Source of the DNA: Candidatus Bathyarchaeia archaeon
Lineage (GTDB): Archaea > Thermoproteota > Bathyarchaeia > Bathyarchaeales > Bathycorpusculaceae
Assembly: GCA_049516875.1 (NCBI GenBank)
Contig: JBEKSS010000008.1
Location: 1 to 64,000 of the forward strand
Direction: 5' to 3'
Length of the DNA: 64,000 bases
Under the pieces are notes generated by a model. It ran no database searches. It was not told the DNA's origin and saw only the letters and a program-made list of their open reading frames with translations. Below, in pieces: positions 1 through 64,000 of this stretch (position 1 is its first letter; each line of letters opens with the position of its first letter). The position numbers were made by a program, and so were the translations under genes.

Positions 1-297
1 GATTGTTAACATGACCATCTTCTCGGCATCGGAACCACATTTCTCCAGCAATAGCGCGCGCGCTCGTTGACGGAACATAAAAATCAGGAATGCAGTATAT
101 GCAATTAAAGTGAATTTTATTAAAGTTTCACTATAGATGAATGGTGAGAAAAAGGTGCGCGCGCGTCTGGTTCTACGGAAATTGCTTTGACTGAATCAAG
201 CGTTTCCGTGTAGGACATCTCGCCTCATTTTCCCTTCGCGACTGGCGTTCTGGGTGGAAAGAATTCTGCGCCCGCTGAACCCACAGGAGGCAAGCAA

Positions 298-468
298 TTT
301 TACCGGTAAGCATGTGTTCAATTCTTAACCCCCGCACACGCCCACGCACAACGTCATAAATTGAGTTTATCTACCTGAAATAAGCTCGAAATAGGACTTG
401 AAATTGTAGTGCGGGGGGTGGGACCCCCACCCTATTTTACCGGTAAAAATATGCTTTGAATATGCTTG
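298..468. repeat. Dispersed ~170-bp repeat family A, copy 1 (TTACCGGTAA palindromes near both ends, central GGGGGGTGGGACCCCCACC)
   Basis: Near-identical to 3342-3510; diverged homologs at 5545-5702 and ~9440-9550. Confidence 0.9.
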
Positions 469-498
469 GCGAGAGTTCGAATCTCTCCCGGGCTACCA
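469..498 (+). pseudogene. tRNA 3'-end remnant (T-arm, acceptor 3' strand, CCA); att-like, possibly tRNA-Gln
   Basis: GAGAG-TTCGAAT-CTCTC-CCGGGCT-ACCA: perfect T-stem/loop; no 5' half upstream. Confidence 0.75.
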
Positions 499-627
499 TC
501 AACCCCTAGTCAGGGCAGGGTTCAAATCCTCGTTTTGCAGTTTGAATTTATCGCGCGCTTTCTGTAATAGAGAGAGTGTAATTGGTAGAGAGATAATAGG
601 TAGAGAGAGTGAGTAGTAGAAGTGTGT

Positions 628-656
628 GGGATAAAACTTTACCCCAAACCCAAACT
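628..656 (-). repeat. Repeat family B, (GGTTT)n-GGGGTAAAGTTTTATCC, inverted copy
   Basis: Reverse complement of the motif at 1281-1326, 2241-2268 and 3264-3297. Confidence 0.8.
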
Positions 657-662
657 TTCCTA

Positions 663-1016
663 CTAAAATGTTAGCACTTTATCTGCTTTTGTTGCTGCCT
701 CTATGAATTCTTTCATTGTCCCCTTCGCTAGTCCTGGGAGATAATCTTGCTCGCTCAAATTTCTTCTTCTTCTGCATGTTTCACATACTTTGATTTCTGC
801 ACCTTTTTTGACTGCGTCTTTGATGTATTCTTCCAAGTTTGGCTGATCGTCATATTGCTGCCCTTTTTTTGCGATCCAAACGGCGTCTTCTGCGAGGAAA
901 ACTTGGACTTTGTGGCCATCCTCAAGTGCTTGATTAACAAATCTCAGCGGCCATTCTGCCTCAACTCCATGGAAAGGCCCTTTGCTTATTACAACAGCAA
1001 ACTTTGTCATATTCAA
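663..1016 (-). CDS. DsrE/DsrF-like family protein
   Basis: VQVFLAEDAVW and IKVCETCRRRR motifs, KADKVLTF end, 117 aa. Confidence 0.85.
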   Translation of the reverse strand: MNMTKFAVVISKGPFHGVEAEWPLRFVNQALEDGHKVQVFLAEDAVWIAKKGQQYDDQPNLEEYIKDAVKKGAEIKVCETCRRRRNLSEQDYLPGLAKGTMKEFIEAATKADKVLTF

Positions 1017-1099
1017 CTCACCTCCCTACAAACTAAAACGCAAAAAGTGTATTATCTTGTTCTTAGTTTAAATCACTTGTGACGAAATGCGCCCTTGAA

Positions 1100-1327
1100 A
1101 GAGCGTATACTCGATTCCGACTATACCTATACTATTACCCTATTATGGCCTTGATTTCTAGTATTAGCCTCTTTTTACATGTCATTATGATACCCTGTAT
1201 ATGCTGAATCCAGTATACGCTACCACACTAATTTTCCAGAACCAGTTATCAGGCCGTGGCAACTTGGTTGGGTTGGTTGGTTGGGGTAAAGTTTTATGTT
1301 TGGGTTTGGGTGGTAAAGTTTTATCCA
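1100..1327 (+). repeat. Repeat family B extended unit (GCGTATACTCGATTC...CTGAAYCCAGTAT...GGTTGGTTGGGGTAAAGTTTT)
   Basis: Same ordered blocks at 3141-3297. Confidence 0.75.
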
Positions 1328-1333
1328 ACTAAC

Positions 1334-2161
1334 TCATCCCTTCAAAGAATGCATTGCCTGAAGGAAGCTGTTGAACAGTGACTCGTCTATCCTGCCTTCA
1401 GGCTCAACCGTGAGCAATCCCGAATATTTCCAATCATTTCTAATCTTGTCCAAGGATTCATAGAAATTGAAACTTGAATGCTCCAGAACCCACCTATTCT
1501 TCTTCAAACTACCTCTCAAATGAACATTGACGATGTTGCCGACTATGGATGAGAATGCCTCAAGCTCATTGTACATCGATGCCCATCTCAGGTCCAAAGT
1601 CACATGCTCAAAAGACCTGACCAACATGAATGGAGAACAGCCATCTAGATGCGTTGGGATATTTTCAACTGAAGGTTTGACCTTTGGAAATCGTTCCACT
1701 GTCTTCAGAAAAATATTCTCAACATTGTGCAAATCGAAACTGCCTTTCCAAGTGTCCCAAAGATGAAATACACAGACCTCCGCCCCGAACATTTCAGCAA
1801 CTGACAGCGCTTCATAAATGACACGTTTTCCCTTCTCCCAATCTCGCTCTTTCTCGGAGCAGAGATAACTTCCAACATCCCTGCTTGCATGAACAGAAAG
1901 AATGGGCAGACCCTCACTCTTGATTAGTTCCACAACTTCTTCTGCACTGAACTTGGGAGTCTTGGTCCAATCAGTCCAGTCAGTATCGGTTAATGGTGCG
2001 TTTTCACAGTCCCATTCTGGTTCAAGCTGCAACTCAAAACCATCAACCACTGCTTCTCCAATGACTTTTTTCATCACTTCAATCGTGCCGAGAAGGTCGT
2101 AGTATTCTTTATCACCTAACCCCGCAATAGGTGCAGTGGAGACGGAAATCAAATTCTTCAT
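1334..2161 (-). CDS. Xylose isomerase-like/AP endonuclease 2 TIM-barrel protein
   Basis: ILSVHA, CVFH, SVEN, TLD, NVHL and LTVE metal-ligand pattern. Confidence 0.75.
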   Translation of the reverse strand: MKNLISVSTAPIAGLGDKEYYDLLGTIEVMKKVIGEAVVDGFELQLEPEWDCENAPLTDTDWTDWTKTPKFSAEEVVELIKSEGLPILSVHASRDVGSYLCSEKERDWEKGKRVIYEALSVAEMFGAEVCVFHLWDTWKGSFDLHNVENIFLKTVERFPKVKPSVENIPTHLDGCSPFMLVRSFEHVTLDLRWASMYNELEAFSSIVGNIVNVHLRGSLKKNRWVLEHSSFNFYESLDKIRNDWKYSGLLTVEPEGRIDESLFNSFLQAMHSLKG

Positions 2162-2240
2162 GAATTATAACAGCTCGATTATTCTAGCACAATCCGTTTA
2201 TAAGAACGACCCAGCCCCCAGCGCAGATAACCAAATTTGT

Positions 2241-2268
2241 TGGTTTGGTTTGGGGTAAAGTTTTATCC
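2241..2268 (+). repeat. Repeat family B core
   Basis: TGGTTTGGTTTGGGGTAAAGTTTTATCC. Confidence 0.8.
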
Positions 2269-2320
2269 TCGCAAAGATGAATACGTGATTAAACTACTAT
2301 TGAAGGCAGCTGTGTGCGTA

Positions 2321-3100
2321 GTGAAAGAGTCAAAATACAAAATAGTTGACCTCAATCACGCAAACATTGATGAATACGGGACTTTTTGCCTACAGTCTAA
2401 GAAGAACACGAAAGGTTACAGAGATAAGCTCAAATGGGTCAAGGAACGCTTCAAGGAAGGTTGCATTTGAAGCTCCTTCTAATAAATGAAGGAGTAAAGC
2501 GAGGATTCAGAGCGAGAGGATTTATTGAGTATATTCCCAGTGAATGTGCGTGGCGTGGTATCAAAGCCGATGGATACATGGTCATTCATTGTATCTGGGT
2601 TGTAGGCAAGAACAAGGGACACGGATATGGCACGAAGTTGCTACAAGAGTGCTTGAAAGATGCGAGAGGAATGAACGGCGTTGTCGTGATGACATCTGAA
2701 AAAACGTGGCTACCCCAGAAGGATTTGTTCGTCAAGAATGGGTTTAAGAAAGTCGATTCGATGTCTCCCTATTTCGAGCTTTATGCGAAACGATTGTCAG
2801 AGGATGTCCCTACACCTAAGTTTAATCCCATTCCAAGAAGGAGACTAGAAGAATACTTAAATGGGGTTACGATATTCAAGTCGAATCAATGTTCCCTACG
2901 CAGATGGCTACACAAATCTCGTGACGGAAATCAGCAAACAAGCTGGCATTCCATGCCGAATTGAAAACCTTGAAAGCTGCAGGGAAGCGCAAAACGGAAT
3001 AGACCCATATGGCACGTTCTGTGTCATATTGAATGGAAAAGTGCTTGGTTATCGCCATGTCAAGAAAGAATTACTCGATTCCATATCCAAGCCAAAATAG
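2321..3100 (+). pseudogene. GNAT acetyltransferase with YoaP-like C-terminus, two frameshifts (~2462 and ~2893)
   Basis: One protein (KWVKERFKEG / GFIEYIP..IHCIWV..KGHGYG / QCPY..PYGTF..NGK) split over three ORFs. Confidence 0.75.
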
Positions 3101-3140
3101 AAAATCGCTCTCTACTTGGCTATGACTTTTCCGTAGAATC

Positions 3141-3297
3141 GAGGCGTATACTCGATTCGTATACTACCCCCTATATAATGCTTTTACTTCCTGCTATAGC
3201 CTGAACCCAGTATTCAGCCCTGACAGTAACTCTTTTTTCACAGCAGCTCAGCCCTCGTCGTCAGTTTGGTTTGGTTGGGGTGGTAAAGTTTTTTCCC
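3141..3297 (+). repeat. Repeat family B extended unit, copy 2
   Basis: Homologous to 1100-1327. Confidence 0.75.
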
Positions 3298-3341
3298 GCG
3301 CTTGTTGTAAGCTATCCCGCATTGGAGAAAGCTAAATACTC

Positions 3342-3510
3342 TTACCGGTAAACACGTGTTCAAATCTTAACCCCGCACACGCCCAACCACAACGTCATAA
3401 ATTGAGTTTGTCTAACCGAAATAAGCTCGAAATAGGACTTGAAATTGTAGTGCGGGGGGTGGGACCCCCACCTTATTTTACCAGTAAAAATATGCTTAGG
3501 TTATGCTTGA
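3342..3510. repeat. Repeat family A, copy 2
   Basis: Shares GAAATAAGCTCGAAATAGGACTTGAAATTGTAGTGCGGGGGGTGGGACCCCCACC identically with copy 1. Confidence 0.9.
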
Positions 3511-3610
3511 AGATTATAGAAGACAATAAATTGTGATTTAGAAAGAATAAATGGTTAGTCACCTTTTTTTGCACGTGCCTTCTTGGCTGCACAAGATGCT
3601 ATTCGACTGT

Positions 3611-4348
3611 CTACTTCCATTTTGTTAGGATTTCCTCCCGCTGGAACGTGCCCCTGCTTAGGAAGAAGAGGAGTATATCAATTGCCAGTATAGCGGCCGA
3701 GATGAGCAACAGGTTGGTTGTGTTTAAGTTTATGATGCCGATTTCGCCTGCAACGTAGATCACTACAAACGGAAACACCAAGACTCCTCCGAATTGTTGG
3801 GCGGCGCGGACATCGTTAGCTCTGGCGGAGACGAGGATGAGCACTTCGACACTTAGGAGGCACACCAGAGGTACCACAACGAAGAGGATGACTGCCATGC
3901 TAGCGTTTGGGAAGTAGAAATAGCCTAGTTGTCCGCGGGTTATGGCGTCGATGAATGCCGCGAATATTGTAGCTCCTGCATAGATTGCCAGCAGGGGCAG
4001 AAGGAACGCTGCTATGCTTTTTCCCAACAAGATTTCGCCATCTGTCATTGGCGTTGACAGAAGCGGTTCGAGGCTTTTTTCAACTTTTTCGCCAACTAAA
4101 CTGTAGGAGGCGATGCCGACTGGGAGGGATGCTGCACCTATGATGAAGAAGAACAGAAAAGCGTCGATCACTCCTGGAAGCGCAGTGGCTGGGATTCCGC
4201 CTACTGCTTGTCCTGCGAATTCGACGACGAGGGGGAGTCCGATGGCGGCGATGAGGGGGAAGAGGATGGTCGAGTAGAGAATACTCTTTTTCTTGAGGAA
4301 TATACCCAGATCCTTGCTTGCGATGGTCCAAACGTTCTGTAAGTCCAT
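3611..4348 (-). CDS. ABC-2 type transporter permease
   Basis: VGEKVEKSLEPLLSTP..EILLGK motif; ~6 TM helices; start re-called at MDLQ. Confidence 0.9.
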   Translation of the reverse strand: MDLQNVWTIASKDLGIFLKKKSILYSTILFPLIAAIGLPLVVEFAGQAVGGIPATALPGVIDAFLFFFIIGAASLPVGIASYSLVGEKVEKSLEPLLSTPMTDGEILLGKSIAAFLLPLLAIYAGATIFAAFIDAITRGQLGYFYFPNASMAVILFVVVPLVCLLSVEVLILVSARANDVRAAQQFGGVLVFPFVVIYVAGEIGIINLNTTNLLLISAAILAIDILLFFLSRGTFQREEILTKWK

Positions 4349-4353
4349 AGCCT

Positions 4354-5268
4354 TCAGCTCCTCACCAGTTTTAGGTACACGTCCTCTAAGGTTGGGGTGA
4401 TTTGAGTGACGGATTGAACGCGCCCGCCAGCCTTGCCGACGGCGTCCACGATGTCGGGAATGTGGTGTTCTGGGTTGCTGACGGACACGATGAGTTTGTT
4501 GCCCGTTACCTCGGTTTGCCATGAGCCGAGCTTTTTCACCGCCGCCACAACCGCATCGTTAACGCTTTCAAGTTGGATTACGGTTTTGGTTCCCCAAAGC
4601 GATTGCCGTAGCCTCTCTGGAGTGTCGACGGCTAAGAGCTTGGTTTTGAGGATACCGACGCGGTCGCAGATACGTTCTGCCTCATCAAGGAGGTGGGTGT
4701 TTAGGAATATGGTGTGCTTTTCCTTTTTGAGTTCGAGGATGAAGTCTCGGACGGTTTTGGAGGCTTCAGGGTCAAGGTTTGCTGTAGGTTCGTCGAGGAA
4801 GAGGACTTTGGGATCGTGGATGAGGGCACGGGCTATGGCGAGCTTCTGCTTCATGCCTTTGCTGAAGCTGCCTGCGGGTTGGTCTTGTTTTTCCCACAGC
4901 CCAAGCATCCTGAGAAAGCGTTCGATGCGCTCTCTGCGTTGCGTTTCGGTGAGTTTGTAGATTTTTCCATAGAAATCGAGGTTTTTGTAGGCGCTCATGT
5001 CCTCGTACAAGCCGACGTTTTCAGGCAGCAAACCTATAATTTTTCTGATTTTCTGTATATCCGCCGCATTTCCGATTTCGTAACCCCCTACCTTGGCGGT
5101 ACCGCTGGTTTTGCCTATCAAGCAACAAAGCATGCGTACGGTGGTTGTTTTTCCTGCCCCGTTAGGTCCAAGAAAACCAAAAACTTCACCCTCATCAATA
5201 TGTAAAGTGAGATTATCTACTGCAGTGAGATTATCAAATTTCCTTGTCAGATTTTCGGCGTCAATCAT
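4354..5268 (-). CDS. ABC transporter ATP-binding protein
   Basis: GPNGAGKTT, FSKGMKQK, LFLDEPT. Confidence 0.95.
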   Translation of the reverse strand: MIDAENLTRKFDNLTAVDNLTLHIDEGEVFGFLGPNGAGKTTTVRMLCCLIGKTSGTAKVGGYEIGNAADIQKIRKIIGLLPENVGLYEDMSAYKNLDFYGKIYKLTETQRRERIERFLRMLGLWEKQDQPAGSFSKGMKQKLAIARALIHDPKVLFLDEPTANLDPEASKTVRDFILELKKEKHTIFLNTHLLDEAERICDRVGILKTKLLAVDTPERLRQSLWGTKTVIQLESVNDAVVAAVKKLGSWQTEVTGNKLIVSVSNPEHHIPDIVDAVGKAGGRVQSVTQITPTLEDVYLKLVRS

Positions 5269-5544
5269 ACCAGCACCCCACAAGCATTTACCAAAAATGT
5301 TGTATATATTTTTTTGAGCCTGAGCAGAGCCGTTGCGCCAACTTTTTAGATTCTTCCAAACTGAGCCTGACGTTTCAGCATCAGCAACCTAATTCATTGA
5401 CCACTCATCTCTATAGGGGGAATCTCGCTTTTTCGCTCTGTAAAATCTTGGTCTGCCCCCAATAATGGGAAATAATTTAGTCCTTAAAAGGCAAAGTTGG
5501 TTCCAATTGACTGAAAAAACTGTAGGCGGTTATAGAGCCAGCAT

Positions 5545-5731
5545 TTTTGCCAGTAAGCCTGTGTTCAAATATTACCCACGACCGTAAAACCCTAAATTAA
5601 GCTTGTTATGACAAAATAAGCTCGCAATACTCCCAAATTTCAGATGCGGGGGGTGGGACCCCCGCCCAAGTTTACCGGTGAAAGAGCAAACTAAGCATGC
5701 TTGGCGATCGTTCGAACGTCTCCCGGGGACC
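5545..5731. repeat. Repeat family A, copy 3, with degenerate tRNA 3' remnant (5703-5731)
   Basis: GCGGGGGGTGGGACCCCCGCC..TTTACCGGT..ATGCTTGGCGATCGTTCGAACGTCTCCCGGGGACC aligns with 410-497. Confidence 0.8.
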
Positions 5732-5995
5732 GTGAAACTCTGGTCGAATAATCTTTCGAACTATGTTTTGTGACTCTCTAATGCTGCCATTCGTTGTGGT
5801 GTATTTTCTTCTGCAATGGCACTGGTTTCTGTTTTACAAGCGCGTGCGCGCGAAACTCGCGCCAAGCAGCTATCTACCAAAAATCTCCAGAAAACGCTCC
5901 TTCTCCCAAATTGCATCGAAAGCAAGCGTTTGAAATGCTCCACGGCCTCTGGCAAGTGAAGGAAGGAAAGCGTTAAAAGCTAGGCCTATGGGTAG

Positions 5996-6382
5996 GTGAA
6001 ATCAGTAGACGAAATTAGGTTTGAGGAACGCGCTATGGCTCGGGGGATACTTAGAGCTGCTATCTACTTGGCGTCGGCAGTTCTGATCTTCTTGGGCTTC
6101 GTCTTCGTTGTCTCAGTTAACCTTGGCCTTGTTTACTTTCTTGTGGGACTGGTCTTCCTCGCAGTCGCCGGATTCCTGCTCTTCCTTAGCCGGGAGAAAA
6201 AACCTATAGAGATTAAGCAAACCCTAACGGTCACTGGACCGTTAGAGGCTAAACAAATACGTTGCCCAAACTGCGGAGCTCTCATCGACGCGACCAAGAC
6301 TGAAGTTATCGACGGAAAACCCTTCGCTACGTGCCGCTACTGCGGGAACAAGCTCGAACTCACAGAGGAACCAACATGGTGA
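5996..6382 (+). CDS. Two-TM membrane protein with C-terminal zinc ribbon
   Basis: Two hydrophobic helices; CPNC...CRYC; overlaps the next gene's start. Confidence 0.8.
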   Translation: MKSVDEIRFEERAMARGILRAAIYLASAVLIFLGFVFVVSVNLGLVYFLVGLVFLAVAGFLLFLSREKKPIEIKQTLTVTGPLEAKQIRCPNCGALIDATKTEVIDGKPFATCRYCGNKLELTEEPTW

Positions 6383-8028
6383 CGAAACAGCAGCTCGCCT
6401 GTTTATCCGTCATCGTACTAATCTTGTGCCTCGGATCATTGCTGACAAGGGTGCAACTTGCAAGGGCTCAGGATGTAACCTACTCCGTAAGCCAAGAGTG
6501 GGCCCAAATCCAGATCAACACGGACAGGTCGATATACATTCTGTACAACATAACGTTCACGTATCTGTCCGGCTCACCTGAAGGCATATTCACTGTGGGG
6601 ATGCCCCAAGGAGGCTTCCAGATTCAGTATGTGCAAGACCTGTTGGGAGCCACACTTCATTATCAAGATGCGTCATCGGGAAGCTTCTACGGCATCGACG
6701 TTTACCTCGAACAACCCGTTGCGGTGAACCAGTCCTACACATTCGTTGTTTACGCTCTAGTTCCAGACATGATCCATGAGGATACCCCTAACCCGGGAAA
6801 CGTCGACCTGCTCTTCTACCAAGCAACGTTCACTAGCGCCAGTGGCTCCGTAACAGACCTACGCGTGGAAATCATCCTCCCACCAAGCGTACAGACAACC
6901 GAAGTGAAATACCCCTCAGGCTCACCCTTCGACAATGTCTTCACAGAAACGAACAACGACACCGCCGTCTTCTGGGAGAGAACAGACTGGCCGCCAGGCC
7001 AACAGTTCACCTCTGGCGTTTCTTTCCCAGCCACCTACGTTTCCTCCGCGCCGACCCCGACCCCTGCGCCATTTCCAGACGCAGCAACCACGGTTTTATT
7101 GGTCCTAGTCTTTTTCATAGTGGGCGCCGCGATATTCGTGGGCTTGAAAAGAGTTGCCAGAATGGCCTACGCCACGCCCCGCATGTCGATTGAAGCCTTG
7201 GGCGCCAACCGAACACTCACGGCCGTCGAGGCAGCCCTCGTTTTGGATCAAAAGCCCGTCCGCGTCCTCACCATGATTCTCTATGGGCTTCTCCTAAAGC
7301 GCATGGTCGCCGTCACCGAAACTGAACCCCTCATAAAACTCACCAAACTCGAACCAGCCCAAGGCCAGCCGGCTCCACGACCGAGATACTACGAAACAGA
7401 TTATCTGAACGCCATAAGACCAGACGGAACCCTCGACGAGCAGAAGCTCGCCAGCACCTACGTAGAACTCACCAATACGGTAGACCAAAAGCTACGCGGC
7501 TACTCAAGAGACGACACGACCAACTACTACAAATCCATAGTGGACAAAGCCTGGACCCAGGTAACCCAGGCCGGAACCCCAGAACTCAAGGGCGACGCCG
7601 TGGACAAGAACCTCGAGTGGCTACTGGCCGACGACAAATTCGAAGACCGCTTCAGAACAGCCTTCCCACCAGGAATAATCATCTATCCAAACCCAGCTTG
7701 GTGGTGGTACTGGGGCGGCCTACACGCACCGACGGGACAACAAAGACCCCCAACGCCAGTCACAACACCAACGGCCCCGCCAGCCCAAGCCAAACCAATC
7801 CCGGGCCAAGACTTCGCCAACAACATCGTACGAGGACTCCAGACAGCCTCAAACAACATCGTCAAAAACGTTCAAGACTTCGCCAACAAACTCGTGCCTT
7901 TCAAGTCTCCCCCAAGCCAGCATCCAGTAGGCGGAAAACCATCCTGCGTGTGCGCATGCCACGCCTGCGCATGCGCCTGTGCCTGTGTAGGCTGCGCTTG
8001 CGCCTGCGCCGGCGGAGGTGCAAGATAG
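6376..8028 (+). CDS. Single-pass membrane protein (DUF2207-like architecture) with C-terminal Cys-Ala repeat tail
   Basis: Signal peptide, extracellular domain, Pro/Thr linker, TM helix; ends SCVCACHACACACACVGCACACAGGGAR. Confidence 0.85.
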   Translation: MVTKQQLACLSVIVLILCLGSLLTRVQLARAQDVTYSVSQEWAQIQINTDRSIYILYNITFTYLSGSPEGIFTVGMPQGGFQIQYVQDLLGATLHYQDASSGSFYGIDVYLEQPVAVNQSYTFVVYALVPDMIHEDTPNPGNVDLLFYQATFTSASGSVTDLRVEIILPPSVQTTEVKYPSGSPFDNVFTETNNDTAVFWERTDWPPGQQFTSGVSFPATYVSSAPTPTPAPFPDAATTVLLVLVFFIVGAAIFVGLKRVARMAYATPRMSIEALGANRTLTAVEAALVLDQKPVRVLTMILYGLLLKRMVAVTETEPLIKLTKLEPAQGQPAPRPRYYETDYLNAIRPDGTLDEQKLASTYVELTNTVDQKLRGYSRDDTTNYYKSIVDKAWTQVTQAGTPELKGDAVDKNLEWLLADDKFEDRFRTAFPPGIIIYPNPAWWWYWGGLHAPTGQQRPPTPVTTPTAPPAQAKPIPGQDFANNIVRGLQTASNNIVKNVQDFANKLVPFKSPPSQHPVGGKPSCVCACHACACACACVGCACACAGGGAR

Positions 8029-9345
8029 TTGAATGTACTTGACAAGTTAAGAGCAAAACCCAGAGAGGTGCTGCACCACCTCAAAGTCGCAGAGGGCGAA
8101 TACCGCGGTCTCAGACTCCATCTACGGTTAGAGAAAAACGGAGAAGGAGTTCTGGTCATAAACGCCTCCAGGGTCATCTTCCTAAACCCGACAGCCACCG
8201 AAATCGTACACTCTTTCATGCAAGGAGAAAACGAGGAACAAACAGCAAAGAGAATTCTAAGACGCTACAAGGTTGACGCGGAAACCGCCCGAAAAGACAT
8301 CAAAGACACACTGTTCACCATCAACTCCTTCGCCAAGACACCTGACGTGTGCCCCGTCTCCTACCTCGGCGTAGAAAAGATAGAACCCTTCCAAAAAGAG
8401 CTGAGCGCACCCTACCGCATGGACATAGCCCTCACCTACCGCTGCAACAACAAGTGCATACACTGCTACGCCGGAGGCCCAAAACAAACAGAAGAGCTAA
8501 CCACACGAGAATGGCTGAACGTGATCGACAGACTCCAAGCCCTAGGCATCCCTCAAGTGGTCTTCACAGGCGGCGAACCAACCCTAAGAGACGACCTGTC
8601 AACGCTGATAGCGCACACGCAAGAAAAAGAACTGGTCTGCGGCCTCGTCACGAACGGACGAAAACTCAAAGACAACGCATACCTCAAAACTCTCATCGAC
8701 GCAGGACTAGACCACATGCAGATAACCCTTGAATCACACGACCCAGAAGTCCACGACAAAATAACAAGCGTCAACGGAAGCTGGGACGAAACCGTCGAAG
8801 GACTCAAGAACGCCATCGCATCCCAGATCTACACGGTCAGCAACACCACACTCAACCAGCTAAACGTCAACGACATAGACGGCACGATAGAATTCGTCCA
8901 CAGCCTCGGACTCAAACACTTCGCCTGCAACAGCCTGATCTACTCTGGGAAAGCACCAGAAATAGCCAAAACCTTCGCCCTAGACGAAGCAGCACTAGAG
9001 CCAATCCTGACCCGAATAAGGGACCAGACCAGAAAGCTAGGAATGGAATTCACTTGGTACACCCCGACGCAATACTGCCAAACCGACCCTCTGAAGCTGG
9101 AACTGGGAATAAAAAGCTGCAGCGCCTGCCGCATAAACATGGCCATCGAACCAGACGGAACAGTCATACCCTGCCAAAGCTACTTCGTCCCACTCGGAAA
9201 CATCCTCAAAGACAAATGGCAAAAAATCTGGAAAAACCCCACCTGCCTGAAGCTCAGAAAACGAGAATACGCCCCAGACAAATGCTACGAATGCCCAAGC
9301 CTCCAAATATGCGGAGCGGGCTGCCCACTAAAAACGGAAAACTAG
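8029..9345 (+). CDS. Radical SAM/SPASM protein with N-terminal PqqD/RRE-like domain
   Basis: CNNKCIHC, FTGGEP, CSAC..PDGTVIPC..CYEC..CGAGC; N-terminal LNPTATEI..YKVDAETARKDI. Confidence 0.9.
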   Translation: MNVLDKLRAKPREVLHHLKVAEGEYRGLRLHLRLEKNGEGVLVINASRVIFLNPTATEIVHSFMQGENEEQTAKRILRRYKVDAETARKDIKDTLFTINSFAKTPDVCPVSYLGVEKIEPFQKELSAPYRMDIALTYRCNNKCIHCYAGGPKQTEELTTREWLNVIDRLQALGIPQVVFTGGEPTLRDDLSTLIAHTQEKELVCGLVTNGRKLKDNAYLKTLIDAGLDHMQITLESHDPEVHDKITSVNGSWDETVEGLKNAIASQIYTVSNTTLNQLNVNDIDGTIEFVHSLGLKHFACNSLIYSGKAPEIAKTFALDEAALEPILTRIRDQTRKLGMEFTWYTPTQYCQTDPLKLELGIKSCSACRINMAIEPDGTVIPCQSYFVPLGNILKDKWQKIWKNPTCLKLRKREYAPDKCYECPSLQICGAGCPLKTEN

Positions 9346-9439
9346 ACCAACAGCGAGCCACAGCACACTTCAAGAAATGAACCGCATCCCGAACTGTGCC
9401 TTGTTCAGTTTGAATTCTTCAATGAATTTCCGACGGACC

Positions 9440-9550
9440 CTCACTTACAACGTCGAGAAAGGGATTTCTTTAGCCAAAATAACCTCGAAACAAGCCCGAA
9501 ATTAAGGTGTAGGGGAGTGGGACCCCACCCGACTTTACCGGTAAAAAGTC
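9440..9550. repeat. Repeat family A, diverged copy 4
   Basis: ACAACGTC..AAAATAACCTCGAAA..GGGGAGTGGGACCCCACCC..TTTACCGGTAAAAA; T-loop-like GGGTTCAAGTCCTG follows at ~9617. Confidence 0.65.
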
Positions 9551-9803
9551 TTTACTGCGAGTTTGCGCTTCCTAGTACCCTGAACTGGTTCAGTTCCGAG
9601 AGGTTAGAATCCAAAAGGGTTCAAGTCCTGCGGAACGGCATATTTGGGGAGAAATTGTTCTGGATAATGAGGCTATTTTGGCTGTGACGTGAACCTGATG
9701 AAGTGTGTAGAAGTGTAGAACTATCTTCTAAATAGACTTAAATAGAAATGGCGAGCCAGATAGAATCAGAGTTAAATAAATTAGTTAAGGAGTTGAATAA
9801 TTC

Positions 9804-11249
9804 TTGGCAAAGTTGATGAAAACTAGAATCGGTACTGCCATTGTTATTGCGATGTTCATTCTCGTTGTGGGCTTTCCAGGATTTGCATCGACTGTATCGG
9901 CAGCGCGACCTGAAAACGGCTGGTCAGCGCATCCATTGATGCATGTTCGTCCGATGGCGGCAACTCCATCTCCGAATGCTCTCACTCCGACGCAGATACG
10001 AAGCGCGTATGGCCTTCCTTCCGCGGGGGGCGCGGGAACAACTATCGCCATCGTCGACGCTTACGATGACCCAAACGTCCTGAACGACCTGACCGTGTTC
10101 AGCACCCAACACGGTCTATTACCCATCAGTTTTGTAGAACACAAGATGGCAACAACGATTAGCGTGGACACGGGCTGGGCGCTTGAAACATCCTTGGATG
10201 TCCAATGGGCTCACGCCATAGCGCCAAGCGCGACCATACTGCTGGTTGAGGCCAGATCAAACAGTCTAGGCGATCTTCTCGCCGCCGTTAATTACGCTAC
10301 AAGCCAACCGAACGTCGTAGCAGTATCTATGAGCTGGGGCGGAACAGAGTTCAGCACAGAAACCTTGTATGACAGCTACTTCAGTTCCTCCGGAATCACC
10401 TTCTTCGCATCCTCTGGAGACAGTGGAGCGGGCGTAATATGGCCTTCAAGTTCACCGAACGTAGTCGCCGTCGGCGGAACAACCCTCAAATTTGTCTCTG
10501 GATCAGTAGTTGAGACGGGTTGGAGCGGAAGCGGCGGCGGCGTAAGCCGCTACGAGCCCAAACCAGCCTATCAAACAAACTTCGGCCTCTCAAGCAGCAT
10601 GCGCGCCGTGCCTGACGTTTCCTACGACGCAGACCCGAATACGGGCGTTCCGGTGTACGACAGCCTAGGCTATTCTGGCCAGTACGGATGGTTCCAAGTG
10701 GGCGGCACAAGCGCGGGCGCACCGCAATGGGCAGCAATCCAAGCTCTAGGGCTCACCACATCAAACAACAACTTCTACCAAGACGCAAAATCATCGGCTT
10801 ATGCTTCATACTTCAGAGACATCACAAGCGGCTCAAACGGGTACTCGGCAGGCCCTGGTTACGATTATGTCACAGGTTTGGGCAGCCCACTCACGACGAA
10901 TTACACGCTGTCGACGACACCACCGCCGCCGCCACCGCCAACTGCAGACTTCACGGTGTCGGCAATACCAACCAGCTTGAGCATCAGGACAGGATCTTCC
11001 AAAACTTCGACGATCACGATAGCGTCCTTCAACGGATTCACAGGCACAGTCACGCTCTTCGCGTCTGCCCCGTCTGGCCTAACCGCCACCTTTAACCCGA
11101 CTCAAGTTTCTGGGGGATCTGGCACATCAACGCTGACGATAAGAGTAGCGAGCAACATCAGATCTGGAACGTACACAGTGACAGTGAAGGGCACAAGCGG
11201 CTCGTTAAGCCACACCGTAAGTGTAAAGGTAACAGTCACGCGACGATAG
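9804..11249 (+). CDS. Secreted S53 (sedolisin-like) serine peptidase with C-terminal Ig-like domain
   Basis: ETSLDVQWAHAIAP, SSGDSG, GGTSAGAP, GYDYVTGLGSP; poly-Pro linker. Confidence 0.9.
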   Translation: MAKLMKTRIGTAIVIAMFILVVGFPGFASTVSAARPENGWSAHPLMHVRPMAATPSPNALTPTQIRSAYGLPSAGGAGTTIAIVDAYDDPNVLNDLTVFSTQHGLLPISFVEHKMATTISVDTGWALETSLDVQWAHAIAPSATILLVEARSNSLGDLLAAVNYATSQPNVVAVSMSWGGTEFSTETLYDSYFSSSGITFFASSGDSGAGVIWPSSSPNVVAVGGTTLKFVSGSVVETGWSGSGGGVSRYEPKPAYQTNFGLSSSMRAVPDVSYDADPNTGVPVYDSLGYSGQYGWFQVGGTSAGAPQWAAIQALGLTTSNNNFYQDAKSSAYASYFRDITSGSNGYSAGPGYDYVTGLGSPLTTNYTLSTTPPPPPPPTADFTVSAIPTSLSIRTGSSKTSTITIASFNGFTGTVTLFASAPSGLTATFNPTQVSGGSGTSTLTIRVASNIRSGTYTVTVKGTSGSLSHTVSVKVTVTRR

Positions 11250-11271
11250 ACACCTTAAACACATCCTCACC

Positions 11272-11279
11272 TTTTTTTT
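11272..11279 (+). terminator. Archaeal oligo-T terminator
   Basis: T8 run ~22 nt after the peptidase stop. Confidence 0.5.
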
Positions 11280-11444
11280 GGATTAACACGGCAAACAGCA
11301 AAGAATGTGCTTTAGCGCGCGCTATGCTGAGTTCCATATCCGAACCAGCAATACCAGTTATTCCTCTAGTGGTTACACAAGTGTTTAATCCACAGATGGC
11401 CCATATAAACTAGCTATTCAGAAGCTACAACAGAAGGATTTTGG

Positions 11445-14400
11445 ATGAAACAGTCACCTGTCGAGCTATCAAAAGAAGGCACTTTGGAAACAGCCAAAGC
11501 GCCAGCAGTAAGAGTCTTGCATGTGGATGATGATGCGTGTTTCTTGAAGACTGCAAAAGCAATCTTGGAAATGCAAGGAACATTTCAAGTGGACACTGCC
11601 TCATGTATTGAAGAAGCATGGGAAAAGATGAGGAAGGAAGAATACGATACGGTCGTCAGCGACTATCAGATGCCTGGAAAAAACGGCTTACAGTTTCTCA
11701 AGGAACTAAGAGAGAAAGGAAACAGTATTCCTTTTATTATTTTCACTGGAAAAGGCAGGGAAGAAGTGGCCATTAAAGCATTGAATCTTGGTGCCGACGG
11801 ATACTTCAACAAATCTGGACACGCCGAAACAGTATACGGTGAATTGGCACATGGCATACGACAGATCGTTGATAAAAGAAGACTAGAGCAATCGTTCTTA
11901 AAGAGCGAAGATAAATACCGACGACTGGTTGAAACTCTGCATGAAGGAATCTGGGTTATCGACAAAGATTCTCGCACAACCTTTGTCAATCCTCGCATGG
12001 CAGAGATACTGGGATACGACATAGAGGAAATGAAAGGAAGACATTTGTTCTCATTCATGGACGAACGTGAAGTGGAAATTGCTAAGCGCCTTCTGGAAAG
12101 ACGCAAGCAGGGTATCAAAGAACAGCACGATTTCGAGTTTCTCAGAAAAGATGGAACACGCGTCTATGTAACACTGGAGACATCGCCAATCACCGATGAC
12201 AACAGAAATTACATCGGGGCACTTGCAAGCGTAATGGACACTACTGAACGCAAAAAAGCTGAAGAAGACTTGAGGAACAGTGAGGAAAGATGGCGGTCAC
12301 TTGCAGAAGGCTCACCTGACCACATCATGCTGCTTGACCTTAAGTTTAATATCTTGTACATCAATCGAACCGTTCCTGACCTGAAAAGAGAGGAGGTAAT
12401 TGGAACATCTACGTTTAACTACATTCCTCCTGAATGGCATCGAGTTGCGAAAGACTGTTTCAAGCGGGTCATAGCAACAGGCAAGACAGACCATCACGAC
12501 ACTGAATACCGAACTAAGGATGGTGAAGTGAGATACTTTGACGTACGGATTGGACCTGTATTCCAAGAGGATAGGGTAGTTGCTTTGATAAGCAGTTCAA
12601 CAGATGTCACCTCGCAGAAGAAAGCTGAGGTAGAACTGAGGAACACAAAGAATTACCTTGACAATCTTTTGAATTATGCCAACGCGCCAATCATAGTTTG
12701 GGACAACGCAAAAAGGATCACCTTATTCAACAATGCATTCGAGGTCCTTACTGGTCGCAAAAAGGAGTCTGTGCTAGGAAGAAACATAGATATCTTGTTT
12801 CCTCCCTTACAAAAAGAAGAGATTCTGCAAACTATAGAAGGCGCTACGAAAGGTGAGAAGTGGAAATCAGTTGAGATACCCATTCTGTGTAAGGACAAAG
12901 AAACGAAAATCGCACTTTGGAACTCAGCAAATATAACAGACGAAGAAGGCAAAATAGTAGCCACTATTGCTCAAGGACAAGACATCACAGAACGCAAGAG
13001 GGTTGAGGACGCGCTCAAGCAAAGTAAAGAGAACTTTGAGTCTCTAGCGGAGAATGCCTTTGACGGCCTCTTAGTAGGGACCCAAGGAGGAGTCCATGCC
13101 TATGCGAACAAAAGGGCTGCTGAGATAACAGGTTACACCGTCGCCGAACTGCTTAGGACCACGATCAAGGAGCTGGTGCATCCTGACGAGTCTGAGAAGA
13201 TTTTGGAAAGATATCGAAGAAGGATTGAGGGAAGGGCAGTCCCGAATCCCTGTGAGACCGTCATCATTGCAAAAGACGGGAGAAGCGTTCCAATAGAGAT
13301 AGCTGGCGCACGGACCATTTGGGAGCGCAACCCCGCTGACCTGGTTTTCTTCCGTGACATCACCGAGCGCAAGAAGATGGAGAACACTTTACGAGAAAAT
13401 GAGAGAAAATATAGAGTACTCGTCGAAAATATTCCGCAAAAGATATTTATTAAGGATAAAAATTCAGTTTATGTATCTTGCAATGAGAATTACGCACGGG
13501 ATTTAAAGATCAAGTCTAATGAGATTATGGGCAAGACGGATTATGATTTTTATACTGAGGAATTGGCTGAAAAATACAGAGCAGACGATAAAAGGATTAT
13601 GGAGTCTGAGGAGACACAGGATATAGAGGAGGAGTATATCCAAAACGGACAAAAAGTGTATGTTCACACAGCCAAAACACCTGTCAAAGACGAAAATGAC
13701 AATGTAATTGGCGTACTGGGCATTTTCGGGGACATCACTGAACGCAAGAAAGCGAAAGTGGCGCTACAGGAGAGTGAGGAAAGATTTCGGGCGATAGTTG
13801 AGAGTGCGCCTTTCGGCTATTACCGCGTGGGGAAGGATGGGCTTTGGCAGTATGTAAATCCCGTGTGGGAACGCATGCATGGGCTCTCACTTGCGGAGGT
13901 TGTTGGCAAGTCTTTCGAAATCACCCAGACTGAAGACTCTGTGGAGCAGGCAAAGGAGTACGCCAAACGAGCATTGGCTGGCGAAACCATAGTAGGTGAG
14001 TTTAGCAGGCTCACAGGTGAAGGTGACATTGAGTACCACAGTTTCAACATACAGCCTGTTAAGCGCGATAACGAAATTGTGGCGATTGAAGGTTTCATTA
14101 ATGACATCTCAGAGCGCAAGAAGGCATTGGAGCGGTTGAGGGTTCTTAACGAAAAGTTGGAGGTTGTTGGAAAGTTGACCAGGCATGACGTTAGAAACAA
14201 ACTCTCCGTAGTCACAGGCAACGCTTATCTGGCTAAGAAGGCGTTGCCAAACGACCACCAAGCGTTATCATACATAAAACGCATCGAGTCTGCTTGCGAA
14301 CAATCGACGAGGATTCTTGATTTTGCAGCAATCTATGAGATACTAGGTGTTGAAGAACCCCATGTGGTTGAGGTGGGCAAAGCTGTTGAAGAGGCGGTTT

Positions 14401-14822
14401 CGCTGGCCACGGACTTGCATGGTGTAAAGGTGGTAAATGAGTGCCGTGGATTGGTCGTCTTGGCAGATTCGCTGTTGAAGCAGCTCTTCTACAATCTGAT
14501 TGACGATTCGTTGAGGCATGGTGAAAAGGTCAGTCGAATCAGGCTTCACTATAAAGAAGGAAAAAGTGGATTGAAGCTGTTCTATGAAGATGACGGCGTC
14601 GGCATAGCTTACGATGAAAAACCGAAAATCTTCAAAGGTTACAGCAAGACCAGAACCACAGGTTATGGGCTTACTCTGATCAGAAGGATGATGGAAGTCT
14701 ATGGCTGGACAATAGAGGAGAAGGGTGTACCAGGCAAAGGAGCCCAATTTGTCATAACAATACCTACGCGCGCGGACTCTAACCCGAAACAGAGACACAG
14801 CAACAAAAAGGCATTCTACTAA
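11445..14822 (+). CDS. Hybrid sensor kinase: REC, ~6 PAS/PAC, HisKA-HATPase
   Basis: LHVDDD, SDYQMPG, repeated DITERK, RHDVRNKL, DDGVGI, GYGL. Confidence 0.93.
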   Translation: MKQSPVELSKEGTLETAKAPAVRVLHVDDDACFLKTAKAILEMQGTFQVDTASCIEEAWEKMRKEEYDTVVSDYQMPGKNGLQFLKELREKGNSIPFIIFTGKGREEVAIKALNLGADGYFNKSGHAETVYGELAHGIRQIVDKRRLEQSFLKSEDKYRRLVETLHEGIWVIDKDSRTTFVNPRMAEILGYDIEEMKGRHLFSFMDEREVEIAKRLLERRKQGIKEQHDFEFLRKDGTRVYVTLETSPITDDNRNYIGALASVMDTTERKKAEEDLRNSEERWRSLAEGSPDHIMLLDLKFNILYINRTVPDLKREEVIGTSTFNYIPPEWHRVAKDCFKRVIATGKTDHHDTEYRTKDGEVRYFDVRIGPVFQEDRVVALISSSTDVTSQKKAEVELRNTKNYLDNLLNYANAPIIVWDNAKRITLFNNAFEVLTGRKKESVLGRNIDILFPPLQKEEILQTIEGATKGEKWKSVEIPILCKDKETKIALWNSANITDEEGKIVATIAQGQDITERKRVEDALKQSKENFESLAENAFDGLLVGTQGGVHAYANKRAAEITGYTVAELLRTTIKELVHPDESEKILERYRRRIEGRAVPNPCETVIIAKDGRSVPIEIAGARTIWERNPADLVFFRDITERKKMENTLRENERKYRVLVENIPQKIFIKDKNSVYVSCNENYARDLKIKSNEIMGKTDYDFYTEELAEKYRADDKRIMESEETQDIEEEYIQNGQKVYVHTAKTPVKDENDNVIGVLGIFGDITERKKAKVALQESEERFRAIVESAPFGYYRVGKDGLWQYVNPVWERMHGLSLAEVVGKSFEITQTEDSVEQAKEYAKRALAGETIVGEFSRLTGEGDIEYHSFNIQPVKRDNEIVAIEGFINDISERKKALERLRVLNEKLEVVGKLTRHDVRNKLSVVTGNAYLAKKALPNDHQALSYIKRIESACEQSTRILDFAAIYEILGVEEPHVVEVGKAVEEAVSLATDLHGVKVVNECRGLVVLADSLLKQLFYNLIDDSLRHGEKVSRIRLHYKEGKSGLKLFYEDDGVGIAYDEKPKIFKGYSKTRTTGYGLTLIRRMMEVYGWTIEEKGVPGKGAQFVITIPTRADSNPKQRHSNKKAFY

Positions 14823-14914
14823 TTTGGGGACAAGCCAGCGCGCTAATCCTTATCCAAGATTAATAACGTTTTTCCTCTTCGCGTGCGTCAATGAATGTTG
14901 GAATGTGGTTATTT

Positions 14915-15364
14915 ATGAACTTGCGGGAACTGATGATAACGAACGTAATCACCGTGGACAAAAACATGACGGTGCAATTGGCTGCGGGAACCATGAACAA
15001 GAAGAGAATAGGCTGCTTGGTGACCGTTGACAGAGAGGGAGTCAAAGGAATCCTGACAGAAAGGGATATGCTCATCAGAGTCTTGGAAGCAGGCAAAGAT
15101 CCCAAGACAACTATGGTGTCAGACGTTATGACCCAGAGCATTATTTTCGGGAATCCAACCATGCAGCTAGTAGAAGCCACGCGTCTAATGTTTCAAAATG
15201 GAATCAAGAAGCTGCCAATACTAGAGGATAATCGATTGGTCGGCCTAGTCACGCTGACCGACATAGCTCGCGCGACAAGCTGTGACAAGAAAACCATTGA
15301 TCTCATTGAAGCACTGTCAAACATGCACAAGATCAGCTCAGTTCAAGAAGACATCAACATATAA
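14915..15364 (+). CDS. CBS-pair protein
   Basis: IGCLV..GILTERD; IKKLPI..LVGLVTLTDI. Confidence 0.9.
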   Translation: MNLRELMITNVITVDKNMTVQLAAGTMNKKRIGCLVTVDREGVKGILTERDMLIRVLEAGKDPKTTMVSDVMTQSIIFGNPTMQLVEATRLMFQNGIKKLPILEDNRLVGLVTLTDIARATSCDKKTIDLIEALSNMHKISSVQEDINI

Positions 15365-15773
15365 ACACTTAGCGCTCGGGGTGCGTCTCTCTATTTTTTC
15401 GTTATTGAATGCCTTGTTTCTGTTATCGAAAATTGTAGCGCGCGCGCTAGGCGAGGCAAAAGCTGAATTATAGGTCACTTCTCATGGCGATTTAAGAATG
15501 GGCATGTGCGCTAGACTAAGAGTCACTTTAACCTGACTCTCCCTGTGTGTAGGGTGTTGTTTCTGCGTCGGTCTTTTATGCTCAGGAAGACAGGGGTGTA
15601 GTTTGAGCTTGATGAGTCGTGCTTTCACCAGAGCATATTCAGGCGTGTTGCCCAAATAATTCCCTCACAATGCGAGGTTGTTGTCCTCTGGTCAGAAAGC
15701 TTTCGAGTTTCCCTCTTGAAAGGCCGATTCGTCAAGCTCAGTAAATTGACCCGCGCAATGAGAGGTTAAGGTC

Positions 15774-15974
15774 GTGATTAAGCAGAGGAACCTTGGGGCT
15801 TGCCTTCAAGGTGAAGGTATCGACGTGGGTAGAGAGAGCATTTTTGTGAATATTACTTTGTATCGTGTTCCTGGCGATTTGGTGCGAGAGTTTGCTCGCA
15901 GGGTGGTTGTGAACTATCCTGGAGGGATGAGTGAAGCAATTCAGGATTTGATGAGGAGGGCGTTGAAGGAGTGA
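15774..15974 (+). CDS. Small ribbon-helix-helix-like protein (start uncertain)
   Basis: VNITLYRVPGDLVREF...MSEAIQDLMRRAL. Confidence 0.55.
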   Translation: MIKQRNLGACLQGEGIDVGRESIFVNITLYRVPGDLVREFARRVVVNYPGGMSEAIQDLMRRALKE

Positions 15975-16204
15975 ACAGGTCCAGAAGATGCGAGGACGGC
16001 GCCTGCGAGTTTGCCCCAAGCGTGGACAGCCGTCAACTTACGTCCAAGCGACCTGCTGACGAGGTGCGTTACGGCAGGCTGTGGGCTGAGGTTGAACTAC
16101 CGAAACTTCTGGCGAAAAGAGTGCATAGTGGTGGGGAGCAGCCAACCGTAACGTTGCAGGGTGCAGGGAACTTGAAAACAAAATAGCACACTTTTTGGCT
16201 AGAG

Positions 16205-17047
16205 CTATTTTTGGCACTTGGGGCAGAAGTAGACTTGACCTCCTCCCAAGCTTAGTTTCTCTATTGGAGTTCTGCATACAAGGCAGGCCTTGTCCTTCAT
16301 GTTTGGTCCCATGGCAGGCGTGTAGCCTCCTCGTTTTGCGTAGAAGTCTATGAACTGGTTTTTTCCGCCTAGTCGGATCCTCTGTTGAATCACCGTTCTT
16401 GTTGCGTCGTAGAGAGCATGCTTTTCTTCTTCGTTGAGCTCAGACGCCTTTCTTTTCGGGTGAATCTTGGCCCTGTAGAGTATATCCTGAAAAGCGCTGT
16501 TGCTCAAACCGACTGTGACGGCGTCTTTGCCGACGAGCACAGACTTGACATTCACGCTCTTCCCGGTCAGCTGCTTTGAAAAGCTTCTGAACGTGAATTC
16601 TGCTTCGTCCACAGGGGAGGCGACTTCGGAGAAGTCTCGCTTGTAGACATAGCTCTGTTCCAGTTCGTTGTCTTTCAGTGCTTGGATGACGCCCATGCCT
16701 GTTAAGGCTACTGTCAAGGCCGAGCCGTCGTTGAAACTGAGCTTAAGGTGAAACTTTTCGATGACGGTGTCTCCTTTGGCGTGGTACAGGACTCTGCCGC
16801 CGTATTCTGGTGCAAGAATCAGGTTCATCTTGTTGTCAAGCTTGAGGCGGATGACGTTGCCTCTGGAACTTACAGATTCAACTTTGCCGTTTGAGAGTCT
16901 GTCGAAGGCAGTTATGTCCTTGTTCACGAAGCCTATCTTCTGGAGTTTCTGATAGTTCTGCAGATGACAGGATTTCACTAGCTTTCCTTGAAGCTCCGTG
17001 TTCATCTGTTTCGCAAGAATCCTGGCTTCAGGAAGTTCAATGCTCAA
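16205..17047 (-). CDS. Fpg/Nei family DNA glycosylase
   Basis: ELPE N-terminus, H2TH region (GLSN..ILYRAKIHP), C-terminal CxxC..FCPKCQ zinc finger. Confidence 0.9.
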   Translation of the reverse strand: MSIELPEARILAKQMNTELQGKLVKSCHLQNYQKLQKIGFVNKDITAFDRLSNGKVESVSSRGNVIRLKLDNKMNLILAPEYGGRVLYHAKGDTVIEKFHLKLSFNDGSALTVALTGMGVIQALKDNELEQSYVYKRDFSEVASPVDEAEFTFRSFSKQLTGKSVNVKSVLVGKDAVTVGLSNSAFQDILYRAKIHPKRKASELNEEEKHALYDATRTVIQQRIRLGGKNQFIDFYAKRGGYTPAMGPNMKDKACLVCRTPIEKLSLGGGQVYFCPKCQK

Positions 17048-17318
17048 GAGCGAATCACTGCTGGTAAGAACCTAGTGGACGTTATTTAATCGTTACGCAC
17101 ACAATTTCTGACTCAATGAAAGGTACATAGCGCGCGCATAACGATTCAACTGCCTAGGAAGTCTGAATTTTCCATGTTCGTGTGAGGTTTTGCGAATGTG
17201 TCGTTTGAGGCTCCCGTGGTTCAAACCACAAGTTAGCAGTGGCAACTGCACACGAGTTAAATATTGATATGAGAGAATTGGATGTGTACAAATCAGAATC
17301 GGTTCGGAGAATGAGAGC

Positions 17319-18608
17319 ATGACAGAAGGAAAATCGCTTGATTTAGACAGGACTGTGATGGAGCTGGTCGTCAGTGATGATTTGTCAAAGAAGAAGCAGT
17401 TGGCCAAGAGGATTCGTGACGTTGCACGCGAGGAAGGGGTTTATCCGTGTAGTATCAATGAGTTTTACGTGGCCCGTGGCAGGGGCAGGTTCGACGGTTT
17501 CACGGTTCCTGCGATAAACCTGAGAAGCATGACGTACGACTTGGCCCGTAGCATATTCAGAGTTGCCAAGCGAAACAATTCTGGCGCGTTCATCTTTGAA
17601 ATTGCCAGATCCGAGATTGGTTACACCGGTCAGTCCCCGGCAGAGTATTCTGATGTGGTTTTGGCGGCTGCTTTGAAGGAGAGTTATTCTGGGCCTGTTT
17701 TTGTCCAAGGAGACCACTTTCAAGTCAACGCCGTCAAGTTCAAGGAGAACTCTGATAAGGAAATGGAAGGCTTGAAGGCTCTGATCCGCGATGCAATCGA
17801 GTCGGGTTTCTACAACATCGACATTGACTCATCAACACTTGTGGACTTATCCCAGCGCGATGTGAAGAAACAGCAGCTCCCGAACTGTGAGGTCTGCGCA
17901 GAACTCACGCGGTTCATTCGTGGAATTGAGCCGCAAGGGATTACGGTTTCGGTGGGCGGAGAGATTGGTGAAATTGGGCATCAGAACTCGACGCCTGAGG
18001 ATCTGCACGGGTTTATGGCAGGCCTAAAAGAGAGGTTACCCGTGGGATTCGTTGGAATCAGCAAGATTTCTGTTCAGACGGGAACGACTCACGGCGGTGT
18101 TGTCCTGCCCGACGGCTCGGTTGCGCAGGTGAACCTTGACTTCAACACGTTAAAGACGCTTTCTGAGATTGCCCGCAGAGAGTATGGGTTGGCGGGAGCC
18201 GTTCAGCATGGAGCATCAACCCTGCCTCCTGAGGCTTTCCACAAATTCGTCGAGTGCGGGACAGCTGAAGTGCACTTGGCCACGGAATTTCAGAACATGA
18301 TTTACGAGTCAAAACACTTCCCAGCTGATCTAAAGAAGAAAATGTATGAATGGCTGAAAGTCAACGCGGCAAGTGAGGCTAAGCAAGGAGAGACCGAGGA
18401 ACAATTCCTCTACAAGACCAGAAAAAAAGCGTTGGGACCATTCAAGAAAGACATCATGAGTCTGCCGCAAAAGACGCGCGATGCGATTGCAGCTGAAATC
18501 GAAAACAAGTTTGACTTCCTCTTCAAACAACTCAACGCCGTCAACAAAAGCGACCTGGTTAAAAAATATGTGCGCTCAACCTCTGCTTCACACACATCCT
18601 CAGTGTAA
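17319..18608 (+). CDS. Class II fructose-bisphosphate aldolase family protein
   Basis: VPAIN, QGDH, GGEIGEIG, GTTHGG, VQHGAS. Confidence 0.88.
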   Translation: MTEGKSLDLDRTVMELVVSDDLSKKKQLAKRIRDVAREEGVYPCSINEFYVARGRGRFDGFTVPAINLRSMTYDLARSIFRVAKRNNSGAFIFEIARSEIGYTGQSPAEYSDVVLAAALKESYSGPVFVQGDHFQVNAVKFKENSDKEMEGLKALIRDAIESGFYNIDIDSSTLVDLSQRDVKKQQLPNCEVCAELTRFIRGIEPQGITVSVGGEIGEIGHQNSTPEDLHGFMAGLKERLPVGFVGISKISVQTGTTHGGVVLPDGSVAQVNLDFNTLKTLSEIARREYGLAGAVQHGASTLPPEAFHKFVECGTAEVHLATEFQNMIYESKHFPADLKKKMYEWLKVNAASEAKQGETEEQFLYKTRKKALGPFKKDIMSLPQKTRDAIAAEIENKFDFLFKQLNAVNKSDLVKKYVRSTSASHTSSV

Positions 18609-18861
18609 AAACCCAAAAGAGCGCTAAGGCCCTCCTCTTTGTACTACGTCTTAACTTAGTAGCTCTGTCAGCACGAAAGCGCGCACCATCTCACTCAAGA
18701 TGGAATAGCGCACTCCAAGAATGTGGAGAAAGACGAAGAACGAGTGAATACTGACTTCGAATATATCTAAGATGGCCGCCAATTTACACAATAGCCAGCG
18801 CGCGCACTGTCAATTACGAGACCAAGAGACTATTTTACAGATTTCGGAACACGCATGCGGG

Positions 18862-19620
18862 CTATTTAGTGAGCACGGTGATACTACTGTTAGACAACGA
18901 GGGTATTATCAGATCTAATCCTTCGTCAAGATAATATGTCCTGAACGGCTGGACGTCAGCCGTGGACAAGGCAAGGTTTGATGAGCCTGAAGAAAGTGCC
19001 TTGAACGTCACTTGACATAGAAATCCTGAACCGTAAAACGTCGTTTGATTTCGCCCTAACAGACAATCGCCAGTAAGCACGAATCCTTTACCGTTTTGAA
19101 CAGATTGTAATGGTCTCTTAGTAAATTCTGTGCTATTGAAGTCTATAAGAGCCTGAGACACTGGGTATCTGTCTGAAAACACTTGCTGGCCAGGAACAGA
19201 AACATTAAGGCACTCTACAATTATCGGGTCGAAAAAAAGAATGACCTGCCAACCATACATGTTTCTGACGTTCTCAGCAAAGACGGAAACGAAAAACGTA
19301 TCACCGACATTCACATCGACTTCTTGAGGAAGCACGATAAACGTTGTTTCATTGGTAGCGTCTGGCATAGCAATGTCTGGCGTCGATTGAGTCGTCGACA
19401 CTGGGCTAGTCGTTCGCGTTGATTGAGTCACTGGCGTCGACTCAGTCGCTGGTGTCACGGTAGTCATTGGCACTGAGCTAATCGTCGGCGTCGGTTGAGT
19501 CGTTGGCGTCGAACCTGTCGCTGAAACAAACAAACCTATTAAGGTGATGCCTAGCAAGAAGAAAATGCATACGGTGAGATATGCTACTCTGGAAAATGCT
19601 CCACGGTACAACATAACCAT
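18862..19620 (-). CDS. Membrane-anchored Thr-rich cohesin-like domain protein
   Basis: N-terminal TM, Thr/Pro repeats, VGDTFFVSV..MYGWQV.L.FDP..GSG.LC.VTFKA. Confidence 0.75.
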   Translation of the reverse strand: MVMLYRGAFSRVAYLTVCIFFLLGITLIGLFVSATGSTPTTQPTPTISSVPMTTVTPATESTPVTQSTRTTSPVSTTQSTPDIAMPDATNETTFIVLPQEVDVNVGDTFFVSVFAENVRNMYGWQVILFFDPIIVECLNVSVPGQQVFSDRYPVSQALIDFNSTEFTKRPLQSVQNGKGFVLTGDCLLGRNQTTFYGSGFLCQVTFKALSSGSSNLALSTADVQPFRTYYLDEGLDLIIPSLSNSSITVLTK

Positions 19621-19949
19621 AACCCCACTTAAAGCTATAGAGAGATCGCAACTTTTATCTTTGTCGCAAACTCGAACGGATTGAATCGGCTCTGCAAGCT
19701 CTTTCAAAGGATTCGCATCTTCATGATTTCAAATGAAACAACGAAGGCCTCGGCAACGTTGTTTAACCGAGAGCGCGCGCGCAGACATAGGCTTCACCCC
19801 TTTTGTTTCATCCTTTTGGTTTTCAGGTTCTTGCGGCTCACGCCTAGAACCCACATCATCACTTTTAACGAGTAACTCTGAATCTTTGAAACTATTCAAA
19901 ATAGCATCCCATTGAGTCTCGTTTATGGCTGCAGCGAATCCAACCGCGC

Positions 19950-20161
19950 GCGGCAAGAGGATTCATCTCTGCGAGTTTGAAGCTGACAACTTGGCTGAAG
20001 GTCTGAACCAGTTTTTTGAAAGTGAAGTTGAGGTTCCGAGAATCTGGCACGGCAGCAAACAGACTATCAACACTTTGATAAGTGAAGAGGCTCTTTTGCT
20101 GGCAAAGTACCTGAAAAACGAAAGGCATTCATGGATTCCTAGAATCGTGAAGCGAGGCTGA
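19950..20161 (+). pseudogene. C-terminal fragment resembling archaeal solo Cas1 (casposase-type)
   Basis: VEVPRIWHGSKQTINTLISEEALLLAKYL..WIPR matches my recollection of solo Cas1 C-termini; not verified by search. Confidence 0.5.
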
Positions 20162-20446
20162 TGAAGCCCTATTAGGGAAGATATCTCCCGCAATCTCCTT
20201 TTTCATTCGGGATATCTCCTTAAGACTATCTTGGTGACTCTGGAATTTAAAGACCAATAGAAATAAGTTCTATTCAGGACTGATCATTTTCTCTTTTTCT
20301 ATAACCTTTTTCTTCTTATAACTTCTTTAGAAAGGTCTCCACAATCTTCTGCGTCTCTTTGTTTATCGTAAACTATATTTCCAACATACCAATAAGTTAA
20401 TAGTAACTCGGTGAGGTGACGGGTCAGAATTATTTAAGGTGGTTAC

Positions 20447-21478
20447 ATGGAAGTGGAGACTCTCGCACAGGTATACTTTGAGCTTGATCGTTTTCATAGC
20501 TCTCGAGAGGCTCGTCCATTACACATTTTTTCTGTATTTCCCAAGATAACCACTGATGACCTATCTCGTTTCGCACGTGAAGCTGGCGTTGATGCGATAC
20601 TGGAGAATATAGGTCAGGGGATTTACAGATTTGACATAACAAGTGCCCGAAAACGGCAACATGAATATGGATACTTAATCGATCATGGAAAAATCTGGAA
20701 CATATTGATAAAAACTGTCGAGTCACCGACAGTTGCAGGGAATATTGTAGAGCGATGGTTAGAAAGGATGTACCCCGCAATCTGCCGTTCATACATAAGA
20801 TCGAGTGACCTATTGAACATCATGGATGATTTGTCAAAAGTCAAGGACTCCAAGCTTGATATGCGGAGCTATGTTCTTAGAGCCCATGACAGCCATGAAA
20901 CTGTAAAGAAATGGAAAAGTGATAAACCATACTCAAGAGGTGAAATAGAACGAACTGTCAGGAGAGAAGGGCAACTACTTGAAGCGATGAATTTCCTTTT
21001 TCATGTTGAGCAAACATATTTTCATGTAAGAATACAAGCCGATGGACATTTCGTCTTTTATGAAGGAGGGCAGTATTGCTTCTCCAACTTCCAGAGGCTG
21101 GTACTATCAAAGTTTAACGAAACAGCCTTGTTGAATCATGAATTCTTCTCAAATCGGGAAAGGCGAATTGTTGATGGTAGGGCAGAAGTATCCAGAATAC
21201 ACTTAGAACCTGCAAGGAATCTGGGTAAGTCTGACTTTGAGAGACTCAGTTCACATCTTAGCATGAAGTACTCCACTGCCGTTCTACATGGCGGTAACCC
21301 TTGGCTACTAATGAACATCATAGATCGAGGTGATGGGAGTTCTTTTGACCTTCATGGTTATCCATCCGAAATTCAAGTTATTCCTTTTAACAGAGGGTCA
21401 CCCGAGAGTCTGATGAGATTGATTCATGGCATATATGAATTGTTTCCATTAATAGAACTCAAAGAAGAGACACAGTGA
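20447..21478 (+). CDS. Hypothetical protein (343 aa), gene 1 of an overlapping pair
   Basis: Long ORF with upstream SD-like sequence; 4-nt overlap with the next gene. Confidence 0.75.
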   Translation: MEVETLAQVYFELDRFHSSREARPLHIFSVFPKITTDDLSRFAREAGVDAILENIGQGIYRFDITSARKRQHEYGYLIDHGKIWNILIKTVESPTVAGNIVERWLERMYPAICRSYIRSSDLLNIMDDLSKVKDSKLDMRSYVLRAHDSHETVKKWKSDKPYSRGEIERTVRREGQLLEAMNFLFHVEQTYFHVRIQADGHFVFYEGGQYCFSNFQRLVLSKFNETALLNHEFFSNRERRIVDGRAEVSRIHLEPARNLGKSDFERLSSHLSMKYSTAVLHGGNPWLLMNIIDRGDGSSFDLHGYPSEIQVIPFNRGSPESLMRLIHGIYELFPLIELKEETQ

Positions 21479-22455
21479 AGATCAGTTTGCTCTCGCTTAA
21501 ATATCCAGAACTGGAGAGTGCTAAGAAAGAAGTTTCAACTGAGGTTCATGCATATATTGACGCAATTACGGTATTGAGTTCTCTTCAAGATTATATTAGA
21601 AGCGTGGGGATTGAGTGTCACATCGAAAGGAAACTAGAAAAGAAAAACGGAAACCCTAAGAAACCCGATTTATTGATCTGTTCTGACAATTACATCATTG
21701 TTGATCACAAGTATACTGAAAGTGAGAATGAAAAGACGCTGGCAGGCAAACTAGAGGAGATGAGAGAATACAACTCTACGTTTGTCTTCAGTAATGGTAA
21801 ACCGAGTTTTGAAAAGGAGTTTACTCCCGAAGTTGTAATGTTGACTCCAGAAGGAAGCGTGGCGTCTTTCAGAAAGTTGCTGGATTGCCCTATTACATGG
21901 GGATATATTTTAGACAGTGAAGTTGTCATAAAACAAATGATTTGGTCAATCAAAGATTCCAAGGTATTGTCACTTTTCAATCCTAATCTGATATGTGCTA
22001 TGGCTGAGGAAATTTCAAGGTACAAATTCTTCATATCGCACCCTCCTTTGCCTTATGCCTCTTGTGAAATATACAATGTTCTATGGACACTCTCACCACC
22101 CCAACAGTTTTTTGCTCCAGAATTCGAAGTGAAATACAAGGACATTCTAGGTGTCTTTAATTCCCTGTTTCCACCTTGGATTTCTGGCGAAGCTAAACAG
22201 TTGAATGTGAAAAGACTAGAAGAGGCACTCGATTTTCTTCAAAGGACAAAATGGGTCAAATGGTTCAAAACGGAGAAACTCGTAATAGTCTACAGAAACA
22301 AAGGGAGAAACATAGCAGATACATTATCATATTTGATTGACTTTTATGCCAAAGTCCTGCATACGAAAAGAGTAATTGAATATCAAAAGGAAGTAAAGAA
22401 GCTTGAGCAATTGCAGAAACCAGTAGCTCAAAAGAAGTTGGATGATTTCTCATGA
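21475..22455 (+). CDS. Putative PD-(D/E)xK nuclease-fold protein
   Basis: KPDLLI...IIVDHK motif. Confidence 0.6.
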   Translation: MKISLLSLKYPELESAKKEVSTEVHAYIDAITVLSSLQDYIRSVGIECHIERKLEKKNGNPKKPDLLICSDNYIIVDHKYTESENEKTLAGKLEEMREYNSTFVFSNGKPSFEKEFTPEVVMLTPEGSVASFRKLLDCPITWGYILDSEVVIKQMIWSIKDSKVLSLFNPNLICAMAEEISRYKFFISHPPLPYASCEIYNVLWTLSPPQQFFAPEFEVKYKDILGVFNSLFPPWISGEAKQLNVKRLEEALDFLQRTKWVKWFKTEKLVIVYRNKGRNIADTLSYLIDFYAKVLHTKRVIEYQKEVKKLEQLQKPVAQKKLDDFS

Positions 22456-22663
22456 ACTCTCGCCTGTCTTCAAATTGAGGAATTTCTCCAGAGGTTTTTT
22501 GCCTTCCTGAAAAAGGTACTCTTGACCTTGAAAAGGTGACGCTTGGACTCGAATCGATTATATAACTTCTATAGCATTGATTCAGCGAATCTAATCCAAC
22601 TCTGACAACCAAAGACAATACAACAGTGATCAGAAGGACATAGCCTCTCTCTCTCGCGCGCGC

Positions 22664-22885
22664 TATACGTACATCTTGACCTTTGCTCCATTTTCCATCA
22701 GCAGTCTTAAAGATGGTTACATAGCTACTACCATTCTTGATGTTTCCCACGATAGAGGGTCTTGTGAATTCCCCAACATTGCCAACAGAATCGCCCAAAT
22801 CTTCGTGTACTTTCACTTTTTCTATATGAGTGTGCTTAGCATTATATCGAACAGCAGAAATCAAGAAATCAGCCCATTTTGCCAC
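22664..22885 (-). pseudogene. DUF3892-like gene, 3'-truncated at a (GC)n tract
   Basis: MAKWADFLISAVRY..THIEKVKVH..WSKGQDVRI then ARARERG; the family C-terminus is absent. Confidence 0.7.
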
Positions 22886-23038
22886 TGCTAATTACCCCAA
22901 CCTAAGTGGTGTTTTGTTACAACTACTATTTAACCCTTCGTTGCATTGTCAGTGCGAGCTTCGAATGTTTTTGTGGAAATTCCCAAAGTGCAGATTCACA
23001 AGTTTTATTACGGTTTTCCTTTCACACTAAGACGTATC

Positions 23039-24244
23039 ATGGGAGGAAAAATTTTGACGGCCGAGAAAATATGGAAAACAGCGGTTATCGGGTCTGGTGC
23101 GATGGGCCATGGGATAACTGAGCTTTTGGCGATGAACGGGTATGAAGTCACGATGGTGGATATAAATGACGAGATTCTGCAGAAAGCCAAGGAAAAAATA
23201 AAGTGGAGCTTGGGCAAGTTTGTCGAAAAGAGGCGTATAAGGCAAGAGGACGCTGAAGCGGCGTTAGCGCGGGTGGCCACGACGACCAGTTATGAGCAGG
23301 CGGGCAAGGACGTCGACTTCGCGATAGAGGCGGCTCCGGAAAACATGGACCTGAAAAAAAACGTGTTCGCCAAACTCGACCAAGTGACTCCGTCGCACGC
23401 GATATTGGCGTCTAACACTTCTACGCTGAGCATTACGGAGATGGGAAAGGCAACCAAACGCCCGGACAAAGTAGCCGGAATGCACTTCTTCAACCCACCC
23501 CATCAGATGGCGCTCGTCGAAGTCGTCAAGGGAGGCGGCACGAGCCAAGAAACCATCACAGCCCTAGCAGAACTCGCACGGAAACTCGGAAAAACACCCG
23601 TCATCGTCAGAAAAGACGTGCGCGGCTTCATAGTAAACCGCATACTGGGCGCAGCGTTCAACGAGGCCTTCTGGGCCTACCAACGAAAAGAAGCAACCAT
23701 GCTGGGAATCGACGCCTCAGTCAAGTACACAGGCGGGTTCCCGATGGGATGGTTCGAACTCGCCGACTTCGTCGGACTCGACATAGACTACGAGGTTGGA
23801 AGAATACTTTACGAAGCCTACGGAGAACGGTTCAAACCATGCTCAGAAGTAGTCGACCCCCTCATAAAAGAACACAAGTTCGGACAAAAAACAGGCGTAG
23901 GCTTCTACGACTGGACCAAAGGCCGCCCGAGAATACCGTTCAACCTGCTGGACGAGTACGACGTTGACAGGTCGTGGGCAGTGGCCGTGAACGAAGCCGC
24001 ATGGCTGATCAGCGACGACGCGACAAACCCCGAAGACATCGACACGGCAATGAAGCTCGGGACATTCTGGCCTCAAGGTCCATGCGAGCACGCAGACCGA
24101 ACGGGACTCGACGTGATAGCCAACAAGCTTAAAGAGCTGTACGCCAAGTACAACATGGAAATGTACAAACCCTGCCCGCTGCTCGAAGAGTACGTGAGCA
24201 AGGGCTGGACCGGAAAGAAAGCTGGAAGAGGGTTCTACAAATGA
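23039..24244 (+). CDS. 3-hydroxyacyl-CoA dehydrogenase
   Basis: GSGAMGHG, ASNTS, GMHFFNP, GFIVNRI. Confidence 0.95.
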   Translation: MGGKILTAEKIWKTAVIGSGAMGHGITELLAMNGYEVTMVDINDEILQKAKEKIKWSLGKFVEKRRIRQEDAEAALARVATTTSYEQAGKDVDFAIEAAPENMDLKKNVFAKLDQVTPSHAILASNTSTLSITEMGKATKRPDKVAGMHFFNPPHQMALVEVVKGGGTSQETITALAELARKLGKTPVIVRKDVRGFIVNRILGAAFNEAFWAYQRKEATMLGIDASVKYTGGFPMGWFELADFVGLDIDYEVGRILYEAYGERFKPCSEVVDPLIKEHKFGQKTGVGFYDWTKGRPRIPFNLLDEYDVDRSWAVAVNEAAWLISDDATNPEDIDTAMKLGTFWPQGPCEHADRTGLDVIANKLKELYAKYNMEMYKPCPLLEEYVSKGWTGKKAGRGFYK

Positions 24245-25395
24245 AGTTCGACCTGACAGAAGAACAGGTTCACATCAAGAACGCCGTCAGAGACTTCTGC
24301 ACAAAAGAGTTCAAGCTCGAAATGGCTTTAGACCTCGACAAAAAAGAAGAGTACCCACTCGAACTTTACAAGGCAGCCGCGAAGCTGGGCTTCACCAGTA
24401 TGGCCATCCCGGAGGAGTACGGCGGCCAGGGCTGCGGAATCTTGGAAACATGCCTCGTTGTGGAAGAACTCTGCCGAGGCGACAGCTCACTGGGTGTGGC
24501 AATTTCGGCAGGTGGCTTCGGAAGCGAGCTCATCCTGACACACGGAACCAAAGAACAGAAAGAGAAGTATATCCCGCCGATATGCAGGGGCGACTGGCTG
24601 TCTGCGGCGGCGTTCACTGAGCCGAACGTCAGCGGAAGCGACATAACCAAGATGGAGACCACAGCCACAAAGTACGGCAACGAGTGGTGGATAAACGGCC
24701 AGAAAACCTTCATAACAAACGCTACTATGGCCGACTTCGTGGTAGTCCTCACGCAGACCGACCCGAAAGTCAGACCTACCTACCGAGGAGAAACGCTGTT
24801 CATAGTCGAGAAGGGCGCGGCGGGCTTCGAAGCCACGAAGCTTCACAACAAGATGGGAATAAGAGCCTCAACGACGGGCGAACTCAACTTCGACAACGTC
24901 AAAGTCACAGACGCGGCCATCGTCGGCGAACTCAACAAGGGCTTCTACTACGCCATGGAATTCTTCGACAGCACAAGAGTAGGCGTGGCAGCCCAGGCCG
25001 TTGGCATGGCCCAAGGAGCGTGGGAAATCGCTTTCAAATACGCCAAACAAAGAGAAGCCTTCGGCTCGCCGATAATGCAGCACGAAGCAATCGGCATGAC
25101 GCTGGCAGAAATGGCCACAAAAATCGAAGCCGCAAGGCTGCTAACCTACAAAGCCGCACAACTCATTGACGACAAGAAGATGGATCCAATGGCCACCGCG
25201 ATGGCCAAGTACTACGCAGCGCACGTGGCAATGGAAGTCACCAACGCCGCAATCCAAACACTAGGAGGATACGGATACTTCGGCGAGTACCGCGTCGAAA
25301 AATACCACCGCGACGCAAAAATAACCGAAATCTACGAAGGCACCTCGGAAATTCAAAGACTGCAAATTCTCAAGTACCTGCTCAGCAAGTACTAG
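24241..25395 (+). CDS. Acyl-CoA dehydrogenase
   Basis: FTEP..GSD, NGQKTFITN, GGYGY, IYEGTSEIQR. Confidence 0.95.
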   Translation: MKFDLTEEQVHIKNAVRDFCTKEFKLEMALDLDKKEEYPLELYKAAAKLGFTSMAIPEEYGGQGCGILETCLVVEELCRGDSSLGVAISAGGFGSELILTHGTKEQKEKYIPPICRGDWLSAAAFTEPNVSGSDITKMETTATKYGNEWWINGQKTFITNATMADFVVVLTQTDPKVRPTYRGETLFIVEKGAAGFEATKLHNKMGIRASTTGELNFDNVKVTDAAIVGELNKGFYYAMEFFDSTRVGVAAQAVGMAQGAWEIAFKYAKQREAFGSPIMQHEAIGMTLAEMATKIEAARLLTYKAAQLIDDKKMDPMATAMAKYYAAHVAMEVTNAAIQTLGGYGYFGEYRVEKYHRDAKITEIYEGTSEIQRLQILKYLLSKY

Positions 25396-25447
25396 AAGAA
25401 TCAATCCGAAAAAACTCATATATGCACACAGAAAAACTCTAGTCTAG

Positions 25448-26245
25448 GTGATATCCGTGAGTAAAGCGTATGAAACCATCAAGGTTGAGAGAGACCAAAG
25501 TGCGCTGTGGATAATACTGAACCGCCCGCAGAGGCTGAACGCGCTCAACGACGTCTTGCTCGAAGAGCTCGCCGACATGCTCGAAACCGCTGAGAGAGAC
25601 CCCAGCGTCAAATGCGTCGTCATCACCGGCGACGGAGACAGGTCTTTCAGCGCAGGCGCTGACGTAACCATGTTCCCAAAAACAACTCCAGTGAAGGCTG
25701 AAGAAGGCTCAAGAGGGGGCCAGAAAACCTTCAGCAAGATAGAAGAGATGAGCAAGCCTGTCATAGCGGCAATAAACGGTTATGCACTCGGCGGCGGCCT
25801 GGAACTGGCCTTGGCATGCGACTTCAGAGTAGCAGCCGAACACGCAGAGCTTGGACATCCCGAAATAACTCTAGGCCTGATACCCGCATGGGGAGGCACT
25901 CAAAGACTCGTTAGAACCATAGGACTGGCTAGAGCCAAGGAACTAATAATGTTCGGAAACAGAATCAAAGCAGACGAAGCCCTCAGAATCGGGTTGGTGC
26001 ACAAGGTAGTGCACTACGACAAGCTGCGACAAGAAGTCGGAGAAATGGCCAAGAAGCTTTCCGAAGGACCATCGATAGCCTTAAAGTACGCAAAGTACGC
26101 CTTGAACTACGGAACGCAGGTTCCTCTGGAAATCGGACTGAGACTTGAGGCAGGACTGAGTGGACTAGCGTTTTCCACGGAAGACGTCAAAGAAGGCGTA
26201 GAGGCAATGATGTCTCGGAGGAAAGCTGAGTTCAAAGGCAAGTAG
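25448..26245 (+). CDS. Enoyl-CoA hydratase (crotonase)
   Basis: LNRP..LNAL, FSAGAD, ALGGGLELALACD. Confidence 0.95.
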   Translation: MISVSKAYETIKVERDQSALWIILNRPQRLNALNDVLLEELADMLETAERDPSVKCVVITGDGDRSFSAGADVTMFPKTTPVKAEEGSRGGQKTFSKIEEMSKPVIAAINGYALGGGLELALACDFRVAAEHAELGHPEITLGLIPAWGGTQRLVRTIGLARAKELIMFGNRIKADEALRIGLVHKVVHYDKLRQEVGEMAKKLSEGPSIALKYAKYALNYGTQVPLEIGLRLEAGLSGLAFSTEDVKEGVEAMMSRRKAEFKGK

Positions 26246-26293
26246 CCTCAACATCCCTTTTCTTTACAACATCCAAGCAAAGGATGAACGAAG

Positions 26294-27475
26294 GTGTTTA
26301 GTGTGAGAAAGGTTGCAGTCATAGGAGTTGGCAACTCGAAGTTCGGAGTCAGAAACGACGTCACCATATCTGAACTTGCTTTTGAAGCCGTCAAGCCTTC
26401 TCTTCAAGACGCTGGCCTCGCCGCGAAGGACATCGAATTCGTCGCCCTCGGATCTGTAGGAGCCGGGGCCTGGTACGAAGAACTCCTTCCAGCCGTAGTC
26501 ATCTCAGAATACTGCGGAATGACAAAAGCAGGACTCGTTCGCTGCGAGGCAGCATGCGCAAGCGGCAGCGCAGCCTTCTTCACCGCATATTCAGCCATTG
26601 CAAGCGGCCAAGCCGAAATCACCATGGCACTGGGAGCGGAGAAGATGAGGGAAATCGACTCTGCACTGGCCATGGAGTGGATTGGAAGAGCTGGATACTA
26701 CTTGTGGGAGTTCCACAACTTCGGCGTCACGTTCCCAGCATACTACGCCCTGTACGCCAGCGCACACATGGCCAAGTATGGCACGACCGAAGAAGACTTG
26801 GCCTTGGTCGCCGTCAAAAACCACAAGTACGCGGCGATGAACCCGATTGCGCATCTTCGAAACAAAGTCACCGTTGAAGACGTGCTGTCCTCCATGGTCA
26901 TCGCGTCGCCCCTCAAACTGTACGACTGCTGTCCCCTGACGGACGGTGCCTCTTCCCTAATTCTCGCATCCGAAGAAAAAGTCAAAGAACTGAAAATTGA
27001 CACTCCCGTTTGGGTGGCAGGCATAGGCTATTCTTCTGGTACAGCAAACATGAGCAAGAGAACAGACTTCGTCGGTCTGGAGGCAAGTGTGCTAGCTTCT
27101 CAGAGAGCCTACAAGGCCGCGGGCATCACTCCCGAACAGGTTGAAGTGGCCGAAGTCCACGACTGCTTCACGATAGCAGAGATAATGGCCTACGAAGACA
27201 TCGGTCTATGCAAGAAGGGTGAAGGCGTCAAACTCTTGCGTGAAGGACAAACAGAGATTGGGGGAAAGATACCGGTCAACATGGATGGAGGACTGAAGGC
27301 GAAGGGACATCCGATTGGCACAACAGGCTGCGCGATGATGTATGAACTGACTCGGCAACTCAGAGAAGAAGCGGTCGAGAAAACAAGACAAGTGCCACTG
27401 AAAAACTATATCGCTCTCGCCCACAACGTCGGAGGAACCGGACACTACTGCTACGTCACGATTCTGAGGAGGTGA
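26294..27475 (+). CDS. Archaeal thiolase (acetyl-CoA acetyltransferase)
   Basis: EAACASG, EVHDCF, KGHPIG. Confidence 0.95.
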   Translation: MFSVRKVAVIGVGNSKFGVRNDVTISELAFEAVKPSLQDAGLAAKDIEFVALGSVGAGAWYEELLPAVVISEYCGMTKAGLVRCEAACASGSAAFFTAYSAIASGQAEITMALGAEKMREIDSALAMEWIGRAGYYLWEFHNFGVTFPAYYALYASAHMAKYGTTEEDLALVAVKNHKYAAMNPIAHLRNKVTVEDVLSSMVIASPLKLYDCCPLTDGASSLILASEEKVKELKIDTPVWVAGIGYSSGTANMSKRTDFVGLEASVLASQRAYKAAGITPEQVEVAEVHDCFTIAEIMAYEDIGLCKKGEGVKLLREGQTEIGGKIPVNMDGGLKAKGHPIGTTGCAMMYELTRQLREEAVEKTRQVPLKNYIALAHNVGGTGHYCYVTILRR

Positions 27476-27912
27476 ATCACGTGTCAATGCCGTCCATCAA
27501 ATCCCGAGAAATAAAGCTTGTTCAGGACATACCGATAAGCAAGAACCTGAAGTTTTATGAAGGCCTAAAAGAAGGAAAAGTCTACGCCACCAAATGCAAA
27601 GAATGCGGAAAACTCTATTTTCCACCAAACGCTGATTGCCCCGCCTGTCTAACAACGGAGTTGGAGTGGGTCCAGCTCAGCAGCGAAGCAGAAGTCGAAA
27701 CCTTCACACACGTGGTCATCAGACCAACGACTTTCCAGCAGAACAAGCCCTACACTGTGGCCATCGGAAAACTGAAAGAAGGCGTAAAAGTCCTCGCCTG
27801 GCTCACTGGGTTCAAACTCTCGGAAATCAAGGTAGGCATGAAAGTAAAACTGGTCGCCAAAACCTCAATAGAGGGAAACCCGACATACGAGTTCGTGCGT
27901 CTTCAGCAATAG
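27472..27912 (+). CDS. Zn-ribbon/OB-fold (DUF35) thiolase partner
   Basis: CKECG..FPP..CPAC followed by an OB-fold. Confidence 0.9.
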   Translation: MNHVSMPSIKSREIKLVQDIPISKNLKFYEGLKEGKVYATKCKECGKLYFPPNADCPACLTTELEWVQLSSEAEVETFTHVVIRPTTFQQNKPYTVAIGKLKEGVKVLAWLTGFKLSEIKVGMKVKLVAKTSIEGNPTYEFVRLQQ

Positions 27913-28769
27913 TGGGTTTCGGTGGGTTCCAACTTCCATTTTTCTATCCATTCCATCGTCTTAGCGATTAACTCGTCTTCCTTTCCTTCGTAAGTGGGGC
28001 CGGCGGACTCTAGTACTAGGAGAGTTTTCGGATCGTGCGCTGAGGCGAAAACTTGGCGCGCCTCGTCTTCACCGTGGATGTTGTCCGAGCCACCTATTAC
28101 GATGAGCACGGGCAGATTGTGCAGTTTTGAAATCTCCTCACACTCGTTCAGCTTCATGAGTTTCCGTCGCACGTCTTTCAGGCGCAAGTTTATCCCGAAG
28201 ACTTCAAGCCTGAACAATCTTGAAACGTTTAAGAAGCTATCCATTCTGGAGAGCATCAAGAACGTGTAAAGACCCAGCCTCCCTCTTGTGCGGGTGATGA
28301 ACTTCTTGACGTTGTAGTCATGGTTCTTGGGTGGAGACCAAAGGACCAGCCCTCTGACCCGCTTTTCATTCTGAACCGCGTAGAGCGACACGGCAGCGCC
28401 CAGACTGTGCCCCACGATGAAAATGCTGTTGGACTCGACTTCTGGTCTGGAAGCCAAATAGTTCAGGGCGCACCTGACGTCTTGTTGTTCGCCGAAGCCA
28501 TAGTCAAATTCACCAGTGCTTTTCCCGACTCCGCGAAAATCGAACAACAAGGAAACAAACCCGCTTCGACAGGCTCTTTCAGCCAACATGGAGTATATCT
28601 TCAATCCATGGTAGCCTCGAACATCCATAAAATGGCAAATCAGGATTCCAGGCGCCGGACAGTTGTCAGGAACGTGTATTTCGCCGTAAAGCCTCGCGTT
28701 TTCGCATTGTATCCATGTTTCCTCGACTTTCACTGGCCTTCCATCCATGGAAAATATTATTACTTCCAA
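27903..28769 (-). CDS. Alpha/beta hydrolase
   Basis: FDFRGVGKSTG, GHSLG nucleophile elbow. Confidence 0.88.
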   Translation of the reverse strand: MEVIIFSMDGRPVKVEETWIQCENARLYGEIHVPDNCPAPGILICHFMDVRGYHGLKIYSMLAERACRSGFVSLLFDFRGVGKSTGEFDYGFGEQQDVRCALNYLASRPEVESNSIFIVGHSLGAAVSLYAVQNEKRVRGLVLWSPPKNHDYNVKKFITRTRGRLGLYTFLMLSRMDSFLNVSRLFRLEVFGINLRLKDVRRKLMKLNECEEISKLHNLPVLIVIGGSDNIHGEDEARQVFASAHDPKTLLVLESAGPTYEGKEDELIAKTMEWIEKWKLEPTETHYC

Positions 28770-28800
28770 TCATCGCTTATATTTATAGTGTAGATGTGTC

Positions 28801-28916
28801 CGGAAAACCATTATTTCAGCCTTTCTATCGGACAAAACGGGACAAATCCTCTTATTCCTTTTGGGCAAGCTAGTTCTCTGGGATGAATGCAACATTACTT
28901 TGCCGAAATTCCATGG
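28801..28916 (-). repeat. ~115-bp repeat C, left copy (inverted relative to 33696-33810)
   Basis: 23-bp and 39-bp blocks identical to the right copy in reverse complement. Confidence 0.9.
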
Positions 28917-29165
28917 TCACAAGACATTTTCTAAACGGAGAACATGAAAAACCTATGGATAAAAACTTTAACTTCAAGCGCTAACGCGCGTCGCACCAAG
29001 AACTAGGCGCGCTAGCCTCAGCAAGTTTGGGTCCGTCTGTTTGACCTCAACTCAAGCCCGGACAAGTTTAATCCCAACCAAAATCATCTTTTCTTGGACT
29101 GCACCATGATAGAGACAGACGAGGGCAACCGTTATACCAATTGAGGTCGATATTGGCCTACTGAA

Positions 29166-29612
29166 ATGGTAACCCGAACATTAGGAGTGTTTATTAGTTC
29201 TAAACAAGTCGAGCTTGATGACGAAAGACAGATAGCAAAAGAAGTGGTAGAATCCTTTGGTTTTGAACCTATAATGTCAGAAAATAGACCAGCTTCTCCC
29301 AATTCACCACTTTCAGTTTGTTTAGAAGAGGTGGAACACTCAGATATTTACCTGGGAATCTTTTATAAGGAGTATAGCGGACCGACGGAAGCTGAATACC
29401 TCAAAGCTACTGAACTAGACATCCCATGTTTAATCTTTATGAAGAAATTGAGGGAGGACGAACACAGAGATAACTCCTTGAATACATTATTACGAGAAAT
29501 ACGCCATCCGACGAAAGGAAGATGGACCAACGATTTTGAACATGTAATCGAACTGAAGGGGAAAATAAGAACAAGTCTTGTGAGATTGCTTGTTAGTAGG
29601 TTCAGGAGTTAG
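29166..29612 (+). CDS. DUF4062 (TIR/NDT-like) domain protein
   Basis: VFISS..L..ER, CLEEVEHSDIYLGI, TEAEY..A. Confidence 0.85.
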   Translation: MVTRTLGVFISSKQVELDDERQIAKEVVESFGFEPIMSENRPASPNSPLSVCLEEVEHSDIYLGIFYKEYSGPTEAEYLKATELDIPCLIFMKKLREDEHRDNSLNTLLREIRHPTKGRWTNDFEHVIELKGKIRTSLVRLLVSRFRS

Positions 29613-29620
29613 AGCTTGAA

Positions 29621-30301
29621 ATGGCAGGGCAACATGAGAAAATAGATTTGAAGAAATTGCGAGTCGAACAACCGTGGCTTATCGAAGAAGAAGCAAAAAG
29701 AATCCTTTCACGACCGAAAAATGAACAGATTGAAATAGTAGACCAAATCGTAAAGAGTTTCAAGCTCAAAAGCGAGGAAACACGATGGGTCATAGGACTT
29801 TTAATCGAGTATTTACTTGATTACGATCCATGCTTGGTACCACACCAGATCATTCTGGACATGGCTGCAGATAGATCATTTTCAGTAAGATCGTCTGCAG
29901 CTGTCTGTCTCTTTAAGCTCTCTGGTGTAGCTCCGAGCGAAGTTCCCCTGGACGTGTTGAGCAGACTTGCGTCTGTAGACGAGGACTGGTATGTCTACTC
30001 ACCAGCCCTAGCTGCTCTTAAGGTCCTGTCTCATAAAAGACCTGCAGCAGTGGGAATCCTTGTTGATATGATTTCCAGTGAGGATATTAACAAAATCGAA
30101 ATGGGTCTGCTATCTTTATTAGATGTAGTTCGCAATGATCCTGATGCTGTTAAACCAGAAACTATTCAAGAGCTAGAAAAACACATCGGTGAACTCAAGG
30201 AAGTAACTCCTGAGAGCGTAAAGAAATCTCTTGAAGAAATCATTAGCTTAATTCAAGCCAAACCATCAAAATCCACAGTTATACGGTACTCTCCATTTTG
30301 A
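29621..30301 (+). CDS. HEAT/ARM-repeat-like protein
   Basis: D..FSVRSSAAVCL, DEDWYV..ALAAL. Confidence 0.6.
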   Translation: MAGQHEKIDLKKLRVEQPWLIEEEAKRILSRPKNEQIEIVDQIVKSFKLKSEETRWVIGLLIEYLLDYDPCLVPHQIILDMAADRSFSVRSSAAVCLFKLSGVAPSEVPLDVLSRLASVDEDWYVYSPALAALKVLSHKRPAAVGILVDMISSEDINKIEMGLLSLLDVVRNDPDAVKPETIQELEKHIGELKEVTPESVKKSLEEIISLIQAKPSKSTVIRYSPF

Positions 30302-30425
30302 TACTGTTAAAAGAACCGCATACGGTTCTAGCGCGCGTGCAGTTGGCTGAGGAATATATACCTATATCATGGCTACTGCATTGCTACACGTGACACATCA
30401 GCGCGCGCGCTAAACCCTAAAACTC

Positions 30426-30584
30426 TCATCTTAAATCACACCAATGCTTTCCTTCCTTTAATAACACTATTTTTCTTCCAGAGTTTTTCATCCTCAAATA
30501 TGTATTCTTGGGCAGAATCCTCTCACTACCATCTTCACACCTAACAAGAACAACCCCTTTAGCATGTTCAATTCCTGAAACCAT
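30426..30584 (-). CDS. Small hypothetical protein
   Basis: Directly follows the upstream ORF in an operon-like arrangement. Confidence 0.4.
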   Translation of the reverse strand: MVSGIEHAKGVVLVRCEDGSERILPKNTYLRMKNSGRKIVLLKEGKHWCDLR

Positions 30585-30588
30585 TTTC

Positions 30589-30945
30589 TCAGCATCTTTC
30601 TTCAAGTAAATCATCCATAGTATCACTTATCTGATTCCACGCATGAACGAATGTTTTTATCCTCTTTTGGCTATCGTTTGAACCTTTCTCCAGTCGCTCA
30701 ACCCAAAACTTTGAGGCTAACGTCATTAGGATACTTAACTTCACCATTTCGTTCAATGTCAGCCAGATAGGTTCCACTGAGCATGGTTCACCGGTATCTT
30801 TGTCCTCAGACTCCATCCTGACATAGAAAATGGCGTTCGAAGCCTTTGGAGGTTCAGGATGTATCCCAGCTATCAATCTAATCTTATGCGTTTCCGTCTC
30901 TTTAACGAACTCTTGAACCAACTTTCTAGCTACACGCCTCACCAT
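30589..30945 (-). CDS. Hypothetical protein
   Basis: 118-aa ORF with AT-rich promoter-like sequence upstream. Confidence 0.6.
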   Translation of the reverse strand: MVRRVARKLVQEFVKETETHKIRLIAGIHPEPPKASNAIFYVRMESEDKDTGEPCSVEPIWLTLNEMVKLSILMTLASKFWVERLEKGSNDSQKRIKTFVHAWNQISDTMDDLLEERC

Positions 30946-31056
30946 GGAGAGTCACATTCCATAGAAAGAGTTTAACAATTAAAATAACTTGTCGCCCCTC
31001 TTTGAGAAGCCCAAAGTAGTCCTTGGTTTACAAAGGTTTATATCAGGTTAGCTTAG

Positions 31057-32082
31057 TTGTCATTTTTCTGGGTTGCCTTGACCAACGAAGATCACTTGTC
31101 AATGTTGCGTTTGGCTAACGTCAAGGGGATCTATGACCATGCCTTACGTCTTCTTGAGCATCCAACACCCTTGGATGGTGCTATAGCGTTAGTTCTGCTT
31201 GACAACGCTATAGAAGCGGGTTTCAAAATTGCATTGGACAAGAACGGGCCGAATGTAAAGGAAGACCCGAAGTTCCCGGAACTTTTGGCTTGTGTCCTGA
31301 ATATCAAAAGCTTGGCAGAGCTGAAGAAACGTAAGTTGTCATTGTTGACACTCCATAGGGCAAGGAATGGGTTTCAACATCACGGTTTGATTCCTGATCT
31401 TGATACGATTCAGAGCGAGTACATGCCGCTGACAGAACAGACTTTGAATGAGGTTTCAAGAAGAGAATTTGGCCACGAGTGGAAGAACGTGTCGCTGTCT
31501 CTCTTGATCAGAGATGAAACAGTGAGGACTCTTTACCGAAAGGCCGAAGAATCGTTTAAAGGAGAGGATTTCGTCACAGCAGTTGCCTATTTGATCTACG
31601 CTTTTGAAGTGACGAAAACGATTGCCAAGTTGAAAATCTTCGGAGCTGGGCTGTCTTCGCACAGGCTGAAGGTCAAGAGTGTGCCTTCCAAAGACAAGGT
31701 CATAGTGGACTATTTGACCACGTTGGATGAGGAGATCGAAGCGTTCAAACTTGGCCTGAACTACATGGACTTGCGAAATTACTTGGACATGGCGGAAAAC
31801 GTTGGGATACATAGTGTCCTATATGAGATGCCAATCGACAAGACTGAAGAGGTTGTCATCGCTGATTTTGGAAAGAAATTGCAGGAAGCATTTGTGGATC
31901 ATAACCCACTGAAGGAGTGGCAGGTGAAAATGAGGAATGCTATCTTGAAGTTCATAATAAGAAGTGAAGCAAACTCCCGGTTCTCAATAGACCAGTTTAG
32001 CAAGTTGGCGGAGGCTCTCATTTCAGGAATGAGCAAAACCCTCAAGGAACTGTCCAAGAGTGACAACGTGAAAAAAGCATAA
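31057..32082 (+). CDS. HEPN-like domain protein
   Basis: ALVLLDNAIE helix and RNGFQH (RxxxxH) motif. Confidence 0.65.
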   Translation: MSFFWVALTNEDHLSMLRLANVKGIYDHALRLLEHPTPLDGAIALVLLDNAIEAGFKIALDKNGPNVKEDPKFPELLACVLNIKSLAELKKRKLSLLTLHRARNGFQHHGLIPDLDTIQSEYMPLTEQTLNEVSRREFGHEWKNVSLSLLIRDETVRTLYRKAEESFKGEDFVTAVAYLIYAFEVTKTIAKLKIFGAGLSSHRLKVKSVPSKDKVIVDYLTTLDEEIEAFKLGLNYMDLRNYLDMAENVGIHSVLYEMPIDKTEEVVIADFGKKLQEAFVDHNPLKEWQVKMRNAILKFIIRSEANSRFSIDQFSKLAEALISGMSKTLKELSKSDNVKKA

Positions 32083-32188
32083 TGAGATTAACCTGACCTG
32101 GGAAGTGCGCGCTTCGCGCGGTTCATAACATCGCATCCCCCAGGATTAGAAAAAAGAAAGAGAAGAAATGGACTTCTCCATGAATAAC

Positions 32189-32269
32189 TCACTTCGGAGG
32201 GTTGTTATCGCGTCCTTTTCCCGAGGGTTTGCCAGTTGTGCTGGGCTTGCCGCCTTTGCCTTTACCCAT
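32189..32269 (-). CDS. 26-aa Gly/Lys-rich micro-ORF MGKGKGGKPSTTGKPSGKGRDNNPPK
   Basis: Translated manually; GAAGTGA SD-like sequence upstream. Confidence 0.5.
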   Translation of the reverse strand: MGKGKGGKPSTTGKPSGKGRDNNPPK

Positions 32270-32414
32270 ATTTTCACTTCAGAGTTGCAAAAGAAGTTGG
32301 CAGGGTAAATAGCTTCCGATGAGGGGATCTGCGGGATACGTCTCCACTTCAGGTCGGGTTCAAATCCTTCCCTCTATATATAAATCTTGGAGACTCCAGA
32401 TACTTGTTGTTTGT

Positions 32415-33539
32415 ATGCCATTCGATTCAATAGACAAACTTCAGAATGCGCTCGCTGAGAAGGTCTTTGGCGACAGAAAAGATTCCAAAAAGGCATCAGG
32501 ACGAGCATTAGGAACTTTTGTGGAAATAATATCTTTCTACTTGCTTGAATCATGGGATCTATCGAGGAACATCGCTATTGAAACACGACTGATTGAATAC
32601 GGAAATCCATCGATAGCTCACAACGTGGAATATACTCTCCACCCAGTGAGAAATTATTATTCTGTTGCTTTGAGTCCCATTTCGTTGCCAATTACATCAG
32701 CAAAACTGACAGGACTTTTGCATGGATTGAATAGAAATCGATACACAGTAAAAAACAATACTTTGCTAAGTAGAAGAGGAATATTGAGAAATTCTTGCTT
32801 GATTGGTAAACAAGGACCATTCTCATATTATGCAGCAATAGAGAAGCTTGGGTCAAAGACTGCAAAGATTAGAATTTCTGAACAGTACCCTAAACCATTT
32901 GCGATGGTTGAATGCAAGAGGGTTGGGGTTGAAGAAGGTATGCGAAAGGGTCGTCAAACTATTGAGAAGGCAAAGCAAGGAGCATATGTGGCAAAAGCAG
33001 TTTCATCTTTGCAGAGAATCAGACGTGCCAATGGTAAGTTGTATGGATTAATTTGCATGCCAGACGGCACATTCTACGCAAAACCATATGAACAAATGAT
33101 TGTGGAACTCTTAAATTCCCGTGACCCTGCATTGTACAGCAATTTCATTCTCACTATTGGTGTTGTGAGTAATCATGGAAATTGGTTCACTTCAAATAAC
33201 CCCAACAAGGAAATGCTTGTTCTGGCTCAAGCCTATGATTGGCTTGTTTTTTTGACAGATGCTGGAATATGCGAGTTCATTGAAGAATTGTTAATTCATC
33301 CTGAGAACGAATATGAGCATGTAAGGGATGTATTTCTTGCGAGTTATGGGCAAGTCAAAAATCAATTTACCAAAGTTCAGATGGAGTATAAAACGCACTT
33401 ATTATTGTTGAAATATTTTAAAAGGAATTACGACAGGATTGCAAGATGGTTCAACATTATAACTCCTGATAGCTCACTGTACAACTTACGTGATCAATTG
33501 CAACTGTTGACATTAAAGGATTGGAGCGGAAACCTATGA
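32415..33539 (+). CDS. Putative type II restriction endonuclease
   Basis: GRALGTFVE, VECKRVG (ExK); adjacent to a methyltransferase remnant. Confidence 0.65.
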   Translation: MPFDSIDKLQNALAEKVFGDRKDSKKASGRALGTFVEIISFYLLESWDLSRNIAIETRLIEYGNPSIAHNVEYTLHPVRNYYSVALSPISLPITSAKLTGLLHGLNRNRYTVKNNTLLSRRGILRNSCLIGKQGPFSYYAAIEKLGSKTAKIRISEQYPKPFAMVECKRVGVEEGMRKGRQTIEKAKQGAYVAKAVSSLQRIRRANGKLYGLICMPDGTFYAKPYEQMIVELLNSRDPALYSNFILTIGVVSNHGNWFTSNNPNKEMLVLAQAYDWLVFLTDAGICEFIEELLIHPENEYEHVRDVFLASYGQVKNQFTKVQMEYKTHLLLLKYFKRNYDRIARWFNIITPDSSLYNLRDQLQLLTLKDWSGNL

Positions 33540-33695
33540 CTGCTGGAAGAAAGATTAGGAACACTTTCAGCAAGGATTGGTGTACTCCAAAGAAGTACGT
33601 TGACGCTGTCAGGGAATTTTTCGGTAAGCAGATTGATTTAGACCCTTGTTCGGGCAAGTACTCCGTAGTTCACGCCAAAGTGGAGTATACATTAT
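33536..33695 (+). pseudogene. N-terminal fragment of a phage-Dam-like N6-adenine methyltransferase, cut by repeat C
   Basis: DWCTPK..IDLDPCS present; NPPY absent; homology ends at 33696. Confidence 0.7.
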
Positions 33696-33810
33696 CCATG
33701 GAATTTCGGCAAAGTAATTTTGCATTCATGAAGAGCACTGGGTTCCTCAAAGAATTAGAAGAGATTTATCCCGTTTTGTCCGATAGAAAGGCTGAAATAA
33801 TGGTTTTTCG
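33696..33810 (+). repeat. ~115-bp repeat C, right copy
   Basis: Inverted homolog of 28801-28916. Confidence 0.9.
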
Positions 33811-34095
33811 CTCCCAGCAATTGTATGAGGGAGCTTGATTGAATAGCCCGCAAGAGCAACAGGACGCATTAGTTCGTTCTATGCATTCTAGCGCGCGCGG
33901 AGGAGTTCGTTGCACACTCAATCTTTGCTTTCTGTGTAAGGGTTTTTCCGTTTAGAGCAGCATGGGGTCTTAGGAAATTGAAGCAGATTCTGAGCTGTTT
34001 TCACCGAAGACTTTGCAGAACCCCTTCCTAAGAACACTTTTAAGATTCAAAATCAACTGGTGGAGTACATAGTGGTATGAAGCTGGTGAACTTCA

Positions 34096-34755
34096 ATGCA
34101 TTGGAATGATTTGGGAATTGCGGTTTCACTCTACAATGAAATAGGGAATGTATTTCCTAGCACTCCTCTCGACCACTATGAGAGAGGGTACACTGAAACC
34201 ATTTCTAGTCCAACTCCCGACTCGATTGTGCTTTTTCTTAACAGTTGGGGAAAGATGCGCAGACACTTCGATGCACGCCTAATAAGAGAGGCGATGATGA
34301 AAGCTGAAGGATCCCTCCTTGCCCTGGCAACTTACTCATTTGAGAATGCACCTCTAGAAAACATTCGCAACAACATCATTCTTGCCTTTGATACCATTCA
34401 AATGGGGGCCGGATCTCCTGTTGCAGCTTCAAAAACACTTCACGTGCTAAAGCCTGACTTATTTGTTCCATGGGATAATGCTATTGAGAGAGCCTATGGC
34501 TGTGGTGACGACTCGGATCCCCAGAAAGTGAAAACATGGGGAGAAACATATTCTGTTTTTCTGAACCGTGTCCAGAAAGTGCTACTGAGAGTCATAAGGT
34601 CGTATGCCGAGGAGCATGGACATCAAAATATCCTAAATGCGGCTTCCGAGCTTAGAGGAAGACTCTATATCGATGGCAAAAAACCTTTCGCCAAGATAAT
34701 AGACGAATATAACTTCATGAAATTTACTAAAGGCAAGGATCTGTTGTGGGTATGA
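34096..34755 (+). CDS. HhH-glycosylase-like hypothetical protein
   Basis: G.SPVAASKTLH..P.LF..WD..I motif. Confidence 0.55.
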   Translation: MHWNDLGIAVSLYNEIGNVFPSTPLDHYERGYTETISSPTPDSIVLFLNSWGKMRRHFDARLIREAMMKAEGSLLALATYSFENAPLENIRNNIILAFDTIQMGAGSPVAASKTLHVLKPDLFVPWDNAIERAYGCGDDSDPQKVKTWGETYSVFLNRVQKVLLRVIRSYAEEHGHQNILNAASELRGRLYIDGKKPFAKIIDEYNFMKFTKGKDLLWV

Positions 34756-34969
34756 GAGTCTTCCCAGCATCCACGCGCACGTCAAGATTTCTTCGCAAGA
34801 GTAAATAATGTGTTGCACCTATGATAAGGGCGAATCCAATTACGTGGATATTTATGGTTGGCGTCATAAAAGATGTTCCACATCGGTTGCAGAAGGCCTT
34901 TCTCCCGGATCTAGAGGTTAGAATCCAATCCTTTCGTCGAAAAAGAGATGGACAGGGTGAGTATGTAAA

Positions 34970-36361
34970 ATGACTGGAGTTTCTGAAGCTATTCCTAGCT
35001 TCGTCAATAAGATCAGAGAGTATGGGAAGACTTGGGATTTCCTTGAATCTTCCGTCATTGCAGCGAGAAATGATGAAAGATGGCTTGCTTTATGTATTAT
35101 TATGAGGTTATCTGCGCACGAGAAGCCTGCAGAAGAAAGGGAATTGTTCAAGATTACGGACAAGATAGTTGTCTTGCATAGAGTTCAGAGAATCGACCTT
35201 GGTTTGCTTGAAACAATTCTTGAAAAGTTGGGCAAGGGTTCTATTCGCCTGCTTGATATGGACATAGTTCTTGAGGGCTTCACCTCATGCGACTACCTAA
35301 AAGAAGAAAAAGAGGGATGGACTCGTGAGCAACTGAGTGACATGGAAGGTTGGCCAGCGCTAATTTTAAGGAGTCACGCAAAGAGTGCCTCTGAACTCTT
35401 AAAGAATTATAACGAATTAATTGAATTGCTGAACACACACAGTGAACCATACGATAGCTTAGAACAGTTGAGTAGAAAATACGTTGGGTTGGAGGTTGGG
35501 TCAGGAAATGCCTGTTGCTTGTACGTTGTAGCCCCGCTCTATTACAAACTAGATGATATCAATCTTTCGGAAAACGGTGAACTTAAGGCTTCTCTAAAGT
35601 GCCACAAGTGTTTTGACCCATTGAACTTTGAACTGAGTGCAGTGTACTCTTCAGGTCCGAAAGTCATCGACAACTTCAGAATGAGTTTTTCAGAAGTCAA
35701 GAGCACCAGTGAGAACTTTATAGAATGTTCCATTGACGAGAAGAGAAACAAAAAGGACATGCGAGAAGTGAGGCTCTACCTCACTTACATGGGTAGAAAA
35801 ATACGCAGCGACTGGAATAGATGCGAGGCTGCAATCATTAAGGGAAATCTCCGGCTGGTTGCACATGAAGTTCTAGATGAGGACCTCGAAGGACTTACGG
35901 ATGCATTGATGAGTAGAAAAAAGAAACTCTTTGAACCTGCTATTTCTATGCTGTTACACTTAGCCGGTTTCAATGTAGAACCAGTTGGCGGTGTCGAAGA
36001 AGGATTGGGCAGAAGACTCATTGACATTCTTGCCTTTACTTCTGACAATCGCTACCTGTTGGTTGCTGGATGCACCATAGAAGGCATAAGTCCAGATGAA
36101 ATAACAAAGATTGCTGAGAGAGCAAAGTCAATAGTCAGGGCATATTCAGACTTGAATGAATACGTAGAAGTTAAGCCCGTGCTCTTCACTTCCCTAGATG
36201 ATAAAGACATTGGCGAAAGCGTTAAGAAAAGAGCAAAAGAAGACGATGTTGAAATTCTGAGTCAAAAATCCATTTCCAATATACTGAACAAAATACAGAG
36301 CGGCTATTCCTCGCATAATATCCTTAGTAGCTTCGGAATCCCACGCGCTACTTTCTTCTAA
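34970..36361 (+). CDS. Hypothetical protein with C-terminal restriction-endonuclease-like domain
   Basis: FE..I..LL..AGF.V...IDILA...LVAGCT. Confidence 0.6.
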   Translation: MTGVSEAIPSFVNKIREYGKTWDFLESSVIAARNDERWLALCIIMRLSAHEKPAEERELFKITDKIVVLHRVQRIDLGLLETILEKLGKGSIRLLDMDIVLEGFTSCDYLKEEKEGWTREQLSDMEGWPALILRSHAKSASELLKNYNELIELLNTHSEPYDSLEQLSRKYVGLEVGSGNACCLYVVAPLYYKLDDINLSENGELKASLKCHKCFDPLNFELSAVYSSGPKVIDNFRMSFSEVKSTSENFIECSIDEKRNKKDMREVRLYLTYMGRKIRSDWNRCEAAIIKGNLRLVAHEVLDEDLEGLTDALMSRKKKLFEPAISMLLHLAGFNVEPVGGVEEGLGRRLIDILAFTSDNRYLLVAGCTIEGISPDEITKIAERAKSIVRAYSDLNEYVEVKPVLFTSLDDKDIGESVKKRAKEDDVEILSQKSISNILNKIQSGYSSHNILSSFGIPRATFF

Positions 36362-36468
36362 CTTCTGGGAATTGAATCTGCGACCATTTTAGGAACACAC
36401 ATGCGCGATACTGTTAAGTTATTTGTCATGAGAATGTTGTCATGTTGGACTTCGTCTTTTTGAAAAGG

Positions 36469-36693
36469 TCAACATTTCGAAAGGGTAAACTGAATCCCGC
36501 ACCAAGGGCACTGGATCGTTGCTTCTTCCATTTTAGGTTCATAACGAAGTAGATGACCACAAGAAGGATTTGGACATCTAATAACTTGTTCTCTGTGACT
36601 AGACGGGACGGTTCTACTAGACGGCACCGTTCTGCTAGAAGGAACCGTTCTACTGGAAGGAACTTTTCTGCTTGCAGGAACCTTTCGGTTCAT
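36469..36693 (-). CDS. Small protein with 5x VP(A/S)S repeats and a zinc ribbon
   Basis: 18-bp tandem repeat at ~36595-36685; CPNPSC...CPWC. Confidence 0.65.
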   Translation of the reverse strand: MNRKVPASRKVPSSRTVPSSRTVPSSRTVPSSHREQVIRCPNPSCGHLLRYEPKMEEATIQCPWCGIQFTLSKC

Positions 36694-37029
36694 TATTGAC
36701 CAAACTCGTTGTTTTTTGAAAGGGAGAGAGACCGCAAAGGAAAGCGTCCCTTTCAGCCTCCTCGCCAACAGTTTTATCCCGTCTCTCCAAGCTTTCCTTT
36801 TCTTATTTTTGGGTTGAAAGATTGTTTGTTTGATTGGCTAGGGACTGTTAGTGAGGCTTGACTGAAAAAGCCAAACCATCACCACCACAATGCGTCAGTA
36901 GATGTTTCGTGACTAATAAATCTACATCCAATATGATACTGTTAACTTAAGTTACCTGTTGCCTAGTTTGGGTTTGTCTAACGAAAATTTAATACGATAC
37001 TGCCATAGACAAACTATTGGGGGAACGAA

Positions 37030-37458
37030 ATGAAAGATTATTGCGGCTTATGTGGAACAACCGTCCTTCATTACTCCGTTGGAGAACCAATAGATTGGGC
37101 AAAATATGACGGCGATGGAAGATACGGTATTACAGGGAACTCTGTTGAGCTTAATCAACTTCCTGAGAAACTCCAATTAAGAATAAAACAAAAACGGGCA
37201 GGTATAGAGGAAGATGCACCAATCTGCCCTAAATGTTACTCAAGAACTTTAGACGAGATATGGGTTGCTGAAAAAGCATTTTGTAAAGCATGTAGCACAA
37301 CACTTGAAGATATTGGCTATTCAAGCGTACTAAATTCAACGGGGCATCATGTCGTAGACACCTGCTTAATGGGTTGTCCAAAATGCAGGCTTGTTTACTT
37401 CATACCTCCACGGCAAGTTAACCAAGTAAACGTCACATTGAGAAGGAGAAGATATTAA
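37030..37458 (+). CDS. Multi-CxxC zinc-binding hypothetical protein
   Basis: Four CxxC pairs; TATA-like and SD-like sequences upstream. Confidence 0.65.
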   Translation: MKDYCGLCGTTVLHYSVGEPIDWAKYDGDGRYGITGNSVELNQLPEKLQLRIKQKRAGIEEDAPICPKCYSRTLDEIWVAEKAFCKACSTTLEDIGYSSVLNSTGHHVVDTCLMGCPKCRLVYFIPPRQVNQVNVTLRRRRY

Positions 37459-37471
37459 CCACTCTCAAAAA

Positions 37472-37624
37472 CTATTTGACTTTCACTTTTTCCATGATTC
37501 TCTTTTCATATTCCTCTCGCGTCAAAACCCCTTTTTCCTCTAACAACTCAACAAGACTGTCAAGCATAGTATCCAAGAGGTCTATTTCCTCAGAAGGTTC
37601 CCGCTTGACTTTGCTTTTCTTCAT
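37472..37624 (-). CDS. 50-aa helical protein (..LVELLEEKGVLTREEYEKRI..)
   Basis: Translated manually; below the ORF-track cutoff. Confidence 0.55.
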   Translation of the reverse strand: MKKSKVKREPSEEIDLLDTMLDSLVELLEEKGVLTREEYEKRIMEKVKVK

Positions 37625-37777
37625 GTTTTCTCCCTTTTGCAAGGTAACCCTGCTCTGACATCCAATTCAAGATTATCGTGCGGAGAGTGTCAGAGCGAGT
37701 TTGTCCAACTCTGCCAATCAATTCATCGTCTAGAGTCTTAACTACTCCATTGGAAGACTGACCAGAATTTTCTTCAT
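37590..37777 (-). pseudogene. Frameshifted ribbon-helix-helix gene
   Basis: MKKILVSLP continues in another frame as NGVVKTLDDELIGRVGQTRSDTLRTIILNWMSEQGY; GGTGA SD upstream. Confidence 0.55.
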
Positions 37778-38065
37778 TTACTTATCACCTTCAATTCTTG
37801 TTTTTCCTCTTTCTGCTTCACGGTTCTAACAAGAAGTTCTTCCTTTTGCTTGATTGCTTGATCTATCAAGCCTTTCCAGTTGCTAGGCACTTCCATTCTT
37901 GCGGCTTGCGCGGGAGTTTTTCAGCCTAGACTTTGGTGAGGTCTCACGCAATTATAGTGAACTGCGTAACCTTCCAGGAGTAGCTTCGTTGAGTCGAACA
38001 TCTCTACGATACTGTAAACTTTTCTGTCATGGAAATGGTTTTTGCTCTTTGCGATTGGAATCATA

Positions 38066-38524
38066 TTAGCCAAGATAGTAGTTTTCCATCAGTTTATTTA
38101 CGGTGAAAAGTTCTTTATTTACTTCGTAGAGGTCCTGCAGGTTGATTGGGTTATTTTCCATTTTCAATGCTACGAGAGGAGGCAATAGACAGATAGCCTC
38201 TTTGCTCTTATCTGTTAAGAGGCTCTCAAGTCTTTTTGCTTCTCTATATGCTATGCGTTTGTTTGCATATTTTCTTGAAGCCATAATGAAAGAATAGCAC
38301 GCGATGAAAATAGCAGCAATGGAAATCAATGTGGGAGTCCATTGTGAGATTGGAACAAAACTTAAAGTAGAGATCGCAAAAAAAGAAACAAGCAATAACA
38401 GTGCTATGACAACTAAGATTTGAGGAAAGGCAGTAAAAATATCAGCATATGTGGAACGTTTGAACTTTTCATCCACGAATTTTGCTAAGTCTCTCATTTT
38501 GTCTTTGTCATTTTGTCCTGACAA
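38066..38524 (-). CDS. Two-TM membrane protein
   Basis: Two hydrophobic segments. Confidence 0.65.
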   Translation of the reverse strand: MSGQNDKDKMRDLAKFVDEKFKRSTYADIFTAFPQILVVIALLLLVSFFAISTLSFVPISQWTPTLISIAAIFIACYSFIMASRKYANKRIAYREAKRLESLLTDKSKEAICLLPPLVALKMENNPINLQDLYEVNKELFTVNKLMENYYLG

Positions 38525-38630
38525 TTCTAAACAACCTCAAACTGGTTTTGTTAAGACTTACTATTTTTCGTTTTAACATTGATTTTTGTTTGCGGGCAGG
38601 GCTGAACGCGGATGCTCATAAGGTTTGTCA

Positions 38631-38706
38631 TTTTTGGAAGGGGATTTGAACCCCCGAACTATCGCTCAGTAGGCGGTTGCTTGTGTCCGTACTAAGCTAT
38701 CCATGC
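38631..38706 (-). tRNA. tRNA-like/pseudo-tRNA; apparent anticodon ACT; broken acceptor stem
   Basis: GCATGGA TA GCTT..AAGC A ACCGC CTACTGA GCGAT AGTTC GGGGG TTCAAAT CCCCT TCCAAAA folds as a cloverleaf. Confidence 0.65.
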
Positions 38707-38724
38707 CCTGCTTTGTTAGTTCTT

Positions 38725-40083
38725 TTATCTAGGTACTATGTCTTTCAGGTTTTTCAATGATGACCCGTCTAATCTCTGAAAACCCATTTGTGATTCTTGT
38801 TTCTCTATTGCTGTGATGATCTCCCTCATTTCATGCTCTCTGCAAAGTAAATAGTGTTCTCTAGCTCTCCTGTTGTATTCTATAAAATCATTTGTAGGAA
38901 TTGTTGGATTTTCTGTACATGATTTGCAGTAACAAGGAATTAGGTTATCATTATTCTCAACTGTTTTCAAGAAAGTCTCCTTACTTTGCATGGTCATATT
39001 TTTCGGGTCATACCGATTCATAAATGGGCTGATTTCCTTTTGGTCTTTTCTTCTATCCTCACGATCTAAGTTGAACCCAGTCGATACTATAGCAAAAGAA
39101 GAAAGTGCAGCAGGAAATGTCTGGTTTCCTGCTTCAAGCAATCCAAAAGCCTTGTTCTCAAGATGCTGAGAAACGAGGCTTAGCTCCATTAAGAAACTTT
39201 TGAATGCAATCCTTTCAAGAGCCATATTTTCGTCATTCAAGTTAAGATTTTTGAATTTGAATAGAGTCAATGGGCTTTCGCTATTGGAGACGTATTCCTT
39301 TATTGTTGACATCATGTGTTCGTTTCTGAGAATTTGGGGTTTTATGATGAAGTAATCTGCGCATTCTCTTTTTTCTTGACTGAGAGATGGGCTAAATGCC
39401 CTGCTTTTTTCATTCATGAAAATGGCAACTTCAAGCAGATGCGGCGATGTTATCAGTGGTACAGGCGGAATTAATACGTCAGTTCTTGCCTTAAGTTCGA
39501 CAGTGAATGTGTCTCGTATGAGTTTCATTCTCATTTTCGCGTCCTTGTAAACACATGTCCAGAAGTTTGTATGTTGCGTATCTCTAAATTCACTCGCACT
39601 CATGATATCCTTTGACTTGCCCTTTAATCGTTCTTCTTCAAGGTTCTTACTTTTTTCCAAAAATCTCACAAGGTGGTCTCGAATAGTGCGCGAGACGTAA
39701 GGAGTGTTTGAAAGTCGCTCCATGTTTACGCTATAGAACATGTATTCGAGAGCAGGGTCAACAAAAAGTATCTCTTCTCCTGACTGTGGCGTGAACTGTG
39801 TATCTAGAGTCGATTGGTCCACCACAAGGGAGAGTGTTGATTTCTTCATTGAAGAATGGAGTGTTCTTCCAGTATCAAGCAACCTTACTACATACGCAGA
39901 AAGTTGTCTGGGAGAATAGACTTGTCCAACTTTATGGTAAGCTTTCAAATCACTATCGCTTTTTAGACGTGGCGCGAAGGTCGGAGTTACTAGAGTTTTG
40001 CCGTTTATTTTCAAGTCTGTTGATTCAGAGAATTTGCATTTTCTTTCACGGTAGTGGGTAACTTGGATTTGGGGTGCGCTCAT
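38725..40083 (-). CDS. TGT/DpdA-like TIM-barrel protein with CxCxxC..H zinc site
   Basis: N-terminal LVTPTFAP; C-terminal IPCYCKSC...EHYL...EI..AIE; no canonical DSGG. Confidence 0.55.
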   Translation of the reverse strand: MSAPQIQVTHYRERKCKFSESTDLKINGKTLVTPTFAPRLKSDSDLKAYHKVGQVYSPRQLSAYVVRLLDTGRTLHSSMKKSTLSLVVDQSTLDTQFTPQSGEEILFVDPALEYMFYSVNMERLSNTPYVSRTIRDHLVRFLEKSKNLEEERLKGKSKDIMSASEFRDTQHTNFWTCVYKDAKMRMKLIRDTFTVELKARTDVLIPPVPLITSPHLLEVAIFMNEKSRAFSPSLSQEKRECADYFIIKPQILRNEHMMSTIKEYVSNSESPLTLFKFKNLNLNDENMALERIAFKSFLMELSLVSQHLENKAFGLLEAGNQTFPAALSSFAIVSTGFNLDREDRRKDQKEISPFMNRYDPKNMTMQSKETFLKTVENNDNLIPCYCKSCTENPTIPTNDFIEYNRRAREHYLLCREHEMREIITAIEKQESQMGFQRLDGSSLKNLKDIVPR

Positions 40084-40577
40084 GGTTTATTCTCCATCTT
40101 GGTACCTGCTATTGTGATGAACTTTTGTAATCCATCCATGAACTGAAAGATATCATGACATCTAATCATTATGCCACCTCTTACCGTTGTTGAGCGTAGT
40201 TCATCTTGCTCCTTTTCTTGTATGAACACGAAATGTCCTTCAGCATTTTCCAGTTTAAAAAACTCGTAGATTTTGTTTCCAATGGGTATCGATAAGCGAT
40301 CTGTTGGGTGGATAAGCCGACCGTTTACGTAGTATATTGAACCTGCGCCTCGGTCACTTTTGTAGGCTTCACGTATCGCCACAAGGTATTCTAGGTGTTT
40401 TGTTACGGTAATTCTATTCAAGTTAGTTGCGTCTGCCATTTCTGATGCCATGATACCGTTCTCATTCCTTGAGAGTATGCTCTTGATTAGAGATCTAACA
40501 TAGCTTTCTCTTTCAGTTGGTTTTAGTGCCAGTATTTCTTCTGAGGATAGCATCACGTTAGGTTTGTTTATTTCCAT
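40080..40577 (-). CDS. Winged-HTH protein
   Basis: GIMASEMADATNLNRITVTKHLEYLVA; overlaps the downstream start. Confidence 0.8.
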   Translation of the reverse strand: MEINKPNVMLSSEEILALKPTERESYVRSLIKSILSRNENGIMASEMADATNLNRITVTKHLEYLVAIREAYKSDRGAGSIYYVNGRLIHPTDRLSIPIGNKIYEFFKLENAEGHFVFIQEKEQDELRSTTVRGGIMIRCHDIFQFMDGLQKFITIAGTKMENKP

Positions 40578-41077
40578 TTTTTCCCTTCACCATGATGTTG
40601 ATTTACTTGTATGTACGTCATGGTAGTTATACTTCATGTATAACATCTCCTTCGTAAACGTTTTAGTTTATAATGTTTAGGGGGTCTGAGTATTTATGGT
40701 TTTGGTATCTTGTTGGCGCGCGCAACTTAACTCAACAATACCGCACTAAGAAGCAGTAAAACTGCACTCATCTTTTCTAGGGTGTTTCTATGGTCTTATC
40801 GTTAGCGCGCGTTTTTCAAGAAAGAGAAATAGTCGCTTGTGGAAACCGTCTTCCGAGACGCTTAGCATCGCATTTCCCAAGGATTAAGGAAAATCATCTC
40901 TGTCGATTGTATCAGGAGCCGGTTCAGTAGTTCCATTAGCCATAGTTCCATTAGCCATCAAAGCATCGACAAAAATTAAACAAATGCGCTTTAGTATCTC
41001 CAAGCGCACGCGCGCGCTTTTTCTATTCGTTATGTTCATTTTCTTTTGTCGAAGTGAGAAATAGTTGAAAATGTCAA

Positions 41078-41878
41078 TCAGATTGTACGTGAAATGTTGA
41101 TTTGTTTCGGAAGAAAGACTTTAACTTCGGACAAGCTATTAGGAACAACTATCTTGCCTGATGAAGAAAGCTTAGATACTACCGAAGCATGGTCTCCGTC
41201 ACGTTTAAAATTGAAATGAATAGATTTGAGGTCCTTAAATTCAATTAAACTTATGGGATCGCGGGTCTGGTTTAACTGTCTCAGAACATCTCCCGATATA
41301 GTATTGGAGTGGGTAACTATCAATAACCTTGTCAATCTTCGTATCTGTTTATACCTTGAGAATTTGCTGCAATCGTGGTCCCATCTAGCTATATCATAAT
41401 CCGATGTAAGAGTAGACTCCAAATCCATTTTCTCGGAAGGATTAATTACTCGGTGAAAAGCGATAGTATCTGGCTCATTTTTGCCACCAATGACCTCGGT
41501 TATGTAGCCCATGTCTTGAAACATTTCAGGTACGATCCGTTTTTCAAAATAAGTACTATTGTCAACAACTAAAAAGCCAATAAATTCTTCATAATGGATC
41601 TGCCTACCTCTTTGACATAATCTAAAATTTCCCAGAGAAGGTATCGATTTCCTCTTTAGACCTCCCTTTAAAATGCCTTCGGGGACTGTGAATCTGAATT
41701 TAGCTTTTCTGTCCAATGCTGAGAAACGAGCACCAGGCAAAAGTTTCTTTTCTTCCAATTTTTGACTGAACTCTGGAACCAATTCAACTTTAATAGTTAT
41801 ATCCGACGTAGGTATGCGAGAAAATTGTAATTTAAAAAAAAGTATCACGTCTTGATTAGGCGTGAGCCAATTATTCAC
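41078..41878 (-). CDS. Hypothetical protein with possible C-terminal PD-(D/E)xK-like domain
   Basis: FE...F..MGY...GG..EPD.....DLEST. Confidence 0.55.
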   Translation of the reverse strand: MNNWLTPNQDVILFFKLQFSRIPTSDITIKVELVPEFSQKLEEKKLLPGARFSALDRKAKFRFTVPEGILKGGLKRKSIPSLGNFRLCQRGRQIHYEEFIGFLVVDNSTYFEKRIVPEMFQDMGYITEVIGGKNEPDTIAFHRVINPSEKMDLESTLTSDYDIARWDHDCSKFSRYKQIRRLTRLLIVTHSNTISGDVLRQLNQTRDPISLIEFKDLKSIHFNFKRDGDHASVVSKLSSSGKIVVPNSLSEVKVFLPKQINISRTI

Positions 41879-41881
41879 TTT

Positions 41882-43066
41882 TTAAGCCTCTGATTCTTCG
41901 ACCTCTTCAACTTCCTCAGGTAAGCCTGTTTCAGGTATTTTGCCTGACTCAATTAGCCATTTCTTGGCGTTTTCTTCGTCGATATCAGCCTTATTCTCAT
42001 CGGCTATTTCAAGACATTCTCTGCAAAACTCCATTATGGTTCCCGGAATACCTCTGGAGATTGAGTTTATGTATTGTATAGCATCGTTTGTAAATGGTTT
42101 GCAAGACTTCAACGGTGATTTTCTCGCCTTGTTCAGAATTTCTGTCACAAATTTTTCTGCATCCTGATTGACGAAGCTCTCTAATGTGAATGTTTCTCCT
42201 ATCCGTCTAAGGAATGTACTCAATCCAGCCGCTCCTGTCCTCTTCATTTCAGTCTCATAAACAGGGCCGATTATTAGATCTAATGTCTCTGGCGTAAATC
42301 CTAAGCATAATATAATTGGAACAGTTTCGTTAGGAGCCTTACTTAACTCAACCTTATTTTGTTCAAATATCTTTTTTAGCATGGTTAGCATTTCAACTAA
42401 CTTTCCTGACCCAGCTAACGCCAGTTCTTCTGCTTCGTCTAGACACAATACAAAACCAGCGTATCCCAGTAATCTCAGCAAACGACAAAAACTACTGATT
42501 GCTCTTAAAGCGATAATCGGTGAGTCTATTTTGCTGTACACACCGATTTTCTTCAAGTCTCTCAAGTCTACTTTTTCTCCCGTAAACCACAGCCATACAA
42601 GTGACTCGTTATCTTTTAGTGCCAAAAACGCATTCTTGAAATCCCTATCGAAATCTCTAAGCAACTCTTCAGGTTTTTTCCTGGTTTTAGATATCAATGT
42701 ATCAAATTGGCTTCTTAATATCGAAAAAATGTTCTTTCCAATCTCGCGAAATGCAGAATTGCATACATACTGAATATACTTAGAGGCAGTGGTACTTATG
42801 GTCGCATCAAACTTCACAGCAACCACTGATTTTTGATTTGCAAAGTTTTTTCCTGAAATGAGTTCATTAGTTAGGTTGTCAAGGGTAAAAGATTTCCCAA
42901 CACCAACGGTGCCGCTCAAGAAGACAATGAAACAAGCATTTGCATTAACCGCTTTCTCTACTTGTCCAAGGATTTGGCCCAGTTGCTTTTTACGCGCCTC
43001 GCCTACAAGCTTATGATCGTGTTTTTCGTAGAATGGGTTAAATGACAGCTCATGGTATGTGGGCAA
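41882..43066 (-). CDS. P-loop AAA ATPase (BrxC/BrxD-like)
   Basis: GTVGVGKS Walker A, LCLDEAEE Walker B, PFT.DAI..I...S.G.P. Confidence 0.8.
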   Translation of the reverse strand: MPTYHELSFNPFYEKHDHKLVGEARKKQLGQILGQVEKAVNANACFIVFLSGTVGVGKSFTLDNLTNELISGKNFANQKSVVAVKFDATISTTASKYIQYVCNSAFREIGKNIFSILRSQFDTLISKTRKKPEELLRDFDRDFKNAFLALKDNESLVWLWFTGEKVDLRDLKKIGVYSKIDSPIIALRAISSFCRLLRLLGYAGFVLCLDEAEELALAGSGKLVEMLTMLKKIFEQNKVELSKAPNETVPIILCLGFTPETLDLIIGPVYETEMKRTGAAGLSTFLRRIGETFTLESFVNQDAEKFVTEILNKARKSPLKSCKPFTNDAIQYINSISRGIPGTIMEFCRECLEIADENKADIDEENAKKWLIESGKIPETGLPEEVEEVEESEA

Positions 43067-44212
43067 TTAGTATCCCTCTTGCACTATCGAGATGTAATAG
43101 TAGTTCGTTTTACCTATAAAGATGCCCCACTTTTTAGAAAAAATAGCACGAGACAAGGATATCCGATACCCGCCGTACATGTAACCTATTTCAATGATTT
43201 TCTTATCGAAAACGTACCATGGAATATCAAGCCTTAGACAGACCTCATCACGAATTATCGGAATCGACACAAGTTTTCCTGAAAGCTTAGCAAATTTCAG
43301 CCACGAAGATTTCAATAGTTCAAAAAATCTGCTATTTGAAATCAGGTTAGCTTCGTTCCAAAAGGCAAGATTCAATACCCGACCGACTTCATCCTGATTA
43401 ATATGATATTTCGCGATTTCTTTCTGAATTAGACCCAGAGAGACAAAAACTGAGAGTAAACTTCTAACGATTGCTTTCTGATTATCCATAATGGTTCTTT
43501 TAATCTCTTGCTTGGATTTTGATTCAATCCATGAAGAAAGGCGTAGGTTGTCGGTCCAATTTCTTATTACACCTTTCTTCTTTAAGTCATTAAGAATTTT
43601 CTCGCGGGCTATTCTTTGGACGGCCTTAGTTGATACCTCGATCTTCACACCTTTTCTAAGTAGCGATTGAGTCAGTTTGTCGATATCAGCTTCTTTACCA
43701 ATCTCCTGTATAGTAGATAGAATTTCCCAAAGTCGGATATCTCTCTCTACGACTATTCGTTTAAACAAGTCCAGTGCATTTTTGCTTTGACTTATCCGAG
43801 ATACATGCTCTTCGTTTATGATTTTTAGTAGTTTTCTTCCAAAAAATGTGAGCATCTCATATTGGTCTTGCTGTGAGACTAGATCAAATTGAATACAAGT
43901 AGGTAAGGCGAGTCCGTAAATTTGAGTTATAAGATACTTCTTGTTTGCTTTTCTCTTCTCATATGTTTGTCCTTCATAGTCGAGCGTTTTCCAATTCCTG
44001 ATCTTTGCATCCACTCCATTCTGTTTGAGAAAGGTAAGGAATGCTGAAGGCAGTTCTCTATTGACTTTTTCTATTCGTCTTATTCTTTTTTGTCCAATTG
44101 TTCTCAAAACAATAGGTATGTGCCAGTCAACGCTGCCAAAGGAACTCTTTAGATTGGGTATATATTTGAATTTGTTATTATTTGGTGAAGATAAATCTGG
44201 CCTCAGAATCAA
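43067..44212 (-). CDS. Basic hypothetical protein, probably with winged-helix domains
   Basis: 381 aa, abuts the ATPase; C-terminal VSIPIIRDEVC..FDKKI. Confidence 0.65.
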   Translation of the reverse strand: MILRPDLSSPNNNKFKYIPNLKSSFGSVDWHIPIVLRTIGQKRIRRIEKVNRELPSAFLTFLKQNGVDAKIRNWKTLDYEGQTYEKRKANKKYLITQIYGLALPTCIQFDLVSQQDQYEMLTFFGRKLLKIINEEHVSRISQSKNALDLFKRIVVERDIRLWEILSTIQEIGKEADIDKLTQSLLRKGVKIEVSTKAVQRIAREKILNDLKKKGVIRNWTDNLRLSSWIESKSKQEIKRTIMDNQKAIVRSLLSVFVSLGLIQKEIAKYHINQDEVGRVLNLAFWNEANLISNSRFFELLKSSWLKFAKLSGKLVSIPIIRDEVCLRLDIPWYVFDKKIIEIGYMYGGYRISLSRAIFSKKWGIFIGKTNYYYISIVQEGY

Positions 44213-44319
44213 ACTTTATCCACACCTATACTTAACATCAGCAATTTTAATCTATTCCCAAATCTTTGGCAAATCGGATAATCTTTCTGATCCAATCTTT
44301 TGTTGAAAGGTAAGCGCGC

Positions 44320-44395
44320 GCTGTTGGTGGTCTTGTCTACGTGGGATCCAATGATAACAGTACATACTGTCTGAACGCTGCTACTGGAACATTGG
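44320..44395 (+). pseudogene. Isolated single PQQ-like beta-propeller repeat fragment
   Basis: AVGGLVYVGSNDNSTYCLNAATGTL, between two (GC)4 tracts. Confidence 0.65.
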
Positions 44396-44520
44396 CCATT
44401 CATCAACGACCGCTGCCCTTAGCGCGCGCTCAATGTACTCGGCGTTTCAACAGGAAACCGGGTTGAACTGGCGCGCTCTTCATTTTCTGATTCTTTTCTG
44501 CCGTGCCAATATCTGATAAA

Positions 44521-45345
44521 TCATGCCAAGAGTATCTCTGCGGAGGTATACAGATTTGGCCAATATCTCTCCCATGTTCTGAATCCTGTGCCATGATTGT
44601 GATGGGTGCGAGCATTGAACTCTATTTGCAGCCATCCTTCTTTGATGCCAGCTAAGAATCTGGACAAGTCTGCACCTTGAAGTAACTGGGTCTTCCCAAT
44701 TCTCATTTTCTGCTTTACACCTTCAGCTAACGTTTCCATTGAAACGTAAACCATGTTTCTTATCTTTTGACGAACCTTATTCCCCAAACCATCAAACGTC
44801 CAATATGGCACGGGTCGGAGATCACCCAATCCCACACGCCTTTGAACTTCCTCAAGCCAACCGCGATACTCTATCCTACCCGGAACTTTGGCGCTGTCAA
44901 AGTGCAGCTCCACTCTCTTCAATTCATCATTGATAGTAGCAATGAACCCGCGTTCCGAAAAACCAGCGGCGTCAATGTCGATTCTCAAGCTTCGTTCCAT
45001 CGGACCGTATTTCGGAATCGGCCAGCCATAGTCAACTAGAAGTTTAGGGATTACTTTTCCTGGATAGGGTTCAAAGCGAAACAGACTGATCAACGAGTTG
45101 CTGGTCGTCCTGTGGGTCTTCAGCTCAAATTCGCCGTAATCCGCTATCGGTATATTATTTTCTGGTATATGCAAAAGGTCCTCAAGGGTATTGCCGAGTC
45201 CGCCATCTTTATCTTGCCTATGGCTTGTAAGAGTTATCCACCCTCTCTCACGTATTTCCGAAAGACATTGAACCAATTCGTCTCTGGTATAGACCAATTC
45301 TCGCCTTTCTGGTATTTTCCTAGACCCAAAGACCCATCTGTCCAC
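44521..45345 (-). CDS. MvaI/BcnI-family restriction endonuclease
   Basis: GGLGNTLEDLL.I.ENN...D.GEFELK, HNHGTGFR. Confidence 0.85.
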   Translation of the reverse strand: MDRWVFGSRKIPERRELVYTRDELVQCLSEIRERGWITLTSHRQDKDGGLGNTLEDLLHIPENNIPIADYGEFELKTHRTTSNSLISLFRFEPYPGKVIPKLLVDYGWPIPKYGPMERSLRIDIDAAGFSERGFIATINDELKRVELHFDSAKVPGRIEYRGWLEEVQRRVGLGDLRPVPYWTFDGLGNKVRQKIRNMVYVSMETLAEGVKQKMRIGKTQLLQGADLSRFLAGIKEGWLQIEFNARTHHNHGTGFRTWERYWPNLYTSAEILLA

Positions 45346-45598
45346 CGTGAACCTCCCTCAACTATCCCAAGAACAAGTTCACAATGCTGACATTATCAGC
45401 ATGAGTCCAGATATCATTTGCTGTTTCTGGTTTCGTTAAATCTTCGTTGGACCCGAGACCCTGTTAATCGTCGTGGAATAGCTATCAGCTTGTGTTTTTC
45501 GTTGTTCAATATGTGGTCTGATTCAGCGCGCGTGCCGCAAGAGACTTATCCAATGAAATGCATGGATGAACATCTCCAGACATTGTTGAGGTCTCCGT

Positions 45599-45859
45599 AT
45601 GTCTCCTCGAAATGCGAGATATCAAACACCTACTTACATTGCTGATGCAATAAGGAGCAAACGCAAGAAACTGTTGTGCGGGCCACATTTCTGTCCAAAG
45701 TGCGGATTGGAGAAATTGCGAATCGAGGTAGATAAGAAGAACAAGCAAGTCACTGCGGTGTGTAGTTGTGGCTTGGAACGTCAAATGAATTATGTTCCGG
45801 CTTTTGAAGGTGTAGACTACTACAACAGGTTTGCAGACGACTTCAAGAAACAGAAATAA
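45599..45859 (+). CDS. Elf1-like zinc-ribbon protein
   Basis: F.CPKCG...C.CGL....P...VDYY..F.D pattern with basic N-terminus. Confidence 0.65.
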   Translation: MSPRNARYQTPTYIADAIRSKRKKLLCGPHFCPKCGLEKLRIEVDKKNKQVTAVCSCGLERQMNYVPAFEGVDYYNRFADDFKKQK

Positions 45860-45983
45860 CGCGTCTAGTTGCATCGCGGTTTGCTTCTTCTTTTCTCACG
45901 ATTGCGTATAGAACTAAATTTTATAAACTGAACGTTCCTATTAGTGAAAGGGGACTGAAACGTCTATTCCTTCTGCGAGAGAT

Positions 45984-46667
45984 TTGGTTCAAGAAGCTGG
46001 TCGTTCAAATCCTTCGGCAGATGTGAATCAGTTACACGGTTTGACTTATCGGTTAATGCTAGAGTATAAGAAGAGATATTACGAGTCGAAGGTTGACGCT
46101 TTTCTTTCACGTATGAGCCTAGCGGATATTCCGAGTGAAACGAGGAGAAGGCTTAAACGAGAAATGGTCACGCCACTCGAAGCGAATGGAGTAGAATACG
46201 CTAACTTTATGGAAGAGGCTTCGAGACGTGTTAGTCAAACGTTCCAAGTTGTGAGCGGGAATATTGCGGAATTGTGTGCAGAAGGAGAACTAAACAGAGT
46301 CGGTCTAAGAGAGAACGTTCACTATAAGCGAAAAATCGAAAGAACCGATATTGTCGTGTATTTTCCGAATTTTCAGAACCAGAGAGGAAGACATAGAGTA
46401 GAGGTTAAGAATGTGAAACTTAGAGAAAGAGGAACAAGAGGATTAGCTTTCGATGGCGATTCAATGTTTGGGTTCTTTGATTCGCCTTCTGAATTTACTC
46501 AGTCTAATGTTGAAGTGATAGACGCTCAATGTTTGAGCACAAGAGGGTATTGCTATCTTCCACCTTCAACTCTTGACCAAATGCAGTATAGAGGGAATCG
46601 CTTTAGGCCCAATACACGATTCGCTCAAGATGTGCTCTATTTCACTCAAAATGGACATTTGCCTTAG
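45984..46667 (+). CDS. Putative type II restriction endonuclease (CCGG-family-like)
   Basis: SGNIAE, TDIVV, EVK..KLRER; convergent with a methyltransferase. Confidence 0.65.
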   Translation: MVQEAGRSNPSADVNQLHGLTYRLMLEYKKRYYESKVDAFLSRMSLADIPSETRRRLKREMVTPLEANGVEYANFMEEASRRVSQTFQVVSGNIAELCAEGELNRVGLRENVHYKRKIERTDIVVYFPNFQNQRGRHRVEVKNVKLRERGTRGLAFDGDSMFGFFDSPSEFTQSNVEVIDAQCLSTRGYCYLPPSTLDQMQYRGNRFRPNTRFAQDVLYFTQNGHLP

Positions 46668-47578
46668 CTTGGTCGCCAAAAGTCTAGGATATATTCGAAT
46701 GTTGTTCCTAGAGTAATGTAGTTATTTGGATAACCGAAAATTCCGACTTTATTAACTAGGTTTCTCCTATCCCAAATAATGATGTTTCTTAACTCATACC
46801 CTGCTTTTTGCATGTTTTCAATTAGGTAAAGGTGAATCGGAACACGTTTGTTTTCCCACCACAAATCTGTGACATTAATAACGCAATGTCCTTTTTTCCT
46901 CATTAAGGGTAAAATGCCGTGATAGATTTCTCCTATTGTCTGAGCGTATTTCTGTCCGTCCATAGTGCCTAAATCTCTTGGGTCTGTCGAATATTGTTGA
47001 ACCTTTAGATAATGCTCATTCGTTCGCAAGTTTCCTCTTATGCTCTTGTTCTTTCTCGGTCTATTGAGTATGTTCGCATAAGGTGGCGAAGTCACACAGA
47101 GAGAAACAGTTTCTTCTTTCAAGTATTGCGGTATGTTATGGGCTTCTTCACATATTGCAATTTGCTGGGTCTCTTGAATGAGCCGAGTTTGGGCAAGTCT
47201 TGATTTTGATGTTCTAATATATTCTTCTTTCAAGTCAAAACCAACAGCATTTCTGTGAACGTCTTGAGCGGCTAGCAAGGTCGTTCCAATTCCAACGAAA
47301 GGGTCTAAAACGAGTTCTCCTTTGTGAGTAAGTAACTCAATGCATTTTTTTGGAAGACCAATCGGAAAAACTGCGGGATGTATGTTCTTATCTCTGATGT
47401 CCCGTTTTTCATAGAAGAACTCCCAAATAGCCACTTGGTCTTTAATCCACTCTTTTGCAGTAAGACAATTCATATGATTAGGTGGACAATTACAGATTCG
47501 AGTATGACCAATATTTAGAGGTTTGTCCACATCAAGACTCTGAACCATCTTTTTTCCTTCTCTCAATTGAATAAGCAT
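46664..47578 (-). CDS. Site-specific DNA methyltransferase (N4-C/N6-A type)
   Basis: HPAVFP, VLDPFVGIGTT, TSPPY. Confidence 0.92.
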   Translation of the reverse strand: MLIQLREGKKMVQSLDVDKPLNIGHTRICNCPPNHMNCLTAKEWIKDQVAIWEFFYEKRDIRDKNIHPAVFPIGLPKKCIELLTHKGELVLDPFVGIGTTLLAAQDVHRNAVGFDLKEEYIRTSKSRLAQTRLIQETQQIAICEEAHNIPQYLKEETVSLCVTSPPYANILNRPRKNKSIRGNLRTNEHYLKVQQYSTDPRDLGTMDGQKYAQTIGEIYHGILPLMRKKGHCVINVTDLWWENKRVPIHLYLIENMQKAGYELRNIIIWDRRNLVNKVGIFGYPNNYITLGTTFEYILDFWRPS

Positions 47579-47667
47579 TTCTCTTCAATTTAAGGATTTG
47601 AAGCTGTTTGATGAATCGCCCTTTTTGGGCGCTAGTCCCTCCGCTCCGCCCTTATGCTGAAAACGCG

Positions 47668-48789
47668 CTACCTCCCTGTTCCTTTTTCTAACGTGTCTAG
47701 CAGTTTCACTGGGAAGTGTTTGATCTCTTTGTACCTGTTTTTTCGGTATGTAAAATCTCTCTCATCTTTTTGCTCTAGGCTTTGTATCGTGGCTAAGAAC
47801 TCGTCGAATATTGGCTCCATTATTTGTAGGAAGCTCCATCCTTTCTCTATCAAGATGTTGTTGTCAATCATTCCGGTTGAAGCGATGTCATGCCAAACCT
47901 GTAAGTGTATTGCATACTCTGTTAACCTGACAACGTACAGCCCACGTTCAGGCACAGTTCTTTTAAGTTCTCGAAGGGTCTCAGGATCGATACCGGCGTT
48001 GGGTATGATGACATAACCAACATTAGCGTTCAATCCCTTCATGTAATCTGCAACTTTCCTTATCTTGTCTCGTACAGATCTTAACTCCTCCGTGGTTACC
48101 TCATCAGCAACAATCTTCACTCTGTGATTGTCAACGAAAACATCAGGTTCATATTGGCCGATTTTCTCGTTGAATTTAATTTCCCCATTGTTTGACCAGA
48201 AGAGGGTTGTAATTTTCTTGACGCTTTGTTCGTGAACCATCTGGGCTGTTCGAGCCTCAGCCAGCTCTTCGAGCTGAACTCTAAGTGGGTCCCTCTCAAG
48301 ATCGTCGATTTTCCGCTTGAGTGCTCTTGTTTCCTCTCGCATTTGGCTGTGTTCTCTTTGTTCAACCATTTGGAAAGCAGACTCAAGTTTCTCGGCGATG
48401 TTGCCTAGATGCTCTGCGGTTTCCCGGTAGACCTCGGAGTTTCGATTCGTAATCTCTCTGAACGCGTTAGCGGTTGTTTCGCTCATCTTTCCATAGGTGT
48501 CCTTCAGCAAGTTCACGGCGTCATGAAGCCTTTCCGAATATTCCTGATAGAGTTTTTCTCTTAACTCTCTGGAGTCCGCGTCTTGTTTGTCCCTGATATG
48601 TTCTATCCTCTCCTCTATTCCCTGCAGACATTTCGTCCGTTCCTCTAGCATCGCTAGTTGGGTTAATACGTTCGTGTTTGGTCGCCGGATGGAAAACAAC
48701 AACCTCAGTTTTCCTGTTCTTGCGTAAAAAACGATCAACGCCGTGGACAGTACGCCTAGAGGTACAAGCAGCCACCACAACCATGACAT
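47668..48789 (-). CDS. RmuC-like protein
   Basis: N-terminal TM, long coiled coil, PDVFVD nuclease-like domain. Confidence 0.55.
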   Translation of the reverse strand: MSWLWWLLVPLGVLSTALIVFYARTGKLRLLFSIRRPNTNVLTQLAMLEERTKCLQGIEERIEHIRDKQDADSRELREKLYQEYSERLHDAVNLLKDTYGKMSETTANAFREITNRNSEVYRETAEHLGNIAEKLESAFQMVEQREHSQMREETRALKRKIDDLERDPLRVQLEELAEARTAQMVHEQSVKKITTLFWSNNGEIKFNEKIGQYEPDVFVDNHRVKIVADEVTTEELRSVRDKIRKVADYMKGLNANVGYVIIPNAGIDPETLRELKRTVPERGLYVVRLTEYAIHLQVWHDIASTGMIDNNILIEKGWSFLQIMEPIFDEFLATIQSLEQKDERDFTYRKNRYKEIKHFPVKLLDTLEKGTGR

Positions 48790-49084
48790 GTTTTTAGCCC
48801 CTTAAAATTCTTTCATGCAATTCTACATTTAAGCAATACAACGATATTCGTAGAATTATATAAATGTTGCGTTGTAGATTTGTAGGTTAGGTCGGTAAGC
48901 ACCCGCGCGCGCCGTGGCTCATCTTCCAGAAATATCGCTAAAATTGATTTCTCTCTTTTTTTCCAAGATTCTTTAGGGAAACTAGTGAAAAGCCTCAAAA
49001 TCGCCTTCTTTTTTCCTCTAATGGCTGAATATTCAATGATTCAACGAGAAGGCTTTTAATACGTTCTAACATTTTGTTATAACA

Positions 49085-49372
49085 ATGTGCTTGAATATGA
49101 AAAAAGAAATGGTTGAAGAGGGGATGGTGGTAACTAAACCCAGGAAGGTCATTACCGTTGGACATAGCAAAGCGGTCACTCTTCCAAAAAAATGGCTAGA
49201 CGTTCAGTTGTGGCTAGGAAAGGAAGTCATTGAACTTGCGAGCATCGGGAATAGTGCGGTCATATTCTGCAACCCTAAGGATGTACTCAAATGGAAAAAC
49301 ATCATCAAAAAAATCGAAGATCAACCTTTGTCCGCGCGCGCCGGTCTCAACCCACAAACTAAGAATTGTTAG
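49085..49372 (+). CDS. AbrB/MazE-type DNA-binding protein
   Basis: RKVITVGHSKAVTLPKKW. Confidence 0.75.
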   Translation: MCLNMKKEMVEEGMVVTKPRKVITVGHSKAVTLPKKWLDVQLWLGKEVIELASIGNSAVIFCNPKDVLKWKNIIKKIEDQPLSARAGLNPQTKNC

Positions 49373-49506
49373 TTCGAGGAGTTGACCATGAACGGTGGGA
49401 AACTGAATCACAAAAATCTCTTTCTCTTCAATTTTGGCATCGCCGTTCAAGACTGCTTGTTCATTCGAAGTTACTCGGTGATCTTTAAACGAAACCGAAA
49501 ATCTAT

Positions 49507-49653
49507 CTATTGCTCACCCGTTTTCAGCCAGAGTTTTATGGCTTCTTGGACGGCCTGCCGTAAGGCTCCTTTCTTTCCCCTGAATCTTCTTACTACCTCC
49601 AACCTCAATTTTTGCTCAAGTTCATCGTCGAGCCTTACATTCAGCATTCCCAT
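49507..49653 (-). CDS. Ribbon-helix-helix protein (48 aa)
   Basis: Manual translation MGMLNVRLDDELEQKLRLEVVRRFRGKKGALRQAVQEAIKLWLKTGEQ. Confidence 0.75.
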   Translation of the reverse strand: MGMLNVRLDDELEQKLRLEVVRRFRGKKGALRQAVQEAIKLWLKTGEQ

Positions 49654-49674
49654 GTTAGACACTATACCACAATT

Positions 49675-49722
49675 CTATGACGCAACATTTAAGTATTTGG
49701 CTGACCAAATGTTGCATTGTGG
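49675..49722. promoter_or_regulatory. Inverted operator-like pair (AAATGTTGC) between the divergent RHH and integrase genes
   Basis: GCAACATTT-N16-AAATGTTGC; third copy at 48862-48877. Confidence 0.55.
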
Positions 49723-49814
49723 AAATGTAGTATTGTAGAGTTAGCGCAAAGGAAAAAGCAAAACCAAGGGGGAGTCCGCCAAGACCGCACCCCTTGGTGT
49801 GGAACTGACCCGGT

Positions 49815-51284
49815 ATGATCGAATCAGGCCCCACAAAAACAAATGGGAATAAAGAGGATAAAAACCTTTACTCGCATAACCTGCGACAGGTGTGTCCGAG
49901 ATGTGGCTCGGAAGTGGATTCTTACAAAAACTACGTCATAACGGGTCGGGGAGGCACAACTACACGAATATTTCTTTTCAAGTGTCCTAAGTGCAGAAAG
50001 GCCTGGAGAAAGGGGGAAGAGCTGGAGAGAGTTGAAGTCACTACAGAAAATTGCAAATCCAGACCTCTAACGAAAGCTAGAAAAGCGAAAAGTCTACGTA
50101 GGCAGGTTTCTCTGCAGCAGTTTGAAGAGATGCAAAAAAGGATGGAGCCAAAAGAAATTGCAACGCTCTTGTGTCAGCATTACGAGAAAGACGAAGATAA
50201 AGCCGTATGTCAAGCTTGCCGAAAGGCAATCGTTCGAATGAGGAATGAGGTTGAAAATCGTAAGAGGAAAAACCAAAGCTATTCAGCAATTGATGAGTTT
50301 GACGAGATCCCTGAAATTCAAAAGCTTATGATAATGTTGAAACGGTGCAGTAAACCTATTCAGAGAAGTGTCAGAAACAGACTTTTCCGAATGTGGACGT
50401 GGATAAGAGAGTCAGGCAAAGATGAACTGGTGGAGTCTCAACGTCCTCAATTGTGGGGCAATGAACACATAGATTTCATAATAGCAAAATTAGCAGAGCT
50501 AAGGATCTCTGTGTACTCAGACATACAGGCCTTACGACGCCTGTTTGAGAGCATTGGTAAGCATGAGCTACTAAAAGATCGAAGGTTGAGAGCAAGTGCG
50601 AAAGATATGCGATCCCCGAACAACTCTGGGAAACGAGCCTGCGATAGATTCACCCCTCAACAGGTTCCCCACATCTTGGATTTTGCCCATGATTTTGTCA
50701 ATGATGAGAGCGACCCCTTTGCAATAAAGCTCCACATCACATTGAAGTGTAGGAATAAGGCTTTGTTTGGATTAGATTGGTCGAATGTCCGATGGGAAGA
50801 TGATTTCTACGGGTTTTCCATTACAACGATTGATGTTTACGAGTCCAAGGGCAAAGTGTGGTGGCGACATTGTCCGGTTGATCTTTGGTTTGGATCATTA
50901 AGCAAAGGGTTGAGAGAGCGATGGGAAAGGCTGGGATGCCCCCGCTCTGGCAAAATCATACCATTTGACAAGGGACACTATGGAAAGCTTTGGAAGCACA
51001 TAAGTGAGAAAAACGGAACGAAACTGGAGCCATATGATTGCCGCAGATCACCAAGCGGTTGGCTAAGAGACCTTTACTTAAGCGATCTTGCGATCGGTCA
51101 ATACGACGCCAACACGGGAGAAGGCATAGGATTCACTGGAAGTGGCTGGGAGAATCCAATGATTTTCTATACGAGATACGGTAAGATGAACCCTTTGGCA
51201 ATTTACGATCGATCTAAAAGACTCGACATGAGCTTTTTTGACGGACTGATTCACAAGATCCTAGAGAACCATAAGCAAATCTAG
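49815..51284 (+). CDS. Divergent tyrosine recombinase/integrase with N-terminal zinc ribbon
   Basis: LKCRNKALFGLDW (R), ESKG (K), PYDCRRS, GW....YTRY (Tyr); CPRC..CPKC. Confidence 0.75.
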   Translation: MIESGPTKTNGNKEDKNLYSHNLRQVCPRCGSEVDSYKNYVITGRGGTTTRIFLFKCPKCRKAWRKGEELERVEVTTENCKSRPLTKARKAKSLRRQVSLQQFEEMQKRMEPKEIATLLCQHYEKDEDKAVCQACRKAIVRMRNEVENRKRKNQSYSAIDEFDEIPEIQKLMIMLKRCSKPIQRSVRNRLFRMWTWIRESGKDELVESQRPQLWGNEHIDFIIAKLAELRISVYSDIQALRRLFESIGKHELLKDRRLRASAKDMRSPNNSGKRACDRFTPQQVPHILDFAHDFVNDESDPFAIKLHITLKCRNKALFGLDWSNVRWEDDFYGFSITTIDVYESKGKVWWRHCPVDLWFGSLSKGLRERWERLGCPRSGKIIPFDKGHYGKLWKHISEKNGTKLEPYDCRRSPSGWLRDLYLSDLAIGQYDANTGEGIGFTGSGWENPMIFYTRYGKMNPLAIYDRSKRLDMSFFDGLIHKILENHKQI

Positions 51285-51408
51285 AAATACTGGAAGGATT
51301 AATCTTTTTTCTGGTTGATTTGCCTTTAGTGTAGAACATTTCAAGAATGGTTGAATGGAAAGACATTTTTGAATGGTTTTTAGACTTTATTTAAGACTAG
51401 GGCTGTTT

Positions 51409-53154
51409 ATGTCTAAGAGAAAAAGCAAAAAAGAACCAAGCCCAGCCGAGAAACCAGGTTCAGTCGAAAAACCAGCCGAAAAGCCTTGGTTCAAGTTTTG
51501 GCCCTCAGACGTTCCGAGACACATCGGATACCCCCAAATTCCGCTTTCTCAAATCTTGACAAATACCGCTGAGAAGACTCCCAAGCAAGTAGCGATGGTA
51601 TATTTCAACAAAGAAATAACCTACGGTGAGCTCGATGAGGCTTCCGACAGGTTTGCGGCCGCGCTTGCCGCCCAAGGAGTAAACAAAGGCGACAGGGTGG
51701 CGATTTTCCTACCAAACATTCCTCAGTTCGTGATAGCATACTATGGCACTCTGAAAATAGGTGCCGTCGTAACGGCCATAAGCCCATTGTACAAAGAACG
51801 GGAAGTTGAGCATCAGCTCAACGACTCTGAAGCCGAAACCATCGTCGTCTTAGACGTACTTTATCCGATTCTGGAAAAAATCCTACGAACAACCAAGGTC
51901 AAGAGGATCATCGTGACAGGCTTGAAGGACTATATGCCCACGGCCACTGCGTTCCTAGGCTCATTATCTAGGAAAATTCCCTCCTTCAAAGTTGAACGCA
52001 AGGCGGGAACTTACTTCTTCAAAGAACTGTTGACTATGCATGATGCGAAGCCGCCAAGAGTCGACATCGACCCCGAACAAGATCTTGCAGCTTTACAGTA
52101 TACCGGTGGAACCACTGGAATCGCGAAAGGAGCGATGCTGACACACATGAACCTCTTATCAAACGCAATCATGTGCGCAGAATGGCTCAAGGGAAAACAA
52201 TTGATGGAAACGTTTCTAGCCGTTGTGCCACTGTTCCACATATACGGCATGACAACAGCAATGAACACGCCGATATATCTGGCCGGAAAGATTGTTATGC
52301 TTCTCCGTTTCGACGCGGTGGCCACCTTGAAAGCCATCCAAAAATACAGGGTCACCGTCTTCTGTGGGGCACCAACCATGTACGCGATGCTTCTCGCTCA
52401 TCCAAACTTGAACAGCTTCGACCTCTCATCGGTTCGCTTCTGCATTTCAGGCTCCGCCCCGTTGCCGCCTGAGATTCAGAAAAAATGGATGGACGTAACG
52501 AAAGGCGTCCTTGTGGAAGGCTACGGACTGTCAGAATCCTCCCCGGTCACACACAGCAACCCTCTTGATCGGACTTTGAAAACCGTCAAGGTGGGCTCCA
52601 TCGGTCTGCCCTTTCCCGACACGGACGCCAAAATCATGGACTTGGAAACCGGAGAAACCGAGCTTGTCGCTGGTCAAGACGGAGAGCTCGTGGTTGCGGG
52701 ACCGCAGGTTATGAAGGGTTACTGGAAGATGGATGAGGAATCCAGAGAAGTCCTCCGAAAAGGATGGCTCTACACGGGAGACATCGGAAAGGTGGATGAA
52801 GACGGCTACTTCTACATCACGGACAGGAAGAAGGACCTTATCAAGTACAAGGGCCTCAGCGTTTACCCAAGAGAGATTGAAGACGTGATTTATGAGCATC
52901 CAGCCGTCAAACTCTGCGCAGTCATCGGCAAACTCGATCCAATCGCGGGTGAGATTCCGAAAGCTTTCGTCGTGCTGAAAGAGGGGAAAACCGCAACGGC
53001 AGAAGAGATTAAAGAATTTGTGAATAGCAAATTGGCACCTTACAAGGCGGTAAGAGAGGTAGAATTCAGAACCGAACTACCCATGACTATGGTAGGCAAA
53101 GTCCTGAGAAGAGTGCTTCAGGAAGAGGAAAGGCAGAAGACAGCGAAAACCTGA
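51409..53154 (+). CDS. fadD: Long-chain fatty acid-CoA ligase
   Basis: YTGGTTG.AKG, EGYGLSE, TGD, GKVLRR. Confidence 0.92.
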   Translation: MSKRKSKKEPSPAEKPGSVEKPAEKPWFKFWPSDVPRHIGYPQIPLSQILTNTAEKTPKQVAMVYFNKEITYGELDEASDRFAAALAAQGVNKGDRVAIFLPNIPQFVIAYYGTLKIGAVVTAISPLYKEREVEHQLNDSEAETIVVLDVLYPILEKILRTTKVKRIIVTGLKDYMPTATAFLGSLSRKIPSFKVERKAGTYFFKELLTMHDAKPPRVDIDPEQDLAALQYTGGTTGIAKGAMLTHMNLLSNAIMCAEWLKGKQLMETFLAVVPLFHIYGMTTAMNTPIYLAGKIVMLLRFDAVATLKAIQKYRVTVFCGAPTMYAMLLAHPNLNSFDLSSVRFCISGSAPLPPEIQKKWMDVTKGVLVEGYGLSESSPVTHSNPLDRTLKTVKVGSIGLPFPDTDAKIMDLETGETELVAGQDGELVVAGPQVMKGYWKMDEESREVLRKGWLYTGDIGKVDEDGYFYITDRKKDLIKYKGLSVYPREIEDVIYEHPAVKLCAVIGKLDPIAGEIPKAFVVLKEGKTATAEEIKEFVNSKLAPYKAVREVEFRTELPMTMVGKVLRRVLQEEERQKTAKT

Positions 53155-53237
53155 AACATCGTTGACTGTGCTCCCACCGCGAAGAATCGTACACCCTGCT
53201 GCTTCTCAGAGACAGCGATTCTCTGCAGAGACAACAA

Positions 53238-54764
53238 CTATGCTGGTTCGTTTATTTTTTTCCCAGTCTTCCTCGTCCATTCAGCAATCGAGGTTGAGAA
53301 CTGTTTTTCAACGTTAGGCCGATGTATGCTATTGTAAGTGCAGAAGCATCTCACTTTGCCATCTGGTGTGGCATAGTGAATCGCACATTTTTGAACGCGA
53401 TCAATGTCTATGTTCCAAACGTCTTGAAAGTGCATTATTCCAATCATAACGATGCGGTGCATAAGGTCTCCAAGAGCCTCGTAGCTTCCCTTAGTCACCA
53501 CGTTCATGATTAAGCCTCTGACAAAATCGGATTTTGCCATCGGCAACAGCTTCAGCAATTTCATCTTTGCCATTGTTCTTTTACCTTTCGCTCCTGAGTA
53601 ATAGACATCCCAGAAGACTTCAGCAAATTTGTCAACATCTACATATCGCATAATAGGCTTGTATGAACCGTCCTTGTCAACGACCAAAAATGTTGCTGCG
53701 CCGCACATAGGACTCATCGTGAACTCTGGATAGATTCTGTTCTTCACGACGCCCATTCCCTTAGAAATCGGGACTGGCCAGTTGACTGGTCTCCAATCAA
53801 ACCGGCCGACAGCACCTTTCGTTTGCTCCTCTATCTCTTTCATCGTGTCGGGAATCGTTATCCGCATTTTTCGCATTTCCTCTTTCCTGGCTTTTCCAGC
53901 CATTGACATTGGCTGGATGTTGATGCATCGGATAACGTCACGATTTTTGATCGCGAAGTCAATTATGTCTCCTAAGTCCTTATCGTTCACCCCCTTTGCC
54001 AAAGTGACAACCAAAACAATCGAGTCTAAGCCTATTGTTCTGGCGTTTTCTATGACCTTCAACTTTATCGGAATCATATCAGACCTTGCTCTGGTCTTCT
54101 TGTAGATTTCTTCTCTCAAACCGTCAAACTGAAGATAAAGCGTGCTCAGCCCCGAGTCCAGCAACTTCTTGAAATACGCAATGTCTTCAGCGACGCGAAT
54201 ACCGTTAGTATTAACCTCCACATGGGTTATCCCCGCTTTCTGAGCCTCCTTAATCAAGTCTGGCAGGTCGTTTCTTAGCGTCGGTTCGCCTCCACTAAAC
54301 TGCAACGCGTTGCAAGCCCATGGGCTATTGGCCCTAAGCACCTTCATCATTTCCACAATTTGTTCATACGAAGGCTCGTAGACATAGTTGGCAACTCCCA
54401 CATAAGCAAAACAAATCGGACATGCCATGTTACACCTATTCGTAACATCTATGATCCCTAAAATCGTGGGCGTCTTGTGCTGAGGGCAGATTCCACAGTC
54501 AAACGGACAACCCTCAACAGTAGCAGTGTGCGGATTCTCCAAGCCGCTTCCCACATAGCGAGCATTACACCACTTATCATTGAACCACTTGAAAAGTTCA
54601 GCATCACCCCAATAAACATCCTCAAACTTCCCATGTTCAGGGCACGTCTTCTCTAGATAGATCACGCCGTTGTCCTCATAGATCCTCATCGGAATCTTCT
54701 TCATACAATCTGGACACAGGCTCATCGAGTAAGTCTCAAACTTTGATTCTTGGAGCTTTGACAT
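53238..54764 (-). CDS. tes: Tetraether lipid synthase (Tes/GDGT-MAS, MJ0619 family) radical SAM
   Basis: SLCPDC..KTCPEHG, GCPFDCGICPQH, CNMACPIC, QFSGGEP, C-terminal CAIHY..FC.YN. Confidence 0.85.
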   Translation of the reverse strand: MSKLQESKFETYSMSLCPDCMKKIPMRIYEDNGVIYLEKTCPEHGKFEDVYWGDAELFKWFNDKWCNARYVGSGLENPHTATVEGCPFDCGICPQHKTPTILGIIDVTNRCNMACPICFAYVGVANYVYEPSYEQIVEMMKVLRANSPWACNALQFSGGEPTLRNDLPDLIKEAQKAGITHVEVNTNGIRVAEDIAYFKKLLDSGLSTLYLQFDGLREEIYKKTRARSDMIPIKLKVIENARTIGLDSIVLVVTLAKGVNDKDLGDIIDFAIKNRDVIRCINIQPMSMAGKARKEEMRKMRITIPDTMKEIEEQTKGAVGRFDWRPVNWPVPISKGMGVVKNRIYPEFTMSPMCGAATFLVVDKDGSYKPIMRYVDVDKFAEVFWDVYYSGAKGKRTMAKMKLLKLLPMAKSDFVRGLIMNVVTKGSYEALGDLMHRIVMIGIMHFQDVWNIDIDRVQKCAIHYATPDGKVRCFCTYNSIHRPNVEKQFSTSIAEWTRKTGKKINEPA

Positions 54765-54956
54765 TCGAACACTTTCCCAAAGTTATGAATATTAACTAGA
54801 AACAAAGGCTGCTAATAAATCATGGAGTGAGCGGCTACACACTTGGTGCACAAACGAAAACTCAAAAAAGAATGAAAAAACAGCTCTGCCTCCTGCAGGA
54901 ATGATTGATGGCCAACAAGAATATCTTCCATAGTCAATGGTTACAGCAAGATTTCG

Positions 54957-56198
54957 TTATGCTTTTTCACTCTGGTGGGCTTCCTTCTTTGTCTCCCTGA
55001 GCATCAGATAAAAGGGTAATTGCACTGCAAATATTAAGGCGGCGATGCCGCATGGCGTTGTGGCGTCGGGTTTGGTTAAGTTCCAGACGTAACTTCCGGT
55101 GGTAGGCCCGATTGATAGGCCTACTCCGTTCAGCGTCTGGGTTATTCCACTAACGCTGGCGCGTCGGTGTTGTGGAACAAGGTCCATGAGCCAAGCTGAT
55201 ATTGCTGGTGAACTTATGTTGCCGACAGCGCTGATTCCACTCATTATTAGGCCGAACTCCAAAAATGTTCGACTGAAAGCCAGTGCAAAGACCAGCGGAA
55301 CGCCCAGGAACCCAAGTAGGACGAGAGGTTTCCTTCCGAACTTGTCTGTGAGGATTCCGCCCGGAATCTGGACAAGTCCAGTAACAAGGCTGGAGGAAAT
55401 TGACAGGATCAATCCATACATCGTTGGATCAGCGTTCAGTTTGAAAATGAGAAAGCCGCTCAACAGTGGACCGACAAAACCGTTCAGCAGGCCGTTGGCG
55501 AGGTTTGCTATGGAGAATAGGAGAATTACGCGCAGAAGCGGCATGAGTGGCTTTGGATCTGGCTCTTCAAATGACGTCTGATGCTCCTCGGATGCTTGTT
55601 TGTTCTTGTCAGATTTCCCTTTTAACAAGATTGAAAACATCATGCCTACCACGCTTACGAAGACCGCTATGATGAATGGACTTCGCAGGTTAACAGTCTC
55701 CGCTAGAAACCCGCCTAACAGGGGTGCAGGAACTTGAGCCGAAACCCATGAAAGGTTGAATATTCCGAAGGCTTTGCCTCTTGAACACTGTGCGCTGTAG
55801 TCAGCCACCAAAGCTGAAATGGCGGGCCCTGAGAAGCCTACGGAGAACATTTCGACGAAGCTTGCGAGAAAGAGGAACGACAAGTTTGGAGCAATTGTAA
55901 ACAGTCCGCACCCGAAGGCCAGAATGAAGAAGGACAAAGCAATAACTCTCTTCCTCCCAACCCAGTCGGCTGCAAACCCTCCGAGCAAATAGCCCAAGGT
56001 CACTGCCACGAACCCCAAGGAAAGCATAATTCCGTATGCTTCCATCGTCGCCGCTTCTACATCTCCCCCGCTGACAAATTCTTTCGCCAAATAGGGCCTC
56101 GGAGTAGAGATTATCGAAACCGCAAAAGTGAATACAAAATTGACTATCCACAAGACCCAGAACACTCTTGACCTATAGTCAAACCCGTTGGTTCCCAA
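54957..56198 (-). CDS. MFS transporter
   Basis: ADWVGRKR and TDKFGRK motifs; ~12 TM helices. Confidence 0.9.
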   Translation of the reverse strand: MGTNGFDYRSRVFWVLWIVNFVFTFAVSIISTPRPYLAKEFVSGGDVEAATMEAYGIMLSLGFVAVTLGYLLGGFAADWVGRKRVIALSFFILAFGCGLFTIAPNLSFLFLASFVEMFSVGFSGPAISALVADYSAQCSRGKAFGIFNLSWVSAQVPAPLLGGFLAETVNLRSPFIIAVFVSVVGMMFSILLKGKSDKNKQASEEHQTSFEEPDPKPLMPLLRVILLFSIANLANGLLNGFVGPLLSGFLIFKLNADPTMYGLILSISSSLVTGLVQIPGGILTDKFGRKPLVLLGFLGVPLVFALAFSRTFLEFGLIMSGISAVGNISSPAISAWLMDLVPQHRRASVSGITQTLNGVGLSIGPTTGSYVWNLTKPDATTPCGIAALIFAVQLPFYLMLRETKKEAHQSEKA

Positions 56199-56416
56199 AG
56201 TTCGCCAATCTCCTTCAGCCGTTGTGATGCCATTCTAGTTGACACATTGCTTGCAGTGCTCATCCCTCAGACTTTGATGCTGAATCCTACTACACTGGCC
56301 TTATAAAGGGAGACGCACGCTCCGTAATCACAACTTGTTACTTGAACTTCTCAACACCGCTCAGCAAAAACGTATATGAAGTGTCGGGCTGTCACTAAAA
56401 TTTAGAGATGGCATAA

Positions 56417-58696
56417 TTGCGTGTGAGAATCCAAGTCACGGGCATAGTTCAGGGAGTGGGCTTCCGTCCGTTTGTCTATCGGATAGCGATAGAACACGGG
56501 CTTTCTGGCTACGTTAAGAACCGGGGCGACGCAGGAGTAGAAATTCTACTAGAAGGCGAAGAGCAGGCTATCCAACACTTTTTGCAAGATCTGAAAAAGA
56601 AGAAACCGCCCTTAGCCCAAATCCACGATGTTATCACGTCCAAGCTTCCGGGAAAGACTGAGAACACAGAATTTGTCATCAAGAAGAGTTCCAATGAGAC
56701 AGAACTGTCAGGTTCAGTCATCCCGCCTGACATCGCTATTTGTGACGACTGTTTAAGAGAGCTTCGAAATCCCAAAGACCCTCGGTTCGAGTACTTTTTT
56801 ATCACTTGTACAAACTGTGGTCCAAGGTTCACCATAATCGAAAAATTGCCCTACGACCGCGAGAACACGACGATGCGAGCCTTCCCGATGTGCAGCTTCT
56901 GCCTGAGCGAATACGAGGATCCACAGAACAGACGTTTTCACGCACAGACGGTTGCATGCCCAAAATGCGGTCCACGAGTTTACCTAGCAAATGCAGAAGG
57001 CGAAGTGCTGAAAGAGAAAGATCCTGTTCGAGTAGCGGGTAAGCTTCTGTCAGAGGGCAATGTTCTTGCTGTTAAAGGCTACGGTGGTTTCCACGTTGCT
57101 GCATCAACGACGAAATCTGAGCCTTTAGCGAAGCTGAGAAAAGTCAAACATCGAAGCCAGAAGCCCTTTGCTGTCATGGCTCGAAGCTTAGAAGCTGCAA
57201 AAACCTTTGCAGAGGTAAACAAAAGCCAGGAGGAGCTTCTGACTTCGTACGCGCGCCCTATAGTGCTGTTGAACAAGAGCAGACAGTATTATCTTTCCGA
57301 TTTAGTGGCTCCCAGACTACATAACGTCGGCGTAATTCTCCCCTACACGGGTCTGCACTACATGCTGTTTGACGAAGTGGAAGATTCTGCGTTTGTCATG
57401 ACCAGCGCCAACCCGCCTAACCAACCGATAATAAAAGACAACGATGAAGCCTTGAGAACGCTCAGCGACACCGTTGACTTCTATCTCTTCCATAACCGAC
57501 AGATAGCCCAGCGTTGCGACGATTCCGTGGCCCGCACACACGACGGCAACACAGTTTTCATGAGGCGATCGAGAGGCTACGCACCGGCCCCGATAATGCT
57601 CAAGAAAAAAGCAAAAAGCTGCGTGCTAGGCTTAGGAGGAGAGCTGAACAACACCTCGTGCATTCTAAACGGCAACAAAGCCTTCATTTCCCAACACGTA
57701 GGCGATGTGGACAACGTCGAAACGAGAACTTTTCTGGAAAATGCCACAAAACACCTTGCCCGTTTGACGAACAGCGAAGTAGAAACCGTTGCGTGTGACT
57801 TGCATCCAAAATTCATCACGACAAAACTGGCCCAATCCTGGGCAGAAGAAAACGGCCGACAAGCAATTCGCGTACAGCACCACTACGCGCACATCGCTGG
57901 ACTCATGGTTGAACACAATGTAGGGGAGATGGTGGGCGTTTGCTGCGACGGCTACGGATACGGCTTGGACGGTGAAGCCTGGGGAGGAGAGATCCTGTTG
58001 TGCACCGATGAGGCTTTCGGTTTCAAGCGTGTGGCTCACCTCGAAAAACAGCCTCTGATAGGAGGCGACCTAGTAGCCTATTACCCGTTGAGAATGGCCG
58101 CAGGGATGCTCCACGGCGACGTTGACTTGGAAAGTTGGCTTCTGAAGCACAAGCAACACTTTCCACACGGCGAGCAGGAGGTTCAGATAATTCTTCAACA
58201 GTTGAGTAGAAAAGCAGACGGAATAGGGACGACCAGTTGCGGAAGGGTGTTGGACGCCGTTTCAGCCGTCCTGGGCGTATGCTACGAACGCACGTACGAG
58301 GGCGAACCATCCATGAAACTCGAGTCGACCGCAATGAAAGGCAAAGACGTGCTGAAGCTCAAACCCGTCATAGAAGACGGCACCCTAAACACTACGCGTA
58401 TGCTTCAGGACATTTTTGAAAACAGAGACAAACATTCCAAGGCAGACTTGGCATACTCTGCACACGCGTACTTGGCTAAAGGTTTGGCAACATTGGCGAT
58501 CGAAAAAGCATGCGAAAACAACGTGACAACGGTCGGTTTTTCAGGCGGAGTCGCGTGCAACGAAATCTTGACGCTGAACATGGGAAGAATCGTTACAGCA
58601 TCAAGGCTTCAGTTCCTTGTCCATAGAACTGTTCCACCCGGCGATGGTGGTTTATCGTTCGGTCAAGCTGTTGCATCTGGGTTTTTCCATATCTAG
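56417..58696 (+). CDS. hypF: Carbamoyltransferase HypF
   Basis: GIVQGVGFRPF, CTNCGPRF, HAQ..CPKCGP, DGGLSFGQ. Confidence 0.97.
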   Translation: MRVRIQVTGIVQGVGFRPFVYRIAIEHGLSGYVKNRGDAGVEILLEGEEQAIQHFLQDLKKKKPPLAQIHDVITSKLPGKTENTEFVIKKSSNETELSGSVIPPDIAICDDCLRELRNPKDPRFEYFFITCTNCGPRFTIIEKLPYDRENTTMRAFPMCSFCLSEYEDPQNRRFHAQTVACPKCGPRVYLANAEGEVLKEKDPVRVAGKLLSEGNVLAVKGYGGFHVAASTTKSEPLAKLRKVKHRSQKPFAVMARSLEAAKTFAEVNKSQEELLTSYARPIVLLNKSRQYYLSDLVAPRLHNVGVILPYTGLHYMLFDEVEDSAFVMTSANPPNQPIIKDNDEALRTLSDTVDFYLFHNRQIAQRCDDSVARTHDGNTVFMRRSRGYAPAPIMLKKKAKSCVLGLGGELNNTSCILNGNKAFISQHVGDVDNVETRTFLENATKHLARLTNSEVETVACDLHPKFITTKLAQSWAEENGRQAIRVQHHYAHIAGLMVEHNVGEMVGVCCDGYGYGLDGEAWGGEILLCTDEAFGFKRVAHLEKQPLIGGDLVAYYPLRMAAGMLHGDVDLESWLLKHKQHFPHGEQEVQIILQQLSRKADGIGTTSCGRVLDAVSAVLGVCYERTYEGEPSMKLESTAMKGKDVLKLKPVIEDGTLNTTRMLQDIFENRDKHSKADLAYSAHAYLAKGLATLAIEKACENNVTTVGFSGGVACNEILTLNMGRIVTASRLQFLVHRTVPPGDGGLSFGQAVASGFFHI

Positions 58697-58738
58697 ACCA
58701 TAACGAATTTATCGCCCCGAGCACGTTCGAGTATTCTG

Positions 58739-58975
58739 ATGGAAATGTGCCTCGCGATTCCAGCAAAAGTTGTAACCATCGAAAAAGACGAAGCTCAAGT
58801 GGACTTCGGCGGAGGAGTAACGAGAGGAGTTAACGTGACGCTCGTGAACGTTAAGATTGGTGACTACGTTTTGGTCCACGCAGGCTATGCCATTCAGGTT
58901 TTAGACAAAGAAGAGGCTGAGGAAACCCTACGCTTGTGGAACGAAATCCTTGAACTCGAACCCGAGCAGCAGTAA
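58739..58975 (+). CDS. hypC: HypC
   Basis: MCLAIP, GDYVLVHAGYA. Confidence 0.97.
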   Translation: MEMCLAIPAKVVTIEKDEAQVDFGGGVTRGVNVTLVNVKIGDYVLVHAGYAIQVLDKEEAEETLRLWNEILELEPEQQ

Positions 58976-58993
58976 AAGATCAGATGAATCGTA

Positions 58994-60073
58994 ATGGTTG
59001 CGAATCTAAGGTTCAGAGATCAGGAATTCTCGGAACGCGTAGCCCAAAAAATCCAAAGGATCGCGGCAAGCGAAGGCTCAATCAGGATATGTCACGTTTG
59101 CGGCACACACGAGTGGACCATCACGCATTATGGCATACGAAGCCTCCTACCCTCAAACATAGAAGTAATAGCCGGCCCAGGCTGCCCAGTTTGCATCGTT
59201 CCAGCCTCGGAAATCGATGAAGCCGTCCAACTGGCCATGAACGACGTGACCGTCACCTGTTTCGGCGACGTCTTGCGTGTTCCAGGCTCAAAAATGTCGC
59301 TTCTGGATGCGAAAGCCGAGGGAGCTGACGTACGCATTGTTTACAGTGTTGACGACGCAGTCAAGATGGCCAAGAGCGAAGTAGACAAGGATTTTGTCTT
59401 TTTTGCCGTCGGGTTCGAAACAACCGCGCCTTCAACAGCTGTGGAAATAATGGGCAGACCGCCCGAAAACCTGAGCTTTTTGATTTCCCACAGGCTTATC
59501 CCTCCCGCTATGGAACTGCTTGTGAAAATGAAAGACTTGAACCTTGACGGCTTCATTGCGCCAGGTCACGTCAGCACAATCATTGGACTTAGACCCTACG
59601 AGATTTTTCCAAAAACCTACAAAATGCCAACTGTAATAGCAGGCTTCGAGCCTCTAGACGTCTTGTTCAGCATTTACATGATCGTCAAGCAGATAAAAGA
59701 AGGCAAGCCTCGCCTAGAGAACGAGTACGCACGCGCCGTGCGCTCGGAAGGAAACGTTAAGGCTCAGGAAGTGATGCGCAGAGTCTTTGACATCGCTGAC
59801 GGAAAATGGCGCGGACTCGGCAACATACCCTCCTCAAGGCTTAAGGTCAATAGCGAGTACGAGGCCTCCGATGCCGTTCTGAAATATGACATAAAGGTAG
59901 AAGATGGCGTTGACATACACCCAGGCTGTCAATGTCATCTAGTCGTGGTCGGCAAAACAAAACCCACGGAGTGTCCACTATTCATGACAGCTTGCACACC
60001 ACAAAAACCCGTAGGCGCCTGCATGGTTGGCAGCGAAGGGACCTGCCGCATATGGGCAAGACAGCAAAAATAA
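58994..60073 (+). CDS. hypD: HypD
   Basis: CGTHE, GPGCPVC, GFETT, GACMV..EGTC. Confidence 0.97.
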   Translation: MVANLRFRDQEFSERVAQKIQRIAASEGSIRICHVCGTHEWTITHYGIRSLLPSNIEVIAGPGCPVCIVPASEIDEAVQLAMNDVTVTCFGDVLRVPGSKMSLLDAKAEGADVRIVYSVDDAVKMAKSEVDKDFVFFAVGFETTAPSTAVEIMGRPPENLSFLISHRLIPPAMELLVKMKDLNLDGFIAPGHVSTIIGLRPYEIFPKTYKMPTVIAGFEPLDVLFSIYMIVKQIKEGKPRLENEYARAVRSEGNVKAQEVMRRVFDIADGKWRGLGNIPSSRLKVNSEYEASDAVLKYDIKVEDGVDIHPGCQCHLVVVGKTKPTECPLFMTACTPQKPVGACMVGSEGTCRIWARQQK

Positions 60074-60149
60074 CTTGGTGACGCGCTCCCAACAGTCATG
60101 GTTTCTTCCACAACTTTTCCAAACGGATCGGATAGTACCGCGCCAAAAC

Positions 60150-61226
60150 CTAACATATCCTTGGTACCGGGTCGCCGATGGGTCTGGCAACTATTCTTTT
60201 TCCGCCTATAATAGTCTGCATTGCAACGCCCGTGAAATCTTTCGTCGTTTCACCGATGATTTCTGCTTCTTTTCCAGCTTGTGTCGTCTTCAGAAGCTCC
60301 AAGATTCCTTCGGCCTTTTCTTTCACGGCGCCCACTATCACTTTGCCTTCATTTCCGATTTCGAGCGGGTCCAAACCCAACATTTCGCACGCTGCCCGGA
60401 CGTCGGTTCTGACAGGTATCCTGTCTTCAGATGTCAGTATGCCCACTTGCGATTTTTCGCTCAACTCGTTCAGTGCGTCGGCCAAACCGCCTCTCGTCGG
60501 GTCTTTCATGGCTACGACGCCGCCGACTTCACCTAACACACGTTGGACCAGACGGTTCAACGGTTTAACATCAGATTTTATGACGCTTCCAAAACTCAAC
60601 CCTTCCTGCGCGGACAGGACGGCTAGACCGTGGTCACCGACGGTTCCGGACAGGATTATCTTGTCTCCGACGCCGAGATTGGAGTCCAAAGTCCAGCGAG
60701 GTTTAAAATCACTCCTGAATCGCCTCACAACCTTAAGGTTTCTCTCCAACGCCGCGGTTCGCCTTCCAATCCCCGACGTGTTTATTACACATCCGCCCAG
60801 ACTTCCCTTCTCCACAACCTTGGTGTCTCCAGTAACGATGCTCACGTTTGCTTCAACACATGTTTCTTGCATGCTTACTATGATCCTTTCAAAATCATCC
60901 AATGCTAACCCTTCCTCCAAGATGAAGCCGCAAGCCAAAGCATACGGTTCTCCCCCGAGCATCGAGATATCGTTGACTGTGCCAGAAACCGCCAAGCGTC
61001 CAATGTCACCTCCTGGGAAGAATATGGGCTTCACAACGTGCGAATCGCTCTTGAAAACCACATCGCAAACGACGGCAGCATCATCCATGGCTTCAAGCGG
61101 CACTTCGACGTTACTGGCTCCTCCAAAATGCTTGACGACGTAATTCTTGACCAGATCATGCATGACTGTTCCTCCTGCACCATGCAACATTGTAATGTGT
61201 CCCCTCTCTTCATTCAAATCTACCAC
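60150..61226 (-). CDS. hypE: HypE
   Basis: HGAGG, PGGDIG, DPTRGG, C-terminal PRIC. Confidence 0.97.
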   Translation of the reverse strand: MVDLNEERGHITMLHGAGGTVMHDLVKNYVVKHFGGASNVEVPLEAMDDAAVVCDVVFKSDSHVVKPIFFPGGDIGRLAVSGTVNDISMLGGEPYALACGFILEEGLALDDFERIIVSMQETCVEANVSIVTGDTKVVEKGSLGGCVINTSGIGRRTAALERNLKVVRRFRSDFKPRWTLDSNLGVGDKIILSGTVGDHGLAVLSAQEGLSFGSVIKSDVKPLNRLVQRVLGEVGGVVAMKDPTRGGLADALNELSEKSQVGILTSEDRIPVRTDVRAACEMLGLDPLEIGNEGKVIVGAVKEKAEGILELLKTTQAGKEAEIIGETTKDFTGVAMQTIIGGKRIVARPIGDPVPRIC

Positions 61227-61423
61227 ATCCGCCTTTCAACTTGATACCTAACTTCAAGAGTCAAAAATAAACACATCGTAAACAAAATTCGGCATGCTCA
61301 AGTCTTTGTATTAAAATTAGTGGGTTCGGAGAGCGTAGATCGTCCCCGGAACCGTTTGCTTTAGAGGAAAACCATATAAATCACCATACCGCTGTTCATT
61401 TGCGCAACTGGAGCGAATATGAA

Positions 61424-61912
61424 GTGCCAAAATGGGGGTACTCAATAGCAGAAGAAGAGCTGGATCCGGAGAAAACCGTGAAAGCCAGCGCACGAGAGGT
61501 TAGTGTATCCCATAAATCGGCACGAGAAATATGTAAAACTATTAAGGGCATGATGCTTACCCAAGCAAAGCAGTATCTTAAAGATGTCACGCTCAAGAAG
61601 AAACCTGTCCCATTCAAGAGATTCAGAAAGAAATCGGGGCACCGCCATGGTTTGGAAAAGGCTTTCGCGGGTAGATATCCAATCAAGGCTGCAGGAAAGA
61701 TTCTGAAGCTGCTTGAGGGCGCTGAGGCAAACGCTGAGAATAAGGGTCTTGACACAGACAGATTGCAAATCATTCATGCAGCCACGAGTCAGGGTATGAA
61801 GGTTAAGCGTTCTATGCCAAGGGCTCAAGGGAGAAGCTCACCAAGTGTCAACATCTTATGCCACATTGAGATAGCCTTGGAAGAGCAGCCAGAGAAAGGA
61901 GAAGCAGCCTAG
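61424..61912 (+). CDS. rpl22: 50S ribosomal protein L22
   Basis: PKWGYS, GRYPIKAA, PRAQGR. Confidence 0.95.
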   Translation: MPKWGYSIAEEELDPEKTVKASAREVSVSHKSAREICKTIKGMMLTQAKQYLKDVTLKKKPVPFKRFRKKSGHRHGLEKAFAGRYPIKAAGKILKLLEGAEANAENKGLDTDRLQIIHAATSQGMKVKRSMPRAQGRSSPSVNILCHIEIALEEQPEKGEAA

Positions 61913-62640
61913 TGTCAGTCGTCAAGCATTTCATAACAGAATCCATAAAGAAGACGGAAATTGACGAGTTTTTGCAGAAAAAACTTGAAAGGGCAGGATA
62001 CGGCGGCGTAACCATATCAAAGACGCCGCTGGGTACTCACATAGTCGTCTATGCCATGCGTCCGGGCTTGGTTATAGGCCGCGGTGGCGAAACAATAAGG
62101 GAACTTGCAAGCATTCTTGAGGAAAAATTCAAAGTTTCGAACCCGCAGATTTCTGTTTCTGAAATCGAAATTCCAGAATTGAACGCCTACGTTGTTGCAT
62201 CACGTGTCGCCAGTGCACTGCAGAGAGGCGTGCATTTCAGACGAGCTGGTTTCTGGTCTCTCAACCAAGTTATGGAGGCCGGAGCCCTGGGTGCAGAAAT
62301 AGTCATAAGCGGAAAGCTGAGGACTGAAAGGGCAAGATATGAAAAGTTCAAAGCCGGATACTTGGTGAAATGCGGAGAACCATCGATAAAATACATGCAA
62401 AGAGCTGAAGTTCACGTCCAACTGAAGCCGGGCATATTTGGTGTAAGAGTCAAGATAATGCCTCCGGACGCAATATTCCCAGACAAAATCAAAATAGTTG
62501 AAAATCTCCCACCCGAATCAGAAGCGAAAGAGGCAGAAGCGACAGAGGCAAAAACCGAGCAAGAGCCATTGGCTGAAGAGGAGAAAGCTGAGGAAGCAGG
62601 CACTGGCGGGAAAGAAGAGGAAAGGGAGGGAACCGCTTAG
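61912..62640 (+). CDS. rps3: 30S ribosomal protein S3
   Basis: RPGLVIGRGG, ISGKL, acidic tail. Confidence 0.97.
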   Translation: MSVVKHFITESIKKTEIDEFLQKKLERAGYGGVTISKTPLGTHIVVYAMRPGLVIGRGGETIRELASILEEKFKVSNPQISVSEIEIPELNAYVVASRVASALQRGVHFRRAGFWSLNQVMEAGALGAEIVISGKLRTERARYEKFKAGYLVKCGEPSIKYMQRAEVHVQLKPGIFGVRVKIMPPDAIFPDKIKIVENLPPESEAKEAEATEAKTEQEPLAEEEKAEEAGTGGKEEEREGTA

Positions 62641-62922
62641 ATGCCCATACTGCGAATCAAAGAGATACGTGACATGTCTTCTGAAAACAGAACAGACAAA
62701 CTCGACGAATTCAGGACAGAGCTGCTCAGACTGAAGACCATGATCAGCGCAGGCGGAACCGTAGAGAATCCGGCAAGGATGAAGGCCCTGCGCAAAGCAA
62801 TAGCAAAGATATTGACCATAGAGCATGAAGAGAAACACGGAATAAGAAAGGCAGAACCAAAGAAGGAGCCGAAGAAGACGGAACCCAAGAAGACGGAACC
62901 CAGAAAGAGGAAGAAGACATGA
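62641..62922 (+). CDS. rpl29: 50S ribosomal protein L29 with Lys/Glu/Pro repeat tail
   Basis: ENPARM..LRKAIAKILT. Confidence 0.95.
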   Translation: MPILRIKEIRDMSSENRTDKLDEFRTELLRLKTMISAGGTVENPARMKALRKAIAKILTIEHEEKHGIRKAEPKKEPKKTEPKKTEPRKRKKT

Positions 62923-63200
62923 ACATAACGCCGGACATAATCCGCTGCGAATTCATAGGAACTGATGTCAGAGTTGCTCGGAGCAGTCATAACGGCAACG
63001 TTGGAATCTGTGGCAAAGTAATAGGCGAAACGCGAAATACCTTCGCAATTTTGCATGAAGGAAAAAAGAAAACCGTTGCAAAAGACTCATCTGTCTTCCA
63101 TTTCAAGTTTCCAGATAGAACGATTGTCGAAGTCAACGGTAGGCTTCTTACCGGAAGACCTGAAGATCGACTCAAGAAGAATGTTAGGAGACTATGGTAA
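62919..63200 (+). CDS. rnp1: RNase P protein component 1 (Rpp29)
   Basis: EFIG, G.VI.ETRNT, GRPEDRLKK. Confidence 0.93.
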   Translation: MNITPDIIRCEFIGTDVRVARSSHNGNVGICGKVIGETRNTFAILHEGKKKTVAKDSSVFHFKFPDRTIVEVNGRLLTGRPEDRLKKNVRRLW

Positions 63201-63517
63201 TGTCGCTTACTTTTAAGAAGCCTAAGAAAACTTGTGAAGACACAAACTGTCCCTTTCACGGGGAACTTCCAATAAGGGGCCGAGTGCTGGAAGGAGTTGT
63301 TGTAAGCGCCAAAATGGACAAAACGGTTGTCGTAGAACGCGACTACCTTTCATACATTTCAAAGTTCATGAGATACGAAAGAAGGCACAGCCGCATACCT
63401 TCCCACAACCCATCCTGCATAGACGCAAGAGAAGGAGACCGTGTGATAATAGCTGAAACCCGTCCAATAAGCAAGACGGTGTCATTTGTCGTTGTTGAGA
63501 AGTTGGAGGGAAAGTAA
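63194..63517 (+). CDS. rps17: 30S ribosomal protein S17
   Basis: [19 protein letters not shown]. Confidence 0.96.
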
Positions 63518-63518
63518 A

Positions 63519-63959
63519 ATGGCGGCTAAAGCAAAACAGCGAGCATTAGTGGCAAGGGGAATGCTTGGGCACGGACAGAAAATATCAAGGGGACTGCAGC
63601 CGCCCGCAATCTTGAAGTGCGCGGACAACACCGGCGCGAGAGACTTGCGCTTAATTCAGGTCATGGGTTACAAAGGAAGGCTGCGGAGATATCCACGTGC
63701 CTCAGTTGGAGACAAGATTACAGTTTCTGTCAGACATGGAACTCCCGACATGCGAAAGAAAATCTTCCAGGCAGTAATAGTCAGGCAGAGAAAGCCCTTC
63801 AGAAGGGTCGATGGCATCTGGGTTCAATTTCAGGACAACGCAGCAGTCGTGATAACTCCTGAAGGAGAAATGAAAGGCTCAGAAATCCGCGGACCGGTGG
63901 CAAAAGAGGCGGCGGAACGATGGCCGAGGATCGCGAGCGCCGCAAGTATAATCATATAG
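63519..63959 (+). CDS. rpl14: 50S ribosomal protein L14
   Basis: [23 protein letters not shown]. Confidence 0.97.
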
Positions 63960-63971
63960 GTTGAGGAAAGC

Positions 63972-64000
63972 ATGCAAGCCGCAAGACCAGTAACAAAACC
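63972..64000 (+). CDS. rpl24: Probable start of ribosomal protein L24 (truncated by window edge)
   Basis: GAGG SD plus ATG; conserved gene order only. Confidence 0.5.

Follow-up and report, generated by a model that had tools for sequence, protein, structure and literature searches.

A highly iterated GC palindrome of Bathyarchaeia as a possible break-and-join point for single-gene modules

What is marked by the perfect alternating GC tracts that recur along this bathyarchaeal DNA? The window (the whole stretch analysed, 64,000 nt) begins contig C8 of G000, a 97.5%-complete metagenome-assembled genome of an uncultured Bathyarchaeia archaeon. The original prediction took the tracts for recombination cores or repair scars at the junctions of a gene-fragment patchwork. 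All 18 starts that it listed match maximal alternating G/C runs of 8–10 nt exactly, and its ten shorter runs (6–7 nt) are all present in the window, together with seven unlisted ones (10601, 15269, 18475, 28056, 32115, 44471 and 57250). The core blocks at 23–28.8 kb and 51.4–64 kb contain, as claimed, no runs of at least 8 nt, their only runs being 6 nt (at 28056) and 7 nt (at 57250) long, and the predicted chance frequency of about one tract per 64 kb agrees with Markov expectations of order 0–3. Three segments make up the relevant part of the window (strand is given where one applies):

9804..22946, array of single-gene modules with tract-bearing spacers; no synteny of gene order in congeners
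22985..28785, forward strand, core beta-oxidation operon, syntenic and 80–81% identical in five congeners; no tract of at least 8 nt
28786..51387, 22.6-kb island, missing from the congeners G002, G003 and G004; carries 8 of the 18 tracts

The array modules encode an Ig-like protein, a PAS kinase, a CBS protein, an Fpg/Nei-like glycosylase, an aldolase-like protein and unknowns. Its six successive tract-bearing spacers at 9804–20161 form, by crude gene calls, a run longer than any other of this kind in the genome (P(max ≥ 6) = 0.028, null matched for spacer length), and the tracts at 19773, 19945 and 22655 extend it. The island carries an MvaI/BcnI-type restriction-modification pair, a BrxC/D-like ATPase, DUF4062 and many family-less ORFs; in the three genomes missing it, the core operon directly adjoins the AMP-ligase gene (window 51388 onwards). 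Tracts gather in this variable DNA, namely the array at 9.8–22.9 kb and the island at 28.8–51.4 kb. None was found at the outer edges of the island, at the homology boundary that precedes the core operon, or beside that operon in the five congeners, and tract positions turn over between congeners. The 18 tracts are as follows:

54..63, (GC)5 tract, beginning 53 nt into contig C8
157..165, 9-nt tract GCGCGCGCG, intergenic
11315..11322, TA-GCGCGCGC-TA, first spacer of the array, preceding the PAS histidine-kinase gene
14767..14774, CG-phase 8-mer, within the last codons of a 1125-aa PAS/HATPase (histidine-kinase) ORF
15438..15447, TA-(GC)5-TA, spacer separating the CBS-domain and Fpg/Nei-like genes
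17130..17137, TA-GCGCGCGC, proven indel joint by comparison with metagenome contig L109
18798..18805, GCGCGCGC, spacer behind the class-II aldolase-like gene
19773..19782, (GC)5, intergenic
19945..19952, CG-phase 8-mer, inside a doubtful 79-aa ORF
22655..22663, 9-nt tract, off the boundary at which congener core-operon homology starts, which lies about 320 nt further downstream
30401..30410, (GC)5-TA, within the island
33891..33899, TA-GCGCGCGCG, within the island
40716..40723, GCGCGCGC, within the island
41009..41017, 9-nt tract, within the island
44314..44321, A-GCGCGCGC-T, spacer adjoining the MvaI/BcnI-type endonuclease gene
44422..44429, TA-GCGCGCGC-T, same spacer, 100 nt away from the 44314 tract
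48904..48912, 9-nt tract, within the island
49333..49341, 9-nt tract, within the island, inside a doubtful 95-aa ORF

By the same crude gene calls, fifteen of the 18 are intergenic, as predicted, but the second expected location, the last codons of genes, is confined to 14767, those at 19945 and 49333 lying in short doubtful ORFs. Likewise, the TA said to flank many tracts stands on both sides of just two (11315 and 15438) and on one side of about six others.

Across the 2.43-Mb genome, GCGCGCGC occurs 447 times versus 24.6–30.7 expected and is the top-ranking 8-mer; it is also the top 8-mer of the window (20 copies versus 0.46–1.07 expected, Markov order 0–3). The opposite phase, CGCGCGCG, is found 12 times in the window (0.41–0.94 expected by the same models) and is at background in the genome, where maximal runs number 212 for (GC)4 and 28 for (CG)4. 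AGCGCGCGCT occurs 98 times in the genome, against about 2, and TGCGCGCGCA six times. The genomic counts of 9- and 10-nt runs are those of an 8-mer core with random flanks; neither a slippage-like length distribution nor flank conservation past ±2 nt of GCGCGCGC was found in G000. Transition neighbours of the word are enriched 2.3–2.65-fold, most transversion neighbours 1.1–1.5-fold. In short, GCGCGCGC is a defined word of the form (T)A-GCGCGCGC-T(A), rather than the generic, Z-DNA-prone (GC)n tract first envisaged.

The excess belongs to the whole genome rather than to this locus, the window being only modestly denser (2.8 tracts per 10 kb versus 1.7 per 10 kb over the whole genome, 416 tracts). 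All five congeners are tract-rich, versus 0–1 copies in 16 other relatives, as are 18 of 200 other genomes of class Bathyarchaeia, in five families and from many studies; enrichment was also seen in five further genomes, one of them a complete chromosome. What had been described as a local feature is thus an iterated palindrome, genome- and lineage-wide, and the trait is patchy across Bathyarchaeia. This lineage specificity is easier to reconcile with a trans-acting factor than with a property that is purely physical to the DNA.

Based on gene positions from our own crude gene caller, 338 of the 416 genomic tracts are intergenic, with densities of 7.0 per 10 kb in intergenic and 0.40 in genic DNA (about 17-fold); the intergenic observed/expected ratio for GCGCGCGC is about 76 (order-1 model). 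Divergent (6.1 per 10 kb), tandem (6.4–7.6) and convergent (9.2) spacers have similar densities, and therefore the word cannot be a promoter element alone or a terminator element alone. Tracts are in excess at 0–60 nt past stop codons and dip at 0–40 nt ahead of starts; no T-run or hairpin context was found around them. The module layout is compact (a tract, about 40–50 nt, an ORF, 0–6 nt, a tract), and ten runs of at least four successive tract-bearing spacers exist in the genome versus 0.8 expected. The modules joined are mostly whole single genes, contrary to the predicted patchwork of gene fragments.

At such divergence alignable DNA is mostly coding, so that alignments end in spacers regardless, and only nucleotide-level sharpness and word-specific controls speak against this bias. 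In a boundary sample of tens of ends, partly from related populations, 22 of 111 internal HSP ends (≥85% identity) are at most 2 nt from a tract, against shifted controls that averaged 1.3 such ends and never exceeded 3; with redundancy collapsed, 16 of 79 high-identity homology ends (versus other Bathyarchaeia) are at most 2 nt from GCGCGCGC. These 16 fall on 447 copies of GCGCGCGC, compared with six on 4043 other GC-only 8-mers and three on 6324 AT-only 8-mers. An independent set free of G000 gave six of 172 ends at a tract versus 0.8 (control maximum 2). The coincidence of tracts with homology starts and stops, claimed at the outset, is therefore far above chance, but most boundaries (about 72–80%) are tract-free.

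The example in the window is 17130, where L109 carries a 1.6-kb two-ORF insert between TA-GCGCGCGC and TA-ACGCGCAC and the window has one copy; the right-hand junction is identical in three separate contigs (L106, L108 and L109). By this alignment, the tract at 17130–17137 is a demonstrable insertion/deletion joint. A clear indel adjoining this joint (L109 5492–7256 versus window 16118–16198) has no tract, and L108/L109 homology stops 33 nt short of the 18798 tract. Homology of a 400-bp element starts exactly at a tract in four species; in a fifth, G003, the boundary is displaced by 22 nt and a tract lies at the displaced boundary. A conserved small gene has a tract at the same nucleotide in four species, with differing DNA on the other side, and a module of about 311 bp between tracts was found in two different contexts.

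The 21 tract-associated boundaries comprise 11 two-sided and 10 one-sided joints, the latter consisting of a module, a tract and X in one genome, and of the module and Y without a tract in the other; nine of these ten stop at the outer tract edge. One inversion-type breakpoint falls on a tract. Left and right tract flanks are statistically independent, and no target-site duplication was found at tracts. An 'empty' allele at C7:227980–228042 has a tract, whereas relatives have 1.1–3.2 kb there and no tract at that edge. Not every tract is a junction: eight tracts lie inside collinear alignments (three identical, five with 1–4 mismatches, mostly transitions, and none of the eight with a clean indel of the tract), the island edges are tract-free, and the 14767 tract is part of an in-frame insertion of about five codons beyond which homology picks up again, and is not a junction of unrelated DNA.

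With moderate confidence, we regard GCGCGCGC as a lineage-specific highly iterated palindrome that is also a physical break-and-join point for single-gene modules. Compact modules would be inserted, deleted, replaced and occasionally inverted at it. DNA would break in or near the palindrome, and the simplest agent would be a sequence-specific nuclease that cuts at its outer edges and leaves long self-complementary GC ends. Two such ends, rejoined, would give one tract, which would account for the two-sided joints and for the single tract that a deletion leaves behind; an insert placed between ends that had been filled in would leave the tract duplicated; and an end trimmed or filled and joined to any DNA would give a one-sided joint, with homology stopping exactly at the tract edge. 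Selection would restrict surviving copies to spacers, and transitions would wear them down.

The idea of recombination cores or scars that shuffle cargo is partly supported, but no candidate recombinase or joining enzyme was identified. Ku-type end joining does not follow the tract-rich trait; a gyrase and an IS110-type recombinase were excluded or not found. No reverse transcriptase was found in G000, and the 40 window ORFs scanned include no integrase of the IntI type. The MvaI/BcnI-type pair is the only clear restriction-modification pair in the window, and its family targets CC(W/S)GG-like sites, not GCGCGCGC.

Among known systems, the closest analogue of GCGCGCGC is cyanobacterial HIP1. 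HIP1 is common inside ORFs, whereas GCGCGCGC, another word in an archaeal host, is about 17-fold denser between genes. In the accessible portions of the reports, HIP1 (Highly Iterated Palindrome 1, GCGATCGC) is described from cyanobacteria along with alternate HIPs (PMC4390886, PMC5861425, PMC13756078), is conserved within and between ORFs (PMC5861425), and shows a precise 352-bp excision between two copies, substitution-driven spread and a polyphyletic distribution (PMC13756078). HIP1, by the same portions (PMC4390886, PMC5861425, PMC13756078), and GCGCGCGC, by the present counts, have in common that each is a GC-rich octameric palindrome, the genome's top 8-mer and at least 15-fold over-represented, with a polyphyletic, patchy spread and copies that vary by substitution, not indel; the likeness extends to a first notice as both ends of a precise deletion and to a suspected part in gene transfer or in the plasticity of the genome. 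HIPs are tied to cognate methylases, whereas G000 has no C5 methyltransferase or Vsr, and no methylase common to the tract-rich lineages was found with the queries tried. A quantified tie to homology breakpoints and module arrays, as obtained for GCGCGCGC, was not found for HIP1 in those portions (PMC4390886, PMC5861425, PMC13756078).

Yeast mitochondrial GC clusters, as the available text of PMC4478555 describes them, are short GC-rich palindromes scattered in AT-richer spacers, strain-sporadic and of fast turnover, proposed as recombination hotspots with a role in genetic exchange, and in their scatter, setting and proposed hotspot role they resemble GCGCGCGC. However, they are hairpin-forming mobile elements of about 30–40 nt or more with a 2-nt target duplication (PMC4478555), whereas the GCGCGCGC unit of 8–12 nt cannot fold, makes no target duplication and was never inserted alone in the eight collinear cases. 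Integron-like features are the arrays of single-gene modules split by a recurring site at which inter-array homology breaks, and the insert with a copy of the site on either side, against a single copy in the empty array. The attC site of integrons is a 57–141-bp imperfect inverted repeat with R/L boxes. GCGCGCGC has no such repeat, being conserved over 8–12 nt only; moreover, the integrase is lacking among the scanned ORFs, the modules bring their own short upstream region, and the arrays are spread over the chromosome, not beside a single platform. In restriction-site-mediated rearrangement, with in-vivo cutting and re-ligation at a restriction site as in EcoRI-promoted recombination, each joint restores a short palindrome, every cut site can pair with every other, and segments may become inverted. 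The GCGCGCGC joints resemble this in the regenerated palindrome and the possible inversions. Host genomes normally avoid restriction sites, whereas GCGCGCGC is enriched in its host, for which neither an endonuclease nor a methylase cognate to the word was identified.

It is unlikely, in our estimate, that the word is, as in HIP1, a passive microhomology hotspot driven by mutation or repair, with neither a nuclease nor a recombinase dedicated to it. A biased repair process, or substitution linked to methylation, would then create and maintain the word, and the abundance, high stability and self-complementarity of this 8-mer would make it the favoured microhomology for illegitimate recombination or template switching. 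The substitution-only variation of the collinear tracts, the enriched transition neighbours and the filled/empty pair at 17130, as expected from direct-repeat recombination, are consistent with this, and HIP1 shows such behaviour in the available text of PMC13756078. However, the complement of G000 lacks C5 methyltransferase and Vsr, its two DNA-methylase candidates are not common to five distant tract-rich genomes (queries tried), and one-sided joints do not require microhomology. Other GC-only 8-mers are nine times commoner, yet fewer boundaries fall on them, and the intergenic bias is unlike HIP1.

Distinctly unlikely is a junction scar, in which joining itself makes the tract as a short GC filler, synthesised or templated, that is later re-used or inherited. 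The one-sided boundaries (10 of 21), the displaced element boundary in G003, the 'empty' C7 allele and the independent flanks, as two unrelated ends would give, point that way. But the one-sided joints are equally explained by edge cutting with fill-in or trimming, and untemplated filler should vary, whereas word and phase are fixed, the 9- and 10-nt counts fit an 8-mer core, and (CG)4 is at background. The identical nucleotide position in four species with differing neighbouring DNA, the distribution of Ku and the lack of a reverse transcriptase in G000 also argue against it.

We consider it still more doubtful that GCGCGCGC is a functional intergenic element, that is, a binding site or signal delimiting expression modules (for a nucleoid or insulator protein, for silencing acquired genes or for ending transcripts, or as a 'self' watermark in DNA uptake), at which homology would end because modules are the units surviving shuffling. 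The compact modules, the post-stop excess and pre-start dip, and the same-nucleotide tract beside the small gene in four species suit such an element, and the accessible portions of 10.1101/2024.09.10.611283 and PMC13756078 contain the proposal that HIP1 is a watermark for uptake or gene transfer. However, selection for module integrity alone cannot put breakpoints at most 2 nt from the word, spacer types are alike in density, T-run and hairpin context is lacking, and positions turn over, with no tract beside the core operon in five relatives. Chimeras of assembly, binning or amplification at palindromic microhomology are very improbable: G000 is metagenome-assembled and its contig ends lie close to tracts somewhat more often than expected (4 of 34 at 200 nt or less, versus 1.1), but an 8–10-nt repeat is far below assembler k-mer length, and motif and junctions recur in independent assemblies (the congeners, the further genomes and the 18 of 200 in the class, the three contigs agreeing on the right-hand junction, and the identical positions across species).

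As a break-and-join point for single-gene modules, GCGCGCGC would be a HIP1-like palindrome, but one with a visible tie to gene shuffling.

The commonest 8-mer of the host genome (G000; 2.43 Mb in 20 contigs, the window forming the opening 64 kb of contig C8) is the GC-phase palindrome GCGCGCGC, referred to here as the word. It occurs 447 times, where Markov models predict 24.6 (order 1) to 30.7 (order 3) copies, a genome-wide observed/expected ratio of 14.6-18. It is likewise the top 8-mer of the window (20 copies; 0.46-1.07 expected under Markov orders 0-3), where alternating G/C runs of 8 nt or more, here called tracts, reach 2.8 per 10 kb versus 1.7 in the genome. With 416 tracts in all, the excess is a trait of the whole genome and not of the window locus. 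Maximal (GC)4 runs number 212 versus 28 for (CG)4, the latter at chance level, and (GC)5 runs 48 versus 8 for (CG)5. Only eight runs extend to 11 nt or more, and the counts of 9- and 10-nt runs match the expectation from an 8-nt core with near-random flanks. At -1 the flanks favor A (59%) and at -2 T (39%), while on the other side they favor T at +1 (56%) and A at +2 (36%); no conservation was found beyond 2 nt on either side of the 8-mer among 416 copies. AGCGCGCGCT has 98 copies (about 2 expected), TAGCGCGCGCTA has 23 (about 0 expected) and TGCGCGCGCA has six. Left and right flanks are statistically independent in 260 copies, and the same copies show neither target-site duplication nor palindromic flank coupling beyond each side's own preference. 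The phase specificity, the run lengths and the independent, unconserved flanks thus indicate a defined palindromic word. Its transition neighbors are also enriched, by 2.3-2.65-fold across the genome.

Several familiar types of repeat were considered and rejected. A dinucleotide microsatellite or Z-DNA tract is incompatible with the phase-dependent enrichment and with a length distribution that is not slippage-like, and a REP/BIME-type hairpin (a 20-40-nt imperfect palindrome with a stem-loop) with a unit of 8-12 nt, unconserved flanks and a loopless alternating-GC 8-mer. The lack of direct-repeat or palindromic flank coupling and of target-site duplication in the 260 copies excludes a MITE or cut-and-paste transposon. 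A fixed mobile element was discarded as well, because distances between neighboring tracts are no more than weakly enriched at 60-120 nt and paired tracts share no internal sequence.

Within the window, the 18 tracts listed in the original prediction, which took them to mark the junctions of a gene-fragment patchwork, all start exactly as listed (maximal alternating runs of 8-10 nt), and its ten shorter runs of 6-7 nt are all present, together with seven more (10601, 15269, 18475, 28056, 32115, 44471 and 57250). The core blocks at 23-28.8 kb and 51.4-64 kb contain no run of 8 nt or longer, as had been noted. The placement of tracts in intergenic DNA or in the last codons of accessory genes holds, by crude gene calls, for most of them: 15 of the 18 are intergenic and the last codons of a PAS histidine kinase (1125 aa) contain that at 14767, the other two falling in short, doubtful ORFs. 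The tract at 14767 is no junction; it belongs to an in-frame insertion of about five codons relative to paralogues, and homology resumes beyond it.

The same bias is seen genome-wide. By a crude codon-usage gene caller made for this analysis, which probably overestimates the intergenic fraction (20%), 338 of the 416 tracts are intergenic, that is 7.0 per 10 kb versus 0.40 per 10 kb in coding DNA. Intergenic copies of the word number 361 against 4.75 expected under an order-1 model (ratio about 76) and 68.7 under an order-3 model, which already absorbs the motif. The coding compartment is enriched too (80 copies; 19.7 or 8.9 expected), and its tracts gather towards gene ends. Densities are similar in divergent (6.1 per 10 kb), tandem (6.4-7.6) and convergent (9.2) spacers. 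Placement within spacers is broad, with an excess at 0-60 nt past stop codons and a dip at 0-40 nt before start codons. Between 20-kb bins, tract counts show about twofold overdispersion after normalization for intergenic length, and runs of at least four consecutive tract-bearing spacers occur ten times, where a null matched for spacer length predicts 0.8. With six spacers, the longest of these in the genome lies in the window and forms an array of single genes. The features of the window needed below are as follows.

Features of the window
9804-20161, single-gene array, one gene per inter-tract segment
22,985-28,785, beta-oxidation operon, the sole part of the window matched by the five congeners, at 80-81% nucleotide identity
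44521-45345 (-), MvaI/BcnI-family restriction endonuclease, inside the island
46664-47578 (-), N4/N6 DNA methyltransferase, Pfam match in permuted order, about 1.3 kb from the endonuclease

The array encodes the PAS kinase, a CBS protein, an Fpg/Nei-like glycosylase, a class-II-aldolase-like protein and unknowns, and in the five congeners the genes of the 11-23-kb stretch are located elsewhere in the genome. A radical-SAM/SPASM enzyme encoded at 8029-9345 (+) includes a PqqD-like domain, a peptide-maturase architecture; its gene directly follows a 565-aa ORF without family (6331-8028, +) and adjoins ABC-transporter genes; this locus may be a RiPP-like cluster. Of the 34 contig ends of the assembly, four lie within 200 nt of a tract (1.1 expected) and nine within 1 kb (4.7 expected), the start of the window's own contig among them, which suggests that strain-level variation at tract-rich DNA interrupts assembly.

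The evidence on junctions comes from comparison of the host genome with 174 loci (2.24 Mb) of other Bathyarchaeia, using matches of at least 85% identity and 200 bp; alignable DNA at these divergences is mostly coding. Of 111 homology ends, 22 fall within 2 nt of a tract and 29 within 5 nt, against a mean of 1.3 and a maximum of 3 when the ends are shifted by 60-400 nt; such boundaries amount to tens, not hundreds, and some of the contigs come from related populations. After ends were collapsed by host-genome position, the word still stood out from control sites.

Homology ends (79 after collapsing) within 2 nt of each class of site
GCGCGCGC, 447 sites: 16 ends
Other GC-only 8-mers, 4043 sites: 6 ends
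Maximal (GC)3, 345 sites: 6 ends
Maximal (CG)3, 158 sites: 1 end
AT-only 8-mers, 6324 sites: 3 ends

When 160 loci were compared all-against-all without the host genome, six of 172 ends lay within 2 nt of a tract (control 0.8, maximum 2), a lower fraction because many of these loci come from tract-poor lineages. The word is therefore the preferred joining point for DNA of different ancestry. Most tracts near alignable DNA are at alignment ends; only eight lie inside collinear alignments, three of them identical and five with one to four substitutions (mostly transitions), and none of the eight is a clean 8-10-nt tract indel. Among 13 chained indel or replacement events (about nine non-redundant), some six have a perfect or degenerate tract on at least one edge, and two clear events lack one.

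Three further lines were set aside. Duplicated segments within the host genome have 38 match ends within 5 nt of a tract versus 11 in controls, which is weak evidence, since one locus hit by a repeat of about 124 bp inflates the count and both copies end at a tract in only four of 62 pairs. A DNA-level division into core and accessory with congeners was dropped, as at 65-81% identity conserved genes alone align, in tract-poor and tract-rich regions alike, and the relatives of a distant tract-rich genome (G024) are, at 64-76% identity, too far for junction analysis. The repeat itself, found at C1:508849-508972 and in at least 20 other places (e.g. C2:122707-122829, C4:157383-157504 and C14:45313-45435) and with about 80-85% identity between its copies, has no relation to the GC tracts and resembles a MITE or a family of small RNA genes.

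The anatomy of the joints is of two kinds. Tract-associated boundaries number 21 once redundancy is removed: 11 are two-sided (an alternating run of at least 6 nt lies within 15 nt in the other genome as well) and ten are one-sided, homology stopping exactly at the outer tract edge in nine of the latter. One-sided cases include the following: in L109, a metagenome contig, a tract at 19750-19758 is followed by DNA 97% identical to a tract-less spot of host contig C3; and on host contig C14, a left module ends at the same nucleotide as in a further genome (G025), where 60 nt of other DNA precede a tract. An insert can be bracketed by two copies of the word while the empty allele has one. In L109 an Fpg block is followed by TA-GCGCGCGC, 1.6 kb with two ORFs, TA-ACGCGCAC and an aldolase block (93% amino-acid identity to the window), whereas in the window the Fpg and aldolase blocks meet through a single TA-GCGCGCGC at 17130-17137. 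The right-hand junction of L109 recurs in two other contigs (L106 and L108); in a third (L107) homology starts about 25 nt from a perfect tract and the DNA upstream is different, and in a fourth (L110, 84% identical) the alignment runs through without a tract. In addition, a module of about 311 bp lies between tracts in two contexts, in the congener G003 and on host contig C3, and one inversion-type breakpoint falls on TA[GCGCGC]TAA in both genomes. The tract-bounded modules are compact, ordinary single genes (a ZIP-type transporter, winged-helix proteins and small unknowns), and no integrase or transposase look-alike was seen among them by eye and motif, with Pfam on part.

Where tracts are frequent on contig C14 lies a 400-bp element (20167-20565; L100:166-565) that shows 98-99% identity to its counterparts in three congeners and G025, and 92% to that of G003. 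In four genomes its homology starts precisely at AGCGCGCGCT; the boundary in G003 is displaced inwards by 22 nt and again coincides with a tract. Four of five genomes thus share the tract at this element; together with the core operon, where no congener has one, these are too few loci for a statistic of conservation. The distance to the RNase P RNA gene is 2.6, 14, 26 and 37 kb in four species. The identity of 98-99% is found between species whose genes are about 80% identical, and the reverse strand carries a very basic ORF of about 41 codons with a promoter-like region upstream; the element may encode a small protein or an RNA. The element was rejected as the driver of the tracts, being confined to family f1 (six of 201 genomes) and also present in tract-poor genomes.

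In three congeners (G002, G003 and G004) an AMP-ligase gene begins about 45 nt after the beta-oxidation operon, and in the host genome it lies from 51,388 on, so that window positions of about 28,786-51,387 constitute a species-specific island of 22.6 kb, which holds eight of the 18 window tracts. The island is without tracts at its two outer edges, none lies at the boundary upstream of the operon (the closest, at 22655, is about 320 nt off), and no congener has a tract beside the core operon. The endonuclease and methyltransferase look like a type II restriction-modification pair. Other contents are a BrxC/D-like ATPase, DUF4062 and many ORFs without family; PADLOC gave only two weak matches on ten island ORFs, and the whole is therefore not called a defense island. 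Also inside it is a tRNA-like Rfam match (38635-38703, -; 33.7 bits, E 0.003), not called as a tRNA by ARAGORN; a fragment of a tRNA, or an archaeal tRNA that is divergent or carries an intron, may lie here, possibly at the site of an old integration.

All five genomes of the genus are tract-rich, with 98 copies of AGCGCGCGCT in the host and 29, 87, 69 and 115 in the four others (2-6 for the reversed control), whereas 16 other genomes of the family and order have none or one. Five further genomes contain 45-104 copies (controls 0-7), one of them a complete chromosome of about 40% GC. In a survey of 200 other genomes of the class at least 80% complete, 18 were tract-rich (at least 13 decamers, control at most 5): four of 29 in family f1, seven of nine in f25, five of five in f34, one of five in f26 and the only one in f28, against none of 76 in f23 and f33 together. 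The trait is patchy and polyphyletic within the class, and this lineage-specific distribution favors a trans-acting factor. The CG-phase control TCGCGCGCGA (T/A flanks) has 13-26 copies in several f23 genomes (genera g53 and g73) with 2-16 copies of the GC-phase decamer, perhaps as an effect of composition or because that family has a different iterated word.

A possible, if doubtful, reading is that several bathyarchaeal lineages possess a dedicated cut-and-join system whose sole requirement in DNA is an 8-12-bp palindrome, (TA)GCGCGCGC(TA), with a nuclease cutting at its edges, free religation and genes moving as modules. The broader explanation, which we hold about as likely as not, is a break at the edges of the palindrome: staggered cuts on either side of the word would leave long self-complementary GC ends. 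Two such ends could re-anneal and be religated in either orientation, restoring one word; if both were filled in and DNA inserted, the word would be duplicated, each insertion adding a copy; and if one were filled or trimmed and joined to any DNA, the boundary would coincide exactly with the edge of the tract, and the word might or might not be retained. Any word-flanked gene would then be an exchangeable module. A break at the palindrome edge would account for both two-sided and one-sided joints. Pure recombination between existing copies, or microhomology-mediated joining, explains part of the data, namely the two-sided joints and the filled/empty pair, but leaves the ten one-sided joints unexplained.

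Among known systems, cyanobacterial HIP1 (GCGATCGC) comes closest, and a passive model of that kind seems to us unlikely for the archaeal word. To our knowledge, no agreed function has emerged for highly iterated palindromes in the three decades since they became known in cyanobacteria. HIP1 is described as 15-300-fold over-represented and conserved within and between ORFs (PMC5861425) and as tied to cognate methylases (PMC4390886); one account has it first noticed as both ends of a precise 352-bp excision, and as polyphyletic and thought to spread by substitution (PMC13756078). It has lately been linked to transformation and gene transfer. The archaeal word, itself a hyper-abundant GC-rich octameric palindrome, has in common with HIP1 its abundance, palindromy, patchiness, deletion endpoints and perhaps variation by substitution. 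Differences lie in sequence, in domain of life, in a strong intergenic bias and in a measured association with breakpoints. Moreover, an abundant HIP would be expected to come with a cognate (orphan) methyltransferase for the word or its core. None was detected for GCGCGCGC among the enzymes queried, although one may exist among the remaining methylases: C5 methylase (PF00145) and Vsr gave no match in the host genome, and two N4/N6-type candidates were found in none and in two (at E of only about 1e-4) of five distant tract-rich genomes.

Still less probable is that the tract is the product of joining, a scar or filler. Its Ku-dependent NHEJ form is rejected, because Ku occurs in 55 of 201 genomes without correlation with tracts, being common in tract-poor f23 (23 of 50) and f33 (17 of 26) and rare in tract-rich f25 (one of nine) and f34 (one of five). 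The host has a Ku homologue (C9:92481-93017, -), and Ku is concentrated class-wide in f23, f33 and genus g20; bacterial-type end joining thus appears widespread in parts of Bathyarchaeia. As candidates for the trans-acting factor, other enzymes fared no better. Gyrase, present in three of 201 genomes, none tract-rich, is rejected. In the host genome, neither an IS110-type recombinase nor a reverse transcriptase was found, and a crude scan of the assembly gave no CRISPR array.

Other analogues are looser. Integron attC sites are imperfect inverted repeats of tens of bases with conserved core sites, which the tracts do not match, and no integrase family that would point to an IntI and attI platform was found in 40 window ORFs scanned with Pfam; nor do the tracts have the defining features of yeast mitochondrial GC clusters as described in PMC4478555. 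DNA uptake sequences (DUS/USS) are short words bound by a competence receptor and would be expected in core DNA; GCGCGCGC is over-represented too, but its enrichment is in variable DNA. Full-text literature searches found no description of GCGCGCGC as a repeat of archaea or Bathyarchaeia.

The word thus represents an archaeal counterpart of HIPs with a different sequence, whose link to rearrangement is measurable directly from sequence: at least one fifth of recent homology breakpoints fall on it, inserts are bracketed by it and arrays of single genes are separated by it. Public metagenomes can now test the role of such palindromes, as well as the exchange of single genes in uncultured archaea with few recognizable mobile elements, and the contrast between tract-rich and tract-poor sister genera suits phyletic profiling for the responsible factor. 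Should a sequence-specific cut-and-join activity exist, an enzyme with 8-base GC specificity would be of interest for practical use as well. If true, the reading would mean a minimal-site, integron-like shuffling of genes in Archaea, and would provide a mechanistic model for HIP function in general.
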